Shown: positions 1-64,000 of the stretch, in pieces | How positions within the stretch are numbered: position 1 is the first letter of the stretch | Layout of the letters: the number at the start of each line of letters is the position of its first letter | Source: Candidatus Thorarchaeota archaeon | GTDB taxonomy: Archaea > Asgardarchaeota > Thorarchaeia > Thorarchaeales > Thorarchaeaceae | Assembly (NCBI GenBank): GCA_003345595.1 | Contig: PRDI01000075.1 | Coordinates: 1-64,000, forward strand | Length of the DNA: 64,000 bases | Reading direction: 5' to 3' | Program-made: the position numbers and the translations under genes | The notes under the pieces: model-generated | Told to the model about the DNA's origin: nothing | Database searches by the model: none | What the model saw: the letters and a program-made list of their open reading frames with translations, nothing else

Positions 1-2
1 GC

Positions 3-101
3 CTGCTTGTAAAGGACTCTGCTGGAGTCAGTCGAGGCGAGATCAGAGCACTTGCACGTGCGATTGGCGAGTTCATAAAAGAGGAGATTGGAAAGGCATA
101 G
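3..101 (+). CDS. 3' end of a gene entering from the left edge (…LLVKDSAGVSRGEIRALARAIGEFIKEEIGKA*), function unknown
   Basis: Open frame from the window edge to TAG at 99-101; protein-like composition. Confidence 0.45.
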   Translation: MLVKDSAGVSRGEIRALARAIGEFIKEEIGKA

Positions 102-154
102 ACCGAATGGCAAAGCCAGTCCGGTCGCCTTGAAGAGCTTCGACGACTGATTGC

Positions 155-355
155 CTATTTCTTGATCTTTCCACCTTTCTCATAGCTCAGGGTCCACTTC
201 GTGTCCCTAGGCTTCATGTGTCTTCTCAGTCGGCTGACCTTACACTTGTTGGAGCAGAACCAGAGCACACTCCCGTCTTTGGTCTGGACAAAAGCCATCC
301 CAGTACCAGGCTCAATGTCCTTGCCGCAGAAGACACATTTCTGGATACCGACCAA
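155..355 (-). CDS. rpl24e: 50S ribosomal protein L24e
   Basis: CxFCG..IEPGTG..FCSNKC..WT motif; in the rpl7ae-rps28e-rpl24e operon. Confidence 0.97.
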   Translation of the reverse strand: MVGIQKCVFCGKDIEPGTGMAFVQTKDGSVLWFCSNKCKVSRLRRHMKPRDTKWTLSYEKGGKIKK

Positions 356-357
356 GC

Positions 358-579
358 TCAGCGCCTCCTCATCTTCCGGGCTTCACGTTCAGTTTCCCGT
401 AGAATGAGTATGTCCCCCATCCTTACTGGACCCTTGACATTCCTCGTGAGGACTCGTCCCTTGTCCCGGCCTTCCATTATCTTCACGCGGACTTGGGTTA
501 TCTCACCGGTGACGCCAGTTCTACCCAACAACTGAATCACTTCAGCCGGGACTGCAAGAGCTTCTTCTTCTTTGCTCAT
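358..579 (-). CDS. rps28e: 30S ribosomal protein S28e
   Basis: [35 protein letters not shown]. Confidence 0.98.
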
Positions 580-600
580 ACGAAAACATCACCTGGGGTC

Positions 601-972
601 CTACTTCCGCAGAGCCGCAATCTTTTCCACTATGTCGGTGATCAGGTCCTTTGCTTTCCCCTCAACAAGAATCGCCACAGCCGCAGTGGGTCGCTCTATA
701 CCTGCAGCATTCCCGAGATCTTTCTTGCTCTTGACAAAGATATAGGGTGCTTTCTTGTCATCACAGAGACCGGGCAGGTACATTATCACCTCGGGTGGTT
801 CAACGTCTTCGGCTACCAACACCAGACGCGCTATGCCGCGTTCGATTGACTTGGTGGCCTCATTGATACCTTTCTTGATTCGACCCGTGTCCTTTGCCAT
901 TTCTACGGCCTCTAGGGCCTTCTTCTGAAGCTCCTCGGTAGCTTCCCACTCAACAAAACTGGGTTTTGGCAT
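601..972 (-). CDS. rpl7ae: 50S ribosomal protein L7Ae (k-turn-binding)
   Basis: KKGINEATKSIERG..AEDVEPPE..LG.AAG. Confidence 0.98.
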   Translation of the reverse strand: MPKPSFVEWEATEELQKKALEAVEMAKDTGRIKKGINEATKSIERGIARLVLVAEDVEPPEVIMYLPGLCDDKKAPYIFVKSKKDLGNAAGIERPTAAVAILVEGKAKDLITDIVEKIAALRK

Positions 973-978
973 TCATCA

Positions 979-1003
979 TACCTCTGTTCGCACTTCATTG
1001 GTA
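979..1003 (-). promoter_or_regulatory. Kink-turn in the rpl7ae 5' UTR sequestering the Shine-Dalgarno
   Basis: UACC-AAU-GAAGU-GCGA-ACAGA-GGUA: C-stem, 3-nt bulge ending in U, tandem G·A/A·G, GNRA-capped NC stem; ends 6 nt before the AUG. Confidence 0.85.
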
Positions 1004-1065
1004 ATGCATACGAGCGATAGGCCGCCCGTTTGCCGGGATGTTCTCGTCGCCCTCGTGACAGCCTC

Positions 1066-1073
1066 TTTTAAAA
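1066..1073 (-). promoter_or_regulatory. TATA box of the rpl7ae operon
   Basis: TTTTAAAA about 95 nt upstream of the AUG, just before the structured leader. Confidence 0.6.
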
Positions 1074-1102
1074 CTGTCGAAGCAGTTCAACGTCTGAAGC
1101 AT

Positions 1103-2083
1103 CTAGTAGAGCTTGGCGATGGTTTCAGAGAGCCGACCATCATCAATCCCTCCGAGAACCGAGTATCTCCCTCTCTTTCTCATGATTTCTAGAGCATGAT
1201 GAATGTCGTCGATGAACACATCAGGAGCGAGACTCATCTCCGTCAGTGACACTGGCAATCCCCTTTTTCGCATTATACGAATAAGGTCGTCCGCCTTGTG
1301 TTTCGTATAGCCGGCTTGGTCCAGGTGGTAGAGACATAGTGGTGTTGCAAAGGCGACCTGAAGTCCATGTAGCTCCTGACTGTGCCTGTCCATCGCGTGG
1401 GAGATTGCATGCTCTGTACCTGAGCACGGTCTTGAGCTGCCGACCATGCACATTGCCCTGCCGGCATCTATCTGCGCCTTGACCAAGACCTCCAGACTAT
1501 CGTTCCTCATGACAGAGGCAAGTGCGGATTCAACTACATGGTAGGCAGAATCATCAAAATACTCGCCGTTGTTCTCTTTACCAAGCCTCCACTCTGCCAA
1601 GCTCGATGATTTGCAGAGGACGTCGCCAGTGCCAGCCAGTTTGAGTCTAGGGGGCGCCCTTGACATGATAGACAGATCGGCGACAACTGCAATAGGTCTC
1701 TTGCACTTCTTTGAGTACTTGTAGCCGTCCTGACTCACTGATGCGACATCGCTAGCGATGCCATCGTGAGATGCGGCGGTCGGGATTGACACCCAGTCAC
1801 ATCCTAGCTCAACAGCCAGCAACTTGGCTACGTCAAGGCTTCGTCCTCCACCGAACCCAAGAATCACGTCGCCTTCATTTCGAGGAAATGCCCCGTCTTG
1901 GTAGTCTGATACCATCAGCCATGTCATACCACGTTTGACGACTCCCTCTAACCGAACGCCGTATTCCCCACGGATTATCTCGTCTGAAACACAGACCACA
2001 TGGCGATATGGATCTAGGATGCTGTCCAGCCTGTCCAGTGCGTTCTTGGCAACTATCACTGTGGCGGGACAAATGGATGCCAT
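1103..2083 (-). CDS. egsA: sn-glycerol-1-phosphate dehydrogenase
   Basis: GFGGGRSLDVAK, PTAASHDGIAS, SRPCSGTEHAISHA, LHGLQV; start moved to ATG 2083. Confidence 0.9.
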   Translation of the reverse strand: MASICPATVIVAKNALDRLDSILDPYRHVVCVSDEIIRGEYGVRLEGVVKRGMTWLMVSDYQDGAFPRNEGDVILGFGGGRSLDVAKLLAVELGCDWVSIPTAASHDGIASDVASVSQDGYKYSKKCKRPIAVVADLSIMSRAPPRLKLAGTGDVLCKSSSLAEWRLGKENNGEYFDDSAYHVVESALASVMRNDSLEVLVKAQIDAGRAMCMVGSSRPCSGTEHAISHAMDRHSQELHGLQVAFATPLCLYHLDQAGYTKHKADDLIRIMRKRGLPVSLTEMSLAPDVFIDDIHHALEIMRKRGRYSVLGGIDDGRLSETIAKLY

Positions 2084-2279
2084 CCTGTCAGCTCCCCCCA
2101 AGGGTCTCCTTACATGCTGTTAAGCGCTTCTGTTCAACACACCTGTGGCGGACAGGTCCTCTCCGCTCGCTTTAAGTGATTGGCCAGTACACCTCGCAGT
2201 CCGAGTGTTACTTGAGTAACACGACGTCTGATATGTCCACCGGCTGCTTCAAACCTAAGACGAATTGGAGTCACGTCGC

Positions 2280-2777
2280 ATGACCGAGTATGTTAAGGTC
2301 GCTCTCATGGGCTCTGGATACGCCGGCAAGTCCACTTTGATCAAGCTGCTCACAGACAGGGAAGCAAGACTAGACTCCAACTATGTGCCAACTGCAGGAA
2401 TGGACTGTGGCACCATTACTCTGGACAGGACCACCAAAGTGTCGCTTGTTGAGATGGGTGGTCAGTCCCACTTCGAATTCCTGTGGCCTGATTTGTTGAA
2501 GGGCAGTAAGATGGTCGTCGTGGTGACCGAGAGTACACCCAAAGCAGTGCTGAAGACACGTCAGCTTCTTCAGAAGTACAGGGAACAGCTAGCGGGTCTT
2601 CAAGTCATCGCAATAGCCAACAAACAGGACGTATCTGGTTCGATGAGACCAGAGTCTGTACAAGATCTGCTTGGAGTCCCAACGTTCGGCATGGTCGCAA
2701 TTGACCCGAAGCAAAGGGTCAACGGCTACAGAGTCATAGTCGACGGGCTTAGACAGCTCTGCCATGTGGCCGCATAG
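2280..2777 (+). CDS. Asgard-type Arf/Ras-superfamily small GTPase
   Basis: G1 GSGYAGKS, G2 PTAG, G3 EMGGQ (Asp to Glu), G4 NKQD. Confidence 0.88.
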   Translation: MTEYVKVALMGSGYAGKSTLIKLLTDREARLDSNYVPTAGMDCGTITLDRTTKVSLVEMGGQSHFEFLWPDLLKGSKMVVVVTESTPKAVLKTRQLLQKYREQLAGLQVIAIANKQDVSGSMRPESVQDLLGVPTFGMVAIDPKQRVNGYRVIVDGLRQLCHVAA

Positions 2778-2840
2778 TCCTGAGCCCGAGAGTCTTAGAG
2801 CAACACTTTTATGCGTGACAAATCCCCGCTCAACCACCCA

Positions 2841-2943
2841 GGGCACGGGCGAGTGAGCTCAAGGGCCATCTGGTCTTTTGGCGAGTCCGTCCGGGCGGAG
2901 TATCTTTTGGGTAAGCCGAACACCTCCGCGTTCAGGTGAGAAG
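2841..2943 (+). promoter_or_regulatory. Structured ~100-nt leader of the rpoD-rpl18e-rpl13-rps9-rpoN-rps2 operon
   Basis: TATA-like TTTTATG near 2807; two hairpins (ACGGGC/GUCCGU and GCGGAG/CUCCGC); SD AGGTGA before ATG 2944. Confidence 0.5.
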
Positions 2944-3744
2944 ATGGAGATCACAATCATCCACAGAGAAAGTGACACGATTCACTTCCTAGTAGAGGGT
3001 GCAGATGTCGCGTTCGCTAATGCTCTTCGACGGACCATGCTTACGCGGCTGCCAGCAATGGCCATAGATGAGGTGCTGGTACTTGAGAACACAAGCGTGA
3101 TGTACGACGAGATTTTGGCGCACAGGCTTGGACTAATCCCCCTAGTGACCAAACTCGACGACTACAACCTTCCTCAGGATTGCGATTGTGAGGGGAAGGG
3201 CTGTAGTCTCTGCCAATGCACACTCACTCTTGAGAAGGAGGCCGCTGACCAAGAGATAGTGGTATACTCGAAAGACCTACAGTCTCAGGACCCAAAGATA
3301 GTCCCGGCTTCAGGAGACATTCCATTGGTGAAGTTGGCGCCGCACCAGAGGTTGATTGTTGAAGCGTACGCTCGTCTTGGGACTGGTACTGAGAACGCCA
3401 AGTTTCAGCCAGTTGCCACTGTGGCATACAAGTATGTACCAGTTGTGAGTGTGGACAAGGCGAAATGCGACCGGTGTGGTGCATGCGTTGAGGTCTGCTC
3501 GAAGAAGATTCTGAAACTGGACGGCGACAAGGTTTCCACGCAGAACACGTTGGACTGCAGCATGTGTGAGGCCTGTGTCCAGGAGTGTGAACCCGGCGCT
3601 ATCACAATCGATTCAAAGAAGGACAGCTTCCTGTTCAAGGTGGAATCCTCAGGAGCACTTCCTCCAGATGAGATTGTCGAGAGAGCAGCTGACCTTCTGA
3701 AAGAACGGATCCGTGGGGCCCTTGACTTTGCGAACTCGCTGTGA
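2944..3744 (+). CDS. rpoD: RNA polymerase subunit D (Rpo3) with ferredoxin-like domain
   Basis: ANALRR..NTSVMYDEILAHRLGLIPL; CxxCxxCxxxC motifs; start moved to ATG 2944. Confidence 0.97.
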   Translation: MEITIIHRESDTIHFLVEGADVAFANALRRTMLTRLPAMAIDEVLVLENTSVMYDEILAHRLGLIPLVTKLDDYNLPQDCDCEGKGCSLCQCTLTLEKEAADQEIVVYSKDLQSQDPKIVPASGDIPLVKLAPHQRLIVEAYARLGTGTENAKFQPVATVAYKYVPVVSVDKAKCDRCGACVEVCSKKILKLDGDKVSTQNTLDCSMCEACVQECEPGAITIDSKKDSFLFKVESSGALPPDEIVERAADLLKERIRGALDFANSL

Positions 3745-3755
3745 GGTGGTTAAGA

Positions 3756-4118
3756 ATGGTTAGATCTGGACCGACAGACCCCAATACGCGCGCCCTAATC
3801 AACGCGCTCAAGAAAATCTCGACCAAGCAGGACGCTAGGATATGGAGGCGGGTTGCCGAATTACTCTCTCGCCCAACGAGGCAGCGTGCAGCAGTCAATG
3901 TGGGGAAGATCGCACGTTATACGCAGGACGGTGATGTTGTTGTCATACCTGGAAAGGTGCTGGGTTCAGGCAGTATATCGCACAAGGTCACTGTTGCGGC
4001 GCTGAACTCTTCCGCTTCTGCTAGGTCAGTCATAGTTGGTGCAGGTGGTTCATTGATTTCAATTGACGAGCTTCTCGACAAGATTCCCAAGGGAACTGGA
4101 ATCACGATCATTACATGA
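3756..4118 (+). CDS. rpl18e: 50S ribosomal protein L18e
   Basis: IWRRVAELL.RP.R....VNVGKI..VVVIPGKVLGSG. Confidence 0.96.
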   Translation: MVRSGPTDPNTRALINALKKISTKQDARIWRRVAELLSRPTRQRAAVNVGKIARYTQDGDVVVIPGKVLGSGSISHKVTVAALNSSASARSVIVGAGGSLISIDELLDKIPKGTGITIIT

Positions 4119-4129
4119 AGGTGGCTTTG

Positions 4130-4582
4130 ATGAGTGAACAGAGTATAACAGTCTTCGACGCGGACGGCATGATTGCGGGACGCTTGGCAGCAAAGATGGC
4201 GAAGGCCGCTCTCATGGGAAATCATGTTGTGGTTGTGAATGTCGAGAAGGCTATCATAACAGGCGACAGGAGGACGGTAATCGACGCCTACAAGACGAAG
4301 AGAGAGATTAGGAACTCAGCAAACCCGACTAAGGGTCCGTTTCATGAGAAGCGCCCTGATAGGATGTTTCGCAGAATGGTACGGGGCATGCTGCCGTGGT
4401 CCACACCACGTGCTAGGGCCGCATACAAGCGAGTCCGTGTCTTCATTGGCGTTCCAGGTGAGTTCGCAGGAAATGAGAAGACTGTCCTCGAAGACTCGCG
4501 GTACAGGAGCCCCAGGCGGAAGCACGTGACGATGGGAGATTTGAGCCATGAGCTAGGCTGGACTGGTCTGGAGGTGGCATGA
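4130..4582 (+). CDS. rpl13: 50S ribosomal protein L13
   Basis: DADGMIAGRLA..VVVVNVEK..RRMVRGMLP. Confidence 0.96.
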   Translation: MSEQSITVFDADGMIAGRLAAKMAKAALMGNHVVVVNVEKAIITGDRRTVIDAYKTKREIRNSANPTKGPFHEKRPDRMFRRMVRGMLPWSTPRARAAYKRVRVFIGVPGEFAGNEKTVLEDSRYRSPRRKHVTMGDLSHELGWTGLEVA

Positions 4583-4583
4583 A

Positions 4584-4982
4584 GTGCGTGTTGTCGTAAC
4601 CGCTGGTAAGAGAAAGACATCATTGGCAAAGGCCACCATAAAGAGCGGCAGTGGTCGAATCAGGGTGAACGGGGGGCCGCTTGAGATAATCGAGCCTGAG
4701 ATTGCGCGGCTCAGAATACAGGAACCGCTGATCTTGTTCGGTGAGGGCTGGAAGAAGTACGATATCCGGGTCAGCGTTCGTGGCGGTGGTTTCATGAGTC
4801 AGGCAGATGCTGTGCGAATGTCCATAGCCACGTGTCTAATCGAGATGAGTCAAGACTTTGAGGCCCGCTCGAGAATGATCGAGCACGACAGGACCATGCT
4901 GGTTGGTGATCCTCGCCGCACCGAACCAAAGAAGTTTGGTGGACCCTCGGCGAGATCTCGTTTCCAGAAGTCATACAGGTGA
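4584..4982 (+). CDS. rps9: 30S ribosomal protein S9
   Basis: GKRKT..GGGFMSQA..EPKKFGGPSARSRFQKSYR. Confidence 0.98.
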   Translation: MRVVVTAGKRKTSLAKATIKSGSGRIRVNGGPLEIIEPEIARLRIQEPLILFGEGWKKYDIRVSVRGGGFMSQADAVRMSIATCLIEMSQDFEARSRMIEHDRTMLVGDPRRTEPKKFGGPSARSRFQKSYR

Positions 4983-4994
4983 TGTGTTCACAAG

Positions 4995-5210
4995 ATGATA
5001 ATCCCAGTAAGATGCTTCACATGTGGAAAGGTTGTGGCCGACAAGTACGAACAGTTCAAGCGAGAGGTCCGACAAGGCGAGGACCCAGCGGTCGTACTGG
5101 ACAGACTCGGTCTTCATCGCTACTGCTGCAGGAGAATGCTCCTGTCCCATGTTGACATAATTGACAGCTTCATGGCATTCTCAACATCTGAATCAACGGA
5201 GGTCAAGTAG
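4995..5210 (+). CDS. rpoN: RNA polymerase subunit N (Rpo10)
   Basis: [23 protein letters not shown]. Confidence 0.98.
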
Positions 5211-5212
5211 TC

Positions 5213-5848
5213 ATGAGCGAAGGAAACGTAGCTGAGATTGACCTGCTTACACCTATGGACAAGTATCTTGCTGCAGGTTGTCATATAGGAACACAGGTCA
5301 AGACGCAGGACATGGAGCCGTTTGTTTACAGGCAGAGACCAATCGGTCTATACGTCTTGGATGTCAGGAAGACCGACGAGCGAATCCGGGTCGCTGGCAA
5401 GTTCATCAATCGATTCAATGCTGATCGAGTTGTCGCTGTTTCGGGACGTGTCTATGGTAAGAGACCAGTCGAGTCCTTTGCCAACTACATCGGAGCACAC
5501 GCTTTCACTGAGCGTTTTGTCCCAGGTACACTGACCAATCCGAACATCTCAGGTCCCCGAACATACGTCGAACCAGAACTCTTGGTCCTGACGGACCCTC
5601 GTACTGACCAGCAAGCGTTGTCTGAAGCGGCGAGAATTGGAATCCCAGTCATCGCGCTCTGCGATACTGACAATGTGACCGCCAATATCGACCTCGTTAT
5701 TCCGTCCAACAACCGTGGGCGAAAGGCATTGGCACTCGTCTACTATCTAATCACGAAGCAGGTGCTTAGAGAGCGCGGTGATTTGACCGGTGATGCTGAG
5801 CCCTCGTTTACACCGGAAGACTTTGAGCCTCAGGTACAGCGGGTTTAG
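5213..5848 (+). CDS. rps2: 30S ribosomal protein S2
   Basis: YLAAGCHIGT..RFVPGTLTNP..IPSNNRGRKAL. Confidence 0.98.
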   Translation: MSEGNVAEIDLLTPMDKYLAAGCHIGTQVKTQDMEPFVYRQRPIGLYVLDVRKTDERIRVAGKFINRFNADRVVAVSGRVYGKRPVESFANYIGAHAFTERFVPGTLTNPNISGPRTYVEPELLVLTDPRTDQQALSEAARIGIPVIALCDTDNVTANIDLVIPSNNRGRKALALVYYLITKQVLRERGDLTGDAEPSFTPEDFEPQVQRV

Positions 5849-5859
5849 ACGCCTGGTTA

Positions 5860-6252
5860 TCAATCTTGGGTAGAAACGATGCCACGGTCTGCGTCCACAT
5901 CTACCCGTTCTCCTGTAAGCAGTTTCTCAATCTCTATTTGATCAACTGCTGGAATCTCTGAGATAATACAGCCAACAGCAACGACAGGATCGACAGTCTT
6001 GTTGATGATTGCGGCAGGTGCCCTGCCCGTCTTCTTCAGGGCATAGAGCACATACGAGCCGACTGTGGACCCCTTACCGGTTGGAAAGACCAGGATTTTG
6101 CCGGAAACGGACTTCCCCTCAAGTTGATGCCCTTTCTCGATGATTACACCAGTTTCAGGATCACAGCCGCCATAGAATGAAACGTCTTGGGTGGTCACTA
6201 GGGCCTCTCCTGAAACCCTCCCTCTGAATACTTTCCTCCCAGAGAGCTTCAT
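5860..6252 (-). CDS. Phosphomevalonate dehydratase small subunit (AcnX swivel domain, DUF126)
   Basis: GEALVT..SFYGG.DPETG..GKGSTVGSYVLY; operon context. Confidence 0.88.
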   Translation of the reverse strand: MKLSGRKVFRGRVSGEALVTTQDVSFYGGCDPETGVIIEKGHQLEGKSVSGKILVFPTGKGSTVGSYVLYALKKTGRAPAAIINKTVDPVVAVGCIISEIPAVDQIEIEKLLTGERVDVDADRGIVSTQD

Positions 6253-7433
6253 GAGACCGCCTCCCTGATGCACTGTTCGACCGGTCTAATCTCAGTCTTG
6301 AACTTGTTCTTTCCGCGGGCGTAGAAGCATGCCTTTGCAGAATCGGTCATCAAACCCTTGAAGCGTCCCTTCAATGGCGCAACTGCGCAGCAGGCATCGC
6401 TCACAAGAAACGCACCCGACCTCTCAATCTTGTCATAGTACCCCATCTTGACTGCCAGGTCTTTCGTAGGCCGGGCTGTCGTTATCCAGACGGTCTTTCC
6501 ATTCTTCACAGTCTTCCCATCCAGCATTGTAGCTATCTGAGCTATTTCTCCTATGCTGGCATGCGGGCAGCCGATGCTGATGAAGTCGATTTCTGCACCC
6601 TTATCATCCAGCTTCCCACGGGCCTTCTCTAGATCCTCTTGGGACACGACCTCCGTTTTCTCAGGTATTGCTGTCCTGCTTGGAGTGATTCCCTCCATAT
6701 GAAACATGGCGATTCCTCCATAGGTCGCCGCTGACGCACACAATGACTTCAGGTCTTCAGTTGTCGCTTTTGAGATGCCGGTGATGAATGGTATCGCCTT
6801 GTTCGTTCGTTCACCAATCACTTGACCGAGTAGTCCAAAGTCGTCAGTTCCTCTGAGGATTGCTCTGACTTCATACTTGACCTCTGCCACCCTGTTCTCA
6901 TCGAGATGGAATCCATACTCAGCCGTCACGCCTGTGAGTGCAGCAGCAAGGGCACTTGGTCCCCCCTCTCTGTTAGTCCTTGCACCGATGACCGAATTGG
7001 CAAAGCACACAGCAGAGGACTCGGCCCATGCGATATGCTCACCATAATGCGGGAGGTTTCCGACCAGATATGGTGTGCATGTGCAGGTGGTCATCACTCC
7101 CATCTTAGCGAAGGCGTCCACAACCCTCTCTTGGTTCTTTGCGAAATCTGGACTGATGCCGTGCCTTTCCCAGTCCTCAAGGTCCATACCTGCAGGATTC
7201 AATGTTGTGAGTACTCTGACTTGCCCGTCCACCGCCATATCCGACAGAAACTCGAGACCTGGTTCGCCCAAGTTGTCATATGAAACGCCGGCAATCTGAA
7301 CACTCGACACTGGTATCAGTCGCTTTGCTCCATATATCTCACCAAGCGATGTGATTATCTCCATTGCCTTGCGGGTTGCCTTGCCACGTTTTCCATCAAG
7401 CATCGCTCTCTCTTCTGGCTTCAGCTCAAGCAT
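6249..7433 (-). CDS. Phosphomevalonate dehydratase large subunit (AcnX, DUF521)
   Basis: TCTCTPY, WAESSAV..NSVIGARTNREGG, GCPHAS, DACC, TDSAKAC. Confidence 0.9.
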   Translation of the reverse strand: MLELKPEERAMLDGKRGKATRKAMEIITSLGEIYGAKRLIPVSSVQIAGVSYDNLGEPGLEFLSDMAVDGQVRVLTTLNPAGMDLEDWERHGISPDFAKNQERVVDAFAKMGVMTTCTCTPYLVGNLPHYGEHIAWAESSAVCFANSVIGARTNREGGPSALAAALTGVTAEYGFHLDENRVAEVKYEVRAILRGTDDFGLLGQVIGERTNKAIPFITGISKATTEDLKSLCASAATYGGIAMFHMEGITPSRTAIPEKTEVVSQEDLEKARGKLDDKGAEIDFISIGCPHASIGEIAQIATMLDGKTVKNGKTVWITTARPTKDLAVKMGYYDKIERSGAFLVSDACCAVAPLKGRFKGLMTDSAKACFYARGKNKFKTEIRPVEQCIREAVS

Positions 7434-7437
7434 CCTG

Positions 7438-8745
7438 TCAGTCCTCCAAGAAGCGTTTCAAGTCCACCTTGGGGAACTCTGCTTTCTCGAACCCCTTTCC
7501 CTTTGTTTCAAGAGCCTTTGTACAATCGAAGCCAATCTTTGTCGTCATCTTTGTTCCTGGTTCCGCACTAGGATCAAGTGAGCTTCCCGGCTCACGCGCC
7601 TTTACATGCAAGCTCTTGTCGCCTTGGAAGCGGGTCGCCATCGCCCACTCTCTCTCTTGCTCGTTGTAGATATCAATGTCCTCATCGTAGACCCAGACAT
7701 GCTTTGCACTTGTATGCCCTGCAAATGCGCCCTCAATTGCCTTCAGACCATCATCCGGGCTTTTCTTCCTTATCTTCACAGCGACGTGCAGCCAGCTCGC
7801 GCCGCCCGGAGTAATGCTCGTGTCAAGGACTTCGACCCCACGTTCCTTGACCTTCTTGTAGACAGTTGGCTCTCGAGGCATCCCCATGAGTATCTTGTGC
7901 TCCAAACGTCCTGGAAGCAGCGCCTGCCAGATAGCTGTCTTCCTGTGGGTGATCTTCTTCACTTCGAAGACTGGTTCTTGTCGTACCACATCCACTGTTT
8001 CAGTCAGATCTATGAACGGCCCCTCGGAGTGTCTTTCCTTCTGAAACACCCTGCCCTCGAGTACAAACTCACAGTCTGCAGGTATCATTAGGTCCACGGA
8101 TTTTGCCTTTGTGACCTTGATTGGTTTCAGAGCATTGGCTATGTGCAGCTCGTCCACACCCGTTTCCACCGATGTCGCCGCAGCAACGAGAACTTCAGGT
8201 GTGTTACCAATGCAAAAGGCGACATCAACCTCTCCGTTCTTCTCAAGGAACTTGTGAAAGTCGCGGCCGCTGACAACTCTCACCACCATGTGGTTCTTGC
8301 CAATCTGCATCGCTCTGTGAAAATCCAGATTCTGTCCATACTGGGGGTCAGCAGAAACCACAACAGCAGAAGAGATGTAGGGCCCCCCATCGATTACGTT
8401 GTGCATGAGTATTGGCAGTTGATTCAAGTCCACGGTGCTCTCGACTACCTCTTGGCATGGGGCTGTCTTTGCCTTTTCTGGAGGGCTTCGGTGCTCTATT
8501 GCACTGGCCAGAGTGGGTATCATTTGATCAGGTCTGATACCAAAATAGTCTGCGATCTGTGTCTTGGTACAGAACAGATTGCCAACGACGCGATACGCAG
8601 ACTCTTTCAAGCTCTGAAACAGCACGGGTGTGGGTTCTAGAGCCTTTAGGACCCCTGCTATCTCCAAGTCCTTAGAGATGGGCTTGCGTACAGTCTTGAG
8701 AATGCCCTGCGTAGCTAGCTTCTTGATGTAGTCTTCCAGAATCAT
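7438..8745 (-). CDS. UbiD-family decarboxylase, likely anhydromevalonate-phosphate decarboxylase
   Basis: DGGPYISS, FHR, EGPF.D, EWAMATRFQ, SSLDPS, KIGFDCT; lies between mvk and AcnX genes. Confidence 0.85.
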   Translation of the reverse strand: MILEDYIKKLATQGILKTVRKPISKDLEIAGVLKALEPTPVLFQSLKESAYRVVGNLFCTKTQIADYFGIRPDQMIPTLASAIEHRSPPEKAKTAPCQEVVESTVDLNQLPILMHNVIDGGPYISSAVVVSADPQYGQNLDFHRAMQIGKNHMVVRVVSGRDFHKFLEKNGEVDVAFCIGNTPEVLVAAATSVETGVDELHIANALKPIKVTKAKSVDLMIPADCEFVLEGRVFQKERHSEGPFIDLTETVDVVRQEPVFEVKKITHRKTAIWQALLPGRLEHKILMGMPREPTVYKKVKERGVEVLDTSITPGGASWLHVAVKIRKKSPDDGLKAIEGAFAGHTSAKHVWVYDEDIDIYNEQEREWAMATRFQGDKSLHVKAREPGSSLDPSAEPGTKMTTKIGFDCTKALETKGKGFEKAEFPKVDLKRFLED

Positions 8746-8761
8746 ATCAGTGCAACTCCAC

Positions 8762-9703
8762 TCACTGTCCAAAGGTTGTCTTCCAGACCGCAGCTGCTCC
8801 TGCCTTTTGCAGTGCCCCTGCGACTTGCTCGGTGGTGCGCTTGTCCGGAACAAGAGATATCATCAATCCTCCTCTTCCGGTCCCAGTCAGCTTCGCACCC
8901 AATGCACCATTCCGCAGTGCCTCTTGTATCAAGGTTTCAAGCTCTGGGCAGGACACAGTCAACGAACGTAGCATCTCCTGGTTCTTGTTCATGAGCTGGC
9001 CTGTCTTCTTCAGGTCAATACGGAGCAGAGATTCACGGGCTTCTCTTACGAGATCCTTGTACTCCTCCGCGATGGAGTCAAACCATCTAGGATCACTACT
9101 CTTCTTTACGGCCACATCATCAACGACTTTCTTGGTGCTTGCTGTCAGTCCCGTGGACCCAATGACCAATCCTACCTGTTTCTTGAGCTTCAGCTTCTCG
9201 AACACGGGCACACCACCTGCGGGGTTTCTCACATACCAAATCAGTCCGCCGAAGGTTGATGCGGTATTGTCTATTCCTGAAGGAGTTCCGTGGTAACCTT
9301 TCTCACCCTCGTAAGCTGCTTCGTTGATCTGGTCCGCAGTCAAATCTAGTTGGAATTCCGCATTTAGTGCCCGGGCTAGAGCAACGCAGTTGGCAGCACT
9401 CGCTCCAATGCCAGACGCAGCCACCAAGTTTCCTCCGAGCTTGATGTGGACTCCTCTCTTGGCGAGATCCAAACCTAGATGGCGGATGACTCTGTCTGTT
9501 GAGGCTTTCTGTTCCTCTGCCTTCTCCACCTTATAACCCGGCGTTTCTGGTCTCAAGTCTTCAATAGTCCAACCTGGGGTGTCTGTCCTCGTTACTTCCG
9601 CAGTGGTTTCTGCGGCAATGCCCGCCGCGACTGCGGGGAGTCCATAGACTACAAAATGCTCACCAAACAGGATGACCTTTCCCTTGCCGGAACCTTGACC
9701 CAA
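8762..9703 (-). CDS. mvk: Mevalonate kinase
   Basis: GKVILFGEHFVVYG, GIGASAA, HGTPSGIDN, GAKLTGTGRGG. Confidence 0.93.
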   Translation of the reverse strand: MGQGSGKGKVILFGEHFVVYGLPAVAAGIAAETTAEVTRTDTPGWTIEDLRPETPGYKVEKAEEQKASTDRVIRHLGLDLAKRGVHIKLGGNLVAASGIGASAANCVALARALNAEFQLDLTADQINEAAYEGEKGYHGTPSGIDNTASTFGGLIWYVRNPAGGVPVFEKLKLKKQVGLVIGSTGLTASTKKVVDDVAVKKSSDPRWFDSIAEEYKDLVREARESLLRIDLKKTGQLMNKNQEMLRSLTVSCPELETLIQEALRNGALGAKLTGTGRGGLMISLVPDKRTTEQVAGALQKAGAAAVWKTTFGQ

Positions 9704-9889
9704 TTCTCTTTCTTCCTGTGGTTTAGTTTCGGCGGTTGCCTTTCGCCACTTTTGAACTTATTCTTCGACATTATGCCATACAGCATTGAACGATTGATTT
9801 CAAGGAACGGGGTGTGAGTATGGCACTAGGTCGACGGCTCTAATGTGTTCGTGAGAGTGAAGCGCACCCTGTCATGCAGAAGAAGGCCA

Positions 9890-10028
9890 TGGTGGGCCGG
9901 GCCGGATTTCTCGGCCAAGAGCTGGGAGCCAGCTCCTGCGAACCGGCGGCCTCTTGGTTTTGCGCTCGTGGACCACAAGACCATCGAGTCCCGAACCAAG
10001 AATCATAGCCAAGCTAGACTACCGACCC
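9890..10028 (-). tRNA. tRNA-Pro(CGG) with two introns: 37/38 (9959-9989, 31 nt) and 56/57 (9910-9939, 30 nt); CCA encoded
   Basis: Acceptor GGGUCGG/CCGGCCC-A-CCA, anticodon arm CUUGG-UUCGGGA-CCAAG, T arm GCCGG-UUCAAAU-CCGGC after removing two BHB-flanked inserts; 78 nt mature. Confidence 0.93.
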
Positions 10029-10054
10029 ATGCCAACGTGGACTCATGGTGGCAG

Positions 10055-10918
10055 TCATTTAATGGTTTCGTTCGACTGTGCCTGCAAAAACTCCACCGAA
10101 CCAAGGAACACCCCATCAATACTGTAGACTTCAGACGTAGGAAGGTCCACGCATCCACTTTCAAACAGAGGCCCCTGCAACTTAGCACCCTGTTGATTAA
10201 GTGGAAGTCCGGAGATCAGTGTGTTGAAGCTTGGGAGGGTTATCAGAACCCCGTCAGAATCTTCTTGGCCCTGAGGAATGCCGATGTTCTCTCGAAGACA
10301 GTTCTTGTTCAGTCTGGAACGGAGTATGACTGGCAGTGGTCCAGCGTATCTTCTTCGAGTCTGTCTGCCGGGCAATCGCGCCGACACTACTCTTGTTCGT
10401 GTCAGGCTAGGGTGGCTGTGTCCAATCACGATCATCCGTGAATCTATGACCTCTGGCGAAGGCCATGCATGACCATGAACTAGCCCAATGGAGCAATCCT
10501 CAGTCTTACAAAGCACAACTCCTCTCACATCTGCCACTTTGATATTCCTAGGCAACAGGCTCTCGATTGCACCATCATGATTGCCAGGTATCAGAATCAC
10601 GTCCGTATTCTCTGATAGTTGTGTCATGAAGTTCGGGATAGTCTGCCAGTTGAAGGAGCTGTCAGGGGAGATTGTGTGTTTCAAATCACCTATGATATAG
10701 AGCGAAGAAACCGAATGCTTCTCGATTAGGGTTTTGAGTTTCTTGAGCATTGACCGGTGTTCCGACGGGAATGAAATGCCACTGAGCTTGGACAGCTCAT
10801 CATGGAAACCCAAATGTATATCGGACACCAGAAGCGCAGAGAGCGTATCGGTGTGGACTACCAAGCAGCCACTATCAAAGATTGTTTCCATCGATGTACT
10901 GTCTGGATTCGAGAGCAT
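10055..10918 (-). CDS. Metallophosphoesterase (Lhr-associated type)
   Basis: SDIHLG, GDLKH, PGNHD, HGH, GHSHP, LPSFN. Confidence 0.85.
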   Translation of the reverse strand: MLSNPDSTSMETIFDSGCLVVHTDTLSALLVSDIHLGFHDELSKLSGISFPSEHRSMLKKLKTLIEKHSVSSLYIIGDLKHTISPDSSFNWQTIPNFMTQLSENTDVILIPGNHDGAIESLLPRNIKVADVRGVVLCKTEDCSIGLVHGHAWPSPEVIDSRMIVIGHSHPSLTRTRVVSARLPGRQTRRRYAGPLPVILRSRLNKNCLRENIGIPQGQEDSDGVLITLPSFNTLISGLPLNQQGAKLQGPLFESGCVDLPTSEVYSIDGVFLGSVEFLQAQSNETIK

Positions 10919-10954
10919 TTCAACATCGTCATATGAAGAGGCTCGTGATTAGAG

Positions 10955-11341
10955 ATGGTCCTGACTGCTCATGAGATTGGGCTCCTTGCTCAGGAGGAAT
11001 TGACTCAGGCTGACATCCAGTACTTCAAAGGTAAGTATGGTATACGGTTCATGAGGGCCTTGCGAACAGTCGAAGAACGGCGTGTCGTCAAGTATGTCTT
11101 CAAGCCGAGCGGACTCACCTCATGGATCGTCCGAGGCGTCAAACGCGAGTATCTCGTGATTCCAGAGAACTACTGTAGCTGCAGAAGCTTCTACCAGTCG
11201 GTCGTTATTGCAAGAGAGATTGACACTTGTTACCACCTTCTTGCACAGAAGATTGCAGAAGTCCGAGGATCCTACGAAACAATCGATTCGACAGATAGTC
11301 AGAGAAGGAAGATGCATGTTGTATGGAGAAGGACTGACTAG
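10955..11341 (+). CDS. SWIM zinc-finger protein (ZSWIM7/Sws1-like)
   Basis: YCSCRSF…CYHLLA (CxC-xn-CxH). Confidence 0.8.
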   Translation: MVLTAHEIGLLAQEELTQADIQYFKGKYGIRFMRALRTVEERRVVKYVFKPSGLTSWIVRGVKREYLVIPENYCSCRSFYQSVVIAREIDTCYHLLAQKIAEVRGSYETIDSTDSQRRKMHVVWRRTD

Positions 11342-11430
11342 ACGGTCCTGGAAACACGCCCGCTGAGGATAACTTTAAAAAACGCCCTCTGATGACGCTG
11401 GCTATCTAAGCATCTAGGTCGAACTGAGCA

Positions 11431-12525
11431 ATGCTGCGGCTTGATAACATGTCCAAAATCTGTACGGCCGTGATTACGCTCATGGTAGTCTTATCCTGTT
11501 TAGAGAGTACCGCAAGCGCTCAGACCCCCCTTGACCCGGTCGTCATCCTGTACGATGCCTCCCACGGACCACAGTTTGCGGCGGACGACGCAGACAAGGG
11601 CCTCAAACTCATGCTTGACCTGGTCAATGCGTCAACAAGATACATGGTCCGTGTCAACGAGGTTTCTCCCATCAATGACACCATATTGAAGGATGTAGAC
11701 GTCCTAATTCTCGCGTCCCCCGATCGAACTTATGAGTTCACCAAATCGGAAGCATTGTCAATCGTAGAGATGCTGAACAACGGTAGTTCATTGATGATAC
11801 TCGGTGATCCTGCCATCAGCTCGAACTCCACGTATTGGTCGGGTGAGCCGGCTTTCCAAGACTTGGGGGACAATATTGCAGTCAATCGGCTCTTGGACCT
11901 ACTAAACATCACCGGTGTTGGGTTCAGTATCAATGCGACTGGTGACGACAACTTCTGGCCGGACACAATGTTTGACTATGAACGCGCCTTGAACAACACA
12001 TATCCCTGGGTGATACGGCTCGATCCTACGACATGGGAATCAAGCCATCCAATCTTCAAAGACATCAACGAACTGATTCTGATGACCGCCTCTCTAAAGC
12101 CAGTGTCCCTAGTCAGTTCGATCGCACATGGTGCGAAGACCTCATTTGCCCAGTTCAGAAAGGGTCCTAACACCTTCGCCAACTATTCCTTTCCAAACAT
12201 GAGCTTGGCCGAGTTTGAAGAACGCCCGCTCTCCTACTCGGCAATTAACGGCACACTCCCACCATGGCTCTCCGCCTTTGAGTACAACAACAGCAGGGTT
12301 GTGATATCAGGCTCCACAATCATGTTCACAGGACGTCTTCTTGATTTGCCCAAAGCCGAGGTCAAATGGTTCTATGCAGCAGATAACTCCCGGCTTTTCA
12401 TGAACATACTCGGCTGGCTCTCAGAAGACTTCGTCGAACCCGAGACCGCCGTTATGCCCATGCTGTTGATCTCATCCGCGATTCTTGTAATCGGTGTTGT
12501 CTTCTATTTGGCTAAGAAGAGGTAA
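11431..12525 (+). CDS. Signal-peptide, C-terminally anchored GIFT/GATase-like glycoprotein (WBP1/OST48-like candidate)
   Basis: YDASHG, DVLILASP, GSSLMILGD, NNSRVVISGS..N..L..NILGWL; C-terminal TM plus AKKR; 11 N-X-S/T sequons. Confidence 0.7.
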   Translation: MLRLDNMSKICTAVITLMVVLSCLESTASAQTPLDPVVILYDASHGPQFAADDADKGLKLMLDLVNASTRYMVRVNEVSPINDTILKDVDVLILASPDRTYEFTKSEALSIVEMLNNGSSLMILGDPAISSNSTYWSGEPAFQDLGDNIAVNRLLDLLNITGVGFSINATGDDNFWPDTMFDYERALNNTYPWVIRLDPTTWESSHPIFKDINELILMTASLKPVSLVSSIAHGAKTSFAQFRKGPNTFANYSFPNMSLAEFEERPLSYSAINGTLPPWLSAFEYNNSRVVISGSTIMFTGRLLDLPKAEVKWFYAADNSRLFMNILGWLSEDFVEPETAVMPMLLISSAILVIGVVFYLAKKR

Positions 12526-12539
12526 GCTGTGGAAAACGC

Positions 12540-13148
12540 TTACCAGGTGGGTATCTGCAGGCCCTCAGCCTGCAAGACTCTCTCTATCTCGTTCCTGAGC
12601 TCAACGATATTCGTCCCCTGCTTAGCCGAAAGTGGGACAATCACGGGAGCAAGTCCCTTCTGTGGAATCTTGTCATGCAGATAGTCTATCTCTTCTGCTC
12701 TGTTACCACTTGGCAGCTTGTCAATCTTGTTAGCGACTACTATCACGTGTTGAGATATCTCAGAAAGGAAGGTATAGAATTCCATATCGATTGGAATCTC
12801 TCCCTTGTTTTCCCATCTCTCGACGAGCTCTCGGAAGAGCGAGATGTCTATGACGAGGACCGCCAAGACTAGGCGACCGCTCCAAGACTCAAGCTTTTGC
12901 ACGAGTGCGGTCTTTGCCCGTTCAATGGCCTTCCTTCCCTGTCCAGCCATGTGGCCAAAGCCCGGTGTATCAACAAAGAGCACGGCTCCGAGATCAATAC
13001 TCTTCTCCCATCGTGTGGTCCCTGGACGCTTGCCTACCTTGAGTCTTCGGCCTGTGAGTGCTCTCATCACGCTACTCTTACCCACGTTGCTTCGTCCAGC
13101 GAAAACGACCATGGGTTTCTCATTCCCAGAATGGTCTTGTTCTGGCAT
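12540..13148 (-). CDS. engB: EngB/YihA-family GTPase
   Basis: GRSNVGKSS, GKRPGTT, DTPGFG, NKID; archaeal RW..GEIPID.EFY. Confidence 0.9.
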   Translation of the reverse strand: MPEQDHSGNEKPMVVFAGRSNVGKSSVMRALTGRRLKVGKRPGTTRWEKSIDLGAVLFVDTPGFGHMAGQGRKAIERAKTALVQKLESWSGRLVLAVLVIDISLFRELVERWENKGEIPIDMEFYTFLSEISQHVIVVANKIDKLPSGNRAEEIDYLHDKIPQKGLAPVIVPLSAKQGTNIVELRNEIERVLQAEGLQIPTW

Positions 13149-15960
13149 AGTTCCGCTCCGCCTCTGCAATCTGCCTGAGCAGACTGACTCTGTCTGTCAT
13201 TCCCGGACGCAGTATACGAGATGCTGTCGTCGGTCCAATTCCACGTCCGGCCAGCGCTAGTAGGGCAATCCTGCCATACGTTGCCACAAGTTCTGCTGTC
13301 AGGACGCCTGCAGCATAGAGCTTTCTCTTGTCCTTAGGTACCCTTCGGCCGGCTTTCACTGATTTCACTGTTCCTGAAAGCTCCGAGTCGTCCGGAGAAA
13401 CTGCTGCAATCATTCTTGATCCACAGCTTGGACAGGACACTATCTCGTCCAAAGTGGATACTGTCCGAACCGAGTTCCAATCTCCATTGGCCATACACAC
13501 GAGTCTGAACTGTTTTGCGAGAAGTCTGGCCTCCATAAGCCGAAGAATCTCGTTCTCATCAGTGATTTCACCTAGCACCTCGAAGCGGCTCTTTTCCTCA
13601 ATTATCAGGCGTGCGAGTGGCGAGGGTTTGTCGGTTACTACAGTATAGACGTCCACAGTCCCAGATGAGATTCGGTCGAATAGGTCGACGACCATATTCT
13701 CGTCCAGTTTGTCGTGCAGCACCTCTCTCATCGCCTCTTCGTAGACAGGTCCGTCCTGAAAGACATCTATCAGGCGTCTGACCGGGATGTCCTTGACCCT
13801 TATGTCTCTTCTAATCACACCCATTCTACGGGCGACATGGATGAATCGGGACGCGAATGTCTGCGTGTGTTTCACTGCTAGTCGAAGTATCGTCGAAACC
13901 TGATTGCCTGTATATCCCTTGAGCGTGTCAACAACACGATTCAAGTCAAGCCGTGCCGTCGAAGTCAGAAGAATTCGGTAGGGATCTCTCTCAACACCCA
14001 CGTCTGCTCCGATGCTCGTTGTCAGTAGAGCTGCTACGACAATGCCGAGGGTTTCATTTGCCTTGGTGCCGAACGGGGTATGAATGACCAAACCCGATCC
14101 GAAGTCCTCAACCAAGACAGAGTCCGCAGACGGCAACCTGCCCAATGACTCATGGCTCTGCACCACGGTTCGAATCATGTAGTCTTGTGTTGTTTCATCT
14201 ATCCCGTAGTGAGTCTGTAGCCAATTCCGGGCTTCAGCATTCGGTTCTCTCAGTGTGGAGTTCCAGAGCTTGGCAACCTCCGATGCAACCTCATATGGGA
14301 CCGGGATCATCTCACCAATCCAATGTGGTGCCTCGGTGTCAACGCTGGTTGCTGGTGCACAGAGGACCTCTTCTTCATCCACACTTACAACAGTCCAAGA
14401 CTTACCCCTTATGACAAGCAGCGAGCCGCCTTGCAGATTCTGTGTGACATAGTCTTCGTCCAATACACCTATGGATGTCCTCGTAGTCATGTCTAGGGCG
14501 TTCAGTTGTCTAACATCTGGAATTGTGCTCAAGTGCTCGTAGTAGAAGACCCGTGTCTTCCTGCTAGCTGAGATTCTTGAGTTCTGTATGCGTACAATTC
14601 CTCTCTCGGCCATAAAGTCCAGCACTGAGCCGAGTTCCTCATCAGTCACCTCCACGAACGGGTATGCTCCGTGTATCAATGCTGTGAGATCCTTGCGGTC
14701 TATCTGATGCGTGTCAATGACAACCCCAGCTATCTGATGACATAGAACGTCCCAAGCCTTCTTGTGTATGCTTGCGTCCTCGACCTTGTTCGACAGGGCA
14801 CGTCTAAGTATCACCGCTGACTCAGTCACGTCGTCGAGATTAACGGTTGCCAGAAACACCCCCTCTGCGATCTTGTCGAGTCCATGGCCGGCGCGCCCAG
14901 TACGCTGCAAGGCGCGGGCCACTTCTCGAGGGGACGAATACTGGACGACTAGGTCTGCCTGTCCGATGTCTATGCCAAGTTCCAGACTTGACGTAGCGAT
15001 GATTGCCCTTGAGAGTCCCTGTTTCAAACGAGTTTCAGCAGCCACTCGGGTGTCCTTTGAGAGTGACCCATGGTGGACATCAAACTCAAATGGAGGTTTG
15101 AGAGCGTGCATCTTGGCGCCAAGGACTTCCGCGAACGACCTAGTGTTAGTGAACACTATTGTCGAGGTATGTGATTGCACTAGATCAACGATTCTTCGAA
15201 GCCTCGCTGTGGAGTTCACGGGATAGGAGATTCTCTTGGAAGTTTCAATATCCTCAGTAGTGGGTTGTGGCATTTCCACTCTCAAGTTCATCTTCCGTAG
15301 TCCATATCCCTCCCACAGGATTCTTGTTTCACCCTTCGGCCCGCTCAAAAGGGCCATAACAGCCCTAGGGTTCCCGACGGTTGCGGACAGCCCTATTCGT
15401 TGTACTCGCCCCCCTACGGCTTGGTCCAGCCGTTCAAGACCAAGACTGAGCTGTGTCCCTCTTTTGCTGTCGGCCAGTTCGTGTACCTCGTCGACAACCA
15501 CGGCAAACACAGTCTTGAGATGGTATCTGAGCCTCGGCGCTGGCAGGATTGCCTGAAGCGACTCGGGCGTCGTTATTAGCAGGTGAGGTGGTGTGATGGC
15601 CTGCTGTCTTCGCACATATTGTGTTGTATCACCGTGCCGGACAGCCACTGTGAAACCCAATTTGCCACAGAGGCCCTCCACTCTTCCAAACACGTCCCTG
15701 TTGAGTGCTCTTAGCGGCGTTATGTACAGGATGTAGACCCCAAACAGGTCTCGTTTCTGCTGTTTTTCTCCAAGGAGTTTCAGTAGTGGTAAGAGGGCCG
15801 CTTCAGTCTTGCCGCTGCCTGTGGGGGCGAGTAGAAGCATGTCGCTGCGTTCAGTCAGTATTGCTGGAATCGCCTTCTCTTGGATCGGTGTGGGCTTCTG
15901 GATACCACGAGCTGACAGGAATTCGGAAATCTCTGGACCTAGAGAATCAAAAGCACTCAT
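13120..15960 (-). CDS. lhr: Lhr-type SF2 helicase
   Basis: APTGSGKT, TTPESL, DEVHE, HHGSLS, SSLELGIDIG, QRTGRAGH; C-terminal zinc motif. Confidence 0.92.
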   Translation of the reverse strand: MSAFDSLGPEISEFLSARGIQKPTPIQEKAIPAILTERSDMLLLAPTGSGKTEAALLPLLKLLGEKQQKRDLFGVYILYITPLRALNRDVFGRVEGLCGKLGFTVAVRHGDTTQYVRRQQAITPPHLLITTPESLQAILPAPRLRYHLKTVFAVVVDEVHELADSKRGTQLSLGLERLDQAVGGRVQRIGLSATVGNPRAVMALLSGPKGETRILWEGYGLRKMNLRVEMPQPTTEDIETSKRISYPVNSTARLRRIVDLVQSHTSTIVFTNTRSFAEVLGAKMHALKPPFEFDVHHGSLSKDTRVAAETRLKQGLSRAIIATSSLELGIDIGQADLVVQYSSPREVARALQRTGRAGHGLDKIAEGVFLATVNLDDVTESAVILRRALSNKVEDASIHKKAWDVLCHQIAGVVIDTHQIDRKDLTALIHGAYPFVEVTDEELGSVLDFMAERGIVRIQNSRISASRKTRVFYYEHLSTIPDVRQLNALDMTTRTSIGVLDEDYVTQNLQGGSLLVIRGKSWTVVSVDEEEVLCAPATSVDTEAPHWIGEMIPVPYEVASEVAKLWNSTLREPNAEARNWLQTHYGIDETTQDYMIRTVVQSHESLGRLPSADSVLVEDFGSGLVIHTPFGTKANETLGIVVAALLTTSIGADVGVERDPYRILLTSTARLDLNRVVDTLKGYTGNQVSTILRLAVKHTQTFASRFIHVARRMGVIRRDIRVKDIPVRRLIDVFQDGPVYEEAMREVLHDKLDENMVVDLFDRISSGTVDVYTVVTDKPSPLARLIIEEKSRFEVLGEITDENEILRLMEARLLAKQFRLVCMANGDWNSVRTVSTLDEIVSCPSCGSRMIAAVSPDDSELSGTVKSVKAGRRVPKDKRKLYAAGVLTAELVATYGRIALLALAGRGIGPTTASRILRPGMTDRVSLLRQIAEAERNYARTRPFWE

Positions 15961-16196
15961 CCAAACGACTTCCTTAGTCGGAGCGTGTGACGAATGGCAC
16001 TCACTAGGATGCGGATGTCGGTTCTGAGTGTAGCATCAGCATCGCATGCCCTGTTCTCAAGCAGTTCTATGGCCTCGTTCGGAGAGGAGATCTGTTTCAT
16101 TATCTCCTCGACCAGTGACTGCACTATGTCAAGATTGGACAGGTGCGGTGCAGATCTCTCGAATGCCTGTTGGACTATTTCTTCAGTGTTCATCAT
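15957..16196 (-). CDS. Small helical hypothetical protein, stop overlapping the lhr start
   Basis: 79-aa ORF with ATGA coupling to lhr. Confidence 0.7.
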   Translation of the reverse strand: MMNTEEIVQQAFERSAPHLSNLDIVQSLVEEIMKQISSPNEAIELLENRACDADATLRTDIRILVSAIRHTLRLRKSFG

Positions 16197-16216
16197 GAGG
16201 TGGCTCTGGACGTGCC

Positions 16217-16321
16217 TTACTCTTCCTCTTCCTCACCGTATGCGACGTAGCCCAAGACAAGGAGAAGGGCCACGATTCCCAAGACGTACAAGACAATATC
16301 GATGACTGGGATTATCTGCAT
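16217..16321 (-). CDS. Unannotated 34-aa single-pass membrane microprotein MQIIPVIDIVLYVLGIVALLLVLGYVAYGEEEEE (OST4-like candidate)
   Basis: ATG about 30 nt downstream of TATA (TTATAA 16352-16357); one TM helix and an acidic tail; fills the intergenic gap. Confidence 0.7.
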   Translation of the reverse strand: MQIIPVIDIVLYVLGIVALLLVLGYVAYGEEEEE

Positions 16322-16388
16322 AGGTATCAGATGGCTCCGTCTGAGTGTCACTTATAATCATTGCTGACTGAAAAGATTGATGCAGTGG

Positions 16389-16640
16389 CTATTCCTCTGT
16401 CTTTGCGCTCTCGTAGAATCGGTCAATGAAGCTGCCGTAGACATCTACAGGCTCGGTGAGCGAAGTGACATCGTCAATAGTCATCTCAAGTCCACAGGAG
16501 CCGCACTTAACAGTGGCGACTTTCTTTTCTCTAAGCAGTTCTATCTTGATTGCCGCATTACCACAGCTTGGGCATTGATAAACGTCAGGAATCCGCTTTT
16601 GTGGTCGTCGTCGGATTTTCTGCCTTCTTCTTCTTCCCAT
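16389..16640 (-). CDS. elf1: Transcription elongation factor Elf1
   Basis: MGRRRR..CPSCG..CGSCG..EPVDVYG.FID. Confidence 0.92.
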   Translation of the reverse strand: MGRRRRQKIRRRPQKRIPDVYQCPSCGNAAIKIELLREKKVATVKCGSCGLEMTIDDVTSLTEPVDVYGSFIDRFYESAKTEE

Positions 16641-16795
16641 GATTCCTCACCTTTGCCTATTTCGCACAGACCGAGCTACAAGGCACGGAGAAACAGAGCG
16701 ACTCCGGCCTCGGCTGGGATTCATTTAAGCGTTGCGTTAAGTCCCGATGAGTTTGGGGTTCGAAGGCTTCTTATTGCAGCTGCCGTGCGACATGA

Positions 16796-17032
16796 GTGAT
16801 GTCCGCCTTGTCAAGAAATGCTCAGTGCGTATTGCAGATACTACAGGCCACAGGTACCCTGACGACATCCGAGATACTTGAGATGGCAAGGAGAACTGAG
16901 TACGCTGAGATCTGCAAAGACTGTGCAGGTGGTGACACTTTTGTCGCCGCTGCCAACCAGCTTGTCGAACAGGGGCTTGTCACGAAGAAACTGGGTAAAG
17001 GCGGATACCACTGGCAAATTGTGAGGCGATGA
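16796..17032 (+). CDS. Small winged-helix-like protein with CxxC, upstream of the cysteine desulfurase
   Basis: LTTSEIL..CKDC..L.EQGLV.K..GKGGY.W pattern. Confidence 0.7.
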   Translation: MMSALSRNAQCVLQILQATGTLTTSEILEMARRTEYAEICKDCAGGDTFVAAANQLVEQGLVTKKLGKGGYHWQIVRR

Positions 17033-17036
17033 GAGA

Positions 17037-18299
17037 ACGGACACTGAGTACTGGGCGCGTATCAGGGACGACTTCCCTGTCCTCAAGCGTACGGTCAATG
17101 GTCATCCACTGGTCTATCTAGACAGTGCATGCATGGCATTGAAACCCCGTCAGGTTCTTGAGGCGATGAACGAATACTACGAGCAATACCCTGCCTGTGC
17201 TGGCCGCAGTATCCACAAGTTAGGACAAGAGGCCTCAGCTGCCTATTCAAGAGCTAGGGAGAAGATTGCTCGATTCATCAATGCCAGTGAACCAGCTGAG
17301 TGTATCTGGACGCGAAACGCAACAGAGGCGCTCAACATGGTTGCAAGTGGTCTCAAGATTTCCAAGGGCTCGAAAATCCTGACGACTAGCCTAGAACACC
17401 ACAGTAGTTCGCTTCCTTTTGTGGAAAGAGCGAGAAGGAGCGGTATGAGGATTGAGGTCCTCAGGGCGCACAATGATGGGACTTTCGATATTGAAGACTG
17501 GAAGAAAGCCATTGACCGCACTACGAGAGTTGTTTCTGTTGCTCACTCTTCAAACGTCACTGGTACTGTCACACCCCTCAGGGACATAGTCGAGATTGCA
17601 CATGATCGAGGTGCATTGGTTGTTTCAGACGACGCCCAGTATGCTCCGCATCACCCACTTGATGTACAGAGCCTCGACATTGACTTCTCAGCCATCTCGG
17701 TACACAAAATGTGTGGCCCAACGGGAATGGGCATTCTCTACGGAAAAATGGAACTACTAGAGTCATTGAACATGTTCCTTGTCGGTGGCGATACCGTCAG
17801 CGATGTGAGGTTTGAGAAGGGCCGCATACTGCCCCAATATCTGCCGCCACCGGCAAAGTTTGAGGCTGGACTGCAGAACTATGCAGGTGCTATAGGTGCC
17901 GGCGCGGCCGCAGAATACCTTCAATCGATTGGCATGATCGAAGTCGAAAAACGAGAGCGGGAACTTCTGACAATCATGCTCAAGGGCTTGAAGGAACTGG
18001 AACACGTCAATGTGCTTGGGCCTGAGGATGTCAGGGTTCGAAGTGGGCTCGTGACATTCTATGTGGACACAGTCACATCAGCACATGACATCGCATCTTT
18101 CTTGAGCGACGAGTATGGAGTGATGATAAGGAGCGGGTTCCATTGTGCAGGGCCTTTTCACTACCAGCTGGGAATCCCTCCCGCAAGAGGGACTGCACGG
18201 GCTTCAATATACATCTATAACAACGAAGCAGAAGTCAGTAGGCTCCTAGAAGGTCTTCATGCACTGATTGTTACAAGCTCACAGGAAGAAACTCACTGA
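17037..18299 (+). CDS. sufS: Group II (SufS-type) cysteine desulfurase; true N-terminus lies upstream of the first in-frame ATG
   Basis: IRDDFPVL..NGHPLVYLDSAC in frame upstream of ATG 17133; SVHKMCGP; RSGFHCA; start codon uncertain (ACG 17037?). Confidence 0.85.
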   Translation, partial: TDTEYWARIRDDFPVLKRTVNGHPLVYLDSACMALKPRQVLEAMNEYYEQYPACAGRSIHKLGQEASAAYSRAREKIARFINASEPAECIWTRNATEALNMVASGLKISKGSKILTTSLEHHSSSLPFVERARRSGMRIEVLRAHNDGTFDIEDWKKAIDRTTRVVSVAHSSNVTGTVTPLRDIVEIAHDRGALVVSDDAQYAPHHPLDVQSLDIDFSAISVHKMCGPTGMGILYGKMELLESLNMFLVGGDTVSDVRFEKGRILPQYLPPPAKFEAGLQNYAGAIGAGAAAEYLQSIGMIEVEKRERELLTIMLKGLKELEHVNVLGPEDVRVRSGLVTFYVDTVTSAHDIASFLSDEYGVMIRSGFHCAGPFHYQLGIPPARGTARASIYIYNNEAEVSRLLEGLHALIVTSSQEETH

Positions 18300-18353
18300 G
18301 GACGCGAAACTTGGAACTGAGCTGGTCCGGAACCTCTTGTTCGTTGCCTGTAT

Positions 18354-20147
18354 TCAGCCGACGAGTTTGGTGACACTCTCTCTCAGGCGTTTGGCTTCTT
18401 CCATCGGATCGACGAGAATCAACTCGTTCGCCGATATCTCTAGTGCCTCTCTGAATTTCACGACGCGCCCGCGTACTGCGACATACCTACCAAGCACTTT
18501 GTCAGAGTTCTTTTCAATTGGCAGTGTCTTGTTACCTGACTTGACTATCAGTTCTTGAGCTTCCTGAGCTGTCATCTGGAGAAGGTCTTCTCCAGTCTTC
18601 CCAAAGAGTGTCACACGTATCGATCCCGACCCATCGTCAACAGTAACCTTGTATAGCATACGGTACTCGGGTTTCTCGACTTTGCCACAGTTCACACAGA
18701 AGTACTTTCCCTCTTTCTCCTCAATCTTTTTCCTACACTTCGGACACGAGGCGTAGACTGGGCTTGTACGGGACGGCACGACAATAATACCACAGATCTC
18801 AACGGTCTTTCCCTCCCCAGCATCATCAATATCACTTACCATGACTCTTCCTGCTTGGACAACGGGTCTTGCTGTTATCTCGGAGAGGTCCAGCTGATCA
18901 AGATGTGTGTCACTAGGATTGATTTGTATGTCGGACCGACGCCCTGCATGATACTCGACTCCACCGCGGAAGCCCTCCTTCGCGTAGCCGTGTTGTATCC
19001 GGATGACATCACCCTCTTGCAGGTCCTTTACCTTCTCGACATCTTCATTCCAGAACGTGACACGGACAGTCCCTGACTCGTCACCAATCACTATGTTCTG
19101 AACCTTGCCCTGCTTTCCTTCTCTCTCAAAGGATGTGGGCGGGAAGACTTTGGCAACTTTTCCCTCTACGTCTACGTCTTTCATCTCCACAGACAGGTCT
19201 ACGATGCTCTTCCTACCCATCGCCTCAGCCACAGACTTGGTTCCTGCCGCCTTTGCAGGAGCTTTTGCCGCAGATATCTTCTGCTTTAGGCCTCTCTCTA
19301 TCTTGGTACTTCTCCCGGTATGAACCTCTATCTCGCCGTTTCGCCCTGTCTTCGTATAGGCCCTACTGAGTCTTATGACTTCTCCCGGCTTTGCGTCTTT
19401 CATCTCTTCCGCATACTGATGCCAGAAGACAACCCTGACGCTACCTGTATCATCGGTCAGCGTAGCATTTGCAACCTTCCCCTCTGCTCCATCAGACTTC
19501 CGAGTGAATGTAGATATACCATAGAGCGCGTCCAGTCGTGCAGTCAGGGTCACATCAAACATTCTGTCTTGAAGATCCGATATCTGGACGCTCTTTGACT
19601 CAGTCGTCTTGATGTCCAAGTCCGCTGCTTCGTATTCGTCTAGTACCGTAATCCCTCCCATTCTGCCCAAGTTCAACTCAAGGGCATCTCTTAGTCCCTT
19701 CTTCACGTACGCTCCTCTGATCTGGACTACGCTCCCAATAGCTATCGGGCCATCCTCTATCGCATCTACCATTTCATCCCAGAGCGCGACTCTAATCTGG
19801 CCAGTTTCGTCGGCCACAATGATGCTCGCTACTTTCCCTTCGCCTCCACTAGGCTTCGAGAAGGTTCGTAAGGCTCCAACGTTGACAACCTTAGCAGTGA
19901 GCGTTACGCTCCTGCTGCTCTCGGTTATGTCTTCCACCCTCATTCGCGCCTTAGGCGAAACCTGCTGTAGGTCAATCCCAAGCTCCCGGGCCACAATCAT
20001 TGCAGCTGATTCCTCATTGACGACCTCCGGACCAAGTTCCTCTCGCTTTTCGTCAATCAGTTTTAAAATGCCTTTGCGGTCGTACTCCGTGGAATGCTTC
20101 AGAATCAACTCAATGGTTTCTTCAAGTGTAAGCACGGTCAATTCCAT
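18354..20147 (-). CDS. rpa: Replication protein A, multi-OB-fold with zinc finger
   Basis: Repeated D.TG..RV..W OB folds; CPKC…CVNC; DDGSGSIRVTLF. Confidence 0.92.
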   Translation of the reverse strand: MELTVLTLEETIELILKHSTEYDRKGILKLIDEKREELGPEVVNEESAAMIVARELGIDLQQVSPKARMRVEDITESSRSVTLTAKVVNVGALRTFSKPSGGEGKVASIIVADETGQIRVALWDEMVDAIEDGPIAIGSVVQIRGAYVKKGLRDALELNLGRMGGITVLDEYEAADLDIKTTESKSVQISDLQDRMFDVTLTARLDALYGISTFTRKSDGAEGKVANATLTDDTGSVRVVFWHQYAEEMKDAKPGEVIRLSRAYTKTGRNGEIEVHTGRSTKIERGLKQKISAAKAPAKAAGTKSVAEAMGRKSIVDLSVEMKDVDVEGKVAKVFPPTSFEREGKQGKVQNIVIGDESGTVRVTFWNEDVEKVKDLQEGDVIRIQHGYAKEGFRGGVEYHAGRRSDIQINPSDTHLDQLDLSEITARPVVQAGRVMVSDIDDAGEGKTVEICGIIVVPSRTSPVYASCPKCRKKIEEKEGKYFCVNCGKVEKPEYRMLYKVTVDDGSGSIRVTLFGKTGEDLLQMTAQEAQELIVKSGNKTLPIEKNSDKVLGRYVAVRGRVVKFREALEISANELILVDPMEEAKRLRESVTKLVG

Positions 20148-20297
20148 CCTAGTCTTGAGTGCCGGATGCAGAATAGTCTTTTTGCACGCCTTTAAAGGGC
20201 TCTTCTCAGAATCCGAGCTTCTCTCAGACGCCTACAATCGCAGGAGCCTGAGCGAAAACACAAAAAGCCAACGCTCAGTGGCATTCCATGATATCCA

Positions 20298-23200
20298 GTG
20301 AGTGATTCCGAGCCTAGTCTGCCAAAACACAGTGTGAGCTATGGAGAGTACTTCTCGTCTATCAAGACAGACGTAGAACGTATCTACGAGGTCGCTGAAC
20401 GCGCGAGAGCCAAAGGCTTCGATCCGGTGACTAAGGTCGAGATACCTCCGGCACATGATGTGGCAGCAAGGGTGGAGGCCACTCTTGATGGCCCCGTTGG
20501 AGTAGCCAAAAGAATCCGTGAACTCCAACAGACCTTCTCTAGGGAGGAAGTGGCTTTTGCAGTCGCTAGGGAGATAGCGACTGGAGATCTTGGAGGGATC
20601 TCAGATCGTGAGAAGGCCGCAGACAAGGCAGTACGTGTCGCATTGGCAGTCATGACGGAGAGTATCACTGCAGCACCCTTGGAAGGCATTGCCAAGGTTC
20701 GGATACGTGGTTCAGGAGAGGGCGAGTATCTGGCGCTCTATCTTGCTGGCCCGATTCGTGCTGCTGGAGGCACGGACGCCGCTATGACCGTGCTTGTCAC
20801 AGATCAGGTACGGCAAGTATTGCACATTCCAGCATTCAAGACAACTGATGACGAAGTGGAACGAGCAGTTGAGGAGGTCGAGCTGTACTCCCGTGCGTCA
20901 CACTTGCAATACCCGGTGTACCCAGACCTGATCAGGTTTGCAGCAGCGAGACTACCCATAATGCTGACTGGTGAGCCGACTGAAGAGTATGAAGTCTCAG
21001 GTGGCCGCGACCTTGACCGTATCGAAACCAATAGGGTCAGGAGTGGTTTTGTTCTCGTCCTAAGTGACGGGGTTGTCGGCCGGTCTGCGAAGCTTGCAAA
21101 GATGGTGAGCAAGGTCAATGTTCCTGGGTGGGAGTGGCTTAGCGAGATTGCTGCCAAGACATCGAAGGCCAAGTCTCCAGAGGCAGATGAGTCTGCTCTC
21201 AAGAAGCTTGCACCGAAACCCGAATACTTGGCCGATGTGATAGGCGGAAGGCCTGTGTTCTCTCACCCATCTCGTATTGGTGGTTTCAGGCTCAGGTACG
21301 GTCGGTCACGCAACACCGGCCTGGCGGGTGTCGGCATCAGTCCTGCCACGATGTTCCTAGTCGACGAGTTTCTAGCCCCCGGAACTCACATTCGTACAGA
21401 GCGACCGGGCAAGGGGGCAATTGTAGCTCCTGTAGACACTATCGAGGGACCGATAGTCCTGCTCAGAGATGGCTCAGTGAAACAGGTCAACACTGCTGAG
21501 GAAGCTCAAAGGCTCGAAGGAAAAGTGGAACGTATCATCTTTCTGGGCGATATCTTGGTGGCGCTGGGTGAGTTCCTGGAGAACAATCACCCACTGGTAC
21601 CCTCCGGATACTGCGAAGAGTGGTGGTCACACGACCTTGACAAGGCTTGCTCTCGTCTGAGTGCAAAGCATGTTGACAAGCATCTGTCCGACTCCGGAAT
21701 CACACACGATGATCTCAAGGCCTTCATCGAGTCTCCACTCTCCAAGATTCCAACACCAACTCAAGCACTACGTCTTTCAGAGCATTTTCAAGTGCCATTA
21801 CACCCAAGGTACTTGTACCGATGGGCGGTTCTCAATGCAGCAGAGGTTTCCGAACTGAGGACATGGCTTCTGTCCAAGTACAAGACAGAACAGACTCCTG
21901 AAGGCGAAACTCTTACAGTCCCAAGTGATCCGCACTACAAGGGCCTCCTAGAACGACTTGGCGTTCCTCACATTGTGAGCCGCGACAAGACGTACATCAC
22001 TCTTACTGACAGTCCCGAAACTGTCCTTGTGCAGTTGGGCTCTAGAAGCAAGTCGCTCAGTGGTACAGATCCTCTTCAGATGCTTAACTCTGTCACAAGC
22101 GTGCCGCTCAGAGACAAAGCAGGTTTCTTCATAGGAGCAAGAATGGGTCGGCCCGAGAAGGCTGAGGAGCGGAAGATGCACCCTCCAGTCCAAGTCCTCT
22201 TTCCTGTGGGTCGGACTACCGCAAGTGAGAGGAGATTGGAGAGAGTTGCCAAGACCACACAAGCCGTTTCCATTCTCTCATCTTTTGATGATCTGACAGA
22301 CGGACAGTCAAGCTATGCTGAAACATATGGGCCAGACATTGAAATGGTATCACGCGTGTGCCCTGAATGCCAAACCCTGACATTCGAGTCACGTTGCCCC
22401 AAGTGTCTGGTACACACCGAAGTGAGCCGATGGTGTTCTCAGGACGGTTGCGGTCGTCCAATAGATGCGAACACCGGGATGTGTCCTCTGAGCCACGACG
22501 TGAACATGGTCCGGGCCACAAGAAGGTATGTTGTTGACATTCAGATGCTTCTTGATCGCATAAAGACCGAGATCGGTGAATCACAGGCCTACAATCCACG
22601 AGGCGTGCTTGGATTGACGAATGAGTTCAAGATCCCTGAATACGCTGGGAAGGGTATGCTCCGCGCCAAGCACGACGTATACTGCTATCGAGATGGTACT
22701 GCGCGGTTTGACTCGACAGACGCTCCCCTGACTCACTTCTTCCCTCGTGAAGTAGGCGTTTCAGTCGAACGTCTACGTGACCTGGGCTATCGCACTGATT
22801 ACAATGGCAGCCCTCTTGTTTCAGACGACCAAATCGTGGAACTCAAGGTGCAAGACCTAGTTGTATCGGAGAACTGTGCTGAGTATCTGTTCAGAGTAGG
22901 ATGTTTTGTCGATGACTGCCTTGAGAGAGTATATGGACTGGAGCCGTTCTACAAGTTCGAAACGCAAGATGATGTCTTGGGGCAGCTCGTCATAGGGCTC
23001 GCGCCACACACGTCGGCAGGGATAATCGGTAGGATCATCGGTTTCACCGATGCGAGTGTCTGTTATGCGCATCCATACTGGCATGCCGCCAAGAGAAGAA
23101 ACTGTGATGGCGATGAAGATGCAGTGATGCTAGTCTTGGAAGCTCTTCTCAACTTCTCAAGAGCCTATCTTCCTGCAGGTAGAGGGGGTTTCATGGATGC

Positions 23201-23846
23201 GCCACTTGTCCTCTCGGTTATCCTTAACCCCTCTGAGGTAGACGCCGAAGCGCACAACATGGATGTGTGCAGACGCTATCCTGCACAATTCTTTGAGATG
23301 GCTGCTGAGGCTCGTCACCCCAAGGAAGTCGAACGCCTAGTTGACATTGTGGCATCTAGGTTGAACACAGAGAACCAGTATGAGGGATTCGGTTTTACTC
23401 ATGGGACTTCTTTGATTGATGCAGGTCCGCGTAATACAAGGTACAAGACCTTGGGCAGTATGGAAGAGAAGCTGGATGCTCAACTCCGACTGGCTGGCAT
23501 AATCGATGCAGTAGATGCAAAAGACGTCGCTGAGCGTGTCCTATCGCATCATTTCATTCGTGACATTAGAGGAAACCTGAGAGCCTACTCCACTCAGAAG
23601 ATTCAGTGCATAAGGTGTCACAGAATCTATCGCAGAGTCCCGCTATCTGGAAGGTGTGATTGTGGTTCCAAGCTCTCGCTGACAGTCAGACGCAAGAACA
23701 TCTCAAAGTATCTTGCCATAGCTCAGAGAGTGATTGACGAACATGGCCTTGGCCAGTATCTGAAGGATGGGCTAAGGTTGATCAACTCTGCTATGGACTC
23801 CCTCTTTCAGTCTGAGCAGACTTCTCTGACAGACTTTGTAGACTGA
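20298..23846 (+). CDS. polC: DNA polymerase D large subunit DP2
   Basis: GFRLRYGRSRNTG, AKRRNCDGDED, GGFMDAPL; C-terminal PIP-like QTSLTDF; no intein evident. Confidence 0.98.
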   Translation: MSDSEPSLPKHSVSYGEYFSSIKTDVERIYEVAERARAKGFDPVTKVEIPPAHDVAARVEATLDGPVGVAKRIRELQQTFSREEVAFAVAREIATGDLGGISDREKAADKAVRVALAVMTESITAAPLEGIAKVRIRGSGEGEYLALYLAGPIRAAGGTDAAMTVLVTDQVRQVLHIPAFKTTDDEVERAVEEVELYSRASHLQYPVYPDLIRFAAARLPIMLTGEPTEEYEVSGGRDLDRIETNRVRSGFVLVLSDGVVGRSAKLAKMVSKVNVPGWEWLSEIAAKTSKAKSPEADESALKKLAPKPEYLADVIGGRPVFSHPSRIGGFRLRYGRSRNTGLAGVGISPATMFLVDEFLAPGTHIRTERPGKGAIVAPVDTIEGPIVLLRDGSVKQVNTAEEAQRLEGKVERIIFLGDILVALGEFLENNHPLVPSGYCEEWWSHDLDKACSRLSAKHVDKHLSDSGITHDDLKAFIESPLSKIPTPTQALRLSEHFQVPLHPRYLYRWAVLNAAEVSELRTWLLSKYKTEQTPEGETLTVPSDPHYKGLLERLGVPHIVSRDKTYITLTDSPETVLVQLGSRSKSLSGTDPLQMLNSVTSVPLRDKAGFFIGARMGRPEKAEERKMHPPVQVLFPVGRTTASERRLERVAKTTQAVSILSSFDDLTDGQSSYAETYGPDIEMVSRVCPECQTLTFESRCPKCLVHTEVSRWCSQDGCGRPIDANTGMCPLSHDVNMVRATRRYVVDIQMLLDRIKTEIGESQAYNPRGVLGLTNEFKIPEYAGKGMLRAKHDVYCYRDGTARFDSTDAPLTHFFPREVGVSVERLRDLGYRTDYNGSPLVSDDQIVELKVQDLVVSENCAEYLFRVGCFVDDCLERVYGLEPFYKFETQDDVLGQLVIGLAPHTSAGIIGRIIGFTDASVCYAHPYWHAAKRRNCDGDEDAVMLVLEALLNFSRAYLPAGRGGFMDAPLVLSVILNPSEVDAEAHNMDVCRRYPAQFFEMAAEARHPKEVERLVDIVASRLNTENQYEGFGFTHGTSLIDAGPRNTRYKTLGSMEEKLDAQLRLAGIIDAVDAKDVAERVLSHHFIRDIRGNLRAYSTQKIQCIRCHRIYRRVPLSGRCDCGSKLSLTVRRKNISKYLAIAQRVIDEHGLGQYLKDGLRLINSAMDSLFQSEQTSLTDFVD

Positions 23847-23868
23847 AATCATCCAGTCGCAGAGTCCT

Positions 23869-24750
23869 TTACTCTCGCTTCTCTGCCCTTGGACTCGGAG
23901 CAAGACGTTTGGCAACCAATTTGAGGAGGTCCTGGTCTTCAATCATGCCGACGAGAGCACCTGCGGCAGACAGGACGGGTGCCTGATCAATCTCACTCTT
24001 CCTTAGCGTCTTCACGCAATCTGAAACAGTGGCGACCTCACTCACACTGATCAGGTTCTTGGTCATCACTTGACTGACCGGCACGTTTGGAAGCTTCAGG
24101 AGTTTCTTGGTCACCAATAGGAAGTCCTTGGAAGTCCAACCCCACTCCACCGAGGATTCGGTCCCACTGTAAGTCTTGGAGACATTGTCTTCATGCGTTT
24201 CTTCTGAGAGGCGGATGTAGTCACTGACAGACATCATCCCTGTCACTCCGCCTATTTCGTTGACAATCACCACAGCAGTCTTGTGCGCCATCTCCATGAT
24301 CATGAATGTGAGGGGCAGCGGGGTTTCTTCCCAAATCGCAGTCACACTTCTATTCACATGGTCTGCGATACTCGCGGACTGGAAATGCTTGTCCTCCTCC
24401 AGCACTGCTCCAAGAATATCCGGAACCGACACGATGCCAACCAAGTCCCCGCTTTTCACGACCGGTACTCTTCTGAAACCCCTATCGAGCATGAGGTCGA
24501 CGACTTTCCTAGCATCAGTTTCCGGTGTGACTGTGACAGGGTCCCTGACCATCAGCAAGGCCAGCTGATTCTCATCTGGTTTCCGAAGCAGGTCGTGCCT
24601 CGTAATCATTCCTACTAGGGTCTTTGTACCCTTCTTACAGACCGGAAAACCACTGATCTGAGTTTCAGCCATCAGCTGTAGCACATCTTCTCTCGTACCC
24701 GGCACTGTAACGTACCGAACATCTGATTGCATGAATTCAGATACCTTCAT
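23869..24750 (-). CDS. Tandem CBS-domain protein
   Basis: Four CBS repeats (SGFPV..VGMIT..DLL; RRVPVV..VGIVS..DIL). Confidence 0.88.
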   Translation of the reverse strand: MKVSEFMQSDVRYVTVPGTREDVLQLMAETQISGFPVCKKGTKTLVGMITRHDLLRKPDENQLALLMVRDPVTVTPETDARKVVDLMLDRGFRRVPVVKSGDLVGIVSVPDILGAVLEEDKHFQSASIADHVNRSVTAIWEETPLPLTFMIMEMAHKTAVVIVNEIGGVTGMMSVSDYIRLSEETHEDNVSKTYSGTESSVEWGWTSKDFLLVTKKLLKLPNVPVSQVMTKNLISVSEVATVSDCVKTLRKSEIDQAPVLSAAGALVGMIEDQDLLKLVAKRLAPSPRAEKRE

Positions 24751-24945
24751 TGTTGAAGCAACTCCGGTATGGGATAGAAGGGCGGCGGATTCTAGCACAC
24801 ATGCCATACAGGCAATTGTGGTGGCATCTGAGCCAGAACAAGACTAAGGTCCTGTCTTACCTTTTATGTCTATCTTTTGGAGGGCGTAGTGAGCCGATCA
24901 CTCGCATCATGCTCCTGTGAATGTTGTGGCTGGTTGCTACTCATG

Positions 24946-25506
24946 CTACCAAGGATGGTCCTTGAGGCCCAGAAGGTAGCCAAGAGCGTTACTCAGCCAG
25001 TGCACGAAGAGAGTTGTCAGTATCAGAACAATAGCATATTGTGAAGCCGGATGCAGAAATGGCGACGCTATAATCAGGGCCACGATTATGAAGCCCAGCT
25101 GGTCGAGTATGGGTGACGGGTCTCCGCTCCTTATGCCTGCTCGTCTCTTGGAGAATGATCCGAGGAGATCACCAGTCAGTGCTCCCAAGGATAGCAGGAA
25201 TGCGGAAGGCAGCGTCATGAACAGGACAACTTCCATATCTGGTGTTACTGTAACAAACATGCTGAGCAAAGGGCGCAAGTATGGGGCAACAATGGTCTGA
25301 GCCGCACCCACCAGAGTGCCACAGATGACACCTAGTACAAATCCTCTGATCGTCTTGCTGTTACCAAAGAGTCTGTGTCCATCTCGTAGGACAAGTCCCC
25401 TGTCTATTGGGGCACCTCCACCAAGGATGACAGGTGTGGAGTTCGCTACCCATGCAGGTAGGCCCAACCATACAGCGAGTTCGAGAAGAGCCAGTGCTTC
25501 ATACAT
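24946..25506 (-). CDS. carS: CDP-archaeol synthase
   Basis: PAWVANSTPV..PID, G..KT.RG, GDLLGSFSKRR, LDQLGF, LGLK..PW. Confidence 0.92.
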   Translation of the reverse strand: MYEALALLELAVWLGLPAWVANSTPVILGGGAPIDRGLVLRDGHRLFGNSKTIRGFVLGVICGTLVGAAQTIVAPYLRPLLSMFVTVTPDMEVVLFMTLPSAFLLSLGALTGDLLGSFSKRRAGIRSGDPSPILDQLGFIIVALIIASPFLHPASQYAIVLILTTLFVHWLSNALGYLLGLKDHPW

Positions 25507-26248
25507 CTGGGGTGCTTCCTTGCTGAGTCCTCTCCTCAGACCATTTACCTGTTTCTGCTGGCTCAGGAGTTGAAGACAAGCCTCTCCGAGTAAGATACAG
25601 CACAGCGGTCTTCCTATCACCTTCAGGTCTCGTTCTTTCGATAAATCTCTGTGCCCGAGATTGTCCTATACGCATCTGCATTACATAGTCCGCCCAATAG
25701 TCCAAGATGTTTTTGGCAACAGGCTCAAAGGCGCTGTAGTCACCCGGCACGCCTCGTACTTGGTTGAGAACCAAGACCGCCATGTCACCCAGTCTTGCAA
25801 GCCCCTTCAAGAAGCCTGTCTGCCTGTTCAATTCTCGATGGGCGACATAGTTTGTGGCCTTGTCCTCTAGCACACTCCTATACAATCGAGTGAGAGTATC
25901 AACCACCACGAGTCTAGTTCCCTCTCTCGCATAGAGCTCAAGATCATCTATTATTGCGCCCTGTTCATCAAAGCTCTTTGGTATGAGAATTCTGACCATG
26001 TCCTCAATCTGGCTGAACCTCTTGTCAATAATCTGCTCAAGTCTCTCTATTGGCGAAGAACTCTCTGAGTTGACATACACAGTCCGGACGCCAATCCTAC
26101 AAGCGGAGTTCACAAACTGAAGGCCTAGGGTGGTCTTGCCAGAAGCGGCCTCACCGTACACATGTGTAATTGTTCCTGTGTGCAGGCCGCCGTCTAGGAC
26201 TCGGTCCAAGGGCAAAATGCCTGACGGAACAGTAAGTCCGCGTTTCAC
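25499..26248 (-). CDS. radB: RadB-like RecA-family ATPase
   Basis: LDGGL..G.ITHVYGEAASGKT, VVVDT...LYR, LNQV. Confidence 0.85.
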   Translation of the reverse strand: MKRGLTVPSGILPLDRVLDGGLHTGTITHVYGEAASGKTTLGLQFVNSACRIGVRTVYVNSESSSPIERLEQIIDKRFSQIEDMVRILIPKSFDEQGAIIDDLELYAREGTRLVVVDTLTRLYRSVLEDKATNYVAHRELNRQTGFLKGLARLGDMAVLVLNQVRGVPGDYSAFEPVAKNILDYWADYVMQMRIGQSRAQRFIERTRPEGDRKTAVLYLTRRGLSSTPEPAETGKWSEERTQQGSTPDV

Positions 26249-26302
26249 TACTCTTGTTTCGTACCAGATGAGTCATAAGCATAACGGGCGACTGACTGAC
26301 CA

Positions 26303-27073
26303 ATGGCGCAGAATGAGATTGCCATCGCTACTCGTGACCCAAAGGCCCTCTATCACGCTGTGAAGATACTCAAGGGGCTGAAGATTGGCTTCACAATATG
26401 CGCCCCTAACGACTTTGAGTGTGATATTGCAAAGGTCGTCATAACGACTGAGGCTGAGGAACCACAGAACCAGGATACACGAACCGTTTTAGTCGGGACT
26501 GATCCGGATCCAGATTCAGTTGCGATTGACATCATGGTCCGGCTCCTCGAGATTCATAACCCTGCATGTATCATCATCGGCATCGATCCTGGTATGCGAA
26601 ACGGACTGGCGTTAGTGATTGACGGGAAGTCTGTGCACACGAGGAACTCATCTTCACCAATTGACGCTGTTCAACGCACTCTGAGCTGGATTGACCATGT
26701 CAGGCAGCTGTACCACGACAGTGTGATCATAGTCCGGGTCGGAACTGGCTCTCCTCTTTATTCTGCTCTCTATCTACGTGGAATCCTCGGCAGAGGCAAT
26801 GTGTCCGCGGTGGAACTCGTGAATGAACACCATACGACGCTCGCTGGTTCGCTACATTCCGACCAATCTTCTGCGTCTATGATTGCAGCTCGTCACGGAC
26901 GTGCTCCCAGTGAGTCAGATGTCACAATTGAGCCAAAGGATGGTCACGTTAGGTCCTTGAAACGGCTTGTCGCTCGAATCACTGATGGCAGACGGTCTTT
27001 GACAACGGAAGAGGCGCAGTCAATCCTAGTTGGGACATCATCACTCGAGAGCATCATAAACGGAGTCGCCTAG
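26303..27073 (+). CDS. Hypothetical protein with RNase H-like (YqgF/RuvC-type) domain
   Basis: IIGIDPG...GLA; VNE..TT; D..SA..IA. Confidence 0.7.
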   Translation: MAQNEIAIATRDPKALYHAVKILKGLKIGFTICAPNDFECDIAKVVITTEAEEPQNQDTRTVLVGTDPDPDSVAIDIMVRLLEIHNPACIIIGIDPGMRNGLALVIDGKSVHTRNSSSPIDAVQRTLSWIDHVRQLYHDSVIIVRVGTGSPLYSALYLRGILGRGNVSAVELVNEHHTTLAGSLHSDQSSASMIAARHGRAPSESDVTIEPKDGHVRSLKRLVARITDGRRSLTTEEAQSILVGTSSLESIINGVA

Positions 27074-28998
27074 TTTGAGAAGAAGGCTGCCACCTGCTCT
27101 GCTACCGCAGAGGGGTCGTCCGGCATTGTTCTTGTCACTTTGTCCAACCATGACGGCATGAATCTGCGAAGGTAGCGTGTCGCAAAGCGCTTGTCCAAAA
27201 AGACAATCACTCCTCGGTCAGATGGTCTTCGAACAGGTCTGCCGGCCGCTTGAATGGCCCTTGTCATTGAGGGCAGGACGTAAGCGTATTGTCTTCCTCT
27301 GCCGTTGAAGCGTCTGTCAAAGTACTCTATTAGTGCTTCAGTGCGGGGTGTCGGTTTTGCATAGGGTACTCCAACAACTACAACGCTCTCCATGGCCGGG
27401 CCGGGGAAATCGCCCCCTTCAGAGTTGCGACCACCCTGTACACCGAGAAGCACAGCTCCCCCTTTGTCACCTCTGCTCTTGAAATCCTCAATCATTATGT
27501 CGTTCTCACTTGTCTTCATTCCCTGCCTCTCAACAAACAGTCTTCTATTCAGCTTCTTCTCAAGACCTGCCTTGAGCAGTGACTCGGCGATGGAGTAGCT
27601 CGATGCAAAAACCCCCGTGTTGCCGGGTGTAGCATTCACAACCGCTACACAATGCTCTACCATGTGTTGAAACAGTGTTTCATTTCTGCCTTCATAGGAA
27701 GTGTCCAGTCCCTCGACAATGATTCCGAGCCTGCTCTCAGCTCCAAAGGGACTTTGAAAGGCGACTTTCACAGTTTCGGGTCCAAGACCAAGCATGTCGG
27801 TATACGCATCAAGAGGTGACAACGTGCCTGAAACTGCAACGGAGCTGTGAACAAGCTTCAAGATAGGACTGGTGACACTGGTTGGGTCAAGAGCCAAGAG
27901 GTCGAGTGAAACCTTCCTGCTATCCCCCGTGCCCCGCTCAGATGCGATTATGAATGCATAGTCGTCACGTTCAGCGCATCGCAGCCATTTGCCGAGGAAC
28001 TCTGCCACTCGGTGAATTGCTGAACGCGGGAGCTTCCCTGCTCTCAGCAACCCCTTCTTGATCTTCAATCCGGTTTCAGCCATATGGGAGACGATTTGAG
28101 TTTCACCAGCCAGCTCCGACGCCTTCACAGCGGCATTGTAGATGTCTGTAGGTTTGATAGTTCTCTCTTCGTTCTCTTCCATCCCGCTCGATATCTCAAG
28201 GATCACCTTTGCCAGCCCACGACAGAAGACTCTTGAAACAGGGTCGCTGTACGTTTCGGCCTCCTTCATTGCCTGTCTTACTGTACCCACTGGAAGTGAG
28301 TCACTTGCTGAGTCGAGTGCCGTGAAAGGGACGTTGTGTGCTTCGTCTTCAATCAAGACAACTTTCGACATCGGCACCCCAAGATCAGGCATGAATGATT
28401 CGAATATGAACGGATCAAAGACGTAGAGATATGACAGGGCCACGACATCGGCGCCCCTTGCAAGTGACTTCGCCATTTCGTATGGGCAGACTGACCATCC
28501 CTTTGCTATCCCAACCACATCGGATGCAGTGAGAATCCTTTTTGGCATGTCCTCGAATGGGTCGTCTGATGCGATCAGTTTCTTCATGTGTTCGTGATAC
28601 GCGCATTTTCCAGTCGCTTTGAGCTGTCCACAGACCTCACTCAAGGGTGCTACGAAGTCTGCATTCTCAAGCACAAACTGGTTCAGGCACATGTGCTGTC
28701 GTCCTCTGAAGGAGATGCCAGTCACATCATGGCGACCAGATATTGCATCCAGCTCCTCCATCACCCGGTCCAGTTGCCTGTGTGTACGGGCACAGTATAG
28801 CATTTTGGCCTTGTTCTCTTTGACCCAAGGCAGAACGCTACACAGTGTCACACATGTCTTTCCGAATCCATTGGGTGCTTCGCAGCATATGTTCTTTCCC
28901 GCTCTGACAGAGCTCTCTATCACCTGCATCATCTCCTCCTGCCCTTTCCGCTTCTCTGGGTATGGAAAGAAACTCATGTAGGAGAGGATGTCGCTCAT
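27070..28998 (-). CDS. xpd: XPD/Rad3 Fe-S helicase
   Basis: APNGFGKT, RTHRQL, Fe-S cysteines, DEAHN, SGTLSP, QAAGRPVR. Confidence 0.93.
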   Translation of the reverse strand: MSDILSYMSFFPYPEKRKGQEEMMQVIESSVRAGKNICCEAPNGFGKTCVTLCSVLPWVKENKAKMLYCARTHRQLDRVMEELDAISGRHDVTGISFRGRQHMCLNQFVLENADFVAPLSEVCGQLKATGKCAYHEHMKKLIASDDPFEDMPKRILTASDVVGIAKGWSVCPYEMAKSLARGADVVALSYLYVFDPFIFESFMPDLGVPMSKVVLIEDEAHNVPFTALDSASDSLPVGTVRQAMKEAETYSDPVSRVFCRGLAKVILEISSGMEENEERTIKPTDIYNAAVKASELAGETQIVSHMAETGLKIKKGLLRAGKLPRSAIHRVAEFLGKWLRCAERDDYAFIIASERGTGDSRKVSLDLLALDPTSVTSPILKLVHSSVAVSGTLSPLDAYTDMLGLGPETVKVAFQSPFGAESRLGIIVEGLDTSYEGRNETLFQHMVEHCVAVVNATPGNTGVFASSYSIAESLLKAGLEKKLNRRLFVERQGMKTSENDIMIEDFKSRGDKGGAVLLGVQGGRNSEGGDFPGPAMESVVVVGVPYAKPTPRTEALIEYFDRRFNGRGRQYAYVLPSMTRAIQAAGRPVRRPSDRGVIVFLDKRFATRYLRRFMPSWLDKVTRTMPDDPSAVAEQVAAFFSN

Positions 28999-29138
28999 GG
29001 GAGTCGGTTTTCAGTGATTGGTTGACGACTGATAATGATGTTGTTTGCTATTGCCAAAAGCCCGGTTGAGGTATTGTATCGTGGGCCATTCGGCATTGAT
29101 TTATCGTCGACCTGTTGTCCATCTAGCCGGGGCTACGA

Positions 29139-29483
29139 ATGGAATCAGGCGAGATTCAGGACTTTGAAAGCGAAACAGAACGTGCTCGGCTGAAAGTGCG
29201 AGTCATGCATCTTGAAAACGGGCTCTTGATTCTAATCTCAGATTCAGAGCGGTTTCGCTTGGGCCTCTCGGCTGTAGCAGTCCCAGGTGGATCTGGTAGA
29301 CCGGAGCCCAGTTCCACAGGGTTCCTGTCTGTCGGAGAGGAGGCTGTACAAGTGCGCATTCTGGCCGAAACTGTTGCGAAACGTACAGGCCAGATGTGCA
29401 TGGTGGTAGTCGCTGTCAAAGAGCTAAGCCGTGCCTTCCTGATGGACATCACTAGGACTCTGAGGGAACATGTCCCGAAGTGA
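29139..29483 (+). CDS. Proteasome assembly chaperone PAC4(PSMG4)/PAC3-like protein
   Basis: VMHLENGLLILI..L..AVAVP..PSST..L…LAE.VAKRTGQ...V resembles recalled PSMG4. Confidence 0.6.
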   Translation: MESGEIQDFESETERARLKVRVMHLENGLLILISDSERFRLGLSAVAVPGGSGRPEPSSTGFLSVGEEAVQVRILAETVAKRTGQMCMVVVAVKELSRAFLMDITRTLREHVPK

Positions 29484-29682
29484 CGTAGTCAATCACTTCC
29501 TGAACCCACGGTCCGAGTCCCTCGACGTGGCGTAGTGCGGCAAGATAGTCCATCCAGCCAATCTCCAGCGCTCTCTTCCATCTGTCAAATGCGATGTGTA
29601 GTCTGTCAAGGGCCTCTCGGTGAAATCTGCATAGCTCGCTGTTGTCTACCGATTCACGGCCGCAGAGTGGGCAGTCTGTCAG
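29452..29682 (-). CDS. Unannotated 76-aa CxxC..CxxH zinc-finger protein downstream of topA; CTG start
   Basis: (M)TDCPLCGRESVDNSELCRFHREAL…WKRALEIGWMDYL…GPWVQEV; SD GGAGGTGA; CTGA overlap with the topA stop; in-frame stop 3 codons upstream. Confidence 0.8.
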   Translation of the reverse strand: MTDCPLCGRESVDNSELCRFHREALDRLHIAFDRWKRALEIGWMDYLAALRHVEGLGPWVQEVIDYVTSGHVPSES

Positions 29683-31814
29683 AGTTCGTCACCTCCATAG
29701 GATTGGTCCTTAGTTTCTCTGTCAGTCCTTCGTTTCTCGAGGAGTTCAAGGTCCTGTTGGCGGCCTGGGCACTTTGTCCAATTCAGACATGTTTCCCACG
29801 CCCTCTTCCCGGACTGAATCTTGATCATGCGATGTCCGCAATGAGGGCAGATCCTGTCCAGGGGCATCAGCTTGCCTTTCTGCGGCAAAGGAAAGGTCAC
29901 GTTACACGTTCCCCTCTTATAGTTCGAACACCCCACAAACCTCTTTCGGGTCTTTGGTGAGTAAACGACAACTAGAGTTCCATCAGCGCAACTGGGACAA
30001 GGCCCTATTTCCTGCTCCTCTCTCCAGTACCTTCGCAGTCCCTTCGCTAGGGCTTGGCCTATGTCTTCCTCCTGCGATTTGAAGTCCTGCAGTAGTTTCG
30101 CGAGCTCAGTCTTAGCGTCAGAAAGCACGCTTTCTCTTTGCCCAACGCCTTGCTGAATCTCCTCCATCTTCAGTTCGAGCCGGCGTGTCATATCAGCGGA
30201 CAACATGTCGGGCACGTGTAGTTGGAGAGTTTCAAAGGCCGCATAGCCCAGCGCGGAGAGTTCAAACCGACCGCCGAGCGTGTACCCTCTAGAGTTGATG
30301 GAGTCGATAATCCCGGCACGAGTGGATTTTGTACCCAAGTTCTCCTTCTCCAGTAATTTCAGTAGACTGGATGGATTGAAACGAGCAGGGGGCGGCGTAT
30401 ACTTCTCATCAGCATGAACCGACGTTAGGTCAATCAAATCGCCTTCGCTGAGCGGGGGCATTGCTTTCTCGTTCGTAATAGCATAGGGGCCGTAGAAGCT
30501 AGTCCATCCAGCCTCGAGGACTCCCAAGCTCCTCAGGTAGAAGAGGTGTCCATCGCATCTGATGTCGGCTCTCACGACTTGTTTCACAGCAGGCTCTCCG
30601 AACAAAGCGAGGAACCTGCGCACCACCAAGTCATACACCTTCTCTTCGTTTGCTGCCAGCTTCTTAGTGGGTAGATTTCCCGTCGGCAGTATCGCGGGAT
30701 GTGCTGGGTCTTCCATCTCACCCTGCACTGGTACCAAGCTCTTGCGCTGAAGAAGACGTCCAACAAGTGGAATGTACTTGCTCATCTTTCCAATGTCTTC
30801 GAGCGTCTGTCTGATATTCAGAGCAGATGGCACCTTTTGGCTGTTAGTCCTAGGATATGTGATGAGAGCATCAAGATACAATCCCTGTGCAATCTGCAGG
30901 GTTCGGCTTGGTCGGAGTTCGAAATGCCTGTACGCCTCCGCCTGGAGGTCACTGAGATTGAAGGGGGGCGGGGGGTTCTGTGAGAAGGTTCTGCTTGTGA
31001 TCGAGCTCACGCGACCAGTTCGACCAAGCAGACTCTTTACCAGGATGTCTGCTTGTGTCTTTGTTTCAATCCTTCTCTTGCTGTACTCCAGACTTATTTG
31101 CTGTCCATCTAGAACCGCTGTAGTAGACAAGGTCCAGAACGGTATCGGTACAAAGAGATTGATCTGCTGATCGCGTTCCGCCACAAATGCTAGTGTGGGA
31201 CCTTGAACTCTTCCTGTCGAAACAATCCTGAACAGTCCTGTTGCGTTCTTTATGGCGAGCGTGAGCGCGCGTGTGAGATTGATGCCATACAGCCAGTCCA
31301 CTTCATGTCTCACGCAGCCTGACTTGATCATAGGAAAATCGAGAGTCGGCATCAGGGTTTCATAGGCTCTCTGCAATTCTGGTTTAGTCAGGGACGAGAA
31401 GGCCATCCTCTGTGCTCTTGAGGGGTCGATACCACAGACATGTTTGACAATCAAGTAGCCAATCAGACTTCCTTCGATATCGTAGTCCGTGGCCACAACA
31501 AACTTGTCAGCATCCACAGAGAGGCGTCTTATCAGTTCGATGACCGGCTTGGTGTTGCCTGCGTTCCTTTCGACTTCATATTTGGGTGCCCACTCTGTAT
31601 CGAGTCGTGGATACGTCCATCCTCTCTCAGTCTGCCGAAGCTCATACAGATGTCCAAGAGCGTAGACAACGGTGAGAGAGTCACCCCGGCATTTGCACTC
31701 ATAGTATGAGGCTTTTCCACTCTTGACTTCATGGGAGCCAGAGTGATCATCGAGTGCCTCAGCTATTCTCTTAGCCGCATTTGGTTTTTCCGAGATCACA
31801 AGGACCCGGGACAG
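29679..31814 (-). CDS. topA: Type IA DNA topoisomerase with C-terminal zinc ribbons
   Basis: ISEKP, ATDYDIEG, STGRVQGPTL, ITYPRT, GTKSTR; probable CTG start at 31814 (ORF track start 31868). Confidence 0.95.
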   Translation of the reverse strand: MSRVLVISEKPNAAKRIAEALDDHSGSHEVKSGKASYYECKCRGDSLTVVYALGHLYELRQTERGWTYPRLDTEWAPKYEVERNAGNTKPVIELIRRLSVDADKFVVATDYDIEGSLIGYLIVKHVCGIDPSRAQRMAFSSLTKPELQRAYETLMPTLDFPMIKSGCVRHEVDWLYGINLTRALTLAIKNATGLFRIVSTGRVQGPTLAFVAERDQQINLFVPIPFWTLSTTAVLDGQQISLEYSKRRIETKTQADILVKSLLGRTGRVSSITSRTFSQNPPPPFNLSDLQAEAYRHFELRPSRTLQIAQGLYLDALITYPRTNSQKVPSALNIRQTLEDIGKMSKYIPLVGRLLQRKSLVPVQGEMEDPAHPAILPTGNLPTKKLAANEEKVYDLVVRRFLALFGEPAVKQVVRADIRCDGHLFYLRSLGVLEAGWTSFYGPYAITNEKAMPPLSEGDLIDLTSVHADEKYTPPPARFNPSSLLKLLEKENLGTKSTRAGIIDSINSRGYTLGGRFELSALGYAAFETLQLHVPDMLSADMTRRLELKMEEIQQGVGQRESVLSDAKTELAKLLQDFKSQEEDIGQALAKGLRRYWREEQEIGPCPSCADGTLVVVYSPKTRKRFVGCSNYKRGTCNVTFPLPQKGKLMPLDRICPHCGHRMIKIQSGKRAWETCLNWTKCPGRQQDLELLEKRRTDRETKDQSYGGDEL

Positions 31815-31962
31815 TTCTATTCGCCTCTGGTTCTCTTGCTGTCGTCGATACTCGCGTGTTTTTAACAATGACTCTGTGCCACGCTTATGTCATGGTACAG
31901 GCCTACATCTCACGATATTTTTAAAAGCAGACCTACCGACCTCGCTCGCTGAGGTTTGCCAG

Positions 31963-32376
31963 TTGCCTGTATGGTGGCCGCGATTCATAATTAAGCCGCA
32001 AGTACGACTCACGAGGCCCCGTTTTGGAATGCCTGCACGTCCTCCCGACATAGTCCTCTTTGGAGGCCTGTTGCTGGTGGTCCTGTTTATTATGGGTGGC
32101 AACATTTACACGCTAGTCAAGACCCCACCCGCGATTGCTGCTGACTCATCAGGAAATCCAATCCTTATTGCGCCAGGTATTGATGTCCAGCTTGGACTGG
32201 AGGGGATTGTGGCCTCGGTCGTCATTTTCATAGGAACTGTTGGTGTTGGTCTCGTCTATCTGTCCTCAAAGTATGTTTTCCAGCCCGGCTACGCAACACG
32301 TCTGATGGTTCTTGGTGCAATACTTGCAGGGGGCGCATTCTTAGTCATAAGCTACCTCTATGGTCTTAAGACGTAG
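31963..32376 (+). CDS. OSTC/DC2 (OST3/OST6 family) oligosaccharyltransferase subunit homolog
   Basis: P..RL.RP, LFIMGGNIY.LV..PP.I, Q.G.EG..AS; three TM helices; TTG start with SD GAGGT. Confidence 0.85.
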   Translation: MPVWWPRFIIKPQVRLTRPRFGMPARPPDIVLFGGLLLVVLFIMGGNIYTLVKTPPAIAADSSGNPILIAPGIDVQLGLEGIVASVVIFIGTVGVGLVYLSSKYVFQPGYATRLMVLGAILAGGAFLVISYLYGLKT

Positions 32377-32468
32377 GGGACGCGGCAGGTCCGCAGAACG
32401 TGCCGGCAGCGCTCCAGTCAGACAGAGCACGAAGAAAGAGAATTTCCATTTGCCCCATAACGAGTCAC

Positions 32469-33182
32469 TCATCTGAGCTGAGTATAGGGCACATTAGTTT
32501 CTGCAAGCAGAGCCGAAACAAGTTCTTTGGCAATCTCAAGCTTAATCTTCTTCCTGTCATCCGCCTGATAATGAAACGCCCTGTCCGGTTTTGACCAGCG
32601 TCCAACCACGGTTCCGAAATCCATTCCCGCAAGGACTATGTGTCTTGGCACGTAGTGCAGCGCAATGTGACACGCCCTGTCTCCATCAGTGAACCCACCC
32701 CAGAGAAACGCTCTGTCAGTAGGCTCTACCTGAGTGCTCCCGAGTGCCTCCTTCAGTGTGGGAACGAACTGCTTGACTCTGTCCATGTTGTCGCCATGCG
32801 CGTGTACTATTGGTAATGCTCCGTTCTTTATGACACGCTCCAAATCCCCTCTGTTTCCATCGAGGTCTGTCACAAGCACATCACAGTGTCGATCCTGTTC
32901 TAAGAATGCAGTGGCTGCACCGTCAGCAGCGATATAAGCGGCGTCTTTGAGCTCTGCCATCTGAGCGGTTTCTCTGAGATGCCGTTCGAGAGAGGGTCCT
33001 GCCCCACAGACAACGACTTCATGATTGTAGATTCGGTTTCTGAGGCGAAACAGGATTGGGGCGGGGTCTATGCCTCTGAGTAACGACGTGAGCAGAACAG
33101 TTGCATTTCTGTCGGCCTCAACACTCAGTGCCAGTCTTCCGACTATGTCAAGATAGACTGGCTGCCAAGAGCTCCACTCCAT
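32469..33182 (-). CDS. mptE: 6-hydroxymethyl-7,8-dihydropterin pyrophosphokinase (archaeal type)
   Basis: GAGPSL, AADGA, VTDLDG, HAHGDN, GGFTDGDRA. Confidence 0.9.
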   Translation of the reverse strand: MEWSSWQPVYLDIVGRLALSVEADRNATVLLTSLLRGIDPAPILFRLRNRIYNHEVVVCGAGPSLERHLRETAQMAELKDAAYIAADGAATAFLEQDRHCDVLVTDLDGNRGDLERVIKNGALPIVHAHGDNMDRVKQFVPTLKEALGSTQVEPTDRAFLWGGFTDGDRACHIALHYVPRHIVLAGMDFGTVVGRWSKPDRAFHYQADDRKKIKLEIAKELVSALLAETNVPYTQLR

Positions 33183-33188
33183 GACAAA

Positions 33189-34403
33189 TCACCCGACTTG
33201 ACGACTGCGGTCGGCCATTAGTGACTGTATTCCCTTGGCGATATCTATGAGTCGAAAGTACTGCATCTTGGATATCCTCTTTGTCATTCTTCCAAGCTGA
33301 AGAGGTGTTCCCATTATCAGGATGTCCGTGTGATCAGTGCGATGATCTATGACATCGTGATGATAGGCTGCATCTCCTCCAACCGCTAGCATCTCCTGCT
33401 TGATTATGAGCGCCGCGGAGGTCGGAGCCTCCCTGATCCGGAAGCTGAGCATGACTGCCTTTTCAGCCAATGGATGAACGATTTCTGCATCTGCACCCAG
33501 TTGCTCGATCACGAGTGCAGCCTCTCTCTCATTAGAGAGATCCATTAGCTCAATGTTATCTCTTGTCATCAATGAGGAGTGCCTGAGAGCACGTCCGATT
33601 ATCGCCGCCATACGAGCTTCTTCCACGTCGTGCGCGCGAATCATGTCCGCACCGTTTGCGACTGCCAGGGATGTGGCAGCAATTGTGCCAACGATACGCG
33701 CCGCCGGGTCGGGTTGGCCAAGCAGTTGGCCTATGAACGCCTTTCTCGACACTCCCACAAGGAGTGGACGTTCCAATAATGTGAACCGCCTGAGGTTTCT
33801 AATAATCGACAAATCAACGTCAGTAGGTTTTCCGAAGCCAATACCCGGGTCCACGACAATCCGTTCATATCCAATCCCCTCCTCAATTGCTTTCTTCATG
33901 CTTGTCTTGAGTGTGTCCAGTGTTGCATCCAGACCTAGACACGGTTCTCCACAGTCCGCCATCAGTATGATTGGCACATCTGCATCTGCGACCAGCTTTC
34001 CCATTTTGTTGTCCGTACGAAGGCCTGAAACATCGTTGACAAGGGCTGCGCCAAGGTCCAGTGCCGCATGTGCAACAGTGGCGGAAGTCGTGTCGATAGA
34101 TACCGGAAGATGTGTGTTGTCAACGATTGATTTGAACGCCTCTGAAACTCTTGTCAGCTCCTGATCCGCACCTACTCTAGTTGTACCGTAGATGCTCTTT
34201 GGCGCACTGGAAGCGGCGCCCACATCGATGATGTCTGCACCTTCCCGTTCTATCTCCTGAACTTGTCGAACTATCTCGTCCCTTGAGGTCGCCACAGATC
34301 CGCCATAGAACGACTCAGGAGAGAGATTGATTACACCCATGACCCTGGTTGGGTTTTCGCGTCCAACCTTGAGTCCGTCGATGTCGGTTTCGCAAAGGCC
34401 CAT
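33189..34403 (-). CDS. folP: Dihydropteroate synthase with extra C-terminal domain
   Basis: MGVINLSPESF, SIDT, NDVSG, DPGIGF, GVSRK, RAHDV; tail IIKQEML..GGDAA. Confidence 0.88.
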   Translation of the reverse strand: MGLCETDIDGLKVGRENPTRVMGVINLSPESFYGGSVATSRDEIVRQVQEIEREGADIIDVGAASSAPKSIYGTTRVGADQELTRVSEAFKSIVDNTHLPVSIDTTSATVAHAALDLGAALVNDVSGLRTDNKMGKLVADADVPIILMADCGEPCLGLDATLDTLKTSMKKAIEEGIGYERIVVDPGIGFGKPTDVDLSIIRNLRRFTLLERPLLVGVSRKAFIGQLLGQPDPAARIVGTIAATSLAVANGADMIRAHDVEEARMAAIIGRALRHSSLMTRDNIELMDLSNEREAALVIEQLGADAEIVHPLAEKAVMLSFRIREAPTSAALIIKQEMLAVGGDAAYHHDVIDHRTDHTDILIMGTPLQLGRMTKRISKMQYFRLIDIAKGIQSLMADRSRQVG

Positions 34404-34491
34404 GACTGGCTTTCCTCGGCTAGCCGATAGTATGGAAGAAGATAAAACCTAGGGGATGCGACAACCCCAACACCTGAGGCGGTGAACGGAG

Positions 34492-35637
34492 ATGAGCGAA
34501 AACCTAGGCAGAACACACCTCTACGATTGGCACAAGTCACACGGAGATGTAATCCCATTTGCAGGCTGGGAGATGCCCGTTCGATACACGGACATCCGTG
34601 AGGAGCATATGGCTGTAAGAAAGTCCGTTGGCATATTCGACACCACACATATGTTTCGCTTTCTCATAAGTGGTCCTCAAGCACCCGATTTGCTGCAGAC
34701 TGTCACTACAAACAGCATCTCCAAACTGGGGATGAATGAAGGGCACTACTCGACTTGTCTTAATGAAAAGGCAGGGATTCATGACGACCTCATGATATAC
34801 AGAATTGGTGAGCAGAAGTACATCTGGATAACTAACGCATCAAATGGTCCAAAGATCAAGGCGCACCTAGCAGCACATGCCAAGCAGTTCAAGGTCAGTG
34901 TCGAGGACAAGTCACGAGACATTGTGATGATAGCAGTACAGGGACCACAGGCATTGACGCTGCTATCAAAGATGGCTGGAGAGGACCTCAGAAAGCTTGC
35001 CCGGTTTAGCTGTAATCCCATTAGGTTTGCGGGTCGCGACTGTTACTTATGTCGTACGGGCTATACAGGAGAGGAAGGCGGAGAGATACTGCTACTGGAC
35101 ACGCCGTTTAGTGAGGCTGGAAAGAAGAAGGCTATCTCATTCTGGGAAGAGATACTCAGACAGGGAAAGGACCTTGATGTGAAGCCCTGCGGGCTCGGCG
35201 CCAGAGACTCGACAAGACTTGAGGCCGGATTCGTACTTTACGGACACGAGCTCAACGAGGAGATTACTCCACTTGAGGCTCGGATTTCCTATGCAGTCAA
35301 GTTCAAGGTCGAGCCGCACTACATAGGCTACGATGCACTGCTGAAGCAGAAGCAGGAGGGTGTCACTAGAACACGTATTGGACTGCTGATGATAGACAAA
35401 GGTGTTCCACGTGAGCAATACCCCATCATGCTTGGCAACCAGCAGATAGGGGCCGTGACAAGCGGCGGCATGTCGCCTGTGCTCGACTGTGGTATTGCGT
35501 TGGCCCTCGTCAAAGCCGATGCCGTGAAGGAAGGTGACACTGTTGAAGTGGACATAAAGGGGCGACTACGAAAGGCCCGAGTGACAGGCTGGCCCTTTTA
35601 CAATCCTGACGAGTACGGGGAGAACAGAACCCATTGA
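34492..35637 (+). CDS. gcvT: Glycine cleavage system T protein
   Basis: FAGWEMP, RTGYTGE.G.E, GLGARDSTRLEAG. Confidence 0.95.
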   Translation: MSENLGRTHLYDWHKSHGDVIPFAGWEMPVRYTDIREEHMAVRKSVGIFDTTHMFRFLISGPQAPDLLQTVTTNSISKLGMNEGHYSTCLNEKAGIHDDLMIYRIGEQKYIWITNASNGPKIKAHLAAHAKQFKVSVEDKSRDIVMIAVQGPQALTLLSKMAGEDLRKLARFSCNPIRFAGRDCYLCRTGYTGEEGGEILLLDTPFSEAGKKKAISFWEEILRQGKDLDVKPCGLGARDSTRLEAGFVLYGHELNEEITPLEARISYAVKFKVEPHYIGYDALLKQKQEGVTRTRIGLLMIDKGVPREQYPIMLGNQQIGAVTSGGMSPVLDCGIALALVKADAVKEGDTVEVDIKGRLRKARVTGWPFYNPDEYGENRTH

Positions 35638-35694
35638 TACACAAATTAATTAAAGGGTTCTCGTTCCCACAGCAGGAACAGAAGGTGCGCGTAG

Positions 35695-36108
35695 ATGTCG
35701 AAAGGCACTTCCAAGGCAACCAAAGTCATCGATGGTCTATACTACACGAAGGAACACGAATGGGCTAGGGTTGAGGGCGACCTAGTAGTAGTTGGAATCA
35801 CCGACTATGCTCAGCACGCTCTCCACGAGATTACCTTTGTTGAGATCATGCAGTCCGGCACAACTCTCAACGCCGGCGAGGAATGTGGCCTCGTTGAGTC
35901 GATGAAAGCCTCTTCGGATGTCTTCTCGCCAGTTTCTGGTCAGATAGTTGAGGTCAATACGTCGCTCGAAGACTCTCCTGAAACTGTGAACGAGGATCCG
36001 TACGGAAAAGGTTGGATGTACAAGATACGCCCCTCGAATCTCAAGGCGGACCTGAAGAAGCTCATGGACAGCAAGGCCTATGCCTCCTTTGTCGCTTCCA
36101 AGACTTAG
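35695..36108 (+). CDS. gcvH: Glycine cleavage system H protein
   Basis: HEW, GITDYAQ, VESMKA (lipoyl-Lys), N.DPYG.GW. Confidence 0.96.
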   Translation: MSKGTSKATKVIDGLYYTKEHEWARVEGDLVVVGITDYAQHALHEITFVEIMQSGTTLNAGEECGLVESMKASSDVFSPVSGQIVEVNTSLEDSPETVNEDPYGKGWMYKIRPSNLKADLKKLMDSKAYASFVASKT

Positions 36109-36328
36109 GCAGAGAGTCAGTGCCGCATCGGCAGGGAGAGTCTGCCTTCAGAGGTAGAAGGTCTCGTGACCCGGTAAGTCCTTTGGATGTTGACTGAAGA
36201 CTCTTGCATCCGATTCCAAGTTGTCGTATGGATGACTGGAGCCGTACAATCGATTTACGAACAGCAACCTTTTTAGCGTATCCAAGAATCGCTCGGCCGG
36301 ATGCGCCCTTAATCGGAGACGTCACTCT

Positions 36329-39121
36329 ATGCCGAGCCTGAGTCACTTCAAAAGATCCGCTAGCAGGTTCCTTCATCAAGTCTTTCACAAACCAAAAGCA
36401 AAGATATCTCGAGGATCGGTCCTTCTCATCGTTGCTCTTTGTATCATAGTCGTTTCTGCTATAGCGGTTCGTCTAGAGCCACTGCTCGACTCACAACCGA
36501 TTGTCCATGAGTTTGACTCGTGGTATCAGCTTAGAGTGACTCAGTATATTGCTGCAAATGGATATGCATCATTCTTCAGCTGGTACGACCACATGAGTTG
36601 GGTGCCCTTCGGTCGCGACATAGCGGTCTCAACCTACATTGGTGTGCCGTTCACAGCCGCCACATTCTACTTTCTTCTTAATGGAATAGGTATCAGCGTG
36701 GATTTGGTGGTTGTCTGCATCATGATGGCTGGGTTCATGGGCGGCTTCGCGACACTGGCCACATTCTTTCTGGGGAAGGAGTTGTCGAACAAGTCAGTCG
36801 GACTCCTGAGCGCTCTCTTCGTGGCACTCATGCCTGCGTATATTCAGAGGACAACAGCCGGCTTTTTTGACAACGAGTCTATAGGCGTCTTTGCCATTGT
36901 GATTACCCTCCTCTTCTTCATGCGCTCTCTGAAGAGGGGTTCTCTGCCCTCTGCAGTGGCCGCAGGCCTATCTCTAGGCTATCTACAACTGTCTTGGGGA
37001 GCAGCAGACTTTCTTACGGACCTGTTTGCTCTCTATGCGTTCTTCATGTTAGTCACAGGTCGATACAGTAGTCGTCTTCTCTCAAGCTACTTGATCACGT
37101 TGAGCTTGGGTCTCTTCATTGCAAATCTGCTGCCTCGTAACAGTTTCCTGAACTCGGGGGCACTCACTTCTCTCACATTCCTTGCTCCGGTAGGGGTGGG
37201 TGTCTTGCTTGCAGGCTATGAGGTCTGGTTGCGGGTTTCAAAGTACCGTGAGGCCACAGCAGGTGCACTGGCTCCTCATATGAAGCCAATCTTGCTAGGG
37301 ATAATCGCTCCAGTCCTTGGTGTGACGGCCTATTCCGTATTTGCAGCTGGTCAAAACCTGCAGATTTCAACACTCACTTCTAACCCCATAACTTTCGTCG
37401 GTGGTAAGTTTCTCGCTGTCATTAACCCCTTCTATCGACTTGACCAGCGTATCTTCGCATCGGTAGCCGAGCATCTCCCTGCTCCCTGGGCGAGTTTCTA
37501 TCAGACGCTGATTGTGCTGATATTCTTCTTCCCGGTTGGAATGTACTTCCTGTTCAAGAGGGGCCGCGATGAAGACTGGTTGGTAGTCCTCTTTGGAGTC
37601 ACTGCAGTGTACTTCACGGGTAGTATGATCCGTCTTGGCCTGATCCTAGCACCCGCAGTTGCACTACTTGCTGCTGTCGCCGTGAACGGTGTCTTGACGC
37701 CATTCGCAAGGGTTGTTTCTCAGAAGTCCGTTTTCGAACGTCGCAGGTTTCGAATCAGCTCGTCCCTTACTTCAGAACACACGATTGCTGTCTTTACGCT
37801 CATAGGACTGCTGCTTTCGGTCAATGTCTATCTTGGAGTTCAGTACGCTGTCCAAGTAGGTGCTCCTGAGTTCGCGCCCTCAAAGCTCAGTGACACGAGC
37901 CAGTTTCTCGACTGGCAGACTGCAATGACATACGTCCGTAATGTCGTTCCCAAATCGGCAACAATAGCCAGCTGGTGGGACTATGGATACTGGATAACGT
38001 GTGCTGGCGCGGGACGGTCGATTGTAGACAATGCCACCTTCAATGCCACCCAGATAGCTCTTATGGGCTATGCCCTGATGGCTCTCAATCTCACTGAGTC
38101 ACTGAAGACCTTCAAGCTGTGGAATGCATCACATGTACTGGTATACTGGGGACACGAGCTCTCGTTCTTTGGTGGGGACGAAGGAAAGTGGCCCTGGATG
38201 GTCCGCATAGCTGAAGACTATCTCGGGTCGTCAGTCATAGATGACCGTACGTACCTCGGGGACAATCTTGCGACCACGAATACAATCGAGACTGACTACA
38301 CCCTCGATCCTTTCTACTCCTCGACCCTGTATAGACTGATGTCATACGGTGAACCACTCACCTCAACCGAAGCCGATGAGTGGGGTCTGCCGAGTGGAAG
38401 GAAATCGGTTGACTTCTATCAACCTCAAGGATACAGTTCTCCAATCAGTTATACGGGCGACACGAGATGGACCTCTCATATGCCTATCGACCTACACGGG
38501 GCGTTCAAGGGCCCCTACTATAGCTCAGACTATGGCACAGTCAAAATCTACGAGATCGACTACACCATGTATGAGCAGTATCTCAATAGGACTGCCGCTC
38601 AGTGGGCCCCCAAGGAGGGCACATTGACTGGTGTCAAAGCCGACGGCGTTCTCTCTGCCAGTGAGAAGGCCTTCCAGAGCTTCGATGGAGTTCTTGGAGG
38701 CGGCTTTGATGCCAAAGTCTACGTACAGGCCAACTCCACACAACTGTACTTTGGTCTTGAGATGGATGATTACCAAGTCGGCAATGACGCCTTCGGCATA
38801 CAGATTGCGCCGCTGGGCCCGGTCACGGCATCAGACATCCGCATAGTGAACTATGCAGGCCATCAGTTCTATGACGGTCATATTGACTACAACGGTGATT
38901 GGGCCTTCGACTCAAGTGGGGCCAATGCAACGTTGTTTGGAACAGGAGAGAACGTCACCGAGCTGATATTTCCGCTCAACTCTCTCGATCCTCAGGACCT
39001 GAACCTGAAACCGGGAATGAACTATCAGATACGGCTGCTGTTCTGGGACAATGTTGACTCAGGAGAACCGACACTCGCGACCGATTGGCGAACCATCTGG
39101 GTGCCTGTGAGCTTGTACTGA
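36329..39121 (+). CDS. aglB: Oligosaccharyltransferase catalytic subunit AglB/STT3 with extra C-terminal beta-sandwich
   Basis: HEFDSW, GFFDNE, ASVAEH.P, SWWDYGY, DEGKWPWMVRI. Confidence 0.95.
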   Translation: MPSLSHFKRSASRFLHQVFHKPKAKISRGSVLLIVALCIIVVSAIAVRLEPLLDSQPIVHEFDSWYQLRVTQYIAANGYASFFSWYDHMSWVPFGRDIAVSTYIGVPFTAATFYFLLNGIGISVDLVVVCIMMAGFMGGFATLATFFLGKELSNKSVGLLSALFVALMPAYIQRTTAGFFDNESIGVFAIVITLLFFMRSLKRGSLPSAVAAGLSLGYLQLSWGAADFLTDLFALYAFFMLVTGRYSSRLLSSYLITLSLGLFIANLLPRNSFLNSGALTSLTFLAPVGVGVLLAGYEVWLRVSKYREATAGALAPHMKPILLGIIAPVLGVTAYSVFAAGQNLQISTLTSNPITFVGGKFLAVINPFYRLDQRIFASVAEHLPAPWASFYQTLIVLIFFFPVGMYFLFKRGRDEDWLVVLFGVTAVYFTGSMIRLGLILAPAVALLAAVAVNGVLTPFARVVSQKSVFERRRFRISSSLTSEHTIAVFTLIGLLLSVNVYLGVQYAVQVGAPEFAPSKLSDTSQFLDWQTAMTYVRNVVPKSATIASWWDYGYWITCAGAGRSIVDNATFNATQIALMGYALMALNLTESLKTFKLWNASHVLVYWGHELSFFGGDEGKWPWMVRIAEDYLGSSVIDDRTYLGDNLATTNTIETDYTLDPFYSSTLYRLMSYGEPLTSTEADEWGLPSGRKSVDFYQPQGYSSPISYTGDTRWTSHMPIDLHGAFKGPYYSSDYGTVKIYEIDYTMYEQYLNRTAAQWAPKEGTLTGVKADGVLSASEKAFQSFDGVLGGGFDAKVYVQANSTQLYFGLEMDDYQVGNDAFGIQIAPLGPVTASDIRIVNYAGHQFYDGHIDYNGDWAFDSSGANATLFGTGENVTELIFPLNSLDPQDLNLKPGMNYQIRLLFWDNVDSGEPTLATDWRTIWVPVSLY

Positions 39122-39165
39122 AAGACATACTTGCAGTGGTCTGTTGAGCAATCAGTCGTCTACGG

Positions 39166-39366
39166 TCAGGACTCTCTGGTTTCAATACCCGTTTCAGTCG
39201 CCACTCTACGCGAACTTCTCTTCGCTCTTCGACGATAGTCCCCATACTTGTCTTCGATGGAAAACCTCGCAGGCTGAGGGTCCTTGACTCGTCCTCCACA
39301 GATCGGGCAGGTCTTGTCATGAAGAGTGTATTTGCCGCACGCAATGCACTTGAAGAGATGGGTCAC
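39166..39366 (-). CDS. nop10: H/ACA RNP protein Nop10
   Basis: C..CGKYTL…CPICGG…P.PARFS.EDKYG.YRR; GTG start; follows aIF2-alpha. Confidence 0.93.
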   Translation of the reverse strand: MTHLFKCIACGKYTLHDKTCPICGGRVKDPQPARFSIEDKYGDYRRRAKRSSRRVATETGIETRES

Positions 39367-39379
39367 GTCGGATGAACTC

Positions 39380-40174
39380 CTACTTCCGGCTGAGGCTGAC
39401 CGATCCTCCATTGCCCTCAACGCTCTTCTTGACGATACTCATGATGCTCTGAAGCAGATCTTCTGCGTCCTTGTATGTTGGACCAACGATATGGAGTTTG
39501 TAACGAGGAGCGCCCAAGGCATAGATTTCAACCGAGAGTCTCTTGTCGTCCTTTCCCTGCTCAAGCGCATCCGACAGAGCCCTCTTAATCACTTCTATTC
39601 CCGCTGGCCCGGGCACAACAACAGACAACTCACCGTCTATGTCTACTGAAGGTATCTCGATACGCACCTTTGCCAGGTCCGCTATCTGTTTCTTCAGCTT
39701 CTTGTCGGCATTCACTTCTTCCAAGGCTTCCGGGCCGCCCTCTGCCGCGCGTTCAAGTCCTTTGTAGATCTCTCCATACGCGTCCTCAAGAGGCCATCCC
39801 AGCTGCTCATAGATCTGGTCAAGTGTTATCCCGTTCTCGTTAGCCACACTCTCGAGGAGCTTCTCAGCTTTCTGGGCGCGTTTCCATTCGTTGTTCTTTG
39901 CCCTCTTCGCCTCTGCAGACACCCTTCTGAGGGAGCAGTCGATATGTTTCTTCTGTGTGTCTACCTGAAGCACTTTCACGACGGTTCTCATGTTTTCATG
40001 TATGTGGTTTCGAATGTTTCGCACCCATGTGCTGCTGATTTCAGAGATATGGATGAACCCCTCCTTGTCGCCATACTCTGGCAGTGTCACATAGGCTCCA
40101 TAAGATGCCACCTTTGTAGCGACAGCCACTGCATAGTCATCAGGCTGCGGCCACTCAGCGCGCTTCTTGACCAT
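39380..40174 (-). CDS. eif2a: Translation initiation factor aIF2 alpha
   Basis: YGAYVTL.EY..EGFIHISE; GAPRY. Confidence 0.97.
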   Translation of the reverse strand: MVKKRAEWPQPDDYAVAVATKVASYGAYVTLPEYGDKEGFIHISEISSTWVRNIRNHIHENMRTVVKVLQVDTQKKHIDCSLRRVSAEAKRAKNNEWKRAQKAEKLLESVANENGITLDQIYEQLGWPLEDAYGEIYKGLERAAEGGPEALEEVNADKKLKKQIADLAKVRIEIPSVDIDGELSVVVPGPAGIEVIKRALSDALEQGKDDKRLSVEIYALGAPRYKLHIVGPTYKDAEDLLQSIMSIVKKSVEGNGGSVSLSRK

Positions 40175-40214
40175 GTATCACTGCCCTCCCAATCAAGTCA
40201 TGACGTGATGGCAT

Positions 40215-40424
40215 CTACTGAAGGGACTCGACTTCCCTAGCATTGGTTTCAAGTCTGGCTTTTCCACCGCTTGGCTTCGCCAATACCTTTCCACACTTCA
40301 GACACTTGACTTCGGTTGATGCATAAGCGAAGATGATTTGTTCGTTTTCGCAGTCCAGACATTTCACTTTCAGGAACCGCGACTTGGGTTGCTGAACAAT
40401 CTCTCGTCTGGCCAATACCGTCAC
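40215..40424 (-). CDS. rps27e: 30S ribosomal protein S27e
   Basis: P.SRFLKVKCLDC.NEQIIF..C.KCG..L..P.GGKA. Confidence 0.96.
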   Translation of the reverse strand: MTVLARREIVQQPKSRFLKVKCLDCENEQIIFAYASTEVKCLKCGKVLAKPSGGKARLETNAREVESLQ

Positions 40425-40608
40425 CGCTCTAATTCAAACATAATCGTCGCCGCAGTTGGGAAAACGATGCCCGACTTTGGGACTTGTTAGGGCCGGGTTG
40501 AGCTTTCATTATAACTCTATCGACACAACGTCGAACTTCCGCCTCAAGAAACCATGAATGCACATCTCACCGAATGAGTATCGGAATGAGATCTTGCTGT
40601 TGGCTGGT

Positions 40609-40890
40609 CTATGCACGAACAACCTCAAGTTTCTTCAGTCTCATGCCCTTGGTCATGAAGACGAATCCACAGACCTTGCACTTGTAATTGAGTGCAGTCT
40701 TCTTGGTTGTCTTGGCAAACTTGTGTTGGATTGGCTTTGGAAAAGAACCGTAGCCTTTCGTCTTTCTGACCAGTCTTCGCTTGCCCTGCGCCATTGTCCG
40801 GTCTTGTCCCTTCTTGTAGGTTGATATGGTGTGTTCTGTATATTTGTGGCATTTGGGACAGTATTTGTTCATCGACCCCTTGATGTTCAT
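40609..40890 (-). CDS. rpl44e: 50S ribosomal protein L44e
   Basis: YCPKCHK.T.H…GYGS.PKP…KTTKK…C.VCG. Confidence 0.96.
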   Translation of the reverse strand: MNIKGSMNKYCPKCHKYTEHTISTYKKGQDRTMAQGKRRLVRKTKGYGSFPKPIQHKFAKTTKKTALNYKCKVCGFVFMTKGMRLKKLEVVRA

Positions 40891-40980
40891 CTCAGAATCA
40901 CCGGCGTTCGGGCCGTCGGAAACGGCTGTGAGTTGTTTATAACCGTTGGGGCGCGTCGCATCCTCTTCTGAGTATTGCGA

Positions 40981-41160
40981 CTACAGAATATGAGCTATAA
41001 TGGTGGCGACTACAAGTATGGATGCGAATACCACGACCACCGTCGGGCCTATCTTCACACCTGGAGTCTCGTCTTCAAAGAACCTGATCAGCCCTGCACC
41101 ACCTGAGGGCATCGGTCCTTCACCCTTCTTGCTCTTGCGCTTCTTGGCGGTCTTCGGCAT
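40981..41160 (-). CDS. secG: Preprotein translocase subunit Sec61-beta (59 aa, missing from the ORF track)
   Basis: MPKTAKKRKSKKGEGPMPSGGAGLIRFFEDETPGVKIGP followed by a C-terminal TM helix. Confidence 0.92.
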   Translation of the reverse strand: MPKTAKKRKSKKGEGPMPSGGAGLIRFFEDETPGVKIGPTVVVVFASILVVATIIAHIL

Positions 41161-41247
41161 CCTTTTGCCTCCTCGGTTGAGGACCCAGCTAGTCCTGACC
41201 TTTTAATTCTTTTGACGCATCCAGCTAAAACGTGTAGGCCGGAGCCG

Positions 41248-41544
41248 CTACGGCTCTTGCACACATTCACAAGGAGCCTTATGGCATCGAGAGCATACAC
41301 CGTTATACTTACTTCGCAGGGCAGTTGAGAGATCGATGTCAAGAAGATTGGCCAGTGAACACAGCCACGCAAAGACATCTGCCATCTCGTCAGAAACTTC
41401 GTTTCGACCTTTATGTCTGAGAACCGCGTCGCTGAGCTCGGCAAGTTCCTGCATTGTCCTCAACAGGGTTCTGTCGACTCCTCTCGCTTTGTCTCTCTGG
41501 TAGTAGATAAGGCGCATGAGTTCCTGTGCTTCTCTAATATCCAT
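41248..41544 (-). CDS. MazG-like nucleotide pyrophosphohydrolase
   Basis: QELAELS..DEMADVFAWL.SLAN..KY…C..C…PC.C. Confidence 0.88.
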   Translation of the reverse strand: MDIREAQELMRLIYYQRDKARGVDRTLLRTMQELAELSDAVLRHKGRNEVSDEMADVFAWLCSLANLLDIDLSTALRSKYNGVCSRCHKAPCECVQEP

Positions 41545-41572
41545 CGAAATTCCACTCGGGAGTCAATGTGTG

Positions 41573-42904
41573 CTACTTGAATCTCAGATGAGCATAGGCA
41601 GGTGTTACAGTGTCGAAGGCGAAGTGGACCTTCTGGTAGCTCTTTCTGAAGGCCTCAACCTCGGCAGATATCTTCTTGACGTTCTCGCCCTTCACAACAA
41701 CACGGTGCATGAATTCTGCAATGGTGTCCATTTCAGATTCCTTCATGCCTAGCCTAGTCATCTCACTGGTCCCCAGGCGAATACCACCCGGTTTCTTATA
41801 ATCGCGTCCCATCTTCTTATCCCAAGGCAGGAGGTTGCGATTGATGATTATGTTCGCTTTCTCAAGTTCTTCTTCGACAGTCCGTCCATTCTTCATCGGA
41901 GTGTCTGATACATCGATGAGTATCGTATGCGATTCCGTGAAGCCCTTGTGGGCTGCTACGACCTTCCAACCTTTGTCGTAGAGTGCCTGTGCAAGCGCTT
42001 TCGCGTTCTTAATGATCTGGTCCGCATACTGTTCCCCGAACTCCGTCATCTCAGCTAGTGCAACGGCAAGTCCGGCCACATTGTGTAGATGGTGGTTACT
42101 CATCATGGCAGGGAATGCCGCCTGCTTGACCTTCTCAGCGTATTCGGCCTTCGAGAGGACCATACCGTGCTGTGGCCCCGGCATTGTCTTGTGCGTTGAT
42201 GCAGTCACAATGTCTGCGCCTTCTCTCAGAGGGTCCTGAAACCGTCCTGCAGCAATGAGCCCAGAAACATGTGCAGAATCGTAACCGATGTGCATACCAT
42301 ACTCATCAGCAACTTCACGGAACTCTTTCACTGGGTGAGGAAAAGGGAAGACACTCCCTCCGAAGAGCAGAAACTCCGTGTGCTTTCCTTCTGCTTCTAG
42401 GCTTCTGATTTCCTTGATGCTAGCATCGACATCGATGTTGAACTCCTTCTCGTCGAAAGCGTAGTTGCGGACCTTGTGTCCCCTTACCGCCCCCGCGGTA
42501 CCGCCAAGGTCTCCTCTGGCGTGAGAGATATGGCCACCATGTGCAATGGACAGGGCAACCATCCTGGCGCCTGGCTCCATCATGGCAGTGTACATCATCA
42601 GGTTGGCGACCACTCCAGACACTGGACGCACGTCAGCAAACTCGGCTCTAAACAGCTTCTTCGCCAAGTCGATACAGATCAACTCGACTTGGTCGATGTA
42701 CACACATCCGGCATACACTCGTTCACCCGGCCATCCTTCTGCGTAGCGGTCTCTGAAGTCACAGACTATTGCTGATCTTACAGCAGGCGACGACACATTT
42801 TCCGATGCGATCAGATTGATAGTCTTGGTCATCCAGTCATCGTGTTGCTCTATGAGACTGAACACCTTGTCATACAGCTTTTTGTGCTCACTCAATTTCT
42901 GCAC
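41573..42904 (-). CDS. glyA: Serine hydroxymethyltransferase
   Basis: LIASEN, RYAEG, GGHISH, STHKT, GIRLGT. Confidence 0.97.
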   Translation of the reverse strand: MQKLSEHKKLYDKVFSLIEQHDDWMTKTINLIASENVSSPAVRSAIVCDFRDRYAEGWPGERVYAGCVYIDQVELICIDLAKKLFRAEFADVRPVSGVVANLMMYTAMMEPGARMVALSIAHGGHISHARGDLGGTAGAVRGHKVRNYAFDEKEFNIDVDASIKEIRSLEAEGKHTEFLLFGGSVFPFPHPVKEFREVADEYGMHIGYDSAHVSGLIAAGRFQDPLREGADIVTASTHKTMPGPQHGMVLSKAEYAEKVKQAAFPAMMSNHHLHNVAGLAVALAEMTEFGEQYADQIIKNAKALAQALYDKGWKVVAAHKGFTESHTILIDVSDTPMKNGRTVEEELEKANIIINRNLLPWDKKMGRDYKKPGGIRLGTSEMTRLGMKESEMDTIAEFMHRVVVKGENVKKISAEVEAFRKSYQKVHFAFDTVTPAYAHLRFK

Positions 42905-43026
42905 TTCCAGTCTGGAGTGGTGGTCCTGAAGTCGGAGAGCCTCCCTTCGTTATATGACTTGCGTCAACACAGATTGGCGTAGAACCGGAATCTCTATAAA
43001 CTGAAGCTGGGCTCCGGGCGTTTTGT

Positions 43027-43167
43027 GGGCCAGTGGCTAAGCCAGGTATAGCGACAGGCTCTTACGTTTCTCAGTGGCCCCGCTGGGAGATGGAGATACC
43101 TGTTGGTCGGGGGTTCGAAAACCCCCCATATTCCATGGGGCGATCGACTATCCCCCCTGGCCCGCCA
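43027..43167 (+). tRNA. tRNA-Lys(CTT) with two introns: 37/38 (43065-43097, 33 nt) and T-loop 59/60 (43120-43150, 31 nt); CCA encoded
   Basis: GGGCCAG/CUGGCCC-G-CCA, ACAGG-CUCUUAA-CCUGU, GGGGG-UUCGAAU-CCCCC after splicing; 77 nt mature; TATAAA at 42995. Confidence 0.92.
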
Positions 43168-43175
43168 TTTACTTC

Positions 43176-44417
43176 TCATCTACGTTGGGGGTCAGTTTCG
43201 GCAGCGAATGAAACGGCGCTCTGCAGATTTTGATACAGCTGAAGCAGCAACATTGAGTGTTTTTGTAGGTCAAAGCGCTTTTCGACAGTGTTGCGGGCGT
43301 TTTTTCCTAGTTTCACCCGCAGTGCGAAGTCCGACATAATCCGACGGACCGCCTTCGTGAGTTCATCGACATCTCCGGGCGACACAGTGAAACCGTCATA
43401 GGCGTGGGTGACAATCTCGCTGGGGCCGTGAATGTTCGAGGTGATGACAGGGACTCCACAGGCCATTGCCTCAATAACAGAAAGCCCAAACGGTTCCTCT
43501 CTGGATGGGTACAGGAAGACTCGGATACTGTTCATGAGACTCGGAATCCTATCAATTGGTACGACACCCAAGTAATCTACTTGCTCAATCACATTCATTC
43601 TCCCGAAATCATTAAAGACTTCCCTACGAATTGATCCATCCCCAGTAATCACAAGACGAATGTCAGGGAAGTGGGGCTTCAGAGCTGACAGCATCTCGGG
43701 AAAGAGGTCCACTGCCTTCATTCGTTCAAGTCTTCCAAAGAACCCTAAATCCCACTTTCTCTTGAGCCCTGTCTGTGGCTGGAATATTGAGAGATCCACT
43801 CCAAGGTAGAGTACATTTACTCTCTTTCTCAGACGTTTCGAGAGATGAGCTTGTAGTGCAACCTCTACGGCTCTGCTGACTGCAATGATTCTATCAAATG
43901 GACATGATTCTGCGAGCTGCCTGTAGTCTGTGGTTTTCTCTCCGTTGGGAAGGACTAGGGCCTTGGGGAGACCGTGAATGGTCGCAAGCACTGGCACGTT
44001 GACAAGTCTGTTCTTACGTAGTTTCTCAATCACTCTGTTGAAGACCACATACGTGCTGTGTGCGTGAATTATGTCAGGGGAAATGTCGTGGACTAGAGAG
44101 TTGAGTTGACCTGCCAATATCTCAACATCACTAGCAACATCATCCTGCCTAAAGATGCGACCAGCAGCCTTCGCCCGTTCTTCTTCGGGTAATGAGAGAA
44201 AGTCCCACTTCCGCGCCTCTAGGAGATTCCCCGGAAGGTGAAAGAGCGTGTAGTATGGCCGTTTCACTGATTCTGGAGAGTTCGTACCCGGCGGTTGAGT
44301 CACGATGAATGACTCGTGTCCCTGCGATTCAAGTGCCCTTGAGAGATAGTGCAGGTAGGACTCATAGCCTCCAACGCCTGAAGGGTTGAGGCTATCGCAG
44401 ACATGGAGAATCCTCAT
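43176..44417 (-). CDS. GT4-family glycosyltransferase
   Basis: GGYE, DIIHAH, GRL…K, EPFGLSVIEAMACGVPV. Confidence 0.92.
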   Translation of the reverse strand: MRILHVCDSLNPSGVGGYESYLHYLSRALESQGHESFIVTQPPGTNSPESVKRPYYTLFHLPGNLLEARKWDFLSLPEEERAKAAGRIFRQDDVASDVEILAGQLNSLVHDISPDIIHAHSTYVVFNRVIEKLRKNRLVNVPVLATIHGLPKALVLPNGEKTTDYRQLAESCPFDRIIAVSRAVEVALQAHLSKRLRKRVNVLYLGVDLSIFQPQTGLKRKWDLGFFGRLERMKAVDLFPEMLSALKPHFPDIRLVITGDGSIRREVFNDFGRMNVIEQVDYLGVVPIDRIPSLMNSIRVFLYPSREEPFGLSVIEAMACGVPVITSNIHGPSEIVTHAYDGFTVSPGDVDELTKAVRRIMSDFALRVKLGKNARNTVEKRFDLQKHSMLLLQLYQNLQSAVSFAAETDPQRR

Positions 44418-44504
44418 CTAGCGGGCTCCTTTGGTTCGTCTGCCAGGCATCAGCTTAATCTGTCTAGCTCTTAGCACGTTTGAATCATCAAGAGGGCGCA
44501 TGGC

Positions 44505-45587
44505 TTGATACCAAGTGCTCATGACGGACTGCCCAAGTATGTAAGAGACCGCGACATAGTCCATGACAAGAATGGCCGTGTCTTTGTTGCTCTGGGCCAC
44601 ATTCAACCAGTCGAACGCATACTATCTTTTCTCAAATATGTACCGGACCCGGGGGGCGAATGGCGTAGTGGCAATAACAGGTACCGACGTGTGTTCTGGG
44701 GTGGGGTCGACTCTGTCACTAGGGGTATGGCCATGGTACCCCCTCACTATATAGTGGATGATACTCACTTTGGCACCAGCCTATTGGAGCCGCCCAGAGA
44801 GAGCATCTCAAAGTACTTCAGTCCCGAGTTACGACTGAGTGAGATTTCTCGCGAAGGCCCCCGTGACGAACTTGAGTCATCTGCCAAGCATCTAGCTGAG
44901 CTGATTCATGACGCACTTGGCATTCCTCTTGAACGCATTGGGGTCACCGGGAGCATTTGTTGGAAGGCGCATGATCCAGCACGTTCAGACATTAACATGA
45001 ATGTCTACGGTTATAGAGAGGCGTGGCGCCTTCAGTGTGGTTTCGAACAACTCGCAGACCAGAACAAGCATGTGACTCTGAGAGGCCACTCGGACTGGGG
45101 CCCCGCTCTATGCCGAACGATGCAGCGGTTTCCTCAGCTGCCGGCTAGCGTAATCGAGAATCTGTTTCGCCGACGTAATGAACTGTGTGTTGATGGTAAG
45201 TGCATCGGGATAATGCCCGTACTCCTGCCAAGTGAGGTACCGATACAACATGGTAGCGAACATTACGTTTCAATGACCAATGACCCTGTGAGCATCACAA
45301 TGAACATCAGTGATGCAAGATACGGTATCTTCATGCCTGCAATGTACCAAGGCATATCAGAACCCGTGAACGCAATACATGGTGCCCGAATCAGTCGTAT
45401 AATGGTCTATGACGGCATGTTCAGAGGTCTACTGCGTACCGGTGATCGCGTTGAAGCGGTAGGGGCTCTTCAAAGAGTCAAGTCCGGGTCAGAGGCAGAC
45501 GACGGGCACGAGTCTTATCAGATTATGATAGGTACCAAGAATGGCTACGGACATGAGTTCATTCGCGTGGTCAAGGCCAGCTCCTAG
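44505..45587 (+). CDS. Predicted archaeal nucleotidyltransferase
   Basis: LKYVP, IGVTGSI…SDINMNVYG (GS..D motif). Confidence 0.7.
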   Translation: MIPSAHDGLPKYVRDRDIVHDKNGRVFVALGHIQPVERILSFLKYVPDPGGEWRSGNNRYRRVFWGGVDSVTRGMAMVPPHYIVDDTHFGTSLLEPPRESISKYFSPELRLSEISREGPRDELESSAKHLAELIHDALGIPLERIGVTGSICWKAHDPARSDINMNVYGYREAWRLQCGFEQLADQNKHVTLRGHSDWGPALCRTMQRFPQLPASVIENLFRRRNELCVDGKCIGIMPVLLPSEVPIQHGSEHYVSMTNDPVSITMNISDARYGIFMPAMYQGISEPVNAIHGARISRIMVYDGMFRGLLRTGDRVEAVGALQRVKSGSEADDGHESYQIMIGTKNGYGHEFIRVVKASS

Positions 45588-45646
45588 TGGTCACATGAAT
45601 CGGACGACACAGATTCATCGGAAGTGTCTTAGGCACTAAACAGTAG

Positions 45647-46717
45647 TTGCACTTGATGTACTCCCCTAGACCCTTTCTCAGAATACCTGAAAGTGACGGA
45701 GATTGGGTAAGGAAGGCCCTCTTGACTGCCAATCTGCTCGACAAGGACTTCAGAATTGAATCGAGAGATGGTATGCTGTTCATTCCTCTGAGGCATGAGG
45801 TGGAACACGAGAGGATTCGAGAAATCCTTGGGGTCGTCGCCTTCGAAACCGGAAGGAAGGACTTCGACCCGCTTTCCAAGTGTCCAAGAACACTCAAAGA
45901 CGCATTGGCTGGCACGATGGGCGCCGAGCAAATGGCGTTGCTTCCCAGAGCGTACGATATGGTGGGTGACATAGCGGTGCTTGAGCTGCCAGAAGAGATA
46001 GCATCATATGGAAAGCAAATTGGCGAGGCATTCTTGGCAGTCCACAGCAGCTTCATGACAGTCCTAGCCAAAAGAGGCGCCGTGTCAGGTACTTCCAGAA
46101 CGCGACAGTATGAATTCCTTGCAGGCCAGAGAAAGACAAAGACTGTTCATACAGAATACGGTTGCAGAATTGCCGTGGACTTGGCAAAGGCCTACTTCAG
46201 TCCTCGGCTGCTTGAAGAGCACAGCAGGATTGCCAAACAGGTGAATGATGACGAGCTCATCATAGACATGTTCACCGGTGTCGGCTGCTTCCCTCTCCAC
46301 ATTACAAGAGCGCACGATTCTCGTGTGGTGGCAATAGACATCAACCCAGACGCAATCCGCTTGCTGAGAGAGAGCATGAGCATGAACCGGCTCAGAGGCG
46401 AGATTGTCCCGGTAGTGGCAGACTCAGGAGTCTACGTCCGGGCCAACTTCTTCAAGAATGCCGATCGCATCATAATGAATCATCCCTCAGGGGCTCTGGA
46501 ATTCGTTTCAGAGGCTTGTCATGCAATCAGGGACAATGGGGTAATTCACTACCACGCATTCACGGGAGCAGACAATTCGGACGAAGAGATGATCGAGAAG
46601 GTCACTCAAGTAATCAGCAAGAGCGGCCGGGATCTTGTTGAGATAGCACAACTGAAGCGTGTTCGCGAGAGTGCTCCTCACGAATACCAGATGGTTGCAG
46701 ACTTGATTATCCGCTGA
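45647..46717 (+). CDS. trm5: Trm5-family tRNA m1G37 methyltransferase
   Basis: YDMVGDIA, H.EYG…VD…YFSPRL..E, DMF.GVG.F, DINP.A, DRIIMN.P. Confidence 0.88.
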   Translation: MHLMYSPRPFLRIPESDGDWVRKALLTANLLDKDFRIESRDGMLFIPLRHEVEHERIREILGVVAFETGRKDFDPLSKCPRTLKDALAGTMGAEQMALLPRAYDMVGDIAVLELPEEIASYGKQIGEAFLAVHSSFMTVLAKRGAVSGTSRTRQYEFLAGQRKTKTVHTEYGCRIAVDLAKAYFSPRLLEEHSRIAKQVNDDELIIDMFTGVGCFPLHITRAHDSRVVAIDINPDAIRLLRESMSMNRLRGEIVPVVADSGVYVRANFFKNADRIIMNHPSGALEFVSEACHAIRDNGVIHYHAFTGADNSDEEMIEKVTQVISKSGRDLVEIAQLKRVRESAPHEYQMVADLIIR

Positions 46718-47132
46718 TGTAGATGAGTTCACAATCCAGCACGGCATCAGGCCGTTTGAGCCTATCCACAAAACCACGGTCCAATCCCGATGCCGCTTTG
46801 TCCGCCTGGACGAGCACAGTACGTCCGCACTCAAACGAGCTGGTCCGTGCAACCATGCTTGTGGTGTCAGTGTACGTGAGACCTATACTGCCTCGACCCA
46901 CTACTTCCTCGGTCATGTCATCTACCGACAATTTGAGGACTATCTTCGTGTTTCTGTTTCTAGCCATGGCCTTTATCTCATCATCCAAGTTTCGCAGAGT
47001 CTGGTTGGCGCAGATGCCAACAATGCAGGTGCCCCGTCTTGTGACACCTCTCTCAGTCGTTATCTCAAGCGTGGTATCATGTCTGCCTACTATGTTGCTG
47101 TGGCCTGCTGCCCGAAAGCGGACACTACGCAT
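46707..47132 (-). CDS. DUF371 family protein
   Basis: GH.NI…H.TTLEIT…T.RG.CIVG; V.R.S.F…RT….ADKAA. Confidence 0.85.
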   Translation of the reverse strand: MRSVRFRAAGHSNIVGRHDTTLEITTERGVTRRGTCIVGICANQTLRNLDDEIKAMARNRNTKIVLKLSVDDMTEEVVGRGSIGLTYTDTTSMVARTSSFECGRTVLVQADKAASGLDRGFVDRLKRPDAVLDCELIYISG

Positions 47133-47191
47133 GCCCCATTGATTGCTCTCAAGGCTTTTATCATTGCACGTATCTCCACTTTACGATTGGT

Positions 47192-47869
47192 ATGCCTGAG
47201 AGCCGCATGAAGAGTGAAAAGGAGGGTCTGGTTCAGCGGCTAAAGGCCAGTGGCTATCTTGCAAGCGAACAAGTGGAACGAGCATTAAGAAGAGTACCAC
47301 GCGAGGAGTTTGTATTGCCTGAGCTTCGGGACGAGGCATACCGAGATACACCCCTCCCGATATGTTGTGGACAGACGATATCTGCGCCCCATATGTGCGT
47401 GATTATGTGTGAAGCATTGGAGCTTGGAGAAGGGCTCAGAGTGTTGGAGGTAGGTGCGGGATCTGGTTACCACGCCGCTCTCTGTGCCGAGATAATTGCA
47501 CCTACGGACGCACAAACGCCCGGTCATGTATATACTGTAGAGATTATGGATGGGCTCATCAACTTCGCACGAGGGAATCTCGAGCGGACTGGTTATGCCA
47601 GTAGGGTGACCTTGATTCACGGTGACGGCGGGAAAGGTCTTCCCCAATATGCGCCTTTCGACAGGGTAATTGTCACGGCGGCTGCTCCATCTGTACCTCC
47701 GCCATTGGTAGAGCAGCTTGTTCCTGGAGGCACGATGCTGATACCGGTAGGTGGACGTGGTTTCTTCCAAGAGCTGCTGGTCCTGAGGAAAGACCCAAAG
47801 GGCAGAATCAGCACAAAGAACTGGGGTGGTGTCGCATTTGTGCCTCTCACAGGTGAGTATGGACACTGA
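47192..47869 (+). CDS. pcm: Protein-L-isoaspartate O-methyltransferase
   Basis: VPREEF, GQTISAPHM, VLEVGAGSGY, APFDRVIVTAAA, FVPL. Confidence 0.96.
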   Translation: MPESRMKSEKEGLVQRLKASGYLASEQVERALRRVPREEFVLPELRDEAYRDTPLPICCGQTISAPHMCVIMCEALELGEGLRVLEVGAGSGYHAALCAEIIAPTDAQTPGHVYTVEIMDGLINFARGNLERTGYASRVTLIHGDGGKGLPQYAPFDRVIVTAAAPSVPPPLVEQLVPGGTMLIPVGGRGFFQELLVLRKDPKGRISTKNWGGVAFVPLTGEYGH

Positions 47870-47871
47870 GC

Positions 47872-48555
47872 TCACGTCACAAGGTGAAGTGGCACCACCC
47901 TGAGGACAAGGGCCTCATCGACACCTAGGCCGAGCTTCTTCCTCAGGTTCACAGGCGCAATCACCTCAAGAATGTCCTGACTGTGATGTGTCCTCTGAGC
48001 AATGACGACCGCGCCTTCAATCTTGTCGTTGACTCTCACTCTGTAGCAGATCACATCACCGAATGTCCTTCCTTCTCTAGTGAAGCCAGTTACAACCAGT
48101 GGTGGAGTATGCTTCATCCTGCTGACTGCTCTCTGCGACTCTTCGTCAGCGACTTTGACATTCAGAGTACCAGAGAAAGGAGCGAAACCAAGTGCGCTCC
48201 TGAATCTCGAGGAGTAGGCATCAACGTAATACGCTCCTTCACCTAGGCCGTCCACAACCTTACCGCGAATCAGAATCTCGTTTCCAGTCTGCGCTAGGGC
48301 GGTTTCTAGGCCTCCGAGAATCTGCAGCAACTCATTGCGACCCTGCTCCGTAAGCTCGACCCCCATACCATTCGCAGTGAGGGTCCGGCTTATGTATCCA
48401 CTCTCAGCACAGTGAGCCACACGACGTGATGCAGTCTGCTGGCTTACTCCCATGAAATTGCCGAGTTGACGAGTAGTCAAGGTCACCCGCTCATGTATTG
48501 CTCCAAGTTGTGCCAATGAGTAGAGGGTGAACCATGTTTCGGGTTCAATCAACAC
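47872..48555 (-). CDS. ribK: HTH plus CTP-dependent riboflavin kinase (RbkR type)
   Basis: SQQTASR HTH; G.GEGAYY, PF.GTLN, RTHH..LEVIAP..LR. Confidence 0.9.
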   Translation of the reverse strand: MLIEPETWFTLYSLAQLGAIHERVTLTTRQLGNFMGVSQQTASRRVAHCAESGYISRTLTANGMGVELTEQGRNELLQILGGLETALAQTGNEILIRGKVVDGLGEGAYYVDAYSSRFRSALGFAPFSGTLNVKVADEESQRAVSRMKHTPPLVVTGFTREGRTFGDVICYRVRVNDKIEGAVVIAQRTHHSQDILEVIAPVNLRKKLGLGVDEALVLRVVPLHLVT

Positions 48556-49217
48556 GCGCTGCCTCCATGAAGTGTTTGTACCCACGACTTTGCGATGCTA
48601 TGAGCTCTGCGGAGTGGTTCGGGAAAGCCATGAATGGAAGTCTTCCTGACAACATCAAGGGCGGTTTCAAGACTGACTCTGTGTCCAATTGACACAAAGA
48701 CCGGCTTTTTCTTGCCATTGAGCCACAGTGCCGAACCGACGGTCTGCCCCGCATCTACGACTTCAGCTGTGTCACCAGAACGAGCCTGAATCTCCCCCTG
48801 TAGAAGAGTCTTGGTGACGCCGACTGTCTGCCTATCCATCGTAACTCCCAAGTATGAGGCGAGACCAAGTCTGCGGGGATGAAGGACGCCGTTGCCGTTG
48901 ATCAAGACGGGTCCTGTTGGCTCCAATTCACCAAGAATGGAAGCCACTATTGGTCCCTCACGCAACTGAAGGAATCCCGGCAGGTAGGGCGTCCTACACT
49001 CACATGTTCTCTTTACAATCTGCACTACAGCCTGATTATGGAGGTTCATCACCACAGCGCAGCCCAATGCCTCAGTGTCCGTGTAAGCAACATCTATGCC
49101 AGTGACAAGTAGGCCATTGAATGGTGGCTCGTCACGGGCGATGACTCTTTTCGCGAGTTCCATCTGCTGAGTTTCAGCCTGTGCTATTGCCTGAATGAGC
49201 TCAGCGTTTGCGCTCAT
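48549..49217 (-). CDS. nfi: Endonuclease V homolog (DGxG Asp replaced by Asn)
   Basis: GIDVAY, PYLPGFL..RE, INGNGVLHPRRLGLAS, PVFVSIGH, PEPLRRAH. Confidence 0.9.
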   Translation of the reverse strand: MSANAELIQAIAQAETQQMELAKRVIARDEPPFNGLLVTGIDVAYTDTEALGCAVVMNLHNQAVVQIVKRTCECRTPYLPGFLQLREGPIVASILGELEPTGPVLINGNGVLHPRRLGLASYLGVTMDRQTVGVTKTLLQGEIQARSGDTAEVVDAGQTVGSALWLNGKKKPVFVSIGHRVSLETALDVVRKTSIHGFPEPLRRAHSIAKSWVQTLHGGSAC

Positions 49218-49857
49218 CTCTGGCGCGCTCCTCGAAGTCCCTCAGCTCTCCTATGAGCTTGGACTGTTGTACGCCGGCGGTGAGATCTCCGCGGGTTCGT
49301 TCCACGAGCGACCTAGCGACATCGCACTTTCTGCGAAGGTCCGGGACCAAGGCATTTGGGAAGTCGAATGATAATAGCCCCTCTAAGGTTTCTTCCATAA
49401 ATCCCAAGAGTTGCTCAGCCCGCTCGACCTCGTCTGCGCGTAGAGAGTCGAGTACTGCCCTTCTGAGTTCTCCAATCGCATCTGCGAGCCCTGTAAGGAA
49501 TGGCCTGATAGGTATGCCATGCTGCTGAGGTGGAGTGAACGTGCCCTCACTAAGTAGAGAAACCACGTTTGCCGCCTCTGCTATCTCTTGGTAAGCGCTG
49601 TCCAACAGTCTAGAGGAAAGCATGAACTCGCTCTGTGAGCACTCTCTGCTTGCCTCGGTCAGGATGTCTTGGGCTTCATAGACCAGCCCAGATGCATCAG
49701 CATACTCTCTTCTGTGTGCGCACTTCACTGACTCGGCACACTTTCTTACAGCCTCTCTTGCCAGAGGTAGGACTCTCTCACGAATGTGATCATCGTTCTC
49801 AATCTCAGTCTTGAGGGGTTCTAGAATCCTGTCAAGCTCCATATGGTCCACCATCAC
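49201..49857 (-). CDS. Translin/TRAX (C3PO) family protein
   Basis: AYQEIAEA, GLADAIGELRR, LRRKCD.AR..VE.T. Confidence 0.88.
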   Translation of the reverse strand: MMVDHMELDRILEPLKTEIENDDHIRERVLPLAREAVRKCAESVKCAHRREYADASGLVYEAQDILTEASRECSQSEFMLSSRLLDSAYQEIAEAANVVSLLSEGTFTPPQQHGIPIRPFLTGLADAIGELRRAVLDSLRADEVERAEQLLGFMEETLEGLLSFDFPNALVPDLRRKCDVARSLVERTRGDLTAGVQQSKLIGELRDFEERARDERKR

Positions 49858-50825
49858 AGTGACTGTATACTCTCTGGATGCCGCTCTCGAGATAGAAGCA
49901 CAACACGGCTTTCAACTTGTTCATCGAGAGTGATATATCCAGTGATTGCTGATATCTTCTCTGCAAACGCACGTATGTCTTGGTGAGAGGGAACGTTGTG
50001 GAGGCTCAGCCTTCCTCTTGATGAGCCTAGGGGCATGTACCCCTTAACCTCCACGAAGTCTGGGTTTCCCTTCAGAATCATGCTTCCATAGGCCCTTGGA
50101 TTGTGCATGTTGCGGCCTGAAACCATTGTGAGTCTGTTGACACGTCTGCAGTTGAGTGACCTGAGCAAGTCCTGCGTTTCGTTGATTAGCTCCCACGAAT
50201 GGGGATCCGCTGGTCTGCACAGAAACCTGTAGGTCTGTTCATCGGGTGCGGCAAGTGTGACGTACAACTGAGTGGGGAGTGACATTTCTCTTATGACCTC
50301 GGGGCGCGTACCATTAGTAACGAGGAATGATGTCATCTTTCGATGACGAATCTCATCAATCAATAGCCCAATCATAGGATACAGAGTAGGTTCTCCGGAC
50401 AGTGAAATAGCCACATGCTTTGGGTTGCGTGCCTCCTTGTACTTGCTCTCCGGGACCCTTGCGCCCGCTTCGGGATTGTAGCCTCCCAGTGCTCGCTGGT
50501 TCGCCATCAATGCGGCATCCAAGAGCTCTCGTGGAGGTAGCGCATCCTCTTCCGCCACTTCTGTCTGATTCCAAGCAATGCCAACGTCAGTCGGCGTCAC
50601 GCGCCAACAGAACTCACATTGCTGAGTACACTTGTCGACCAGTGGAGTCATCTGGACGCATCTGTGCGACTCAATCCCGTAGAATCGCTGTTTGTAACAG
50701 ACATCACCAAAGAGGAGGCTCTTCTTCTGCCACTGACAGGCCTTGAATGCTCCTCTCTCCCCAAGAATGTCATACCCCTGATGCTCAAGCTTCTCCCTGA
50801 GCTGGGCCGGCATCTCAGTACTCAA
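49854..50825 (-). CDS. taw1: 4-demethylwyosine synthase (radical SAM)
   Basis: CYKQRFYGIESHRC.QMTP, C.Q.C.FCWR, H.AISLSGEPTLYP. Confidence 0.95.
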   Translation of the reverse strand: MSTEMPAQLREKLEHQGYDILGERGAFKACQWQKKSLLFGDVCYKQRFYGIESHRCVQMTPLVDKCTQQCEFCWRVTPTDVGIAWNQTEVAEEDALPPRELLDAALMANQRALGGYNPEAGARVPESKYKEARNPKHVAISLSGEPTLYPMIGLLIDEIRHRKMTSFLVTNGTRPEVIREMSLPTQLYVTLAAPDEQTYRFLCRPADPHSWELINETQDLLRSLNCRRVNRLTMVSGRNMHNPRAYGSMILKGNPDFVEVKGYMPLGSSRGRLSLHNVPSHQDIRAFAEKISAITGYITLDEQVESRVVLLSRERHPESIQSL

Positions 50826-50923
50826 GTTCGGCTCTCCTAGTTCAGAAAGGCTGGTATCTTATGAGCCTTTGGCAATAGTCACCGATTCAGAAGCCTTTGT
50901 TCAGATATGGACCCAATTCACGC

Positions 50924-52189
50924 TCATATACATCGAGAGGACAGCTTCTGGGCCAAGCGCTCCTGTGTGCCCCATGACCCAGTGAGGTATCCCCGTTTAG
51001 CAAGTCTACCCAACGTTGTTCTTGTTTCTTCACTAAGGTGACCCGGCGGCATGTTCTCATAGGCGCTTCCGGGTAATGGCAGGAACACGTGTGCGTGAAT
51101 CTTTGCGCCCATCTCTATCAGAGTCAGACATGTTTCTATGTTAGCCCTCACATCGTCGTCCCTCTCACCGGGTAGACCGAAGATCATATCCACATGAGGC
51201 ACAAAACCGCTGTCCAGAGTCGTCCTGACAGCCATCATACCCTCCTCGACAGTATGCTTTCTGTTGATGGCTTCCAGAATGCGGTCACTACCCGACTGCA
51301 GCCCTATCTGGAGAGTTTCGTTGGATACGTATCGTCGCAGTATCTGCAGAGTGTCACGAGTTACAAAGTCGGGTCTCACTTCTGAGGGGAAGGCTCCGAA
51401 GAACACTTCCTCAAGCCCCTCTATCGAGGTTGTTTCGCTTAGGAGTTGTTTCAGTTTCTCTGGTGCCGCACGTCCTCCTGAACCCCCAAAGGAGAGGGCG
51501 TTCGGAGACAGGAACCAGGTCCGCTTGAAGTTCCTCTTCTGAACTGCAAGACGAAGCCAACTGACTATGGACTCCACGGACCTGTGTTTCACTGTTCCTC
51601 CAGCGAGGAAGGGGGTGCAACAGAACTTACATGCGAAAGGACAGCCACGGGTAACCTCGACGGGACCGACAATGTTTAGGTCCAGTGCAAACGGTGGATA
51701 GTCGTCGAGATTCACTTTCGGTAAATCGCGGGGCTTTGGGTATGTTTCCATATGCTCAGACACCACACCCTCCACTCCTCTCACATCACTTCCATTCATC
51801 AATCGCCATACCATCTCTGGAAAGGCCCGTTCGCCCTCACCAATCAAGACATGATCGAATCCAGCGTCAATCAACTCCCAAGGTCTTGCACTCGCATGTG
51901 GTCCTCCTGCGAGCAGAGTCACTGTGTTCCCAAACTGACTGCGGATTTCCCTGACCTCGTCAGATACTCGATCCACCTGTGTCGACATGACGGAGTATGC
52001 GACTGTGACGTGCCCCTGTCTGAGATACTTCTTGATAATCTCGTTTGGAGGAATGGGGGGTGCAAGGACTCTCAGACTGCTCAGTTTCGGGTCTGACTCA
52101 AGTGCACCAAGCAGGGCGGCTGCACTATAGCGCGATTGTTGGTAGAAGCGGAAAATCAGTGTGTGGTCAAACACGTGTCGCACGCGCAC
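50924..52189 (-). CDS. B12-binding radical SAM protein (TIGR04013-like)
   Basis: AGGPHAS, GEGE, EVTRGCPFACKFC.TP, FPSEVRP, H.H.F.PLPGS. Confidence 0.85.
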   Translation of the reverse strand: MRVRHVFDHTLIFRFYQQSRYSAAALLGALESDPKLSSLRVLAPPIPPNEIIKKYLRQGHVTVAYSVMSTQVDRVSDEVREIRSQFGNTVTLLAGGPHASARPWELIDAGFDHVLIGEGERAFPEMVWRLMNGSDVRGVEGVVSEHMETYPKPRDLPKVNLDDYPPFALDLNIVGPVEVTRGCPFACKFCCTPFLAGGTVKHRSVESIVSWLRLAVQKRNFKRTWFLSPNALSFGGSGGRAAPEKLKQLLSETTSIEGLEEVFFGAFPSEVRPDFVTRDTLQILRRYVSNETLQIGLQSGSDRILEAINRKHTVEEGMMAVRTTLDSGFVPHVDMIFGLPGERDDDVRANIETCLTLIEMGAKIHAHVFLPLPGSAYENMPPGHLSEETRTTLGRLAKRGYLTGSWGTQERLAQKLSSRCI

Positions 52190-52779
52190 TAGTTGAGTAC
52201 TTTCTCCTGTACTCCTTCTTTCGTGACAGACATGATCCGGATGTCACCACCAGACTGGACGTCCCGTGCAATCCCTGCCTTGACTGCCTTCACTGCTACA
52301 TCTTCTGCCTCTTTCACAGTAAGCCCCTGTTTGTACTCTCTCTCAAGAACACCGTATGCCATCTGCATTCCTGACCCTGCAGCGGTGTACTCGTCAGGAA
52401 TCAATGAACCACCCATGTCCAGGGTATAGAGGGCAGGGCCATTCTTGTCGACACCTACAATCACCGTTTGGACGTAGAGCGGGTCGACTCTTCTCGCGTA
52501 AAGCGTGTTTGCTACTATCTTGGAGAGCGTCTTCACTGTGATCGGTTTCTTCTCACTGAGTTCATACAGTTTGATCTGAACGTGAAGGCGGTTGACGAGC
52601 ATCTGGTAGTCAGAGGTCAGTCCGGCGGAAGCCAAGACAATAGTGTCTGTAAGCTTGAATGCCTTGATGCCTTTCTCGCTCAAGACGAATGTACCCCAGC
52701 TCACCAATGAATCTGTTGCCACTATTGCTCCGTCGCTGCACTTGATGCCGACAACGGTCGCGCCTGTTGGTATTGACAT
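52189..52779 (-). CDS. psmB: Proteasome beta subunit, non-catalytic type (Ala at the Thr1 position)
   Basis: TG|ATVVGI…D17…K33, AGSG, RD..SG. Confidence 0.92.
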   Translation of the reverse strand: MSIPTGATVVGIKCSDGAIVATDSLVSWGTFVLSEKGIKAFKLTDTIVLASAGLTSDYQMLVNRLHVQIKLYELSEKKPITVKTLSKIVANTLYARRVDPLYVQTVIVGVDKNGPALYTLDMGGSLIPDEYTAAGSGMQMAYGVLEREYKQGLTVKEAEDVAVKAVKAGIARDVQSGGDIRIMSVTKEGVQEKVLN

Positions 52780-52896
52780 TGTCAAGATGCCTCCGTCCGA
52801 GGAACTCTGGTACAGCTATGGTCAATTACGGTCCTTTTAAAACGCTTTTGAACTGTTCCTATCAGCACCAGACATGCCTTAGGAGTAGTTTCTCAA

Positions 52897-53973
52897 GTGC
52901 CATCTCTGAATCCATTCACAGACATTCCAGTATTGATGACCTCGGAGGAGATAATCGAATATGCGCACAACAGATCAGTGAGAAAGAGTGCGAAGAGTCC
53001 CGTACGGATGTCCAAGCTTGAGAAGACTCGCATAAGGGAGATAGCTAGGACTCAGGAGTTCACCAAGCAAGTGAGGGCTAAGCTAAAGGCGACCGTTGAG
53101 TCCTTTCCGTCTCTGGACCGACTCCATCCGTTCTATCTCGAGTTGACTGAGATACTCATAGGTGTGGACAAGTTGAAACAAGCACTGGGAGCCATTTTCA
53201 ACTGCATTGGCCCGATAGATAGGATAGCAGACTCACAGATTGCAGCCATGAAGCGTGCAGACGAACTCGGTGAGATCAAGAAGTTGCGGAGCGCCACAAA
53301 AGGACGCATCTCCTCAATCGTACGTGGAACAGCCAATAACCTCGACACGGTCATTGAGGCAAGAAAGGTCTTGAGTGGTTTGCCCGGAGTGAATCCGAGT
53401 TCGCCCACAGTCGTGTGTGCAGGTTTTCCCAATGTGGGTAAGTCTACTCTCGTGAAGGCGGTTTCGACGGCGGAACCCGAGATTGCCTATTATCCATTCA
53501 CAACTCGTGAGGTGATAATCGGACACATGACTGTAGACAACCAAGTCATTCAGGTGGTTGACACGCCGGGCATCCTAGACCGGCCGATGAGTCAGAGAAA
53601 TCAGATTGAGAGGCAGGCCATTGCCGCCCTGAAGTATCTCGCGAGTGTCATCATATTCATGATGGACCCATCAGAGGCTTGCGGGTGGACTTTCGACGAA
53701 CAGATTCATCTGCATGATGAGGTACGTAGAATGTTTCCGGTGAACCCTGTCATCGTTGTGTTCAACAAAGTGGACATAACCCCTCAGGATCGTCTTGAGG
53801 CAGCAAGAGCAAGGATTCCCGGGGCCCGCGAGATTGTGGCTTCACAAGGGATCGGCCTCCAAGAGCTCATGAGAGAGGTAATTGAAGCCGTGGATTTGTC
53901 GTCACTGCAGGAAGTCATAGACGCGTACCTTTCAGCGCTGCCCAAGAGCGAATCCCATTCCTCGGATGCGTAA
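52897..53973 (+). CDS. NOG1-family GTPase
   Basis: FP.LD.LHPFY, GFPNVGKS, YPFTT, DTPGILDR, NKVD. Confidence 0.93.
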   Translation: MPSLNPFTDIPVLMTSEEIIEYAHNRSVRKSAKSPVRMSKLEKTRIREIARTQEFTKQVRAKLKATVESFPSLDRLHPFYLELTEILIGVDKLKQALGAIFNCIGPIDRIADSQIAAMKRADELGEIKKLRSATKGRISSIVRGTANNLDTVIEARKVLSGLPGVNPSSPTVVCAGFPNVGKSTLVKAVSTAEPEIAYYPFTTREVIIGHMTVDNQVIQVVDTPGILDRPMSQRNQIERQAIAALKYLASVIIFMMDPSEACGWTFDEQIHLHDEVRRMFPVNPVIVVFNKVDITPQDRLEAARARIPGAREIVASQGIGLQELMREVIEAVDLSSLQEVIDAYLSALPKSESHSSDA

Positions 53974-55002
53974 CACTCCTGGTCCTCCGACTTCTCCTTC
54001 AATCTCTGCATTAACACCCAAGATATGCTGAGCGACCCAGACGTTAGTTTCTAGATGCGATGTCACTTCGGTCACTCCAATCCGACTATCTCCTGATGCC
54101 ACAGCCATGTATGGCACCAGCATGTCACTCAGGTGTGAATCAACGGCTTTTCCTGCGGAAAGCTCGTGAATGAGATCATGAGCTGCCTCCGAACCAACAT
54201 TCTCAGCACTCTTCCCTCTCTCTCCCAAGCTATCAGAACCTAGCCTGACACCGTTTTCCGACTCTGCCCAGAGTACAATACCGCTACCTGGCCCCAGATG
54301 TGGATCCCTAGCTTTGGGATACGTTTCTCGTGAGATATTGACTCTCTGAATGCTGTGACTGCGTAGCATCTGTTCTGCAGATGCCGCCTGTCTCTCGGCC
54401 ACATGCGATGGAAGTTTAACACAGTGGGACACTCCGCCTATCTCCCTAAGGCGTCCGAACTCAATCAGCTCAAGTGGCGAAACCACTCGGACTGAGCCTA
54501 TTGTGCACGAAACCCTGCCTCCTCCTGCAGGGTAATGACCACGCTGTTCCTGCACCAATTTTACTACCGGCCCCATACGTCGAAGCGTGTACAGGAACAC
54601 TTCGCGCAGATAATCGACAGGGGGACTCCAAGCGACATCAGTGCCGCCCACTAAATGAAAGCTGATGGGGTCGTTAGACAGAATTGCAGGCGGCAGGACT
54701 GTCTGAAGAACAAGCGATATTGACCCTGCTGTTCCAACGTCAAATACGAAATCGCCGCCGCCTCTCCGGACGGGTTCAAACCGGACTTCAGTGCTACCTA
54801 CTTTCAGACCACTCACTTTTGCACTAACGATTCTTGCAGCCAGTTCCACTCCTGCAATGTGCTGGCTCTTCAGGCCGGGATCTGGCCTGTTTGCACGTAT
54901 GTTGAATACTCTCACCGGCCGCATGGCAAGTGCTGACAACGAGACTGCTGTGCGCAGTATTTGCCCACCGCCCTCGCCATGGGAACCATCAACGTCAATC
55001 AT
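53932..55002 (-). CDS. rtcA: RNA 3'-terminal phosphate cyclase
   Basis: GEGGGQILR, IRA.R..PGL..QH, GGTDV.WSP, D.HL.D.L, HL.TN. Confidence 0.96.
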   Translation of the reverse strand: MIDVDGSHGEGGGQILRTAVSLSALAMRPVRVFNIRANRPDPGLKSQHIAGVELAARIVSAKVSGLKVGSTEVRFEPVRRGGGDFVFDVGTAGSISLVLQTVLPPAILSNDPISFHLVGGTDVAWSPPVDYLREVFLYTLRRMGPVVKLVQEQRGHYPAGGGRVSCTIGSVRVVSPLELIEFGRLREIGGVSHCVKLPSHVAERQAASAEQMLRSHSIQRVNISRETYPKARDPHLGPGSGIVLWAESENGVRLGSDSLGERGKSAENVGSEAAHDLIHELSAGKAVDSHLSDMLVPYMAVASGDSRIGVTEVTSHLETNVWVAQHILGVNAEIEGEVGGPGVLRIRGMGFALGQR

Positions 55003-55157
55003 ACTGGTTCACTTGTGGACGACGGGATGTGTCGGTGGTTAAGGTCTTTGGTGCTTAAACTGCTGCTGACAAGGAGCAAGGTTGTTCAACGTTTCCTGAG
55101 TTGTGCACGAGGTCCCAACGCTTATTTGCCATTTGAGTCACAGGTCGACGGATTGAG

Positions 55158-55679
55158 ATGCGGTCACTGTTTGTAGGGCGTTTTCAGCCGTTACACAAGG
55201 GTCACATATACACTGTCAAACAGATAATCGACAGAGGAGAAGACCTAGTCATTGCCATAGGCAGTGCTCAGTACTCCCATACTCCCGACAACCCCTTCAC
55301 GGGAGGCGAGAGGCTGATGTTCTGGAAACGCGCCATCATAGATGAAGGTCTCCCGCTTGAGCGTATTGACATTGTACCGGTACCTGACATCGGCATCCAT
55401 CCACTGTGGGTTTCGCACCTCCGGTCATTAGTACCGCACTTCGACATGGCATACAGTCACAACCCCCTTGTAAGGAGGCTTCTAAAAGATGCTGGGTTCG
55501 AAGTGGCTGAAACCGGGCTTCTTGAGCGAGGAACATACAGTGGCAGGCATATCCGGGATCTGATGAGATGGGGCGGCGAATGGGAGCCTCTGGTACCTGA
55601 CGGAGTAGTAGAGATAATCAAGGGGCTCCAGCTTGACGAGCGTGTCAGGGAGATTGGTGAGGTCACAATCGTACGATGA
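55158..55679 (+). CDS. nadM: Nicotinamide-nucleotide adenylyltransferase
   Basis: GRFQPLHKGH, GSAQYSH…NPFT.GER. Confidence 0.94.
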   Translation: MRSLFVGRFQPLHKGHIYTVKQIIDRGEDLVIAIGSAQYSHTPDNPFTGGERLMFWKRAIIDEGLPLERIDIVPVPDIGIHPLWVSHLRSLVPHFDMAYSHNPLVRRLLKDAGFEVAETGLLERGTYSGRHIRDLMRWGGEWEPLVPDGVVEIIKGLQLDERVREIGEVTIVR

Positions 55680-55687
55680 AGGCCACA

Positions 55688-55710
55688 TTCAGTATGACTT
55701 AAATACTGAA
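55688..55710. repeat. 8-bp inverted repeat TTCAGTAT-N7-ATACTGAA overlapping the TATA box upstream of proS
   Basis: Perfect dyad read directly; TTAAATA at 55699-55705. Confidence 0.5.
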
Positions 55711-55830
55711 AGCTGAGGACTCTCCACTGGTGAGCGAGCGATGCTAGGTGAGCGCGTTCCGCATTATCAATAGACCGCTTCTGAGTCCTAGCCAGTTTCT
55801 TGCATTTCAGTCAAATCAGAGGATACTACA

Positions 55831-57315
55831 ATGAGCGACGGTGAAACCCATGGGACCGAGGCTGAGGTCATATTTCACATCAGCAAGAAGGATCGGTTTC
55901 CAGACTGGTATGGAGAAATATGCAGAGTTGCAGAATTGGCTGACATAAGGTATGGTGTGAAGGGCTTCACTCCATTCCTGCCATGGAGCGTCATGACCAT
56001 GGAGGTCATGTTCGACATTCTCGAGAGAGTCCTGCAGCGCAAGGGTCACCTGCCAATGCTGTTTCCAAGTGTCATTCCAGAGAGCAATCTGACAAGGGAA
56101 ACCGAGCATGTACAGGGTTTCACTCCGCAAGTGTTCTGGATAAGCGAGTACGGTGAGGGTGTGAAGCTGGAGGAGCGGCTTGCTCTGAGACCCACAAGTG
56201 AAACCGCAATATACCCAATGTACTCCTTGTGGATTCGGAGCTGGCGCGACCTGCCTCTGAAGAGATACCAGCGGTGCACAGTATTCAGGTCAGAGGTCAA
56301 GAGTACTAGGCCTTTCCTCAGGGGTCGTGAGTTCCTGTGGATTGAAAGTCATAACGTGTTTGCCACACACGAAGAGGGTCTTGCACAAGTCAAGGAAGAC
56401 CTTGAAACCACTAAGGAGGTCATCACGGAGGAGTACGGCATCCCAGTGATGGTGTTCAAGCGCACTCAATGGGACAAATTCCCAGGAGGAGTGAACACAT
56501 ATGCCGCAGATACACTCATGCCAGATGGAAAAGTGCTGCAGCTGCCCTCCACACACGATCTGGGGGACAACTTCGCAAGGTCATTTGACGTGAAGTATGT
56601 GAACAAGGACAACGAAACAGTATACGCGTTTCAGACCTGCTATGGTCCTGCCATCTCCAGAATCTACGGCGGAATGATATCGGTACACGGGGACGACAAC
56701 GGTCTTCGACTGCCGTTCAAACTGGCACCATACCAGGTGGTGATTGTACCGATATTCAAAGGCAAGAACATGAACGAGATCGTGCAGCACTGCCGTGCTA
56801 TCGAGTCATCGCTGAAGGAAGCAGGAATGAGGGTCTATCTCGATGACCGCGATGCCACACCCGGTTGGAAGTACAACTACTGGGAGATGAAAGGAGTCCC
56901 AATCAGAGTTGAGGTCGGACAGCGCGAAGTAAAGCAAGGGAAGGTGGCAGTCTTTCGCAGAGACAGAATGAGTCGCGAAACAGTTGCTCTCGAGGGTCTG
57001 ACAAAGAGAGTGAGGGCACTTGGTTCCGAGATAGATCATGCGCTCAGATCCGAAGCTGAGGCGAGGTTCGAGGGTCTAGTAGTCGATGCAGAGTCACTAG
57101 GTCAAGTTGAGGACGCTCTAGACAAGGGCAAGATTGTACGAGTCCCATTCTGTACGAGCCAGATGGATGGAATGAGCTGTGGGGAGGAGATCAAGAACAA
57201 GACCGGTGGCGAAGTCCGCGGCACAAGAATCGATGTCGAGGAGAAACCCACAGGTGTCTGCGTCGTCTGCGGGAAGGTCGCACAGGAGTTTGTCTATGTG
57301 GCACGCTCATACTGA
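55831..57315 (+). CDS. proS: Prolyl-tRNA synthetase (archaeal/eukaryotic type)
   Basis: LRPTSET, FLRGREFLW.E.H, WEMKGVP.R.E.G, C-terminal ARSY. Confidence 0.97.
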   Translation: MSDGETHGTEAEVIFHISKKDRFPDWYGEICRVAELADIRYGVKGFTPFLPWSVMTMEVMFDILERVLQRKGHLPMLFPSVIPESNLTRETEHVQGFTPQVFWISEYGEGVKLEERLALRPTSETAIYPMYSLWIRSWRDLPLKRYQRCTVFRSEVKSTRPFLRGREFLWIESHNVFATHEEGLAQVKEDLETTKEVITEEYGIPVMVFKRTQWDKFPGGVNTYAADTLMPDGKVLQLPSTHDLGDNFARSFDVKYVNKDNETVYAFQTCYGPAISRIYGGMISVHGDDNGLRLPFKLAPYQVVIVPIFKGKNMNEIVQHCRAIESSLKEAGMRVYLDDRDATPGWKYNYWEMKGVPIRVEVGQREVKQGKVAVFRRDRMSRETVALEGLTKRVRALGSEIDHALRSEAEARFEGLVVDAESLGQVEDALDKGKIVRVPFCTSQMDGMSCGEEIKNKTGGEVRGTRIDVEEKPTGVCVVCGKVAQEFVYVARSY

Positions 57316-57413
57316 GTGTTGTATGTTTCGCCAGAGTTGCTGTGACTTGGAGTAAGGCTTTAAGGAGGACCCCTCTGAGGGGTGAAGACAGTCTTGGCTC
57401 AGGGGAATCGAGA

Positions 57414-59600
57414 GTGAGCGTTTCAAACATCTCGGACATTCCAGGCGTCGGCGACAAAATCAAGAAAGCACTGATAGACCACTTCGGGAGCGAAGCAGTC
57501 GCTCTGAAGGTGATACTGGACTCTCGTGTAGACTTGGTTGCAGCCGTGCCGGGCATCGGTGATAAGCAGGCAGTCAACATTGTGAAGGCCGCTTTCGAAA
57601 CTCAGTTCGGGGCAAGTGCCAACATGATTCTTCGGAGCCCAGACCTGAGAAAGATCTTCGATTCAACTATGGACATAATCCGAAGCTATGCCAACACGGG
57701 CTACGCTAAGGACAAGCTTCTTCTGTACTTTCCCCTTCCCCCGGAGAAGCTCGATGTGATACTTGAGCGGCAGAGATACTTCAGTGACGCTGCAGACATG
57801 GCCCGGAAACTCAGTGCGGAACAACGCGAAACCCTGAGGAGTCTGCTCGGGCAAGTCCGTGGACTTCACAGGAAGGTCCAGCAGCGAAGGCTAGAGGGAC
57901 GGGTAATAATCACTGACGACGACAAAGTGTTTGATGCACTTGTCAAGGATGGCGTTGACAAGTGGTGCCCTGTGTATGTCCTCTCTCAGGGTGAGAGTGG
58001 TGCTGACTACGCTCAGGGCTATGACCTCGTGATGTTCATCTCACCCACAGGCGCCTATGACGAGTCCATTGACGCACTTGACAATGTGGAGATCATAGGG
58101 AAAGGATGGACTGTTGATGACGTCCTTCCTGAGAAGACTGTAGGCTTCTATGGCAAGAACTACAGGGTGATTGACGCTGCATGCAAGCTAGCAAAGGAGT
58201 TTGGGTCTCTCCCATCTAACGACTCCCTCGCTACCTTTCTAAAGGGGCTGGACTTTCAGAGGCTAGAAGAAGCAGGCGAGGTACTGAAATGCTTGGACGA
58301 GGAGGGCGATGTTGCGGAGGGTGTGGATCCCGAGCTCGACAGATTCAGGAAGGCTGTCAAGGCTTTTCCAACAGCAATTGCAGAAATTGAGTCTTGGCTC
58401 AATGAAGAGATCACATCGAGAATCTCGAAGAGCCAAGTCACCCTCGGGGGTCAGCAGATAATAAGCATCCTACAGTCTGCAGATGTTGAGGGAGCTGATG
58501 TCAGTGTACTAAGAAACATGCTGCCCGCCGAGATAGTCGAAACATTCACACACACTGTCCAAGAGGCCGAAGACAGGCTGGTTCAGATGCTTAGCCTGAA
58601 TGCAAAAGAAGCAGACTGGGTGACAGGACTGATCGGTGAAGAGATAACCCTACCTGTCAAAATGATGACAAACAGCATAAACGAACTGGAGGACAGGTTG
58701 AGACGGATTCTCGCCGAGCGCAAGTTCAAGTTGATGAAGAAGTTCGCTGGTCAGCTTGATAAGCTTAAGACAGTCGTGACTGACGCAGTTCAAACCCTTC
58801 TGGAGTTCGACCTTTTTCTCGCTGTTGGGTTGTTTGCATGTGACTACGAGCTTCAGACACCTGACATATCCGGTGACTATAATGGAGTGGGAGTTCAGGG
58901 CGCACGCAACCTCTTCCTTGTCGAAAACATGTTGAAGGGAAGACATGGGCCAGTCCAGCCGATTGATTATGCCATTGGCGAAACCCCGTTTAGACCGAAA
59001 GGCACCAATGGCGAGAATTGTGCTGTTCTCTCTGGCGCCAATAGCGGCGGAAAGACAACAACAATTCAAACTCTAGCTCAGGTAGCGACTTTGGCACAGA
59101 CAGGTCTACCTGTTCCTGCGAGGAAGGCATACATTAAGGTGTTCGAAGAGATATACTTCTTCTACAAGAGCCGGGGCGTGGTCAGTGCAGGTGCGTTTGA
59201 AACCACTTTGAAGCAGTTCGCAGAGATTGTGGTTTCTAACAAGTCTAAGTTAGCTTTGTTTGATGAAATCGAGGCAATCACAGAGCCGGGCAGTGCGGCA
59301 AATGTGATAGCCGGACTGATTGAGATCCTGCAGCGAGACCCTAAGAGTTGCACAGTCATCTGCAGCCATTTGTCCCGTGAGATAAAGGAGGTCACCAATG
59401 TGCCCGTGAGGATAGATGGCATAGAGGCCCGAGGTCTCGATGAGAATCTCGATCTGATAGTGGACAGAACTCCTCGGTTTGGTGTCATTGCGCGAAGCAC
59501 ACCCGAGCTGATTGTCGAACGTCTTGCCAAGCTCTCCAAGGGTGAGAAGAAGGAGGTCTACCTGAAGATTCTCGAGAATCTGGGTAGAGCACACCCATAG
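57414..59600 (+). CDS. Archaeal MutS5-type ATPase with N-terminal HhH motifs
   Basis: IPGVG.K / VPGIG.K, SGANSGGKT, AGAFE, DE.EAITEPG. Confidence 0.85.
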   Translation: MSVSNISDIPGVGDKIKKALIDHFGSEAVALKVILDSRVDLVAAVPGIGDKQAVNIVKAAFETQFGASANMILRSPDLRKIFDSTMDIIRSYANTGYAKDKLLLYFPLPPEKLDVILERQRYFSDAADMARKLSAEQRETLRSLLGQVRGLHRKVQQRRLEGRVIITDDDKVFDALVKDGVDKWCPVYVLSQGESGADYAQGYDLVMFISPTGAYDESIDALDNVEIIGKGWTVDDVLPEKTVGFYGKNYRVIDAACKLAKEFGSLPSNDSLATFLKGLDFQRLEEAGEVLKCLDEEGDVAEGVDPELDRFRKAVKAFPTAIAEIESWLNEEITSRISKSQVTLGGQQIISILQSADVEGADVSVLRNMLPAEIVETFTHTVQEAEDRLVQMLSLNAKEADWVTGLIGEEITLPVKMMTNSINELEDRLRRILAERKFKLMKKFAGQLDKLKTVVTDAVQTLLEFDLFLAVGLFACDYELQTPDISGDYNGVGVQGARNLFLVENMLKGRHGPVQPIDYAIGETPFRPKGTNGENCAVLSGANSGGKTTTIQTLAQVATLAQTGLPVPARKAYIKVFEEIYFFYKSRGVVSAGAFETTLKQFAEIVVSNKSKLALFDEIEAITEPGSAANVIAGLIEILQRDPKSCTVICSHLSREIKEVTNVPVRIDGIEARGLDENLDLIVDRTPRFGVIARSTPELIVERLAKLSKGEKKEVYLKILENLGRAHP

Positions 59601-59647
59601 TGTTTCTGTGACATATGCTAATCGTTACCTAGCAGGGAGGACAAACA

Positions 59648-60220
59648 TTGAAGCGGGTCTTGGTATTGGGTGACACTCATATTCCGAAGCGCCGGGACTC
59701 CATACCTCCCGCTTTCTTTGAACACATCCGTATGAGCAGCTACGACTTGGCCCTCATCACAGGTGACCTCGTACGCGAGAGTGACATGAGAAAGGCGATG
59801 CCTCCGTTGCCCCAATGCGTCATAGTTCGTGGCAACATGGACCTAGAAACGAAATACAATCTGCAGGAATTGGTTCAGATTGACGACTTCCGTATTCTTT
59901 TGCTCCACGGGACTCAAGTAGACCCGCGTGGGGACCTCTCTCAGCTTGGAGAGATTGCCCGTGAGAGCGATGCTGATGTCACTGTCCACGGTCATACGCA
60001 TGAAGAAGCGATAGACCTGCTCGATGGGCGGCTGTTCCTGAATCCGGGAACGATCTCTGGTTCTACAGGCGGCTGGGCGGGACGAGTAGACGCGAGTTTC
60101 ATGGAGCTCGTCGTTTCACCCGGCCATATAGGAGTGACTCTCTATCACACCGACTGGGTCGACATTAGAGAATCGAAGACTGCCTACCTCAAGACCAGCA
60201 AAGGAATATCCAAGGCATGA
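59648..60220 (+). CDS. YfcE/Vps29-family metallophosphoesterase
   Basis: GDTHIP.R, TGDL, VRGNMD, HG.QV.P.GD, GHTH, NPG...G, SF. Confidence 0.85.
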   Translation: MKRVLVLGDTHIPKRRDSIPPAFFEHIRMSSYDLALITGDLVRESDMRKAMPPLPQCVIVRGNMDLETKYNLQELVQIDDFRILLLHGTQVDPRGDLSQLGEIARESDADVTVHGHTHEEAIDLLDGRLFLNPGTISGSTGGWAGRVDASFMELVVSPGHIGVTLYHTDWVDIRESKTAYLKTSKGISKA

Positions 60221-60231
60221 ATGAAACTCGG

Positions 60232-60879
60232 CTACCCTTCATCGCTCTTCTCGATATTCAATCCCCAAGGATCAGGACTCAACAGACCTGCGAATAGCTG
60301 CTTGAGTACTCTCACACTCTCAGCCAATGCTGCACTGATGACCTTTTCATTAAGCACACCGGTTTCATCCATACGGGAACCAAAGTTCTGTGAGAGAGGT
60401 GAGTCATATCGTTCACGCGAGGAGGAACCTGCAGTCCTTGTTACTGGCCCTAGTGACTTGACAGCCTCTTCTATCTCCTCCACTGGGGAAACGTCACGGT
60501 TGAATCTGAGTCGCTTAAAGAAGTGCATGAGGGCCTGTTTGACCGCTGGCCCTGTCAAGGACTCATCTCCAAGTCTCGATACTAGGCTCAATGCTCCGTG
60601 TTTCAGTTGCTCCCCTACGATGCTCTGTACCCTTTCGGCAAACGTCCGGTCCCCACCGCAGGCTATGCCAATGGCAATCAGGAGCATTCGTATTCTGTCG
60701 AGGAAGACACCAGCATCAGGGGCTGTGTTCGCGTGCCCTCTCATGGATGCACGCCAGTCATCATAAGCCTGGCTTATCCTCTCGAGCTGACCTCTATATC
60801 CGGTCAGCTTCTGGAGGTCCTCGAATGGTATCAGAGGACACCATACCGGAGCTGAGTTGTGTTCAGGCTCGGGGGTCAT
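60232..60879 (-). CDS. Hypothetical helical protein
   Basis: 215-aa ATG ORF filling the gap; no motif recognised. Confidence 0.7.
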   Translation of the reverse strand: MTPEPEHNSAPVWCPLIPFEDLQKLTGYRGQLERISQAYDDWRASMRGHANTAPDAGVFLDRIRMLLIAIGIACGGDRTFAERVQSIVGEQLKHGALSLVSRLGDESLTGPAVKQALMHFFKRLRFNRDVSPVEEIEEAVKSLGPVTRTAGSSSRERYDSPLSQNFGSRMDETGVLNEKVISAALAESVRVLKQLFAGLLSPDPWGLNIEKSDEG

Positions 60880-61018
60880 GGCAATCTTCGGTGTGACTGA
60901 GCATTATGAGTCTTTGGCGTACGTTGCTGCTTTCGGTTCATGTGTGCAGGCCAATAATACATGAATCGACTTGCGTCAGCCGAATGTCTTGTAACCATAT
61001 GAGTAGAGTCAACTGGCA

Positions 61019-61321
61019 GTGATGAAAGTGGGAAAGAAAACAGTCACAATAGAGGTCATGAGCATACTAGGCGAAGGCAAGTGTTCTCTTGGGCAGAGAG
61101 TCGGTGATATCTTTAGATATCCCCAGGATCTGAACAGGCTTTGCCCCAATGCCTTTCACATCTTATATCCGTGGATACTGGTTCTGGAATCGGGCGGTAC
61201 TTTTCCTTTCTTTGGTGACAATGGTGACAGTGTGACTCTCGGTTGTTCTGACTACAGACACCAGGTAGTCTTTAGAATCACTCGAACGCGGTCGCGGGAA
61301 CCAACAGAGAGAAGAGAGTAA
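61019..61321 (+). CDS. TIGR04076-like small cysteine protein
   Basis: G.C..G..VGD.F, LCP.AF…YP…L..GG.F, C.D…VVF.I. Confidence 0.8.
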   Translation: MMKVGKKTVTIEVMSILGEGKCSLGQRVGDIFRYPQDLNRLCPNAFHILYPWILVLESGGTFPFFGDNGDSVTLGCSDYRHQVVFRITRTRSREPTERRE

Positions 61322-61427
61322 TGGCGCCGCCGAGAGGGCTCGAACCTCTGACCAACAACTGTCTGGCGTTCGCTTTGACTAGCAGGACGGTAACAGGCTG
61401 TCGCTCTGCCGACTGAGCCACGGCGGC
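61322..61427 (-). tRNA. tRNA-Asn(GTT) with 30-nt intron at 37/38 (61361-61390); CCA encoded
   Basis: GCCGCCG/CGGCGGC-G-CCA, ACAGC-CUGUUAA-GUUGU, AGAGG-UUCGAGC-CCUCU. Confidence 0.95.
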
Positions 61428-61549
61428 CTTCTTGCGGAGTCGTGACCACGGTCACACAATATTAACATTGCTGTCTAGTTCGATGGAGTGGGCTCGGCTT
61501 CGAGCTTGACCCTCATGGCTCTTCTGGCGCGAACTCCCGCAGACCGGTC

Positions 61550-61814
61550 ATCTAGTATCATCATCACAAAACGAATCATCGGATTCATCGTAGCGGCTCT
61601 CTCAAAGCCTTCCGCGCGAATCCTGGGAATCGCTTCATTACTCACGACAGAAACCATTGCTCCAGTCGCAAATGCCAACTCATACAGGAGCAAATGGAGA
61701 GAGTGCGACGATTGACACCTAGACGAATCTCCAGATCCTGTCAAGCAGTATGCGGGTGGCGCTCAACCCTGTCGCCCCACCTGCAATCCGACTGTCTAGA
61801 AGGTCAGTTGCCAT
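61550..61814 (-). pseudogene. Remnant of a ZIP (ZupT/GufA) metal transporter: only degenerate N- and C-terminal pieces
   Basis: IAGGATGLSA..ILL (ATG 61814, early TAG) and, in another frame, LAFATGAMVSVVSNEAIP…ERAAT…FVMMILD; the core is missing. Confidence 0.7.
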
Positions 61815-61906
61815 TATGTCGGACAAGAACAGCATGGCCTTCTACCGCCCGTCACTGAAAATCGTCAGGGAGTATGAAGCAGTTGTCCGACTGTCATAGT
61901 AGATTG

Positions 61907-62012
61907 TGGTGGGCCCGGGGGGACTTGAACCCCCGGCGGGCAGGTTATGAGCCTGCTGCTTACGGCGCTCGCTCTGGAACGAGTGGGCTCTACCAAGCTG
62001 AGCTACGGGCCC
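61907..62012 (-). tRNA. tRNA-Ile2(CAT) with 29-nt intron at 22/23 in the D-arm (61961-61989); CCA encoded
   Basis: GGGCCCG/CGGGCCC-A-CCA (Ile-type acceptor, not the A1-U72 initiator), GCAGG-CUCAUAA-CCUGC; BHB helix UGGU/GCCG with AGA and UAA bulges. Confidence 0.88.
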
Positions 62013-62250
62013 CTGTCGCTTGCCGATTAGCAGACAACAGCCGCTGCAATCGTGATATTAACATTACGAAAGTGGGCGCCAGTGCGACTATTCCGGACGC
62101 TGATTGAGTTCATCCTGTGCTGTCTCTTGTATGTCGTGCAGGCCATACGCGACGAGGATTGCGCAATCCTTGGCGCAGAATCCACTTGTCTTCTTCCGAC
62201 TTTATATGAAACGGTCAACACTATGAGAAAAGCCGACTCTGGTAATTCGA

Positions 62251-62709
62251 ATGATTCTCCTATTCACCTCCGAACATTGCACCATGTGTGATATGGTCAA
62301 AGACATGCTGGAAGAAGAGAAGGGCACTCTGTTTGACGGCACCACCATATACGAGGTGAATGTGGAGAAACACCATCACATTGCAGAGGTCTATGGTGTT
62401 GTGATGGTGCCCACACTTGTGGCGGGCTCTAGCGTGCTGTCAGGTGTGCCCTGCCCGAACGAACTGAGGTCGTTTCTTCTTCAAGCTGTCATTGGCAGTC
62501 ATTCTTACGATGAGGACGAGGACGCGGGATCTGTCTTGACTCCAGTGGTTCATCTGCAACAGCTGGAGTCCTCTTCGAAGACTCGTAGGGCTCGCAAGAT
62601 ACTGAAGTCAAGAACCACGCTAGTTTCGAATCGACGCGGAGGTCTAGCAGAGACTGCGGGTTTCAAGGGATGCAGAGAGGAGCCGCCAGGGCCTGCACTC
62701 CGCCAATGA
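62251..62709 (+). CDS. Thioredoxin/glutaredoxin-fold protein with C-terminal extension
   Basis: FTS.HCTMC, YEVNV…AE.YGV..VPT, GVP. Confidence 0.8.
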   Translation: MILLFTSEHCTMCDMVKDMLEEEKGTLFDGTTIYEVNVEKHHHIAEVYGVVMVPTLVAGSSVLSGVPCPNELRSFLLQAVIGSHSYDEDEDAGSVLTPVVHLQQLESSSKTRRARKILKSRTTLVSNRRGGLAETAGFKGCREEPPGPALRQ

Positions 62710-62770
62710 GTGGCACTGCTGTCATTTCTGCATAACCTTAATAACTGCTTCAAGAAGTCCGGTCGTCTGC

Positions 62771-62848
62771 GCCCCGGTGGTGTAGTCCGGCCCAGCATTG
62801 GGGACTTTCGCTCCCCCGACCCGGGTTCGAATCCCGGCCGGGGCACCA
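62771..62848 (+). tRNA. tRNA-Glu(TTC), intronless; CCA encoded
   Basis: GCCCCGG…GGGGA-CTTTCGC-TCCCC…CCGGG-TTCGAAT-CCCGG-CCGGGGC-ACCA; TTAATAA at 62738. Confidence 0.97.
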
Positions 62849-62880
62849 ATGTCTTCTGGGAAACGACGTGGTGCTCTGTT

Positions 62881-63738
62881 TCAGGCCAGTGTCAGACTCA
62901 TACTGAAGTCGGACGACGTGTATGAGTGCGTGAGTGCGCCTGATGAAATCACGTCGACTCCGCTCTTCGCAAATGCTCTTGCATTGCTCTCATCAATTCC
63001 TCCAGAGGCTTCCAGAATCACTCTCGCGCGTAATCCTCTCTGAGTGAGGACAGTGTGTACGTTCTCGATCTCCTTAGGAGTGAAGTTGTCGAGAAGGACT
63101 ATGTCCACACCTGTTTCAGCGGCCTGAATCGCCTCTTGTAGGTTCCTCACTTCGCACGAGATCTTCTTCGTGAATGATACGCGTTCTCTTGCTGCACGTA
63201 TCGCTTGGGCTACACCCCCTACAACCGCGATATGATTGTTCTTGATGATCACCATATCATCGAGCGCGTAGCGGTGTGGGTCGCCGCCTCCTACTTCCAC
63301 AGCGCGCTTCTCGAAGTACCTGAAGCCTGGTGTGGTCTTTCGAGTGGCTGCCACAATGACCTTTGGGTTCTCCTTCCTTGCGGACTGTACCATGTTGTAC
63401 GTTGTTGTGGCTATGCCGCTCATACGCATGACTATGTTGAGCACTACTCTCTCCACGACCAGCAAGGTCTTTGCAGGTCCTTTGAAGCGAATCACAGGTT
63501 CCCTCGGTCCAACCCAGTTTCCCTCGAAGGCCAAGACCTCACAGGTGATCCCGTATAGGTCTGCGATTGCAGCAGCCTCCTCGACACCAGCCAGAATCGT
63601 CCTGCTCTTGGCGATTACTGTGGCGATGCCTGTCGCATTCAAAGGTCCCAAGGCTTCCGTGGTTATGTCCCCGGACCTGATGTCCTCCTCCAAGAACATC
63701 TTCAACTTCTCAATGATAGCAGGAGGAAGTCCTTTCAT
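62881..63738 (-). CDS. nadC: Quinolinate phosphoribosyltransferase
   Basis: ER..LN…MSGIAT.T, TRKTTPG.R..EK.AV..GGG..HR, LLDN, EASGGI. Confidence 0.96.
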   Translation of the reverse strand: MKGLPPAIIEKLKMFLEEDIRSGDITTEALGPLNATGIATVIAKSRTILAGVEEAAAIADLYGITCEVLAFEGNWVGPREPVIRFKGPAKTLLVVERVVLNIVMRMSGIATTTYNMVQSARKENPKVIVAATRKTTPGFRYFEKRAVEVGGGDPHRYALDDMVIIKNNHIAVVGGVAQAIRAARERVSFTKKISCEVRNLQEAIQAAETGVDIVLLDNFTPKEIENVHTVLTQRGLRARVILEASGGIDESNARAFAKSGVDVISSGALTHSYTSSDFSMSLTLA

Positions 63739-63754
63739 TCATAGTCCTCCTTCA

Positions 63755-64000
63755 TTATACTCTCGGGTGCTGCGGATTCCTCACCACATTACCACGCGGC
63801 TTTTCTTCTCCGAAGATCTCCGCTTGGAACGACATGAACTCGGTCTTGGGGTCCAACCACATATTAGCAGGAAGACCTGCCTTGTTGCATGTCTGTTCCA
63901 AGAATTCCTTGACGCCCCATCCCCACTCTACTGGCACTTGAGGTAGGAGCAGTCCTCTTCTTCCTCCTCTGCTCACTATGAGACCGTCACGACCAATCTC
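63755..64000 (-). CDS. AMMECR1-domain protein, C-terminal part (truncated by the window edge)
   Basis: IGRDGLIV….[13 protein letters not shown]….FL…C.KAGL. Confidence 0.88.

Follow-up and report, generated by a model that had tools for sequence, protein, structure and literature searches.

Does a stretch of Thorarchaeota DNA in which standard searches recognise no tRNA nevertheless encode a working tRNA-Pro(CGG), and if so, how would its two inserts be removed and where did the second of them come from? The gene in question occupies positions 9890-10028 on the minus strand of the window, the 64,000-nt stretch of DNA analysed here. Read from 10028 to 9890, it gives a 139-nt precursor that starts with GGGTCGG and ends with CCGGCCC-A-CCA, the CCA being encoded at 9890-9892. 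Exon 1 (9990-10028) comprises the 5' strand of the acceptor stem, the D-arm, the 5' strand of the anticodon stem and the anticodon loop up to G37, with the anticodon CGG. It is followed by a 31-nt intron at 37/38 (intron 1; 9959-9989, precursor nt 40-70). Exon 2 (9940-9958) contains A38, the 3' strand of the anticodon stem, the variable loop, the 5' strand of the T-stem and U54 U55 C56, at which point a 30-nt intron interrupts the T-loop at 56/57 (intron 2; 9910-9939, precursor nt 90-119). Exon 3 (9890-9909) completes the molecule with A57-U60, the 3' strands of the T-stem and acceptor stem, A73 and CCA. All these segments lie on the minus strand.

Once both inserts are removed, 78 nt remain, which ARAGORN accepts as tRNA-Pro(cgg) and folds into a regular cloverleaf whose T-loop reads TTCAAAT. 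The spliced molecule possesses the anticodon CGG, G37, A73, the pairs G1-C72 and G53-C61, and T54...A58; A73 and G1-C72 are typical for the discriminator and acceptor of archaeal tRNA-Pro. The 5' half of the gene shares 89-100% identity with Pro genes in related genomes, and among named genomes it matches Candidatus Thorarchaeota MAGs. The gene identity, both intron positions, the insert lengths, the cut rule and the 78-nt UUCAAAU cloverleaf, all proposed in an earlier note on this DNA, were found in the sequence. ARAGORN detects no tRNA in the unspliced precursor, nor after removal of intron 1 alone; once intron 2 alone is removed, it recognises the gene and places a 31-nt intron at 37/38, the canonical position. 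The Rfam tRNA model also misses the unspliced gene, and a permissive Rfam scan of 9700-10250 is empty. Thus both programs overlook the gene, as the earlier note had expected of standard scans. Over the whole window, ARAGORN reports one tRNA and Rfam, at the gathering threshold, three. A protein-coding reading was rejected, as the overlapping ORFs at 9845-10441 (plus strand) and 9826-9999 (minus strand) have no Pfam family above noise. Judged from its sequence and that of its relatives, the locus is very probably a genuine Thorarchaeota tRNA-Pro(CGG) gene with two small protein-spliced introns.

All boundary pairs were scored by the archaeal rule. It places a central helix of 4 bp (H) between two 3-nt bulges, each of which is cut behind its second nucleotide, and adds helices on the inner (h') and outer (h) side. 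Intron 1 presents a strict hBHBh' motif. Its central helix UUCG/CGCA has three of four pairs, the bulges are GG|A and AA|A, the inner helix consists of CUCG/CGAG followed by three further pairs, and the anticodon stem serves as the outer helix (scores H3, h'4, h7). It resembles the canonical 37/38 archaeal hBHBh' intron in position, bulges, cut rule and flanking helices, but one of its four central pairs is replaced by a U.C mismatch. Intron 2 has a relaxed HBh' motif, in which the exon bases C51 G52 G53 U54 (9942-9945, minus strand) pair with the intron segment GCCG (9912-9915) into the helix CGGU/GCCG with four of four pairs, including one G.U. UC|G and AG|A form the bulges; the inner helix, ahead of the 3' segment GCCG-AG, is a hairpin of 10 bp (9916-9938). 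The outer helix is absent (scores H4, h'10, h0). The helices, the bulges, the U.C mismatch and the 10-bp stem are all present as first described in the earlier note. Intron 2, whose motif the note called a BHB, lacks the outer helix and is therefore of the relaxed HBh' form and not a full BHB.

Dinucleotide-shuffled introns with the same boundaries matched the motif quality in only 0.7% (intron 1) and 0.1% (intron 2) of 20,000 trials, and moving the boundaries by 1-4 nt destroyed the motif of either intron. The T-loop insert might instead be cut elsewhere, either at 57/58, which would leave UUCGAAU, or at 59/60, as in most related T-loop introns. UUCGAAU is also a legal T-loop and the sequence permits a 1-nt shift; in addition, T-loop introns of other genera lie more often at 59/60 (L006, L019, L022, L029). 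However, a shift of +1 leaves zero of four central pairs, and a 4-bp helix joined to an inner helix is formed at 56/57 only. A cut at 59/60 would moreover produce UUCGCAU, with C58 replacing the conserved A58. The boundary is also set independently of the motif by intron-less orthologues (L003, L004, L009), which carry the uninterrupted TTCAAAT. Both other registers, having no central helix, were rejected, and we regard a cut at either as extremely unlikely.

Comparison with a second genome of the same genus (G001) revealed how the gene is conserved. Over a 161-nt region, G001 is 93% identical to the assembly under study (G000), and all three exons are 100% identical. All seven differences fall in the two intron hairpins, with none in the central helices or bulges, and the flanking sequence diverges. 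Upstream of the gene, an 18-nt block, ACGAAACCATTAAATGAC (10054-10071, minus strand), spans -43 to -26 from the mature 5' end. This block is retained in G000-G003 and nearly so in G016, and the adjacent bases diverge; the tRNA-Arg genes possess an analogous block, CGAAGAGTCTATAAGT, at an equal distance upstream. The two blocks are probable BRE/TATA promoters. The TATA-like block extends over the stop codon TGA (10055-10057) that ends the metallophosphoesterase ORF lying upstream (10055-10918, minus strand).

The G000 assembly (2.73 Mb in 129 contigs) is 83% complete, and no second Pro(CGG) gene was found in it, though the missing part may hold another copy. The other Pro genes of the assembly are UGG (C27, with an intron at 37/38) and GGG (C49, with introns at 37/38 and 59/60). 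Standard scans detect 21-22 tRNA genes in this assembly, in agreement with a report that standard tools cannot recover complete tRNA sets from Asgard archaea (PMC5829648).

Given such inserts, the locus could be read as a decaying tRNA pseudogene with two unremoved insertions, the CCG codons being read by tRNA-Pro(UGG). The failure of ARAGORN and Rfam to recognise the unspliced sequence, the mismatch in the central helix of intron 1 and the missing outer helix of intron 2 would all fit decay. On the other hand, G000 and G001 have identical exons but differ in introns and flanks, the promoter block is conserved, and the splice motifs of both inserts stand in the exact register that restores the cloverleaf. 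In addition, exon nt 51 covaries with its intron partner among the 21 sequences of alignment A2, described below, which derive from many isotypes. Most tRNA genes of G000 are interrupted; interruption is the norm in this genome and therefore no sign of decay. Altogether, a pseudogene appears very unlikely, and we retain the reading of a functional, spliced tRNA-Pro(CGG) gene.

The position of intron 2 imposes a particular geometry on the precursor. The bases C51 G52 G53 can pair either with the intron segment GCCG or with nt 61-63, so that the splice motif and the inner T-stem are mutually exclusive. The earlier claim that the intron-2 motif needs an open T-stem is therefore correct by geometry, as 51-53 are shared by both pairings. 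In a nearest-neighbour model of the intron-2 region, the T-stem-closed fold makes up ~70% of the ensemble against ~14% for the central helix, with local energies of -25.7 kcal/mol for the T-stem-closed fold and -20.8 kcal/mol for the BHB fold. The central helix of intron 1 has a negligible predicted probability in the thermodynamic model. The minimum-free-energy fold of the precursor, which keeps the T-stem and forms UUCG/CGAG, was rejected as the substrate; it has no 5' bulge, hence is not a BHB and does not fit the known cleavage rule. Alternative precursor folds are expected for non-canonical introns (bioRxiv 10.64898/2026.10.13.758758, introduction), since the exons contribute half of the BHB motif at any intron position. 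It is reasonable to suppose that the T-arm would reach its final fold only after splicing, which is the sense in which the earlier statement that splicing must precede final folding may be taken.

The genome encodes the enzymes that such splicing would need. It contains two EndA-family proteins (PF01974/PF02778), one of 188 aa (L035, 1474-2040, minus strand) and one of 241 aa (L036, 1087-1812). The 188-aa protein can be aligned over its entire length with the α subunit of Aeropyrum pernix (3P1Z_B; E 4.5e-49) and with the catalytic subunits of Sulfolobus tokodaii and Pyrobaculum aerophilum. Its loop segment GQPVGIRKPKSAEFDKPL is covered by these alignments, whereas nothing corresponds to it when the enzymes of M. 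jannaschii and M. kandleri are aligned. The residues aligned to the A. pernix Tyr, His and Lys are retained, the His being the residue replaced in the 3AJV mutant. By these alignments, the 188-aa protein is a crenarchaeal-type EndA α with the specificity loop, and its 241-aa paralogue is likely the structural subunit. The ligase RtcB is also present (PF01139, 561 bits; contig C78, 1-1236), although its gene runs off the contig. Asgard archaea reportedly possess an (αβ)2 EndA with an L1 loop that confers broad specificity (PMC5829648), and the two EndA genes of G000, together with the loop, agree with that statement.

From these components, we propose a pathway for the maturation of this tRNA. 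The precursor, with its encoded CCA, would probably be transcribed from its own BRE/TATA promoter. A heterotetramer-type EndA, composed of the α subunit with its Crenarchaea-type loop and the second subunit, would cut after the second nucleotide of each 3-nt bulge, acting on the near-canonical hBHBh' motif around the 37/38 intron and on the relaxed HBh' motif around the 56/57 intron. At the latter site, C51 G52 G53 U54 and the intron GCCG would form the 4-bp helix in a precursor T-arm whose inner T-stem pairs are open. RtcB would then join the exons, and the T-stem and the T-loop/D-loop elbow would form only once the 56/57 intron is removed. Transcription, cleavage, ligation and the order of folding are read here from sequence features, and we hold the explanation as a whole to be highly probable.

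The T-loop intron of tRNA-Pro(CGG) is a member of a family-wide class of ~30-nt mini-introns. A covariance model (R1) comprising H, bulge and hairpin was built from nine sequences. In G000 it identifies three copies, namely those of Pro(CGG) and of a tandem Arg(CCG)/Arg(GCG) pair on contig C96. Within the family it finds 21 copies in 15 of 86 genomes, covering at least seven of 16 genera and residing in Pro, Arg, Phe, Leu, Ala and probable Lys tRNAs as well as further tRNAs. By contrast, a search of 125 other Asgard genomes from 26 families at E <= 0.01 with strict filters gave no match. In the alignment A2 of the 21 sequences (L045-L066), 87.5% of cells are paired, compared to 23-46% with the partner columns slid, and 11 of 14 pairs show compensatory changes; as these sequences were picked by a model that contains the structure, the pairing counts are biased upward.

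The exon side of the central helix is the most informative part of this alignment. G52 and G53 are invariant, whereas exon nt 51 and the intron base opposite it covary (CG in eight, GC in five, GU in three and UA in one of the 20 distinct members). The match of nt 51 to the intron is informative since the T-stem of each tRNA already limits the choice of this base. The mini-introns would dock on the near-universal G52 G53 U54, for which one matching base opposite nt 51 may suffice. The hairpin tip of the 56/57 introns is unpaired and conserved, with AYTYC embedded within CTGAYTYCCAG (A2); the AYTYC core also occurs in the 59/60 introns of Pro(TGG) genes (L005, L006). Pairwise identity within the class has a median of 60% and a 90th percentile of 73%.

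Several further tRNA genes of the window and genome are interrupted. On the plus strand of the window, 43027-43167 is a probable tRNA-Lys(CTT) that is interrupted twice, by an intron at 37/38 and by one of 31 nt in the T-loop (58/59 or 59/60); it scores 29.7 Rfam bits in the whole-genome search and is absent from the gathering-threshold scan of the window. The window also contains tRNA-Asn(GTT) with a 30-nt intron at 37/38 (61322-61427, minus strand) and an uninterrupted tRNA-Glu(TTC) (62771-62848, plus strand). A tRNA-Trp(CCA) of 103-106 nt (61907-62012, minus strand) lies between them, with an oddly placed intron in the ARAGORN call (10 nt at position 41). The tandem tRNA-Arg(CCG) and tRNA-Arg(GCG) of G000 (L037; C96, 21733-21873 and 22205-22346) each have a D-loop insert in addition to the 30-nt 56/57 intron, and their first acceptor pairs look irregular. 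In the same tandem of G002/G003, Arg(CCG) is intron-less and Arg(GCG) has a T-loop intron only. At least five more G000 tRNA genes have T-loop inserts of 29-31 nt (contigs C14, C36, C49, C52 and C86). Together with the two in the window and the Arg pair, this brings the G000 genes with a T-loop intron to at least nine, a lower bound given that the T-arm census accepted only genes with a perfect acceptor stem, U8 and CCA and thereby missed both Arg genes. An intron-tolerant ARAGORN scan of the genome also returned a tRNA-Pyl(cta), which is probably a spurious hit on an interrupted gene.

The syntenic locus allows the history of the introns to be traced across the family. The order metallophosphoesterase, tRNA-Pro(CGG), GHMP kinase is common to G000, G001, G002, G003 and G016, which represent several genera, and the upstream gene is also retained in G027, G007, G013 and G010. 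At this locus, G000 and G001 carry introns at 37/38 and 56/57, and G002 and G003 carry one 30-nt intron at 39/40. G010 has the 37/38 intron only and G027 a 59/60 intron only, and G016, G013 and G007 have no intron. By parsimony over these sequences, the 56/57 intron would be a gain in the G000/G001 lineage. The 39/40 intron of the G002/G003 Pro(CGG) gene follows the 30-nt design and scores 47 bits with R1, although it belongs to the R1 training set. Its reading as a transposed copy of the 56/57 intron is not supported, as their 70% identity does not stand out from the class background. For intron 1, a blastn-short search for relatives in G000 returned nothing beyond chance.

A gain of this kind raises the question of a donor, and the intron may have been copied recently from a tRNA-Arg of the same genome, a proposal that we put somewhat short of probable. 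It adds to the main explanation and is not an alternative to it. The 56/57 intron is present at the locus in G000 and G001 only, the T-loop being uninterrupted in G002/G003, G016, G013, G007 and G010. Its 30 nt match those of the 56/57 introns in Arg(GCG) and Arg(CCG) of G000 at 26/30 (87%) and 24/30 (80%), respectively. For comparison, the introns of the Arg(GCG) orthologues of G000 and G003 match at ~22/30 (~73%; manual count on A2). With only 30 nt compared and a design shared by the whole class, which yields the identities given above, a match of 26/30 is suggestive, not decisive. The Pro and Arg genes also have identical T-arm exons, GCCGGTTC...AATCCGGC, and the intron is found in G002/G003 in Arg(GCG) only, Arg(CCG) and Arg(TCG) being intron-less. 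On the other side, gain is told from loss by parsimony alone. Neither Arg gene was recovered from the G001 assembly, and little cross-isotype copying is reported from other Asgard lineages (bioRxiv 10.64898/2026.10.13.758758). The copy could have arisen by gene conversion through the identical T-arm exons or by a transposition like that of Thermoproteales.

More doubtful still is a broader version, in which the 56/57 intron would be a portable mini-intron still spreading in Thorarchaeota. Its GCC(N) would dock on G52 G53 U54, with one base opposite nt 51 being sufficient, and it would have moved from Arg(GCG) to Arg(CCG) and Pro(CGG) in the G000 lineage. If this were true, the conserved AYTYC loop would mark a factor or mechanism of spread or recognition.

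Whatever the source of intron 2, the locus adds a hidden tRNA-Pro(CGG) to a genome where standard scans recover ~21 tRNAs, a number which implies that the tRNA annotation of Thorarchaeota needs intron-aware methods. The iterative search for non-canonical introns in tRNAscan-SE 2.0 is one such approach (PMC8450103). With its five states, the locus also offers a compact natural series on the gain and loss of tRNA introns in the closest prokaryotic relatives of eukaryotes. The clear covariation between exon and intron in the 56/57 class makes the requirement for the central helix directly testable with recombinant EndA.

The known picture of archaeal tRNA splicing is unchanged by the tRNA-Pro(CGG) locus, since this kind of split tRNA gene is already known from Thermoproteales and Asgard archaea. 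Position 56/57 is among the listed non-canonical intron sites of archaea (PMC4090602). The closest counterpart in the sources consulted is tRNA-Pro(UGG) of Pyrobaculum islandicum, which has introns at 25/26, 37/38 and 56/57 according to the account of Sugahara 2007 given in PMC4090602. As far as that account goes, the two genes have in common the isotype, the introns at 37/38 and 56/57, and BHB/HBh' motifs. In addition, the Thermoproteales host, like the Thorarchaeota host, has a heterotetramer-type EndA with the specificity loop. They differ in that the present gene belongs to an Asgard archaeon instead of a member of Thermoproteota, encodes the CGG isoacceptor, and has two introns instead of three. 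Moreover, its intron 2 belongs to the stereotyped 30-nt class, which was not found outside its family in the 125 other Asgard genomes searched.

Intron-rich tRNA genes with T-arm introns at BHB boundaries and repeated gains have also been described in Asgard archaea (PMC11291895; bioRxiv 10.64898/2026.10.13.758758). These studies agree with ours in the multiple non-canonical introns, the T-arm insertions at canonical BHB boundaries, the lineage-specific repeated gains and the genes missed by standard annotation. Their focus is on Atabeyarchaeia and Jordiarchaeia/Freyarchaeia, and Thor- is not mentioned in the text of the preprint. They report almost no cross-isotype intron families, whereas here three genes of one genome share a T-loop intron. 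New here are that 80-87% identity between the Pro(CGG) intron and the T-loop introns of two tRNA-Arg genes of G000, the five intron states at one orthologous syntenic locus across the family, and the covariation of exon nt 51 with the intron. Large-scale transposition of tRNA introns is known from Thermoproteales (Fujishima 2010, as summarised in PMC4033280 and PMC4090602). Judging by these summaries, the two cases are alike in that related introns reside in different isotypes of one genome; however, the Thorarchaeota copies all sit at 56/57 in identical T-arms. Because the copies share both this position and the T-arms, gene conversion is as likely a route as transposition.

Follow-up and report, generated by a model that had tools for sequence, protein, structure and literature searches.

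Multiple and non-canonical tRNA introns have already been published for Asgard archaea (Kaneta 2018, PMC5829648; Valentin-Alvarado et al. 2024, PMC11291895; Goswami et al., bioRxiv 10.64898/2026.10.13.758758), and the survey of Kaneta 2018 took in Thorarchaeota SMTZ1-83 (PMC5829648), while "Thor" is absent from the main text of the Goswami et al. preprint (bioRxiv 10.64898/2026.10.13.758758). Here we analyzed a 64,000-nt stretch of DNA (the window) from a genome that is a further well-documented example; both the intron habit and the type of enzyme that removes the introns are on record for Asgard, and this genome adds a few new details. Like the published Asgard systems, it has multiple and non-canonical introns, many of them missed by standard annotators, with bulge-helix-bulge (BHB)-type boundaries, repeated recent gains, and a putative (αβ)2 EndA as the permissive background. 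Our estimate of ~0.95 introns per gene agrees with the 0.91 given in the preprint for Asgard families outside its focal ones (bioRxiv 10.64898/2026.10.13.758758). However, the preprint reports a median insert length of 22 to 23 nt and finds cross-isotype intron families to be nearly absent (1.5%; bioRxiv 10.64898/2026.10.13.758758), whereas in this genome and its relatives we found lengths tightly clustered at 30 nt, a single template for the non-canonical introns, and one clear cross-isotype copy.

Non-canonical and multiple tRNA introns are also described for Thermoproteales and other Crenarchaeota, with transposition proposed (Marck & Grosjean 2003; Sugahara 2008; Fujishima 2010). As in those lineages, introns occupy many positions here, the motifs are strict or relaxed (hBHBh', HBh', or hBH), related introns occur in more than one tRNA gene, and splicing is predicted to rely on an (αβ)2 EndA that bears the crenarchaea-specific loop (CSL). 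Thermoproteales, however, belong to a different superphylum, and 28% of their introns are cross-isotype in the preprint's control (bioRxiv 10.64898/2026.10.13.758758), in contrast to one family in ~30 introns here. We did not find a uniform 30-nt build described for Thermoproteales in the literature cited on archaeal tRNA introns.

The host had been called Asgard-like in a first-pass annotation of the window, and a comparison of the PolD large subunit (DP2) places the contig in Thorarchaeota: identity is 62 to 78% with ~60 entries under the title Candidatus Thorarchaeota, reaches 93% with a MAG from an uncultured archaeon, and is 39 to 40% with Thermoplasmata. From the structures of the genes, the geometry of the motifs, the enzyme genes present, and the turnover seen among relatives, we consider it highly probable that in this Thorarchaeota genome short BHB introns routinely interrupt the tRNA genes, that (αβ)2 EndA would cut them out and RtcB would join the exons, and that the intron set is fluid.

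Interrupted tRNA genes of the window and their BHB motifs

The tRNA genes were resolved with a solver that allows up to three deletions with BHB-like boundaries and chooses those that give the best restored cloverleaf. Its top solutions were exactly the structures of the first-pass annotation for all five genes, including the claims that four of the five are interrupted by six introns of 29 to 33 nt, that Pro(CGG) and Lys(CUU) are doubly interrupted, that three sites are non-canonical (22/23 in CAU, 56/57 in Pro, and 59/60 in Lys), and that three of the six central helices contain a U·C mismatch (Pro 37/38, Asn 37/38, and Lys 59/60). The genes, all of which encode CCA, are as follows.

9890-10028, minus strand: tRNA-Pro(CGG), two introns; solver score 32, every stem paired once both are removed
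43027-43167, plus strand: tRNA-Lys(CUU), two introns
61322-61427, minus strand: tRNA-Asn(GUU), single intron
61907-62012, minus strand: tRNA(CAU) of elongator Met or Ile2 type, single D-arm intron
62771-62848, plus strand: tRNA-Glu(UUC), no intron

The tRNA(CAU) pairs G1 with C72 and is therefore not an initiator. Each of the five spliced products reached a cloverleaf score of 32 to 33 (33 being the highest value seen), and the four interrupted genes, after intron removal, had complete acceptor (7/7), anticodon (5/5), and T (5/5) stems. Standard tools recovered these genes incompletely. A default ARAGORN run on the window reported Glu only and missed the other four, and when introns were allowed, tRNA(CAU) was miscalled as Trp. 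Rfam found the Glu, Asn, and CAU tRNAs at the gathering score and gave tRNA-Lys(CUU) only 29.7 bits, with its 3' end wrongly placed at 43135; tRNA-Pro(CGG) was detected by neither program.

The six introns, with their central (H) and flanking (h, h') helices, are listed below.

9959-9989, minus strand: Pro intron 1, 31 nt, at 37/38; H 3/4 (U·C at the second pair), h 7, h' 4
9910-9939, minus strand: Pro intron 2, 30 nt, at 56/57 in the T-loop; HBh' with H 4/4, no exon helix, h' 7
43065-43097, plus strand: Lys intron 1, 33 nt, at 37/38; strict hBHBh' with H 4/4, h 7, h' 7
43120-43150, plus strand: Lys intron 2, 31 nt, at 59/60 in the T-loop; H 3/4 (U54·C, adjoining the T-stem), h 5 (the T-stem), h' 1; beyond h', an offset hairpin with the loop AUUCC
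61361-61390, minus strand: Asn intron, 30 nt, at 37/38; H 3/4 (U35·C, adjoining the 5' bulge), h 7, h' 3
61961-61989, minus strand: CAU intron, 29 nt, at 22/23; H 4/4, h 1, h' 2; the sequence permits 22/23 to 25/26, with a BHB only at 22/23

The central helix is thus strict (4/4) in Lys 37/38, Pro 56/57, and CAU 22/23, and the three 3/4 helices with U·C belong to a recognized relaxed BHB class. A flanking helix (h or h') accompanies all six introns and is weakest at CAU 22/23. Many arbitrarily placed boundaries will fit a relaxed BHB class by chance (Goswami et al., bioRxiv 10.64898/2026.10.13.758758). When each intron was permuted 5,000 times with its boundaries fixed and scored for the central helix plus h', the observed score was reached by 58 shuffles for Pro 37/38, 6 for Pro 56/57, 5 for Lys 37/38, 56 for Asn 37/38, 67 for CAU 22/23, and 404 for Lys 59/60. 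These counts put the set as a whole far beyond chance, with Lys 59/60 on its own only marginally better than its shuffles. In whole-precursor MFE folds, five of the six introns lacked the 3-nt bulges. Among 94 distinct introns in the genes gathered by searches of relatives, 40 had one central-helix mismatch (A·G in 15, U·C in 12, G·A in 7, U·U in 4, and others in 2), a statistic biased towards the motif because the solver demands a BHB-like boundary; the U·C mismatch is not special.

tRNA census and intron turnover in the family

Across the genome we counted ~31 tRNA loci, ~21 of them interrupted (about two thirds) and 7 with at least two introns; in a genome 83% complete and spread over 129 contigs, the census and copy numbers are lower bounds. 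An acceptor-closure search contributed six genes that both Rfam and ARAGORN miss, namely, Val(CAC), Pro(GGG), Arg(CCG), Arg(GCG), Pro(CGG), and a 172-nt locus on contig C14, and Lys(UUU) and Gln(CUG) had Rfam scores below the cut-off only. We failed to find intronless second copies of the four interrupted genes in this assembly: the Lys, Asn, and CAU queries gave one match each, and the remaining matches to the Pro query were other Pro isoacceptors and Arg genes.

Consistent with the proposal of ongoing intron gain, a comparison of orthologous tRNA genes among 18 genomes from the same family showed near-identical exons but differing intron sets. The Pro(CGG) gene carries its 37/38 and 56/57 introns in this genome and in the same-genus genome G001 (full-length orthologue, 95% identity), a 39/40 intron alone in the congeners G002 and G003, and no intron in eight other genera. 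The CAU 22/23 intron occurred, among the genomes searched, only in this genus (here, in G001, and in G003), other genomes having either none or one at 43/44. The Lys 59/60 intron is found in G001, but not in G002, and the G001 orthologue of Glu(UUC) carries a 31-nt intron at 59/60. Across the relatives, Lys and Asn genes contain 0 to 3 introns, at 22/23, 30/31, 37/38, 43/44, 50/51, 53/54, 56/57, 58/59, or 59/60. Intron turnover is very fast, with gain, loss, and change of position between species of one genus.

Predicted splicing enzymes and RNA-related genes of the window

The genome encodes RtcB and two EndA proteins, alpha (188 aa, contig C89) and beta (up to 241 aa, contig C124), each with PF02778 and PF01974, on contigs other than that of the window; two EndA-domain genes were present in 28 of the 31 genomes of the phylum searched. 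The nearest solved relative of alpha is the Aeropyrum pernix alpha subunit (3P1Z_B, E 4.5e-49). Compared with the A. pernix (αβ)2 enzyme (PDB 3P1Z, 3AJV), the catalytic subunit is 188 rather than 186 aa long, with small gaps outside the CSL only, and keeps the catalytic Tyr/His/Lys triad, the His being the residue that reads Ala in 3AJV; as there, the structural subunit is separate. The CSL aligns without gaps (GQPVGIRKPKSAEFDKPL here versus GQPLDVEKPRGADFEGPL in A. pernix), with K43 opposite K44 and with Lys (K45) in place of R46. In A. pernix, K44 is the residue that recognizes RNA, and broad specificity is owed to the CSL (Hirata et al. 2011, PMC3241643), the loop having been shown by experiment to permit D-loop and BHL cleavage (PMC3241643). 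The beta subunit is closest to the sequences of M. kandleri and M. jannaschii, not to crenarchaeal beta; it carries Thr at the site of the catalytic His of M. jannaschii, retains the Tyr and Lys, and may have an acidic N-terminal extension, its start codon being uncertain.

A permissive endonuclease had been postulated for this lineage, with EndA architecture and any specificity loop as the check. What the genome encodes is a two-gene set, alpha plus beta, of the (αβ)2 type, with the crenarchaeal-type specificity loop in alpha and a specificity predicted by homology only. The six introns would be transcribed inside pre-tRNAs, and each, together with neighboring exon bases, would fold into a strict or relaxed BHB. 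The (αβ)2 endonuclease would then cut both bulges, the CSL (L1) of the catalytic subunit presumably letting such enzymes cut relaxed motifs at any position, and RtcB would join the exons. Cleavage, the cut sites, ligation, and the enzyme's breadth of specificity are, in this scheme, predictions from sequence.

Three RNA-related genes that had been named in the window were found by Pfam and NCBIfam profiles, and their presence there indicates no link to splicing.

45647-46717, plus strand: Trm5-family tRNA (m1G37) methyltransferase; Pfam TRM5-TYW2_MTfase, TYW2_N_2, and Trm5_N; best NCBIfam match Trm5b, 243 bits, under its 600-bit cut-off
49854-50825, minus strand: Taw1/TYW1, 4-demethylwyosine synthase; Pfam Wyosine_form and Radical_SAM; TIGR03972 361 bits, above cut-off
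53932-55002, minus strand: RtcA, RNA 3'-terminal phosphate cyclase; Pfam RTC and RTC_insert; TIGR03399 408 bits

The 30-nt template and the Pro/Arg intron pair

In this genome and its relatives, 48 of 111 introns are exactly 30 nt long and 91 are 28 to 33 nt. The non-canonical 30-nt introns follow a template that starts with 1 nt and continues with a 9-bp helix closed by an A-N-U-Y-C-like pentaloop; a tail of 6 nt ends it and supplies the central-helix strand and the 3' bulge. This template is common to 33 of the 36 such introns in the 18 genomes, with covarying helices, and Pro intron 2 conforms to it. Small BHB introns in archaeal 16S rRNA genes are of a known kind, and the guess that rRNA might hold BHB introns proved right here, as the 16S rRNA gene of this genome carries an insert of 30 nt, located between positions 854 and 855 of the Rfam SSU model. 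The insert has BHB geometry (H 4/4, h 3, h' 6), a helix with 8 of 9 pairs, and the loop CUUCC, and thus the same length and layout as this lineage's tRNA introns. We did not find the 30-nt template, or the same module in 16S, described in the published Asgard tRNA-intron work cited.

The Pro(CGG) 56/57 intron is identical at 26 of 30 positions, both helix strands included, to the 56/57 intron of Arg(GCG) on contig C96 of this genome, so that two tRNA types of one genome share an intron at 80% identity or more; the Arg(CCG) 56/57 intron matches it at 24 of 30. The alignment score of the Pro/Arg(GCG) pair was 22, whereas shuffled pairs reached a maximum of 9 (this genome's set) or 12 (larger set). 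We failed to find any other cross-isotype family among the 23 introns compared (~30 in the census), the remaining cross-type pairs scoring at or near the shuffle range, and such families do not make up a substantial share of the introns of this genome. By this alignment, at least one intron of the set, that of Pro 56/57, is a copy of an intron from another tRNA gene, tRNA-Arg(GCG), the two genes sharing the same T-arm. The Arg intron is also present in G002 and G003, where Pro lacks a 56/57 intron, and parsimony over the four genomes suggests that the copying went from Arg to Pro. Convergence on the class consensus, forced by the identical T-stem, could produce this likeness, as the shared GCCGG/CCGGC fixes the 4-nt central-helix strand and the template sets the length, loop, and tail positions. 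We consider it improbable, however, given that the 18 helix positions, which are free in the class (4 to 6 pair types per position), are identical in the two introns, and that the best other cross-type pair among 6,105 intron pairs scored only 15.

Two further alternatives concern the non-canonical inserts and the interrupted genes themselves. The inserts at 22/23, 56/57, and 59/60 might not be removed by EndA at a BHB, but be retained as expansion loops or cut by another nuclease, as could be argued from their weak flanking helices at Lys 59/60 and CAU 22/23 and from the frequency of relaxed motifs by chance. This is very unlikely, because the conserved tertiary core could not accommodate a 30-nt insert in the T-loop or D-arm, nearly all of the non-canonical 30-nt introns obey one covarying template whose tail provides the BHB strand and bulge, and the catalytic subunit bears a loop that, by analogy with A. 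pernix, would allow D-loop and BHL cleavage. It is scarcely credible that the genes with introns are pseudogenes in decay, or errors of assembly, with the functional tRNAs in the unassembled 17% of the genome. The fragmented assembly and the several isoacceptors not found in the census would allow for this, but the exons are essentially identical to intronless orthologues of other genera, the spliced products are perfect cloverleaves, the inserts lie exactly where a BHB can form, and most detectable tRNA genes are interrupted. Moreover, the architecture is kept at 92 to 98% identity in an independent same-genus assembly, where intron hairpins are preserved through base changes.

Routine BHB interruption with EndA cutting and RtcB joining thus remains our preferred reading. 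Beyond it, we raise the tentative and rather doubtful idea that the non-canonical introns in this Thorarchaeota family belong to a single stereotyped class of 30-nt mini-introns, built of 1 nt, a free-sequence helix of 9 bp, a conserved A-Y-U-Y-C-like pentaloop, and a BHB-strand tail of 6 nt, that spreads between RNA genes, the loop being kept by selection because some factor reads it. The spread between RNA genes is suggested by the Arg-to-Pro copy and by the 16S insert. If this is true, the pentaloop reader would be an extra determinant for the splicing of relaxed motifs, or part of the spreading mechanism.

Introns of the window's five tRNA genes

The default run of ARAGORN on the window reported tRNA-Glu only, one of the five genes, and with introns allowed it wrongly called the CAU tRNA Trp. 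Rfam at gathering score found the Glu, Asn, and CAU tRNAs and missed Pro, and it scored Lys at only 29.7 bits, with a wrong 3′ end and with mismatched acceptor ends, since the second insert precedes the true 3′ end. The two programs alone were thus inadequate as gene finders. The genes were resolved with a solver that lists every deletion with boundaries capable of forming a motif of the bulge-helix-bulge (BHB) type and chooses up to three deletions for the best cloverleaf. Its BHB has four central pairs (H) between exon positions a-6 to a-3 and intron positions b-2 to b-5, 3-nt bulges within which the cut sites lie, and one helix each in the exon (h) and the intron (h′). The top solutions were identical to the six introns that the first-pass annotation had read from the sequence, including sites, lengths, and U·C mismatches.

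Solver results for the five tRNA genes of the window
Pro(CGG), 37/38: 31 nt; H 3/4 with U·C; h 7; h′ 4
Pro(CGG), 56/57: 30 nt; H 4/4; h 0; h′ 7
Lys(CUU), 37/38: 33 nt; H 4/4; h 7; h′ 7
Lys(CUU), 59/60: 31 nt; H 3/4 with U·C; h 5; h′ 1
Asn(GUU), 37/38: 30 nt; H 3/4 with U·C; h 7; h′ 3
tRNA(CAU), 22/23: 29 nt; H 4/4; h 1; h′ 2
Glu(UUC): no intron

By sequence, the intron of tRNA(CAU) could be placed anywhere from 22/23 to 25/26; a BHB forms at 22/23 only. When each intron was shuffled 5000 times with its boundaries fixed, the observed score was reached by 58 (Pro 37/38), 6 (Pro 56/57), 5 (Lys 37/38), 404 (Lys 59/60), 56 (Asn 37/38), and 67 (CAU 22/23) shuffles. The six-intron set is therefore far beyond chance, but Lys 59/60 on its own is not. 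Folding the whole precursors by MFE left five of the six introns without their 3-nt bulges, and these folds were therefore not used as evidence. We rejected the U·C mismatch as a special feature and count it among the ordinary variants of the relaxed BHB: in relatives it occurred 12 times, compared with 15 for A·G, 7 for G·A, and 4 for U·U, with most mismatches at helix ends.

The assembly to which the window belongs (G000) comprises 2.73 Mb in 129 contigs and is 83% complete with 2.9% contamination. The window's contig, C75, is archaeal, encoding the PolD large subunit, aIF2-alpha, an STT3/AglB-type oligosaccharyltransferase, RPA, NOG1, and further housekeeping genes. The PolD large subunit was 93% identical to that of one MAG and shared 62 to 78% identity with some 60 records titled Candidatus Thorarchaeota, well above the next group, Thermoplasmata (39 to 40%), which upholds the Asgard-like lineage assigned in the first pass. 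The snoRNA match listed below falls within the STT3/AglB-type open reading frame (ORF), in its 3′ part, and is probably due to chance.

Other features of the window
20298-23846: PolD large subunit, lineage marker for the identity comparison
38699-38791 (-): match to snoZ107_R87 (C/D-box snoRNA), 24.4 bits, E 0.94, well under the Rfam gathering score
44505-45587 (+): ORF of 360 aa, no Pfam/NCBIfam match
60232-60879 (-): ORF of 215 aa, no Pfam/NCBIfam match

tRNA genes and splicing enzymes across the genome

Rfam and ARAGORN combined gave about 25 tRNA loci in G000. The genome was additionally searched for acceptor-stem closure in combination with a CCA in the gene and a signature of the D-arm or T-arm, which added all of the loci listed below. 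By this search, Lys(UUU) and Gln(CUG), with Rfam scores under the cut-off, each had one 59/60 intron.

Further interrupted tRNA loci of G000
Val(CAC): introns in the variable region and at 59/60
Pro(GGG): introns at 37/38 and 58/59
C96:21732-21873 and C96:22204-22345: tRNA-Arg(CCG) and tRNA-Arg(GCG) in tandem, 472 bp apart
C14:5900-6071: 172 nt; acceptor, D-arm, and T-arm all perfect; CCA encoded; a clear 59/60 intron

Both tRNA-Arg genes on C96 went undetected by Rfam and ARAGORN, and each has two introns, one of 34 nt in the D-loop and one of 30 nt at 56/57. The pair has an A1·C72 mismatch atop the acceptor stem; the same-genus genomes G002 and G003 have G1-C72. The C14 locus, with about 64 extra nt between the anticodon-stem strands, may be Trp(CCA) with three introns, as judged by eye. 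The total came to about 31 loci, a lower bound because many isoacceptors are still missing from the count; about 21 loci are interrupted, 7 of them with at least two introns, giving about 30 introns or about 0.95 per gene, close to the 0.91 reported for Asgard families beyond the focal ones (Goswami et al., bioRxiv 10.64898/2026.10.13.758758). Rfam (at gathering score) and ARAGORN missed or mis-bounded about one-third of the tRNA genes of this MAG, and the "missing" tRNAs raised in the first-pass annotation are therefore, in Thorarchaeota bins, largely an annotation artefact.

Near the end of C20 (~31259-31288, -), a 30-nt module with an ATTTC loop stands directly 5′ of AGTTCGAATCTCG...GCCA and looks like the 3′ part of a tRNA gene truncated by the contig end, with a T-stem intron. 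The tRNA-Cys(GCA) loci at C95:1736-1811 and C102:26837-26912 gave the same solver result, with the unusual T-loop UGCAAUU instead of UUC..., and may have arisen by duplication or because the bin contains a redundant contig.

G000 has two genes for the splicing endonuclease EndA, both off the window's contig and each with N- and C-terminal EndA domains. The product of the gene on C89 (188 aa) has its nearest match in 3P1Z_B (E 4.5e-49), the catalytic subunit, alpha, of the (αβ)2 enzyme from Aeropyrum pernix. It retains all three residues of the catalytic triad (Tyr, His, and Lys) and aligns with APE gap-free across the crenarchaea-specific loop, with K43 opposite K44 and K45 opposite R46. This loop gives broad specificity, and APE K44 is its RNA-recognition residue (Hirata et al., PMC3241643). 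The EndA on C124 retains Tyr and Lys, with Thr at the position that aligns with the catalytic His in M. jannaschii EndA, and is therefore a structural beta subunit. With the first ATG as the start, its N terminus would be extended by about 65 aa, acidic in character.

The EndA beta gene and its neighbors
C124:3459-3536: tRNA-Arg(UCG)
C124:5386-5847: EndA beta gene
C124:7625-7724: tRNA-Arg(CCU)

Two EndA-domain genes were found in 28 of the 31 phylum genomes searched, and G000 has an RtcB gene on C78. The two-gene EndA, with an alpha subunit that carries the crenarchaea-specific loop, argues for the permissive endonuclease proposed in the first pass; all functional steps are predicted from sequence. 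The RtcA, Trm5-family, and Taw1/TYW1 genes named there are indeed present in the window, but have no demonstrated link to splicing. By themselves, the results have no direct bearing on the origin of the eukaryotic TSEN.

An Asgard (αβ)2 EndA with the L1 loop has been described in a study whose tRNA survey included a Thorarchaeota genome (Kaneta et al. 2018, PMC5829648), 92 to 95% of tRNA genes are interrupted in three complete Asgard genomes (Valentin-Alvarado 2024, PMC11291895), and a 90-genome census has reported repeated intron gains (bioRxiv 10.64898/2026.10.13.758758). Multiply and non-canonically interrupted Asgard tRNA genes and the (αβ)2 EndA with a broad-specificity loop are thus already published; the first-pass observation is confirmed and its interpretation supported. 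Three results go further than the published accounts that we found: intron turnover inside one Thorarchaeota genus, the intron copy from Arg to Pro, and a 30-nt template common to tRNA and 16S introns.

A 30-nt intron template in tRNA and 16S rRNA genes

Among 111 introns from 93 genes, 91 were 28 to 33 nt long and 48 were exactly 30 nt. One template fits 33 of the 36 non-canonical 30-nt introns, and these 33 represent 21 tRNA/position combinations. It starts with 1 unpaired base, continues with a 9-bp helix closed by a loop of 5 nt, and ends in a 6-nt tail, from which come the central-helix strand and the 3′ bulge. The helix is paired in 298 of 324 cells, compared with 127 to 137 after the partner has been shifted one or two positions, and each of its positions shows 4 to 6 pair types. 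The loop has A at position 11 in 25, U at position 13 in 29, and C at position 15 in 26 of the 33 introns, and the tail has A at position 29 in 29 of them. None of the nine pentaloops among the canonical 37/38 introns matches this loop. A REP-like dispersed palindrome was rejected as an explanation: of 524 hairpins of at least 8 bp in the genome, 4 had an A-N-T-Y-C loop against 4.1 expected, and all four sit in coding-looking sequence. A limited literature search found no published description of the template.

The first-pass annotation had raised possible BHB introns in rRNA or mRNA, and one strong BHB candidate (H 4/4, h 3, h′ 6) was found in the 16S gene.

16S rRNA gene of G000 and its candidate intron
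C62:11861-13392: 16S rRNA gene
C62:12735-12764 (locus L202:2375-2404): candidate BHB insert, 30 nt

This candidate insert matches the template in length and layout, with 8 of 9 helix pairs and the loop CUUCC, and the Rfam SSU alignment places exactly 30 additional bases between model positions 854 and 855. The template's uniformity, its conserved loop, and its presence in the 16S gene as well suggest a yet undescribed constraint or spreading mechanism. As for mRNA, a BHB intron in cbf5 is a feature of Crenarchaeota, and none was present in the G000 cbf5, which is open and unbroken across 343 aa. The template scan, which covers 30-nt inserts of the template build, found no module at the hutU locus of G000. 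Genome-wide, the scan with loose templates returned 3299 matches, too many false positives for use.

Intron turnover and the origin of the Pro(CGG) 56/57 intron

We searched the four interrupted genes of the window against 30 relatives and ran the matches through the solver. Across the family, the tRNA exons were almost invariant and the introns variable.

Introns of the window's tRNA genes among relatives
Pro(CGG), same genus (g1): 37/38 and 56/57 in G000 and G001; a single unrelated 39/40 in G002 and G003
Pro(CGG), other genera: intronless in eight; 50/51 and 58/59 in one
tRNA(CAU): 22/23 in genus g1 only (G000, G001, G003); intronless in seven genera; 43/44 in seven
Lys(CUU) and Asn(GUU): 0 to 3 introns, at 22/23, 30/31, 37/38, 43/44, 50/51, 53/54, 56/57, 58/59, or 59/60
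Glu(UUC): none in G000; 59/60 in same-genus G001

Variable introns on near-invariant exons therefore support the ongoing intron gain proposed in the first pass, or strictly, gain and loss, in agreement with the repeated gains on terminal branches reported in Asgard (bioRxiv 10.64898/2026.10.13.758758).

When 23 G000 introns were compared, the Pro(CGG) 56/57 intron was identical at 26 of 30 positions to that of Arg(GCG) and at 24 of 30 to that of Arg(CCG). The Pro(CGG)/Arg(GCG) alignment scored 22, whereas shuffled introns reached 9 at most and the next-best pair between different tRNA types scored 15 (6105 pairs). The 18 helix positions are free within the template class, yet they are identical in this pair. 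The two genes have the T-stem GCCGG/CCGGC in common. In G002 and G003, Arg(GCG) has a 56/57 intron and the T-loop of Pro(CGG) is uninterrupted, so the donor of the Pro(CGG) intron is likely to have been tRNA-Arg.

Cross-isotype intron families make up 1.5% of focal Asgard introns, compared with 28% in Thermoproteales (bioRxiv 10.64898/2026.10.13.758758). The Arg-to-Pro copy provides a concrete donor-recipient pair of a kind almost absent from those focal Asgard lineages, and the within-genus contrasts, with two, one, or no introns in Pro(CGG) and none or one in Glu(UUC), are dated recent cases for testing models of intron gain.

Follow-up and report, generated by a model that had tools for sequence, protein, structure and literature searches.

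In the eukaryotic ER, oligosaccharyltransferase (OST) is characteristically a multi-subunit enzyme, and AglB works as a single subunit in most archaea. The window analyzed here is a stretch of 64,000 nucleotides from a Candidatus Thorarchaeota assembly (GCA_003345595.1, contig PRDI01000075.1, positions 1 to 64,000), in which an earlier note had listed an STT3-like AglB, a three-TM OSTC/DC2 homolog, Sec61-beta, and WBP1-like and OST4-like candidates as dispersed parts of a eukaryote-like OST-translocon. All five genes are present at or within positions 11431-41160 (Table 1). Family models make three of them secure, namely AglB, the OST3/OST6-family protein, and Sec61-beta. The reading favored here, to which a probability of about 0.6 can be given, is that the window holds genes for the core of a small eukaryote-like OST, in which an STT3-type AglB is accompanied by two inferred membrane partners, a 34-residue peptide and a DC2-like protein, rather than acting as a lone AglB. 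The STT3, DC2-like, and Ost4-like core is likely, and the remaining subunits are unproven.

Table 1. Window positions of the five genes considered as parts of a eukaryote-like OST and translocon
Feature	Position	Strand	Basis
GIFT-domain type I membrane glycoprotein, 364 aa	11431-12525	+	Pfam ABC_transp_aux
Ost4-like single-TM microprotein, 34 aa	16217-16321	-	Conserved ORF and complex model
OSTC/DC2-like three-TM protein, OST3/OST6 family	31963-32376, inside ORF 31876-32376	+	PF04756
STT3-type AglB, catalytic oligosaccharyltransferase, 930 aa	36329-39121	+	PF02516
Sec61-beta (archaeal SecG/Sec-beta), 59 aa, tail-anchored	40981-41160	-	PF03911

The closest known systems are the STT3A-OST4-DC2/OSTC part of human OST-A (PDB 6S7O, 8B6L) and the Stt3-Ost4-Ost3/6 subcomplex II of the yeast enzyme (6EZN, 6C26). 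OST subunits in Asgard archaea are themselves already reported, as the earlier note had said. Eme et al. 2023 (PMC10307638) describe a homologue for each OST subunit among Asgard archaea: Ost4 and Ost5 occur in most Asgard classes, STT3, Ost3/6, and Ost1 were known earlier, and WBP1, Ost2, and Swp1 are given for Heimdallarchaeia only, with WBP1 also in Njordarchaeales. Carilo et al. 2024 (PMC11417166) describe OST1, OST3/6, and STT3 of MK-D1 and the ER localization of its OST3/6 and STT3 when expressed in human cells. The small subunit is named OST3/Tusc3 or OST3/6 in the consulted portions of the two papers, with no mention of DC2 or OSTC, and among the papers searched none connects DC2, or OSTC as the name of a subunit, with Asgard archaea. 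The text portion of the Eme 2023 supplements contains no peptide motif, DC2-like motif, or Ost4 accessions.

Two alternatives bear on most of the evidence that follows. In the first, which is unlikely, all five genes together with Ost1-like and Ost5-like proteins make up a full OST-A-like holo-complex, in which the GIFT-domain protein is WBP1, the DC2-like protein docks on SecYE-beta, and glycosylation is co-translational. In the second, a little less probable again, AglB works as a single subunit, the DC2-like protein, the peptide, and the GIFT-domain protein are unrelated membrane proteins that lie near it by inherited gene order, and the last of these is simply a glycosylated surface protein. 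The favored core of AglB and two membrane partners is set against both below.

An AglB of eukaryotic type

Apart from the AglB gene, the genome yielded no STT3 match, and the multi-TM N-terminal domain of the AglB protein (residues 32-448) matches PF02516 with E = 5.9e-54 and 184.6 bits. About 13 TM helices are followed by a periplasmic core and a C-terminal DOMON/CBM9-like β-sandwich (residues ~738-930, window positions 38540-39118), an extra domain by which the Thorarchaeal protein differs from STT3A and Stt3. The Pfam scan gives no match for this domain; its model has a pLDDT of 90 and is related by Foldseek to NxrC (3e-7) and CBM9 (5e-6).

Among solved structures the best relative of AglB is human STT3A (1.4e-86 over residues 31-630), the yeast Stt3 match is 3.1e-76, and the archaeal entries matched are C-terminal-domain chains only, at 1e-5 or weaker. 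The catalytic and substrate motifs of the enzyme, comprising an acidic EL1, D.E, a SVSE/TIXE-type motif, WWDYG, and a DK motif, are all found, and D63, D181-N-E183 (DNE181), SVAEH378, WWDYG549, and D617xxK620 are invariant in 23 orthologues. The protein called STT3-like in the earlier note is thus, as judged from sequence, eukaryote-type and nearer to human STT3A than to the solved archaeal AglBs, which argues against the single-subunit alternative in that a catalytic subunit of the eukaryotic type works in a complex. Because of its family membership and catalytic motifs, AglB would be the enzyme that carries out N-glycosylation. Contigs of a wetland RNA library are identical to positions 36399-36903 and 37192-37366 of the AglB gene, an observation of presence and not a proof of transcription.

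A probable partner of the DC2/OSTC type

The three-TM protein scores 34.9-35.9 bits against PF04756, for which the cut-off is 27, and is the only match to this family found in the genome (E <= 0.001); the match covers the C-terminal TM part only (profile positions 185-288 of 294). When a profile of its Thorarchaeal orthologues is compared with the PDB, OSTC chains only are matched (6s7o_H at 2.6e-4 and 6ftg_3 at 1.2e-3), with no Ost3, Ost6, TUSC3, or MAGT1 chain at E <= 10. The earlier identification of an OSTC/DC2 homolog is therefore sustained, and the protein is, by these profile comparisons, specifically OSTC/DC2-like. It has no thioredoxin domain, so that the pairing of an STT3-type catalytic subunit with a three-TM OSTC-like partner lacking such a domain resembles OST-A. 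To our knowledge the TM domain of the OST3/OST6 family occurs solely as an OST subunit, and together with the OSTC-specific match this weighs against the DC2-like protein being an unrelated neighbor of a single-subunit AglB.

Translation probably starts at TTG 31963 and gives 137 residues, the alternative being ATG 32029 and 115 residues. The longer form carries a conserved basic N-terminal extension of 22 residues (WWPRFI.KP.VRL.RPRF), unlike human DC2, and one orthologue has no internal Met. Its three hydrophobic segments span residues 30-48, 82-100, and 114-132, and by homology to DC2/Ost3 the protein would pack on the TM10/11/13 side of AglB. The protein is found in 54 of 61 sampled Asgard genomes. 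RNA run X7, compared over a stretch that includes neither the GIFT nor the peptide gene, yields no contig over the DC2-like gene, which is uninformative.

The arrangement of the genes has to be read on two scales. The five genes are separate transcription units amid housekeeping genes, in agreement with the earlier observation that they are not in one operon, and the whole block of ~30 kb is syntenic across the family, so that co-location at family level says little; both features would be expected if AglB were a single-subunit enzyme among unrelated genes. Beyond the family, however, the DC2-like gene lies 0.5-4.3 kb from STT3 in four Asgard families, which belong to different orders, and 7.5-17.5 kb from it in a fifth. 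Since the linkage recurs in five Asgard families, co-location of this pair is more than family-level gene order, which speaks against inherited proximity to a single-subunit AglB, although in several Asgard families the two genes are far apart or on different contigs.

A microprotein predicted to sit at the Ost4 site

The 34-residue peptide is encoded by the sole strongly hydrophobic short intergenic ORF of the region. It begins with MQ and continues with a TM helix, the pattern [GA]Y.VYG, and an acidic EEEEE tail. An open frame of 33-40 residues with the same pattern is present in all 24 same-family genomes (38-97% identity), always between Elf1 and orf79-Lhr, and L19, Y25, and G29 are invariant. 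A TATA-like ATTATAAG lies ~30 nt upstream of its ATG. By this conservation the ORF is a real microprotein gene. It seems to be the first gene of an operon with orf79 and the Lhr helicase, unusual company for an OST subunit; orf79 has no match in a Pfam scan.

Similarity to Ost4 is not detectable in the sequence: the Ost4 model PF10215 has no match anywhere in the genome at E <= 10, the peptide has no Ost4 match in Pfam at E <= 1, and a PDB search with its profile reaches no OST4 chain at E <= 10. These results favor a peptide unrelated to the enzyme, as the single-subunit alternative has it. The sole weak Pfam match of the peptide, to DUF4500 at E = 0.016, was dismissed as chance.

The prediction of the complex, in contrast, places the peptide on the catalytic subunit. 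In a model of three chains comprising AglB, the DC2-like protein, and the peptide, of which the peptide alone was scored, the peptide-AglB ipSAE is 0.73 (three runs, 0.72, 0.73, and 0.75), against 0.00 for the best control and for both kinds of control. The partner has a pLDDT of 74 or more, and the runs share 83% or more of the contacts. In calibration, 58 of 80 solved complexes and 2 of 110 mismatched pairs attained this mark; three-chain jobs with user-supplied alignments lay outside that calibration, and the model may lean on memorized OST structures. The predicted contacts fall on AglB residues 28-54, 155-167, 452-463, and 485-508, which include the first and last TM helices, TM1 and TM13 as assigned by hydropathy. 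In the yeast enzyme, Ost4 is “nestled between TMH1 and TMH13 of Stt3” (review, PMC7226087), and the peptide is thus predicted to occupy the published Ost4 site.

The same topology as that of Ost4 in OST-A and the yeast OST is predicted for the single TM segment, with the N-terminus out and the C-terminus in; the Thorarchaeal peptide differs in its lack of sequence similarity and in its acidic EEEEE end. It would fit tightly in between TM1 and TM13 of AglB, its acidic tail lying on the cytoplasmic side close to the basic N-terminus and an RRRFR loop of the catalytic subunit. Ost4 stabilizes Stt3 by wedging in this manner. The OST4-like candidate of the earlier note thus stands as a conserved gene whose product is predicted to dock at the Ost4 site, and not as a sequence match to Ost4; of the check on a modeled complex of AglB, DC2, and the peptide that had accompanied it, the peptide interface came out at the Ost4 position. 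The predicted docking, with both kinds of control at 0.00, argues against an AglB that works by itself.

It is very improbable that the three-TM protein is a stand-alone small transporter-like or membrane-organizing protein and the peptide a member of another complex, as the Pfam title “OST3/OST6 family, transporter family” and the place of the peptide gene before orf79-Lhr, not adjoining OST genes, might suggest, for no transporter motifs or partners are seen, and the OSTC-specific match, the linkage to STT3, and the predicted docking on AglB all stand against it. In the favored reading, the peptide and the DC2-like protein would both bind AglB and would together be the counterpart of eukaryotic subcomplex II as it occurs with STT3A.

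The GIFT-domain protein

The protein that the earlier note called WBP1-like has a signal peptide, one extracellular GIFT domain (residues ~35-335), a C-terminal TM helix from residue ~341, and a KKR tail, and in this succession, including the single helix and the short basic tail, it resembles OST48/Wbp1 (6S7O chain G, 6EZN chain G). It differs from them in having a single extracellular domain, the second lumenal domain of OST48 being absent, in matching no OST48_N model (PF03345, none at E <= 1 in the protein and none in the genome), and in that Swp1 and Ost2 are not found beside it. Its family match is to Pfam ABC_transp_aux (42 bits against a cut-off of 34.7, 8.6e-11), and it is annotated as Gldg-family or hypothetical. 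Among Asgard relatives, 18 of 62 match OST48_N at E <= 0.01 (best 5.3e-8), and six that were checked singly score 18.5-27.2 bits, below the cut-off of 36.

The GIFT domain belongs to a wider group that includes IFT52 (5FMR/5FMS) and GldG, or Pfam ABC_transp_aux, and within this group IFT52 outscores OST48 in both sequence and structure. An AF2 model of the protein (pLDDT 71) aligns by VIA-align with IFT52 at Z = 21.5-22.0 (the best, 22.0, with rmsd 2.6 over 216 aligned residues), with human OST48 at Z = 18.4-19.4 (rmsd 2.9-3.1, 232-235 aligned), and with the yeast Wbp1 chains at Z = 16.7-17.6. The likeness to human OST48 is thus one of fold, with Z = 18-19 over ~233 residues, and of a common RV..SGS...FSD motif. 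An Asgard-wide profile finds IFT52 at 2e-11 and human OST48 at 3.3e-7, the alignment with the latter including the motif in the form R[IV].{2}SGS...FSD. Among 20 proteins scanned singly from the 150 best matches of the Thorarchaeal profile, there was no bona fide eukaryotic OST48.

Within Thorarchaeota the protein is 55-90% identical, and 8 of its 11 extracellular sequons are conserved in no fewer than 28 of 29 orthologues, a pattern that a substrate of AglB would show; this conservation and the Gldg-family or hypothetical annotation favor the single-subunit alternative. Related GIFT proteins occur in all 61 sampled Asgard genomes, and in two other families the gene for the orthologue and the DC2-like gene are 2-7 kb apart. 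Eme 2023 restricts WBP1 to Heimdallarchaeia and Njordarchaeales, whereas the present protein comes from a Thorarchaeal genome and its orthologues carry Thor-, Loki-, Hel-, Baldr-, and Hermodarchaeota names. A 430-residue Heimdall relative (P0347) has no tblastn match in the genome, and a Njord “Gldg family” protein best matches another GIFT paralogue, a cytoplasmic one encoded on contig C66.

What remains of the WBP1-like claim is the OST48-like fold and topology; IFT52 is at least as similar, the second OST48 domain is missing, and OST48_N is not matched. The protein is a generic GIFT-domain protein, IFT52-like at least as much as OST48-like, and its belonging to the OST is unproven. It may act beside the enzyme as a helper that binds glycans or lipid-linked oligosaccharides, and it may equally be just a heavily glycosylated substrate. 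That it is a genuine OST accessory subunit and a prokaryotic forerunner of OST48/Wbp1, so that a subcomplex-III-like element and the loosely linked neighborhood of GIFT, Ost4-like, DC2-like, and STT3 genes predate the Heimdall lineage, is doubtful. On that reading, IFT52 too may descend from this Asgard GIFT stock.

Translocon and remaining subunits

The last of the five genes encodes Sec61-beta, as the earlier note had said, with a PF03911 match of 9.4e-14 and 51.6 bits over residues 21-59. The gene lies upstream of that for ribosomal protein L44e on the same strand, and a contig of the RNA library is identical over positions 40852-41098. Sec61-beta is a universal translocon subunit, and because of this its presence is uninformative.

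In mammals, DC2 and KCP2 are reported to mediate the contact between OST and Sec61 (PMC5674889). The yeast enzyme has Ost3/6 and yet is reported to be uncoupled from the translocon (PMC6761772); homology is therefore no guarantee of docking. By analogy, the DC2-like subunit could plausibly dock the OST on SecYE-beta.

The genome is 83% complete, which limits the reading of every family not found in it. Within that genome, the search proposed in the earlier note for RPN1, OST5, DAD1, and TRAP was answered in part. A ribophorin-I-like protein of 985 residues is encoded elsewhere, its C-terminal domain only matching PDB 8WHN (1.9e-6); the ribophorin I model PF04597 has no match in the genome and none in this candidate. 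An Ost5-like two-helix protein, also elsewhere, scores 24.6 bits, just below the cut-off of 27.4. These two proteins could form an equivalent of subcomplex I. Ost2/DAD1 (PF02109) and Swp1/ribophorin II (PF05817) have no match at E <= 0.1 in the 83%-complete genome, the latter model being silent in the control genomes too, and TRAP-gamma (PF07074) and KCP2 (PF09775) are not found in it. TRAP-alpha reaches only 16 bits at best. TRAP-beta-like ORFs score above the cut-off, but the TRAP-beta model also matches non-Asgard control genomes. In this the Thorarchaeal system differs from OST-A and the yeast OST, for KCP2, DAD1, and Swp1 are not among its genes as far as the 83%-complete genome goes, and it is a system known from genes and prediction.

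The full holo-complex shares with the favored reading the OSTC-only PDB matches, the similarity to STT3A, and the predicted peptide docking. An OST3/6 homologue of the DC2 type points further to the STT3A-type, translocon-associated form of the enzyme, and the topology and fold of the GIFT protein, the recurrence of its gene in loose linkage with the DC2-like one, and the TRAP-beta-like ORFs lean the same way. So does Eme 2023 (PMC10307638), where Asgard archaea are inferred to have translocon machinery and complex N-glycosylation. Against it are the families not found, the TRAP scores just given, a GIFT protein that has no WBP1 middle domain and better matches IFT52, the restriction of WBP1, Ost2, and Swp1 in Eme 2023, and the uncoupled yeast enzyme. 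A core of AglB with the peptide and the DC2-like protein is the reading that these results favor.

Implications for Asgard oligosaccharyltransferases

The window confirms known biology, Asgard OST helper subunits having been published between 2017 and 2023, and adds three refinements that leave the published picture (Eme 2023) unchanged. The Asgard “OST3/6” homologue is specifically of the DC2/OSTC type, which in mammals is part of the translocon-bound OST-A. A prediction places the Ost4-like microprotein, which is unannotated yet strictly conserved, in the Ost4 position on AglB. Linkage of the DC2-like gene to STT3 recurs among Asgard families. If the GIFT protein were a forerunner of OST48/Wbp1, a WBP1-like element would be older than the Heimdall lineage, its former limit. 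A multi-subunit OST in Asgard archaea bears on the origin of the secretory pathway, and the window offers a clean Thorarchaeal example.

Gene arrangement and setting

The window corresponds to contig C75 in a genome of 2.73 Mb (129 contigs, 83% complete); its GC content is an even 51-53%, and homologues of its proteins nearly all carry the label Candidatus Thorarchaeota. An earlier note had read five genes between 11431 and 41160 as parts of a eukaryote-like oligosaccharyltransferase (OST) docked on the translocon. All five are present where that note placed them, and they are indeed dispersed, as separate transcription units spread through a housekeeping-gene run that encodes an EngB-type GTPase, Lhr helicase, Elf1, cysteine desulfurase, an RPA-like protein, the DNA polymerase II large subunit, CDP-archaeol synthase, RadB-like and XPD-like (helicase) proteins, a topoisomerase, folate and glycine-cleavage enzymes, eIF2-alpha and L44e. 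Sec61-beta is clearly recognized but universal, and thus adds nothing to the OST argument. Two small proteins of eukaryote-signature type, Elf1 and a PAC4-like proteasome assembly chaperone, lie in the same stretch.

Wetland metatranscriptome contigs match the CBS-domain gene, AglB and the Sec61-beta/L44e region (within 21500-41400) without differences and eIF2-alpha with 0-2 differences; the contigs identical to parts of the AglB gene indicate presence and are not proof of transcription. DNA runs of three wetland studies contain 45-97% of sampled words of 30001-40000, and a run of a fourth study 9%. From these DNA and RNA matches, the organism recurs in wetland sediments.

Coordinates of the features discussed (window positions unless a contig or locus is named)
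Feature	Position	Strand	Remarks
GIFT-domain protein	11431-12525	+	ABC_transp_aux (GldG type), 42 bits
Lhr-type helicase	13120-15960	-	
orf79	15957-16196	-	conserved 79-aa soluble ORF
34-aa peptide	16217-16321	-	sole strongly hydrophobic short ORF in the region's intergenic gaps
Elf1 homologue	16389-16640	-	transcription elongation factor, 5e-19
CBS-domain gene	24089-24820		
PAC4-like protein	29139-29483	+	24 bits, under cut-off
DC2/OSTC-like protein	31963-32376	+	PF04756 above cut-off
its N-terminal extension	31963-32028	+	22 residues
STT3/AglB	36329-39121	+	PF02516, 5.9e-54
its C-terminal domain	38540-39118	+	aa ~738-930
Sec61-beta	40981-41160	-	clear Pfam match
GIFT/coiled-coil paralogue	L053:1731-2945 (G000:C66:35230-36444)		404 aa, without signal peptide
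GIFT-like surface protein	L054:407-3172 (G000:C10:7406-10171)		921 aa
Thioredoxin-type OST3_OST6 matches, examples	G062:C1:1160823-1161083; G030:C5:14724-14969		other Asgard genomes

The STT3-type AglB

AglB, the sole STT3 match found in the genome, is STT3-like as proposed: in a search of all solved structures its best relative is human STT3A (1.4e-86 over aa 31-630), followed by fungal STT3, STT3B and yeast Stt3 (3.1e-76), while the archaeal entries matched are C-terminal-domain chains only, at 1e-5 or weaker. All of 23 family orthologues keep the motifs D63, DNE181-183, SVAEH378, WWDYG549 and D617..K620 unchanged. The last ~190 residues, without a Pfam match, are modeled as a DOMON/CBM9-like beta-sandwich (pLDDT 90) that matches NxrC (3e-7) and CBM9 with cellobiose (5e-6) and also resembles ethylbenzene dehydrogenase gamma and the DOMON domain of dopamine beta-hydroxylase. 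Kept to its final residues in 20 orthologues, this domain may serve the enzyme as a fused glycan-binding module.

The DC2/OSTC-like protein

The label of OSTC/DC2 homolog is well founded, given the PF04756 match, which is confined to the C-terminal TM region of the model; an orthologue profile that in the PDB matches only OSTC chains (6s7o_H 2.6e-4, 6ftg_3 1.2e-3), with no Ost3, Ost6, TUSC3 or MAGT1 chain at E <= 10; and three TM helices by hydropathy. The motifs GG.IY..V..PP and Q...EG..S align between this profile and OSTC. The positive-inside rule predicts a cytoplasmic N-terminus, a topology shared with DC2. Nearly all of the Thorarchaeota homologues listed have 116-142 residues. Since a very basic N-terminal extension (WWPRFI.KP.VRL.RPRF) is conserved and an internal Met is missing from one aligned orthologue, translation likely begins at the TTG at 31963, giving 137 residues; many gene calls lose the extension by starting at the internal Met. 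The extension would face the cytoplasm, where it could contact the ribosome, lipids or the translocon.

In many Asgard genomes the thioredoxin region at the N-terminal end of the OST3_OST6 model picks up separate ORFs of 120-200 aa that do not adjoin the three-TM gene; they could encode either ordinary thioredoxins or an Ost3-type lumenal domain that has split off.

The 34-residue peptide

The peptide ORF is a real gene. Its frame is open over 33-40 aa in 24/24 same-family genomes, at identities down to 38% (tblastn), and each copy opens with MQ, carries a single TM helix, ends in [GA]Y.VYG and an acidic run, and sits between Elf1 and orf79-Lhr; a TATA-like box lies ~30 nt upstream of the ATG. 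As orf79 (no Pfam match) begins 20 nt past the peptide stop codon and overlaps the Lhr start by 4 nt, the three genes form an apparent unit, with the peptide gene first, that is conserved across the family.

The proposal that this peptide is OST4-like finds its support in predicted placement and none in sequence similarity: the Pfam Ost4 model matches nothing in the whole genome at E <= 10, and a peptide profile search of the PDB found no OST4 chain. When AglB 1-760, the DC2-like protein and the peptide (the scored partner) were predicted as a complex with an alignment for each chain, three runs gave ipSAE values of 0.72, 0.73 and 0.75; controls with either of two unrelated 34-residue partners, or with AglB replaced, scored 0.00. 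In a calibration that holds roughly for this job type, that mark is reached by 58/80 solved complexes and 2/110 mismatched pairs. The partner's pLDDT did not fall below 74, and at least 83% of contacts recurred between runs; memorization of solved OST complexes could be partly behind the score. The confident contacts fall on four AglB segments, assigned by hydropathy to TM1 (28-54), a fourth TM helix (155-167), the end of TM12 (452-463) and TM13, the last helix (485-508). This resembles the yeast structures, where, according to a review, “Ost4 is nestled between TMH1 and TMH13 of Stt3” (PMC7226087). Peptide residue 12 is placed near AglB 504 and residue 26 near 453, an order of contacts that suggests an N-terminus outside and an acidic tail inside. 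The tail would then lie beside the conserved basic N-terminus of AglB and its invariant R471-R472-R473-x-R475 loop, with which it may pair electrostatically.

The GIFT-domain protein

This protein, 55-90% identical across Thorarchaeota, consists of a single domain between a signal peptide and a C-terminal TM helix, with a KKR tail. With 8 of its 11 extracellular sequons present in at least 28/29 orthologues, it is at least a conserved glycoprotein. Pfam adds a weak IFT52_GIFT match to ABC_transp_aux and no OST48_N match. The AF2 model (pLDDT 71) best matches IFT52 GIFT domains (Foldseek 5e-9; VIA Z = 22.0, rmsd 2.6, 216 aligned), then human OST48 (2e-7; Z = 18.4-19.4, rmsd ~3, ~233 aligned), yeast Wbp1 chains (Z = 16.7-17.6) and generic ThuA/GATase1 folds (12-16). 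Against the PDB, a Thorarchaeota profile finds IFT52 only (7e-4), and an Asgard-wide profile finds IFT52 (2e-11) and human OST48 (3.3e-7), confirming chain 6s7o_G as the 48-kDa subunit. IFT52 is the better match in structure and profile; OST48 shares fold and topology. The protein is a GIFT superfamily member for which “WBP1-like” is apt as to fold and topology; as a WBP1 orthologue or OST subunit it is a candidate only.

The Thorarchaeota profile recovers relatives labelled Baldr-, Hermod-, Hel- and Lokiarchaeota and, more distantly, Heimdall and Njord; one cluster includes a member labelled Odinarchaeota. Of 62 relatives, ABC_transp_aux matches 40 at E <= 0.01, IFT52_GIFT 38 and OST48_N 18 at that threshold, all OST48_N scores checked individually being below cut-off. 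Against the genome, the Loki, Hel, Baldr and Hermod proteins match this gene only, a Njord protein (“Gldg family”) best matches the cytoplasmic paralogue on contig C66, and a 430-aa Heimdall relative has no tblastn match. In the Heimdall and Loki forms, too, a TM helix directly follows the GIFT domain.

The Asgard profile has five matches in this genome. In the C66 paralogue a GIFT domain is joined to a long coiled coil at the C-terminus, a cytoplasmic arrangement recalling IFT52, and the gene is convergent (tail-to-tail) with a 325-aa multi-TM ORF resembling a GT-C-type glycosyltransferase. The surface protein on contig C10, part of this expanded repertoire, bears GIFT-like region(s) and repeated Ig-like segments between its signal peptide and its C-terminal TM anchor.

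Linkage, other subunits and the extent of the complex

The whole block is syntenic within the family, and most relatives have the peptide and AglB ~20 kb apart on a single contig, so that co-location at this level alone is inherited gene order. In a survey of 60 other Asgard genomes (20 families), the distance from the DC2-like gene to STT3 is 0.5 kb (divergent) in family f4, 1.7 kb in f21, ~4.3 kb in f3, ~4 kb in f1, 7.5-17.5 kb in f5 and 124-468 kb in f7 and f13, with the two on separate contigs elsewhere. Set against a chance of ~0.3% (our arithmetic) that two genes fall within 5 kb in a ~3-Mb genome, this recurrence is modest independent support for a functional tie, to be weighed with care since related genomes are not independent samples. 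In f5 and f11 the GIFT orthologue and the DC2-like gene are 2-7 kb apart, in f1 and f12 17-48 kb; weak peptide-like ORFs (38-41 aa) occur in f13, f15 and f19, one of them 7.6 kb from a GIFT orthologue.

Elsewhere in the genome, the C-terminal domain of a 985-aa FKBP/Ig-containing protein matches the MK-D1 “Ribophorin 1 superfamily” structure 8WHN (1.9e-6), and a 65-aa protein on contig C82 is Ost5-like at 24.6 bits (cut-off 27.4). Two TRAP-beta-like ORFs exceed the cut-off of a model that also matches non-Asgard control genomes. Model searches of this 83%-complete genome gave no match for DAD1, Swp1, TRAP-gamma or KCP2.

Eme et al. 2023 (PMC10307638) give Asgard homologues of Ost1, Ost3 and STT3 as known earlier and those of Ost2, Ost4, Ost5, Swp1 and WBP1 as new. 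In their survey Ost4 and Ost5 occur across most Asgard classes; Ost2, Swp1 and WBP1 are confined to Heimdallarchaeia, except that WBP1 is also present in Njordarchaeales. Carilo et al. 2024 (PMC11417166) list OST1, OST3/6, STT3 and TRAP subunits for MK-D1. A literature search found no paper tying Asgard archaea to DC2, or to OSTC as a subunit name.

The multi-subunit OST-A-like reading is supported in part; within it, a role of the GIFT protein in OST, as a WBP1, and docking on the translocon are unproven. The gene set is of a kind already known from Asgard archaea. On the most likely reading (probability about 0.6), STT3-type AglB, the DC2-like protein and the Ost4-like microprotein form a subcomplex-II-like core.

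Follow-up and report, generated by a model that had tools for sequence, protein, structure and literature searches.

A tRNA-Lys(CUU) gene with two predicted introns, one of them in the T loop, in a Thorarchaeota genome

Results and Discussion

A tRNA-Lys(CUU) gene interrupted twice

We analysed a 64,000-nt stretch of DNA (the window) on contig C75 of a Thorarchaeota (Asgard) MAG (G000; 2.73 Mb, 83% complete) and read a tRNA-Lys(CUU) gene on its forward strand whose cloverleaf is broken by two inserts. From sequence comparison it is very likely that this is a working gene with two protein-spliced introns, that the intron in the T loop was recently gained and has degenerated, and that a decoy hairpin formed by the T stem and the start of this intron is incidental. 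The features are as follows.

42995-43000 (+): TATA-like box TATAAA, 27-32 nt upstream of tRNA position 1 (read from the sequence; block conserved in relatives)
43027-43167 (+): tRNA-Lys(CUU) gene with encoded CCA, 141-nt precursor (sequence and in-silico splicing)
43027-43064 (+): exon 1, tRNA positions 1-37 (in-silico splicing; the same in G001, G002 and G003)
43065-43097 (+): intron 1, 33 nt, canonical position 37/38, strict hBHBh' motif (ARAGORN i(39,33) after removal of the T-loop insert)
43098-43119 (+): exon 2, tRNA positions 38-59 (in-silico splicing and orthologue comparison)
43109-43126 (+): decoy hairpin, GGGGGTT (positions 49-55), CGAA loop and AACCCCC (intron-2 bases 1-7) (constrained fold, ensemble and Rfam alignment)
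43120-43150 (+): intron 2, 31 nt, T loop at 59/60, relaxed BHB (equivalent to 43119-43149 at 58/59)
43145-43147 (+): intron-2 bases 26-28 (CGA), 3' strand of the central helix, pairing with G57, C56 and U55 (43115-43117) in the minimum-energy fold
43151-43167 (+): exon 3, tRNA positions 60-76 including CCA (in-silico splicing and orthologue comparison)

When both inserts were taken out, ARAGORN returned a 77-nt tRNA-Lys(ctt) including CCA with a perfect cloverleaf, in agreement with the preliminary description, which had read a tRNA-Lys(CTT) gene with two introns. ARAGORN made no tRNA call on the unspliced gene or after removal of the 37/38 intron alone; with only the T-loop insert removed, the gene was found in ARAGORN intron mode only, reported as i(39,33). 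Scans of the whole window by ARAGORN and at the Rfam gathering threshold both missed tRNA-Lys(CUU). In a sensitive Rfam scan of the 300-nt neighbourhood the precursor gene scored 29.7 bits (cut-off 29), in an alignment that pairs the T-stem strand with the C run opening intron 2, followed by a mismatched acceptor stem. The missed and mis-aligned calls of the covariance-model and ARAGORN scans are due to this competing hairpin.

The mature Lys(CUU) sequence had no second copy in the 83%-complete assembly. An ARAGORN "Lys(ctt)" call on contig C57 was considered as a second Lys(CUU) gene and rejected, since it is a mis-read class II tRNA. In an alignment of the upstream region, the block CTCTATAAACTGAA was kept in G001 and in two metagenome copies, and G002 carries TTTAAA. 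Judged by the usual archaeal spacing, the TATA-like box is a putative promoter.

Orthologues in sister species

G000 was compared with the three other species of its genus (G001, G002 and G003). The G002 Lys(CUU) gene has identical exons and the 37/38 intron only. The G003 gene, also with identical exons, carries a D-arm intron and a 37/38 intron. Neither contains the T-loop insert, and removal of the insert at 59/60 from the G000 gene yields exactly the orthologous sequence, with the T arm found in G002 (L003) and G003 (L009). The 7-nt UUCGAAU loop that the preliminary description expected to be restored is thus present as such in sister genes without the insert. Orthology by locus was established for G002, whose upstream flank aligns, and the G003 comparison is by exon identity. 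Rfam tRNA scores were 57.2 bits for the G002 gene and 67.5-67.9 bits for fully intron-less orthologues.

The same two-intron gene was found in four independent assemblies: G000, G001 and the metagenome contigs L105 and L109. The substitutions among them are few, namely in the apical five bases of intron 1 (to which intron-1 variation is confined), in the apical loop of intron 2 and at intron-2 base 31 in the 3' bulge, and all of them lie at sites unpaired in the BHB model. Across Thorarchaeia, Lys(CUU) genes have none to three introns, at positions about 20-23, 30/31, 37/38, 43/44, 53/54, 56/57 and 58-60.

The strict motif at 37/38

The insert at 37/38 has a complete BHB motif: a 4-bp helix between two 3-nt bulges, with an outer helix on each side. 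C32-U35 (CUCU) pairs with GGAG as first described, although one of the four pairs is a G·U and the other three are Watson-Crick pairs. UA|C and AU|A form the bulges, and the outer helix on the intron side is 7 bp long. Removal of the insert restores a 7-nt anticodon loop, CTCTTAA, which intron-less orthologues share. The minimum-energy fold favours a register shifted by one base at this motif.

Motif and cut register at 59/60

In the productive register, the central helix of the T-loop motif (UUCG/CGAC) consists of a U54·C mismatch and the pairs U55:A, C56:G and G57:C. The 5' bulge is formed by A58, A59 and intron base 1, and the 3' bulge by U, A and U60 (AA|A and UA|U). The exon-side helix is the T stem, and the intron-side helix opens with one A:U pair, next to which an A is bulged. 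The position and length of the insert, its mismatch and both bulges were all read as in the preliminary description. In the modelled ensemble, intron bases 26-28 pair with G57, C56 and U55 with probabilities of 0.69-0.77, and removal of intron 2 restores the 7-nt T loop UUCGAAU. Owing to the A run, the product is the same if the intron is placed at 58/59, yet by hand inspection of the sequence this placement forms no BHB and was rejected.

The preliminary description had also noted a perfect alternative BHB (UCGA/UCGA) one register over, so that the cut site would be ambiguous in silico. Such a register does exist. It uses the same three core pairs (U55:A, C56:G and G57:C) with A58:U added, so it is the same physical helix, and it is not perfect as a motif, since on its exon side U54 and U60 would have to pair. 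If EndA used it, both cuts would shift inward by one base, and a 9-nt T loop or mixed products would result. Ambiguity in the model is evident: by the nearest-neighbour model the one-over register is 4.3 kcal/mol more stable than the productive one, and in the ensemble A58:U(i25) has a probability of 0.74 compared with ~0 for A(i2):U(i25). Nevertheless, we regard cleavage in the one-over register as highly improbable. Its 3' bulge abuts the U54·U60 mismatch and its 5' bulge faces an unpaired A; the T loop is 7 nt long in every orthologue; and a 9-nt loop would probably cripple the sole Lys(CUU) decoder. Moreover, the homologous introns of tRNA-Ala(GGC) (L110) and of G001 tRNA-Arg(UCU) form a perfect UUCG/CGAA helix in the productive register. 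We concluded from the orthologues and the homologous introns that the predicted cut register is 59/60.

The motif is relaxed even by the standards of its group. We compared the BHB scores of 28 T-loop introns from Thorarchaeaceae and metagenomes, and this intron had the lowest score together with L115. A mismatch opposite position 54 was present in four other distinct introns of the comparison, so the relaxed form appears to be tolerated in this group. Since the productive register is the less stable one in the model and the BHB score is the lowest, splicing of the 59/60 intron could be inefficient or imprecise. Having the most degenerate BHB in the set, in a gene that standard scans either miss or score at the threshold, could also mean that the gene is a decaying pseudogene or that the T-loop insert is retained. 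This is very unlikely given that the exons are undamaged and do not differ from those of intron-poor sister genes, that the gene is conserved in four assemblies with a conserved promoter-like box upstream, and that it is the only Lys(CUU) gene found in the assembly.

Splicing enzymes and the proposed pathway

G000 encodes two EndA paralogues, on contigs C89 and C124, and RtcB, that is, genes for an endonuclease of the broad-specificity type and for an RNA ligase. The EndA paralogue of 188 aa matched the catalytic subunit of Aeropyrum pernix (3P1Z_B) at 4.5e-49, and the two align without gaps across the Crenarchaea-specific loop, where K44 is retained and R46 has become K. This loop and Lys44 confer EndA cleavage of relaxed or non-canonical motifs (Hirata et al. 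2011, PMC3241643), and (alpha-beta)2 EndA with this loop was reported in Asgard archaea (Kaneta et al., PMC5829648). The more divergent EndA of 241 aa is probably the structural subunit. The host resembles the A. pernix pre-tRNA-Thr system (PMC3241643) in having a close homologue of the catalytic EndA with the loop and Lys44 kept; the substrate in that system was a D-loop or mini-helix intron, whereas here it is a T-loop intron known from sequence alone.

We infer the splicing itself, the splice sites, the order of splicing and all steps after transcription. The transcription start probably lies between the TATA box and position 1, a few bases before the latter. An (alpha-beta)2 EndA would cut the strict BHB at 37/38, and it would cut the relaxed T-loop BHB at the junctions of A59 with intron base 1 and of intron base 31 with U60. 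Judging from the encoded enzymes and the orthologue comparison, RtcB would then join the exons and give the normal 7-nt UUCGAAU loop.

The competing T-stem hairpin

Intron-2 bases 1-7 are exactly complementary to G49-U55, with which they form a 7-bp hairpin, so the start of the intron can indeed pair with the GGGGG T stem as first proposed. With this decoy formed, the GGGG of the intron can pair with the real 3' strand of the T stem. Constrained folds of the cloverleaf at 37 °C gave -65.5 kcal/mol for the decoy hairpin and -65.8 kcal/mol for the true T stem. The modelled ensemble contained ~33% true T stem and ~21% decoy; in another 45%, the T stem had slipped along the C run by one base. By these models the decoy is a real competing fold.

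We then considered whether the match is unusual. An equal or better decoy arose in 2.6% of intron shuffles (p≈0.03); the match is only marginally unlikely because the intron is C-rich. Among related T-loop introns there was no significant enrichment, with 2 of 23 at p<0.05 where ~1 is expected, and the closest homologues (the Ala and Arg introns) keep only the 4-bp AACC/GGUU part. This part follows from the BHB design next to the palindromic TTCGAA loop. The emphasis that the preliminary description had placed on the decoy as a special feature was therefore not borne out. We think that the decoy is probably incidental, a by-product of having a C-rich intron hairpin next to a T stem rich in G: the start of the intron (AA and the C run) would be needed for the bulge and for the intron hairpin, and would match the G-rich T-stem strand by accident of composition.

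A functional decoy would sequester the T-stem strand and set the order or rate of processing (e.g., 37/38 splicing or end trimming first), or, ahead of splicing, it would present a hairpin resembling a T arm to a factor for modification or quality control. The near-equal fold energies and the ~21% share of the ensemble are in its favour, as is p≈0.03 against shuffles; the decoy is transcribed ahead of the true partner strand, and the 7-bp match occurs in all four assemblies. The four copies, however, are nearly identical, so that their conservation says little, the homologous Ala and Arg introns retain 4 bp only, there is no family-wide enrichment, and the C-rich hairpin adjoining the G-rich T stem accounts for the match. 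We consider a function unlikely. As an incidental structure, the competing hairpin may slow splicing, probably with no role of its own, and nothing suggests that it was selected. Given p≈0.03 and the introns L123 and L125, which also copy their own T stems, a non-negligible chance is left for a non-random cause, for instance local duplication or a conversion between the two helices.

Origin and relatives of the T-loop intron

A BLAST search found no other copy of the intron in its own genome. In 86 Thorarchaeaceae genomes, the exact pattern of the Lys(CUU) intron type was confined to G000 and G001, which made a covariance model necessary for the wider 59/60 class. The model, built on the T arm and the intron, was searched against the same 86 genomes and gave matches in 20 of them. 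In 23 of 24 matches, removal of the predicted 59/60 intron left a tRNA recognised by ARAGORN; 15 anticodon types were represented. On this evidence, 59/60 is a hot spot for predicted tRNA introns in Thorarchaeaceae and metagenomes.

The interior of the Lys(CUU) intron was compared with those of other introns. It is identical at 15 of 16 positions to the 59/60 intron of tRNA-Ala(GGC) (L110; p<=2e-4), and thus similar introns lie at the same position in tRNAs of different identity. The motif TCCATGG is shared in register with the 59/60 intron of tRNA-Lys(UUU) of the same genome (p≈0.005). The Arg(UCU) intron interior alone showed no significant similarity (p=0.16), and the Lys(CUU) 58/59 introns of two other genera were unrelated (p≈0.45-0.49).

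The simplest reading is that the intron was gained in the ancestor of G000 and G001, with the polarity of gain versus loss drawn from four genomes of one genus plus outgroups. An intron of the 59/60 family would have been acquired in this common ancestor of the host species and its nearest sister, and would since have degenerated, as A gave way to C opposite U54 and the intron helix gained two more bases. We also considered that the intron arose mainly by tandem duplication of the T arm, and rejected this. The intron ends do resemble two T-arm halves, but the palindromic TTCGAA loop dictates the TCGA part, the spacer is unlike the acceptor/CCA region, and other tRNAs have introns to which the interior is homologous. 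A tandem duplication may still have occurred, as L123 and L125 copy their own T stems.

The G000 tRNA-Lys(UUU) gene (C52:6349-6454, minus strand) has no anticodon-loop intron and carries a 29-nt 59/60 intron with a perfect BHB, an intron that all four species of the genus share. The two lysine tRNAs of this organism thus carry T-loop introns, and both would need T-loop splicing. In other lineages, the low-G+C metagenome contigs L106, L108 and L111 contain Gly(CCC) and Arg(GCG) 59/60 introns that start with AACCG and end with GGTCGA, also with a mismatch opposite U54. The AACCG...GGTCGA design at 59/60 may be widespread beyond Thorarchaeaceae.

Exchange of T arms between tRNA genes

The tRNA-Ala(GGC) gene in G001 and on a near-identical metagenome contig has a T arm resembling that of Lys(CUU) (identity at 15 of 17 exon bases) and the homologous 59/60 intron, and the 5' 48 nt of this G001-type gene are identical to those of the G002 Ala(GGC) gene. 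G002 Ala(GGC) has a different T stem with a 56/57 intron, and G003 Ala(GGC) has another T stem and no intron. Similarly, G001 tRNA-Arg(UCU) has a Lys-like T arm with a 59/60 intron; the tRNA-Arg(UCU) genes of G000, G002 and G003 have other T arms and no T-loop intron. These patterns tentatively suggest that T arm and intron move together by recombination. T-loop introns of Thorarchaeota could accordingly spread between tRNA genes as a DNA cassette with the T arm, by patch gene conversion, a proposal that we hold to be possible but rather doubtful. The cassette donor would be Lys(CUU), which has one and the same T arm whether or not the intron is present. T stems also change through ordinary compensatory substitutions. 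If correct, the cassette would be a concrete route for the arrival of archaeal tRNA introns, which was called open in a 2026 preprint (Goswami et al., 10.64898/2026.10.13.758758).

G001 contig C9 (L137, position 1) ends at the first bases of the Ala(GGC) T-loop intron, which nearly repeats the Lys(CUU) intron. Near-identical introns may break MAG assemblies and hide tRNA genes.

Comparison with known systems

Heavy interruption of Asgard tRNA genes has been published (2024, PMC11291895; Goswami et al. 2026 preprint, 10.64898/2026.10.13.758758). As in these two studies of the same phylum, we found several predicted BHB introns per gene, many of them in the T arm, which standard annotators miss and whose gains appear recent and repeated. 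The two studies differ from the present case in centring on Atabeyarchaeia and Jordiarchaeia/Freyrarchaeaceae; the word "Thorarchae" is absent from the preprint. They also reported almost no intron families common to different tRNA types, whereas the Lys(CUU) intron has a clear relative in tRNA-Ala(GGC).

Position 59/60 is a listed non-canonical intron position (Yoshihisa 2014, PMC4090602). As far as the Thermoproteales work (Sugahara 2008; Fujishima 2010) is summarised in PMC4090602, these archaea likewise use 59/60, have several introns per gene and similar introns at the same position across isoacceptors, and show a relaxed BHB, cut there by (alpha-beta)2 EndA. Within the same summary, the differences are that the present host is an Asgard archaeon and not a member of Thermoproteota, and that the intron sequences are unrelated.

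Multi-intron tRNAs and 59/60 introns are thus of a kind already known and common in Thorarchaeota, and taken alone, the present gene adds one to the interrupted tRNA genes for which the phylum is known. A recent T-loop intron with intron-free orthologues in the same genus is, however, a good substrate for studying BHB tolerance and register choice of Asgard EndA. Missed or mis-aligned genes of this type affect tRNA counts in Asgard MAGs, and a lead on intron movement between genes comes from the relatives in Ala, Lys(UUU) and perhaps Arg genes, all of which have a T arm that matches.

Other tRNA genes

Introns at 56/57 in different tRNA types (G002 Ala(GGC), L139; Lys(CUU) of other genera, L013, L036 and others) share the appearance …GATTTCC…CCCAA|AAAT, which hints at a second position-specific intron family across isotypes. 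The tRNA-Arg(UCU) gene of G000 (C106:12486-12593, plus strand) has C at position 33, as it does in all four species of the genus (L071-L074), in place of the near-universal U of other genera. The 37/38 intron of this gene has just two of the four central pairs, a relaxed motif. ARAGORN labels tRNA-Arg(UCU) as Pyl(cta) or Gln(ctg); the "tRNA-Pyl(cta)" on C106 was rejected as such, since alignment with other genera identifies it as tRNA-Arg(UCU). The divergent EndA paralogue, probably the structural subunit, at C124:5590-5847 (plus strand) lies between two tRNA-Arg genes (C124:3459-3536 and 7625-7724).

The window also holds Asn(GUU) (61322-61427, minus strand) and Trp(CCA) (61907-62012, minus strand) genes, each of ~103-106 nt and therefore interrupted, and an uninterrupted Glu(UUC) tRNA gene at 62771-62848 (plus strand).
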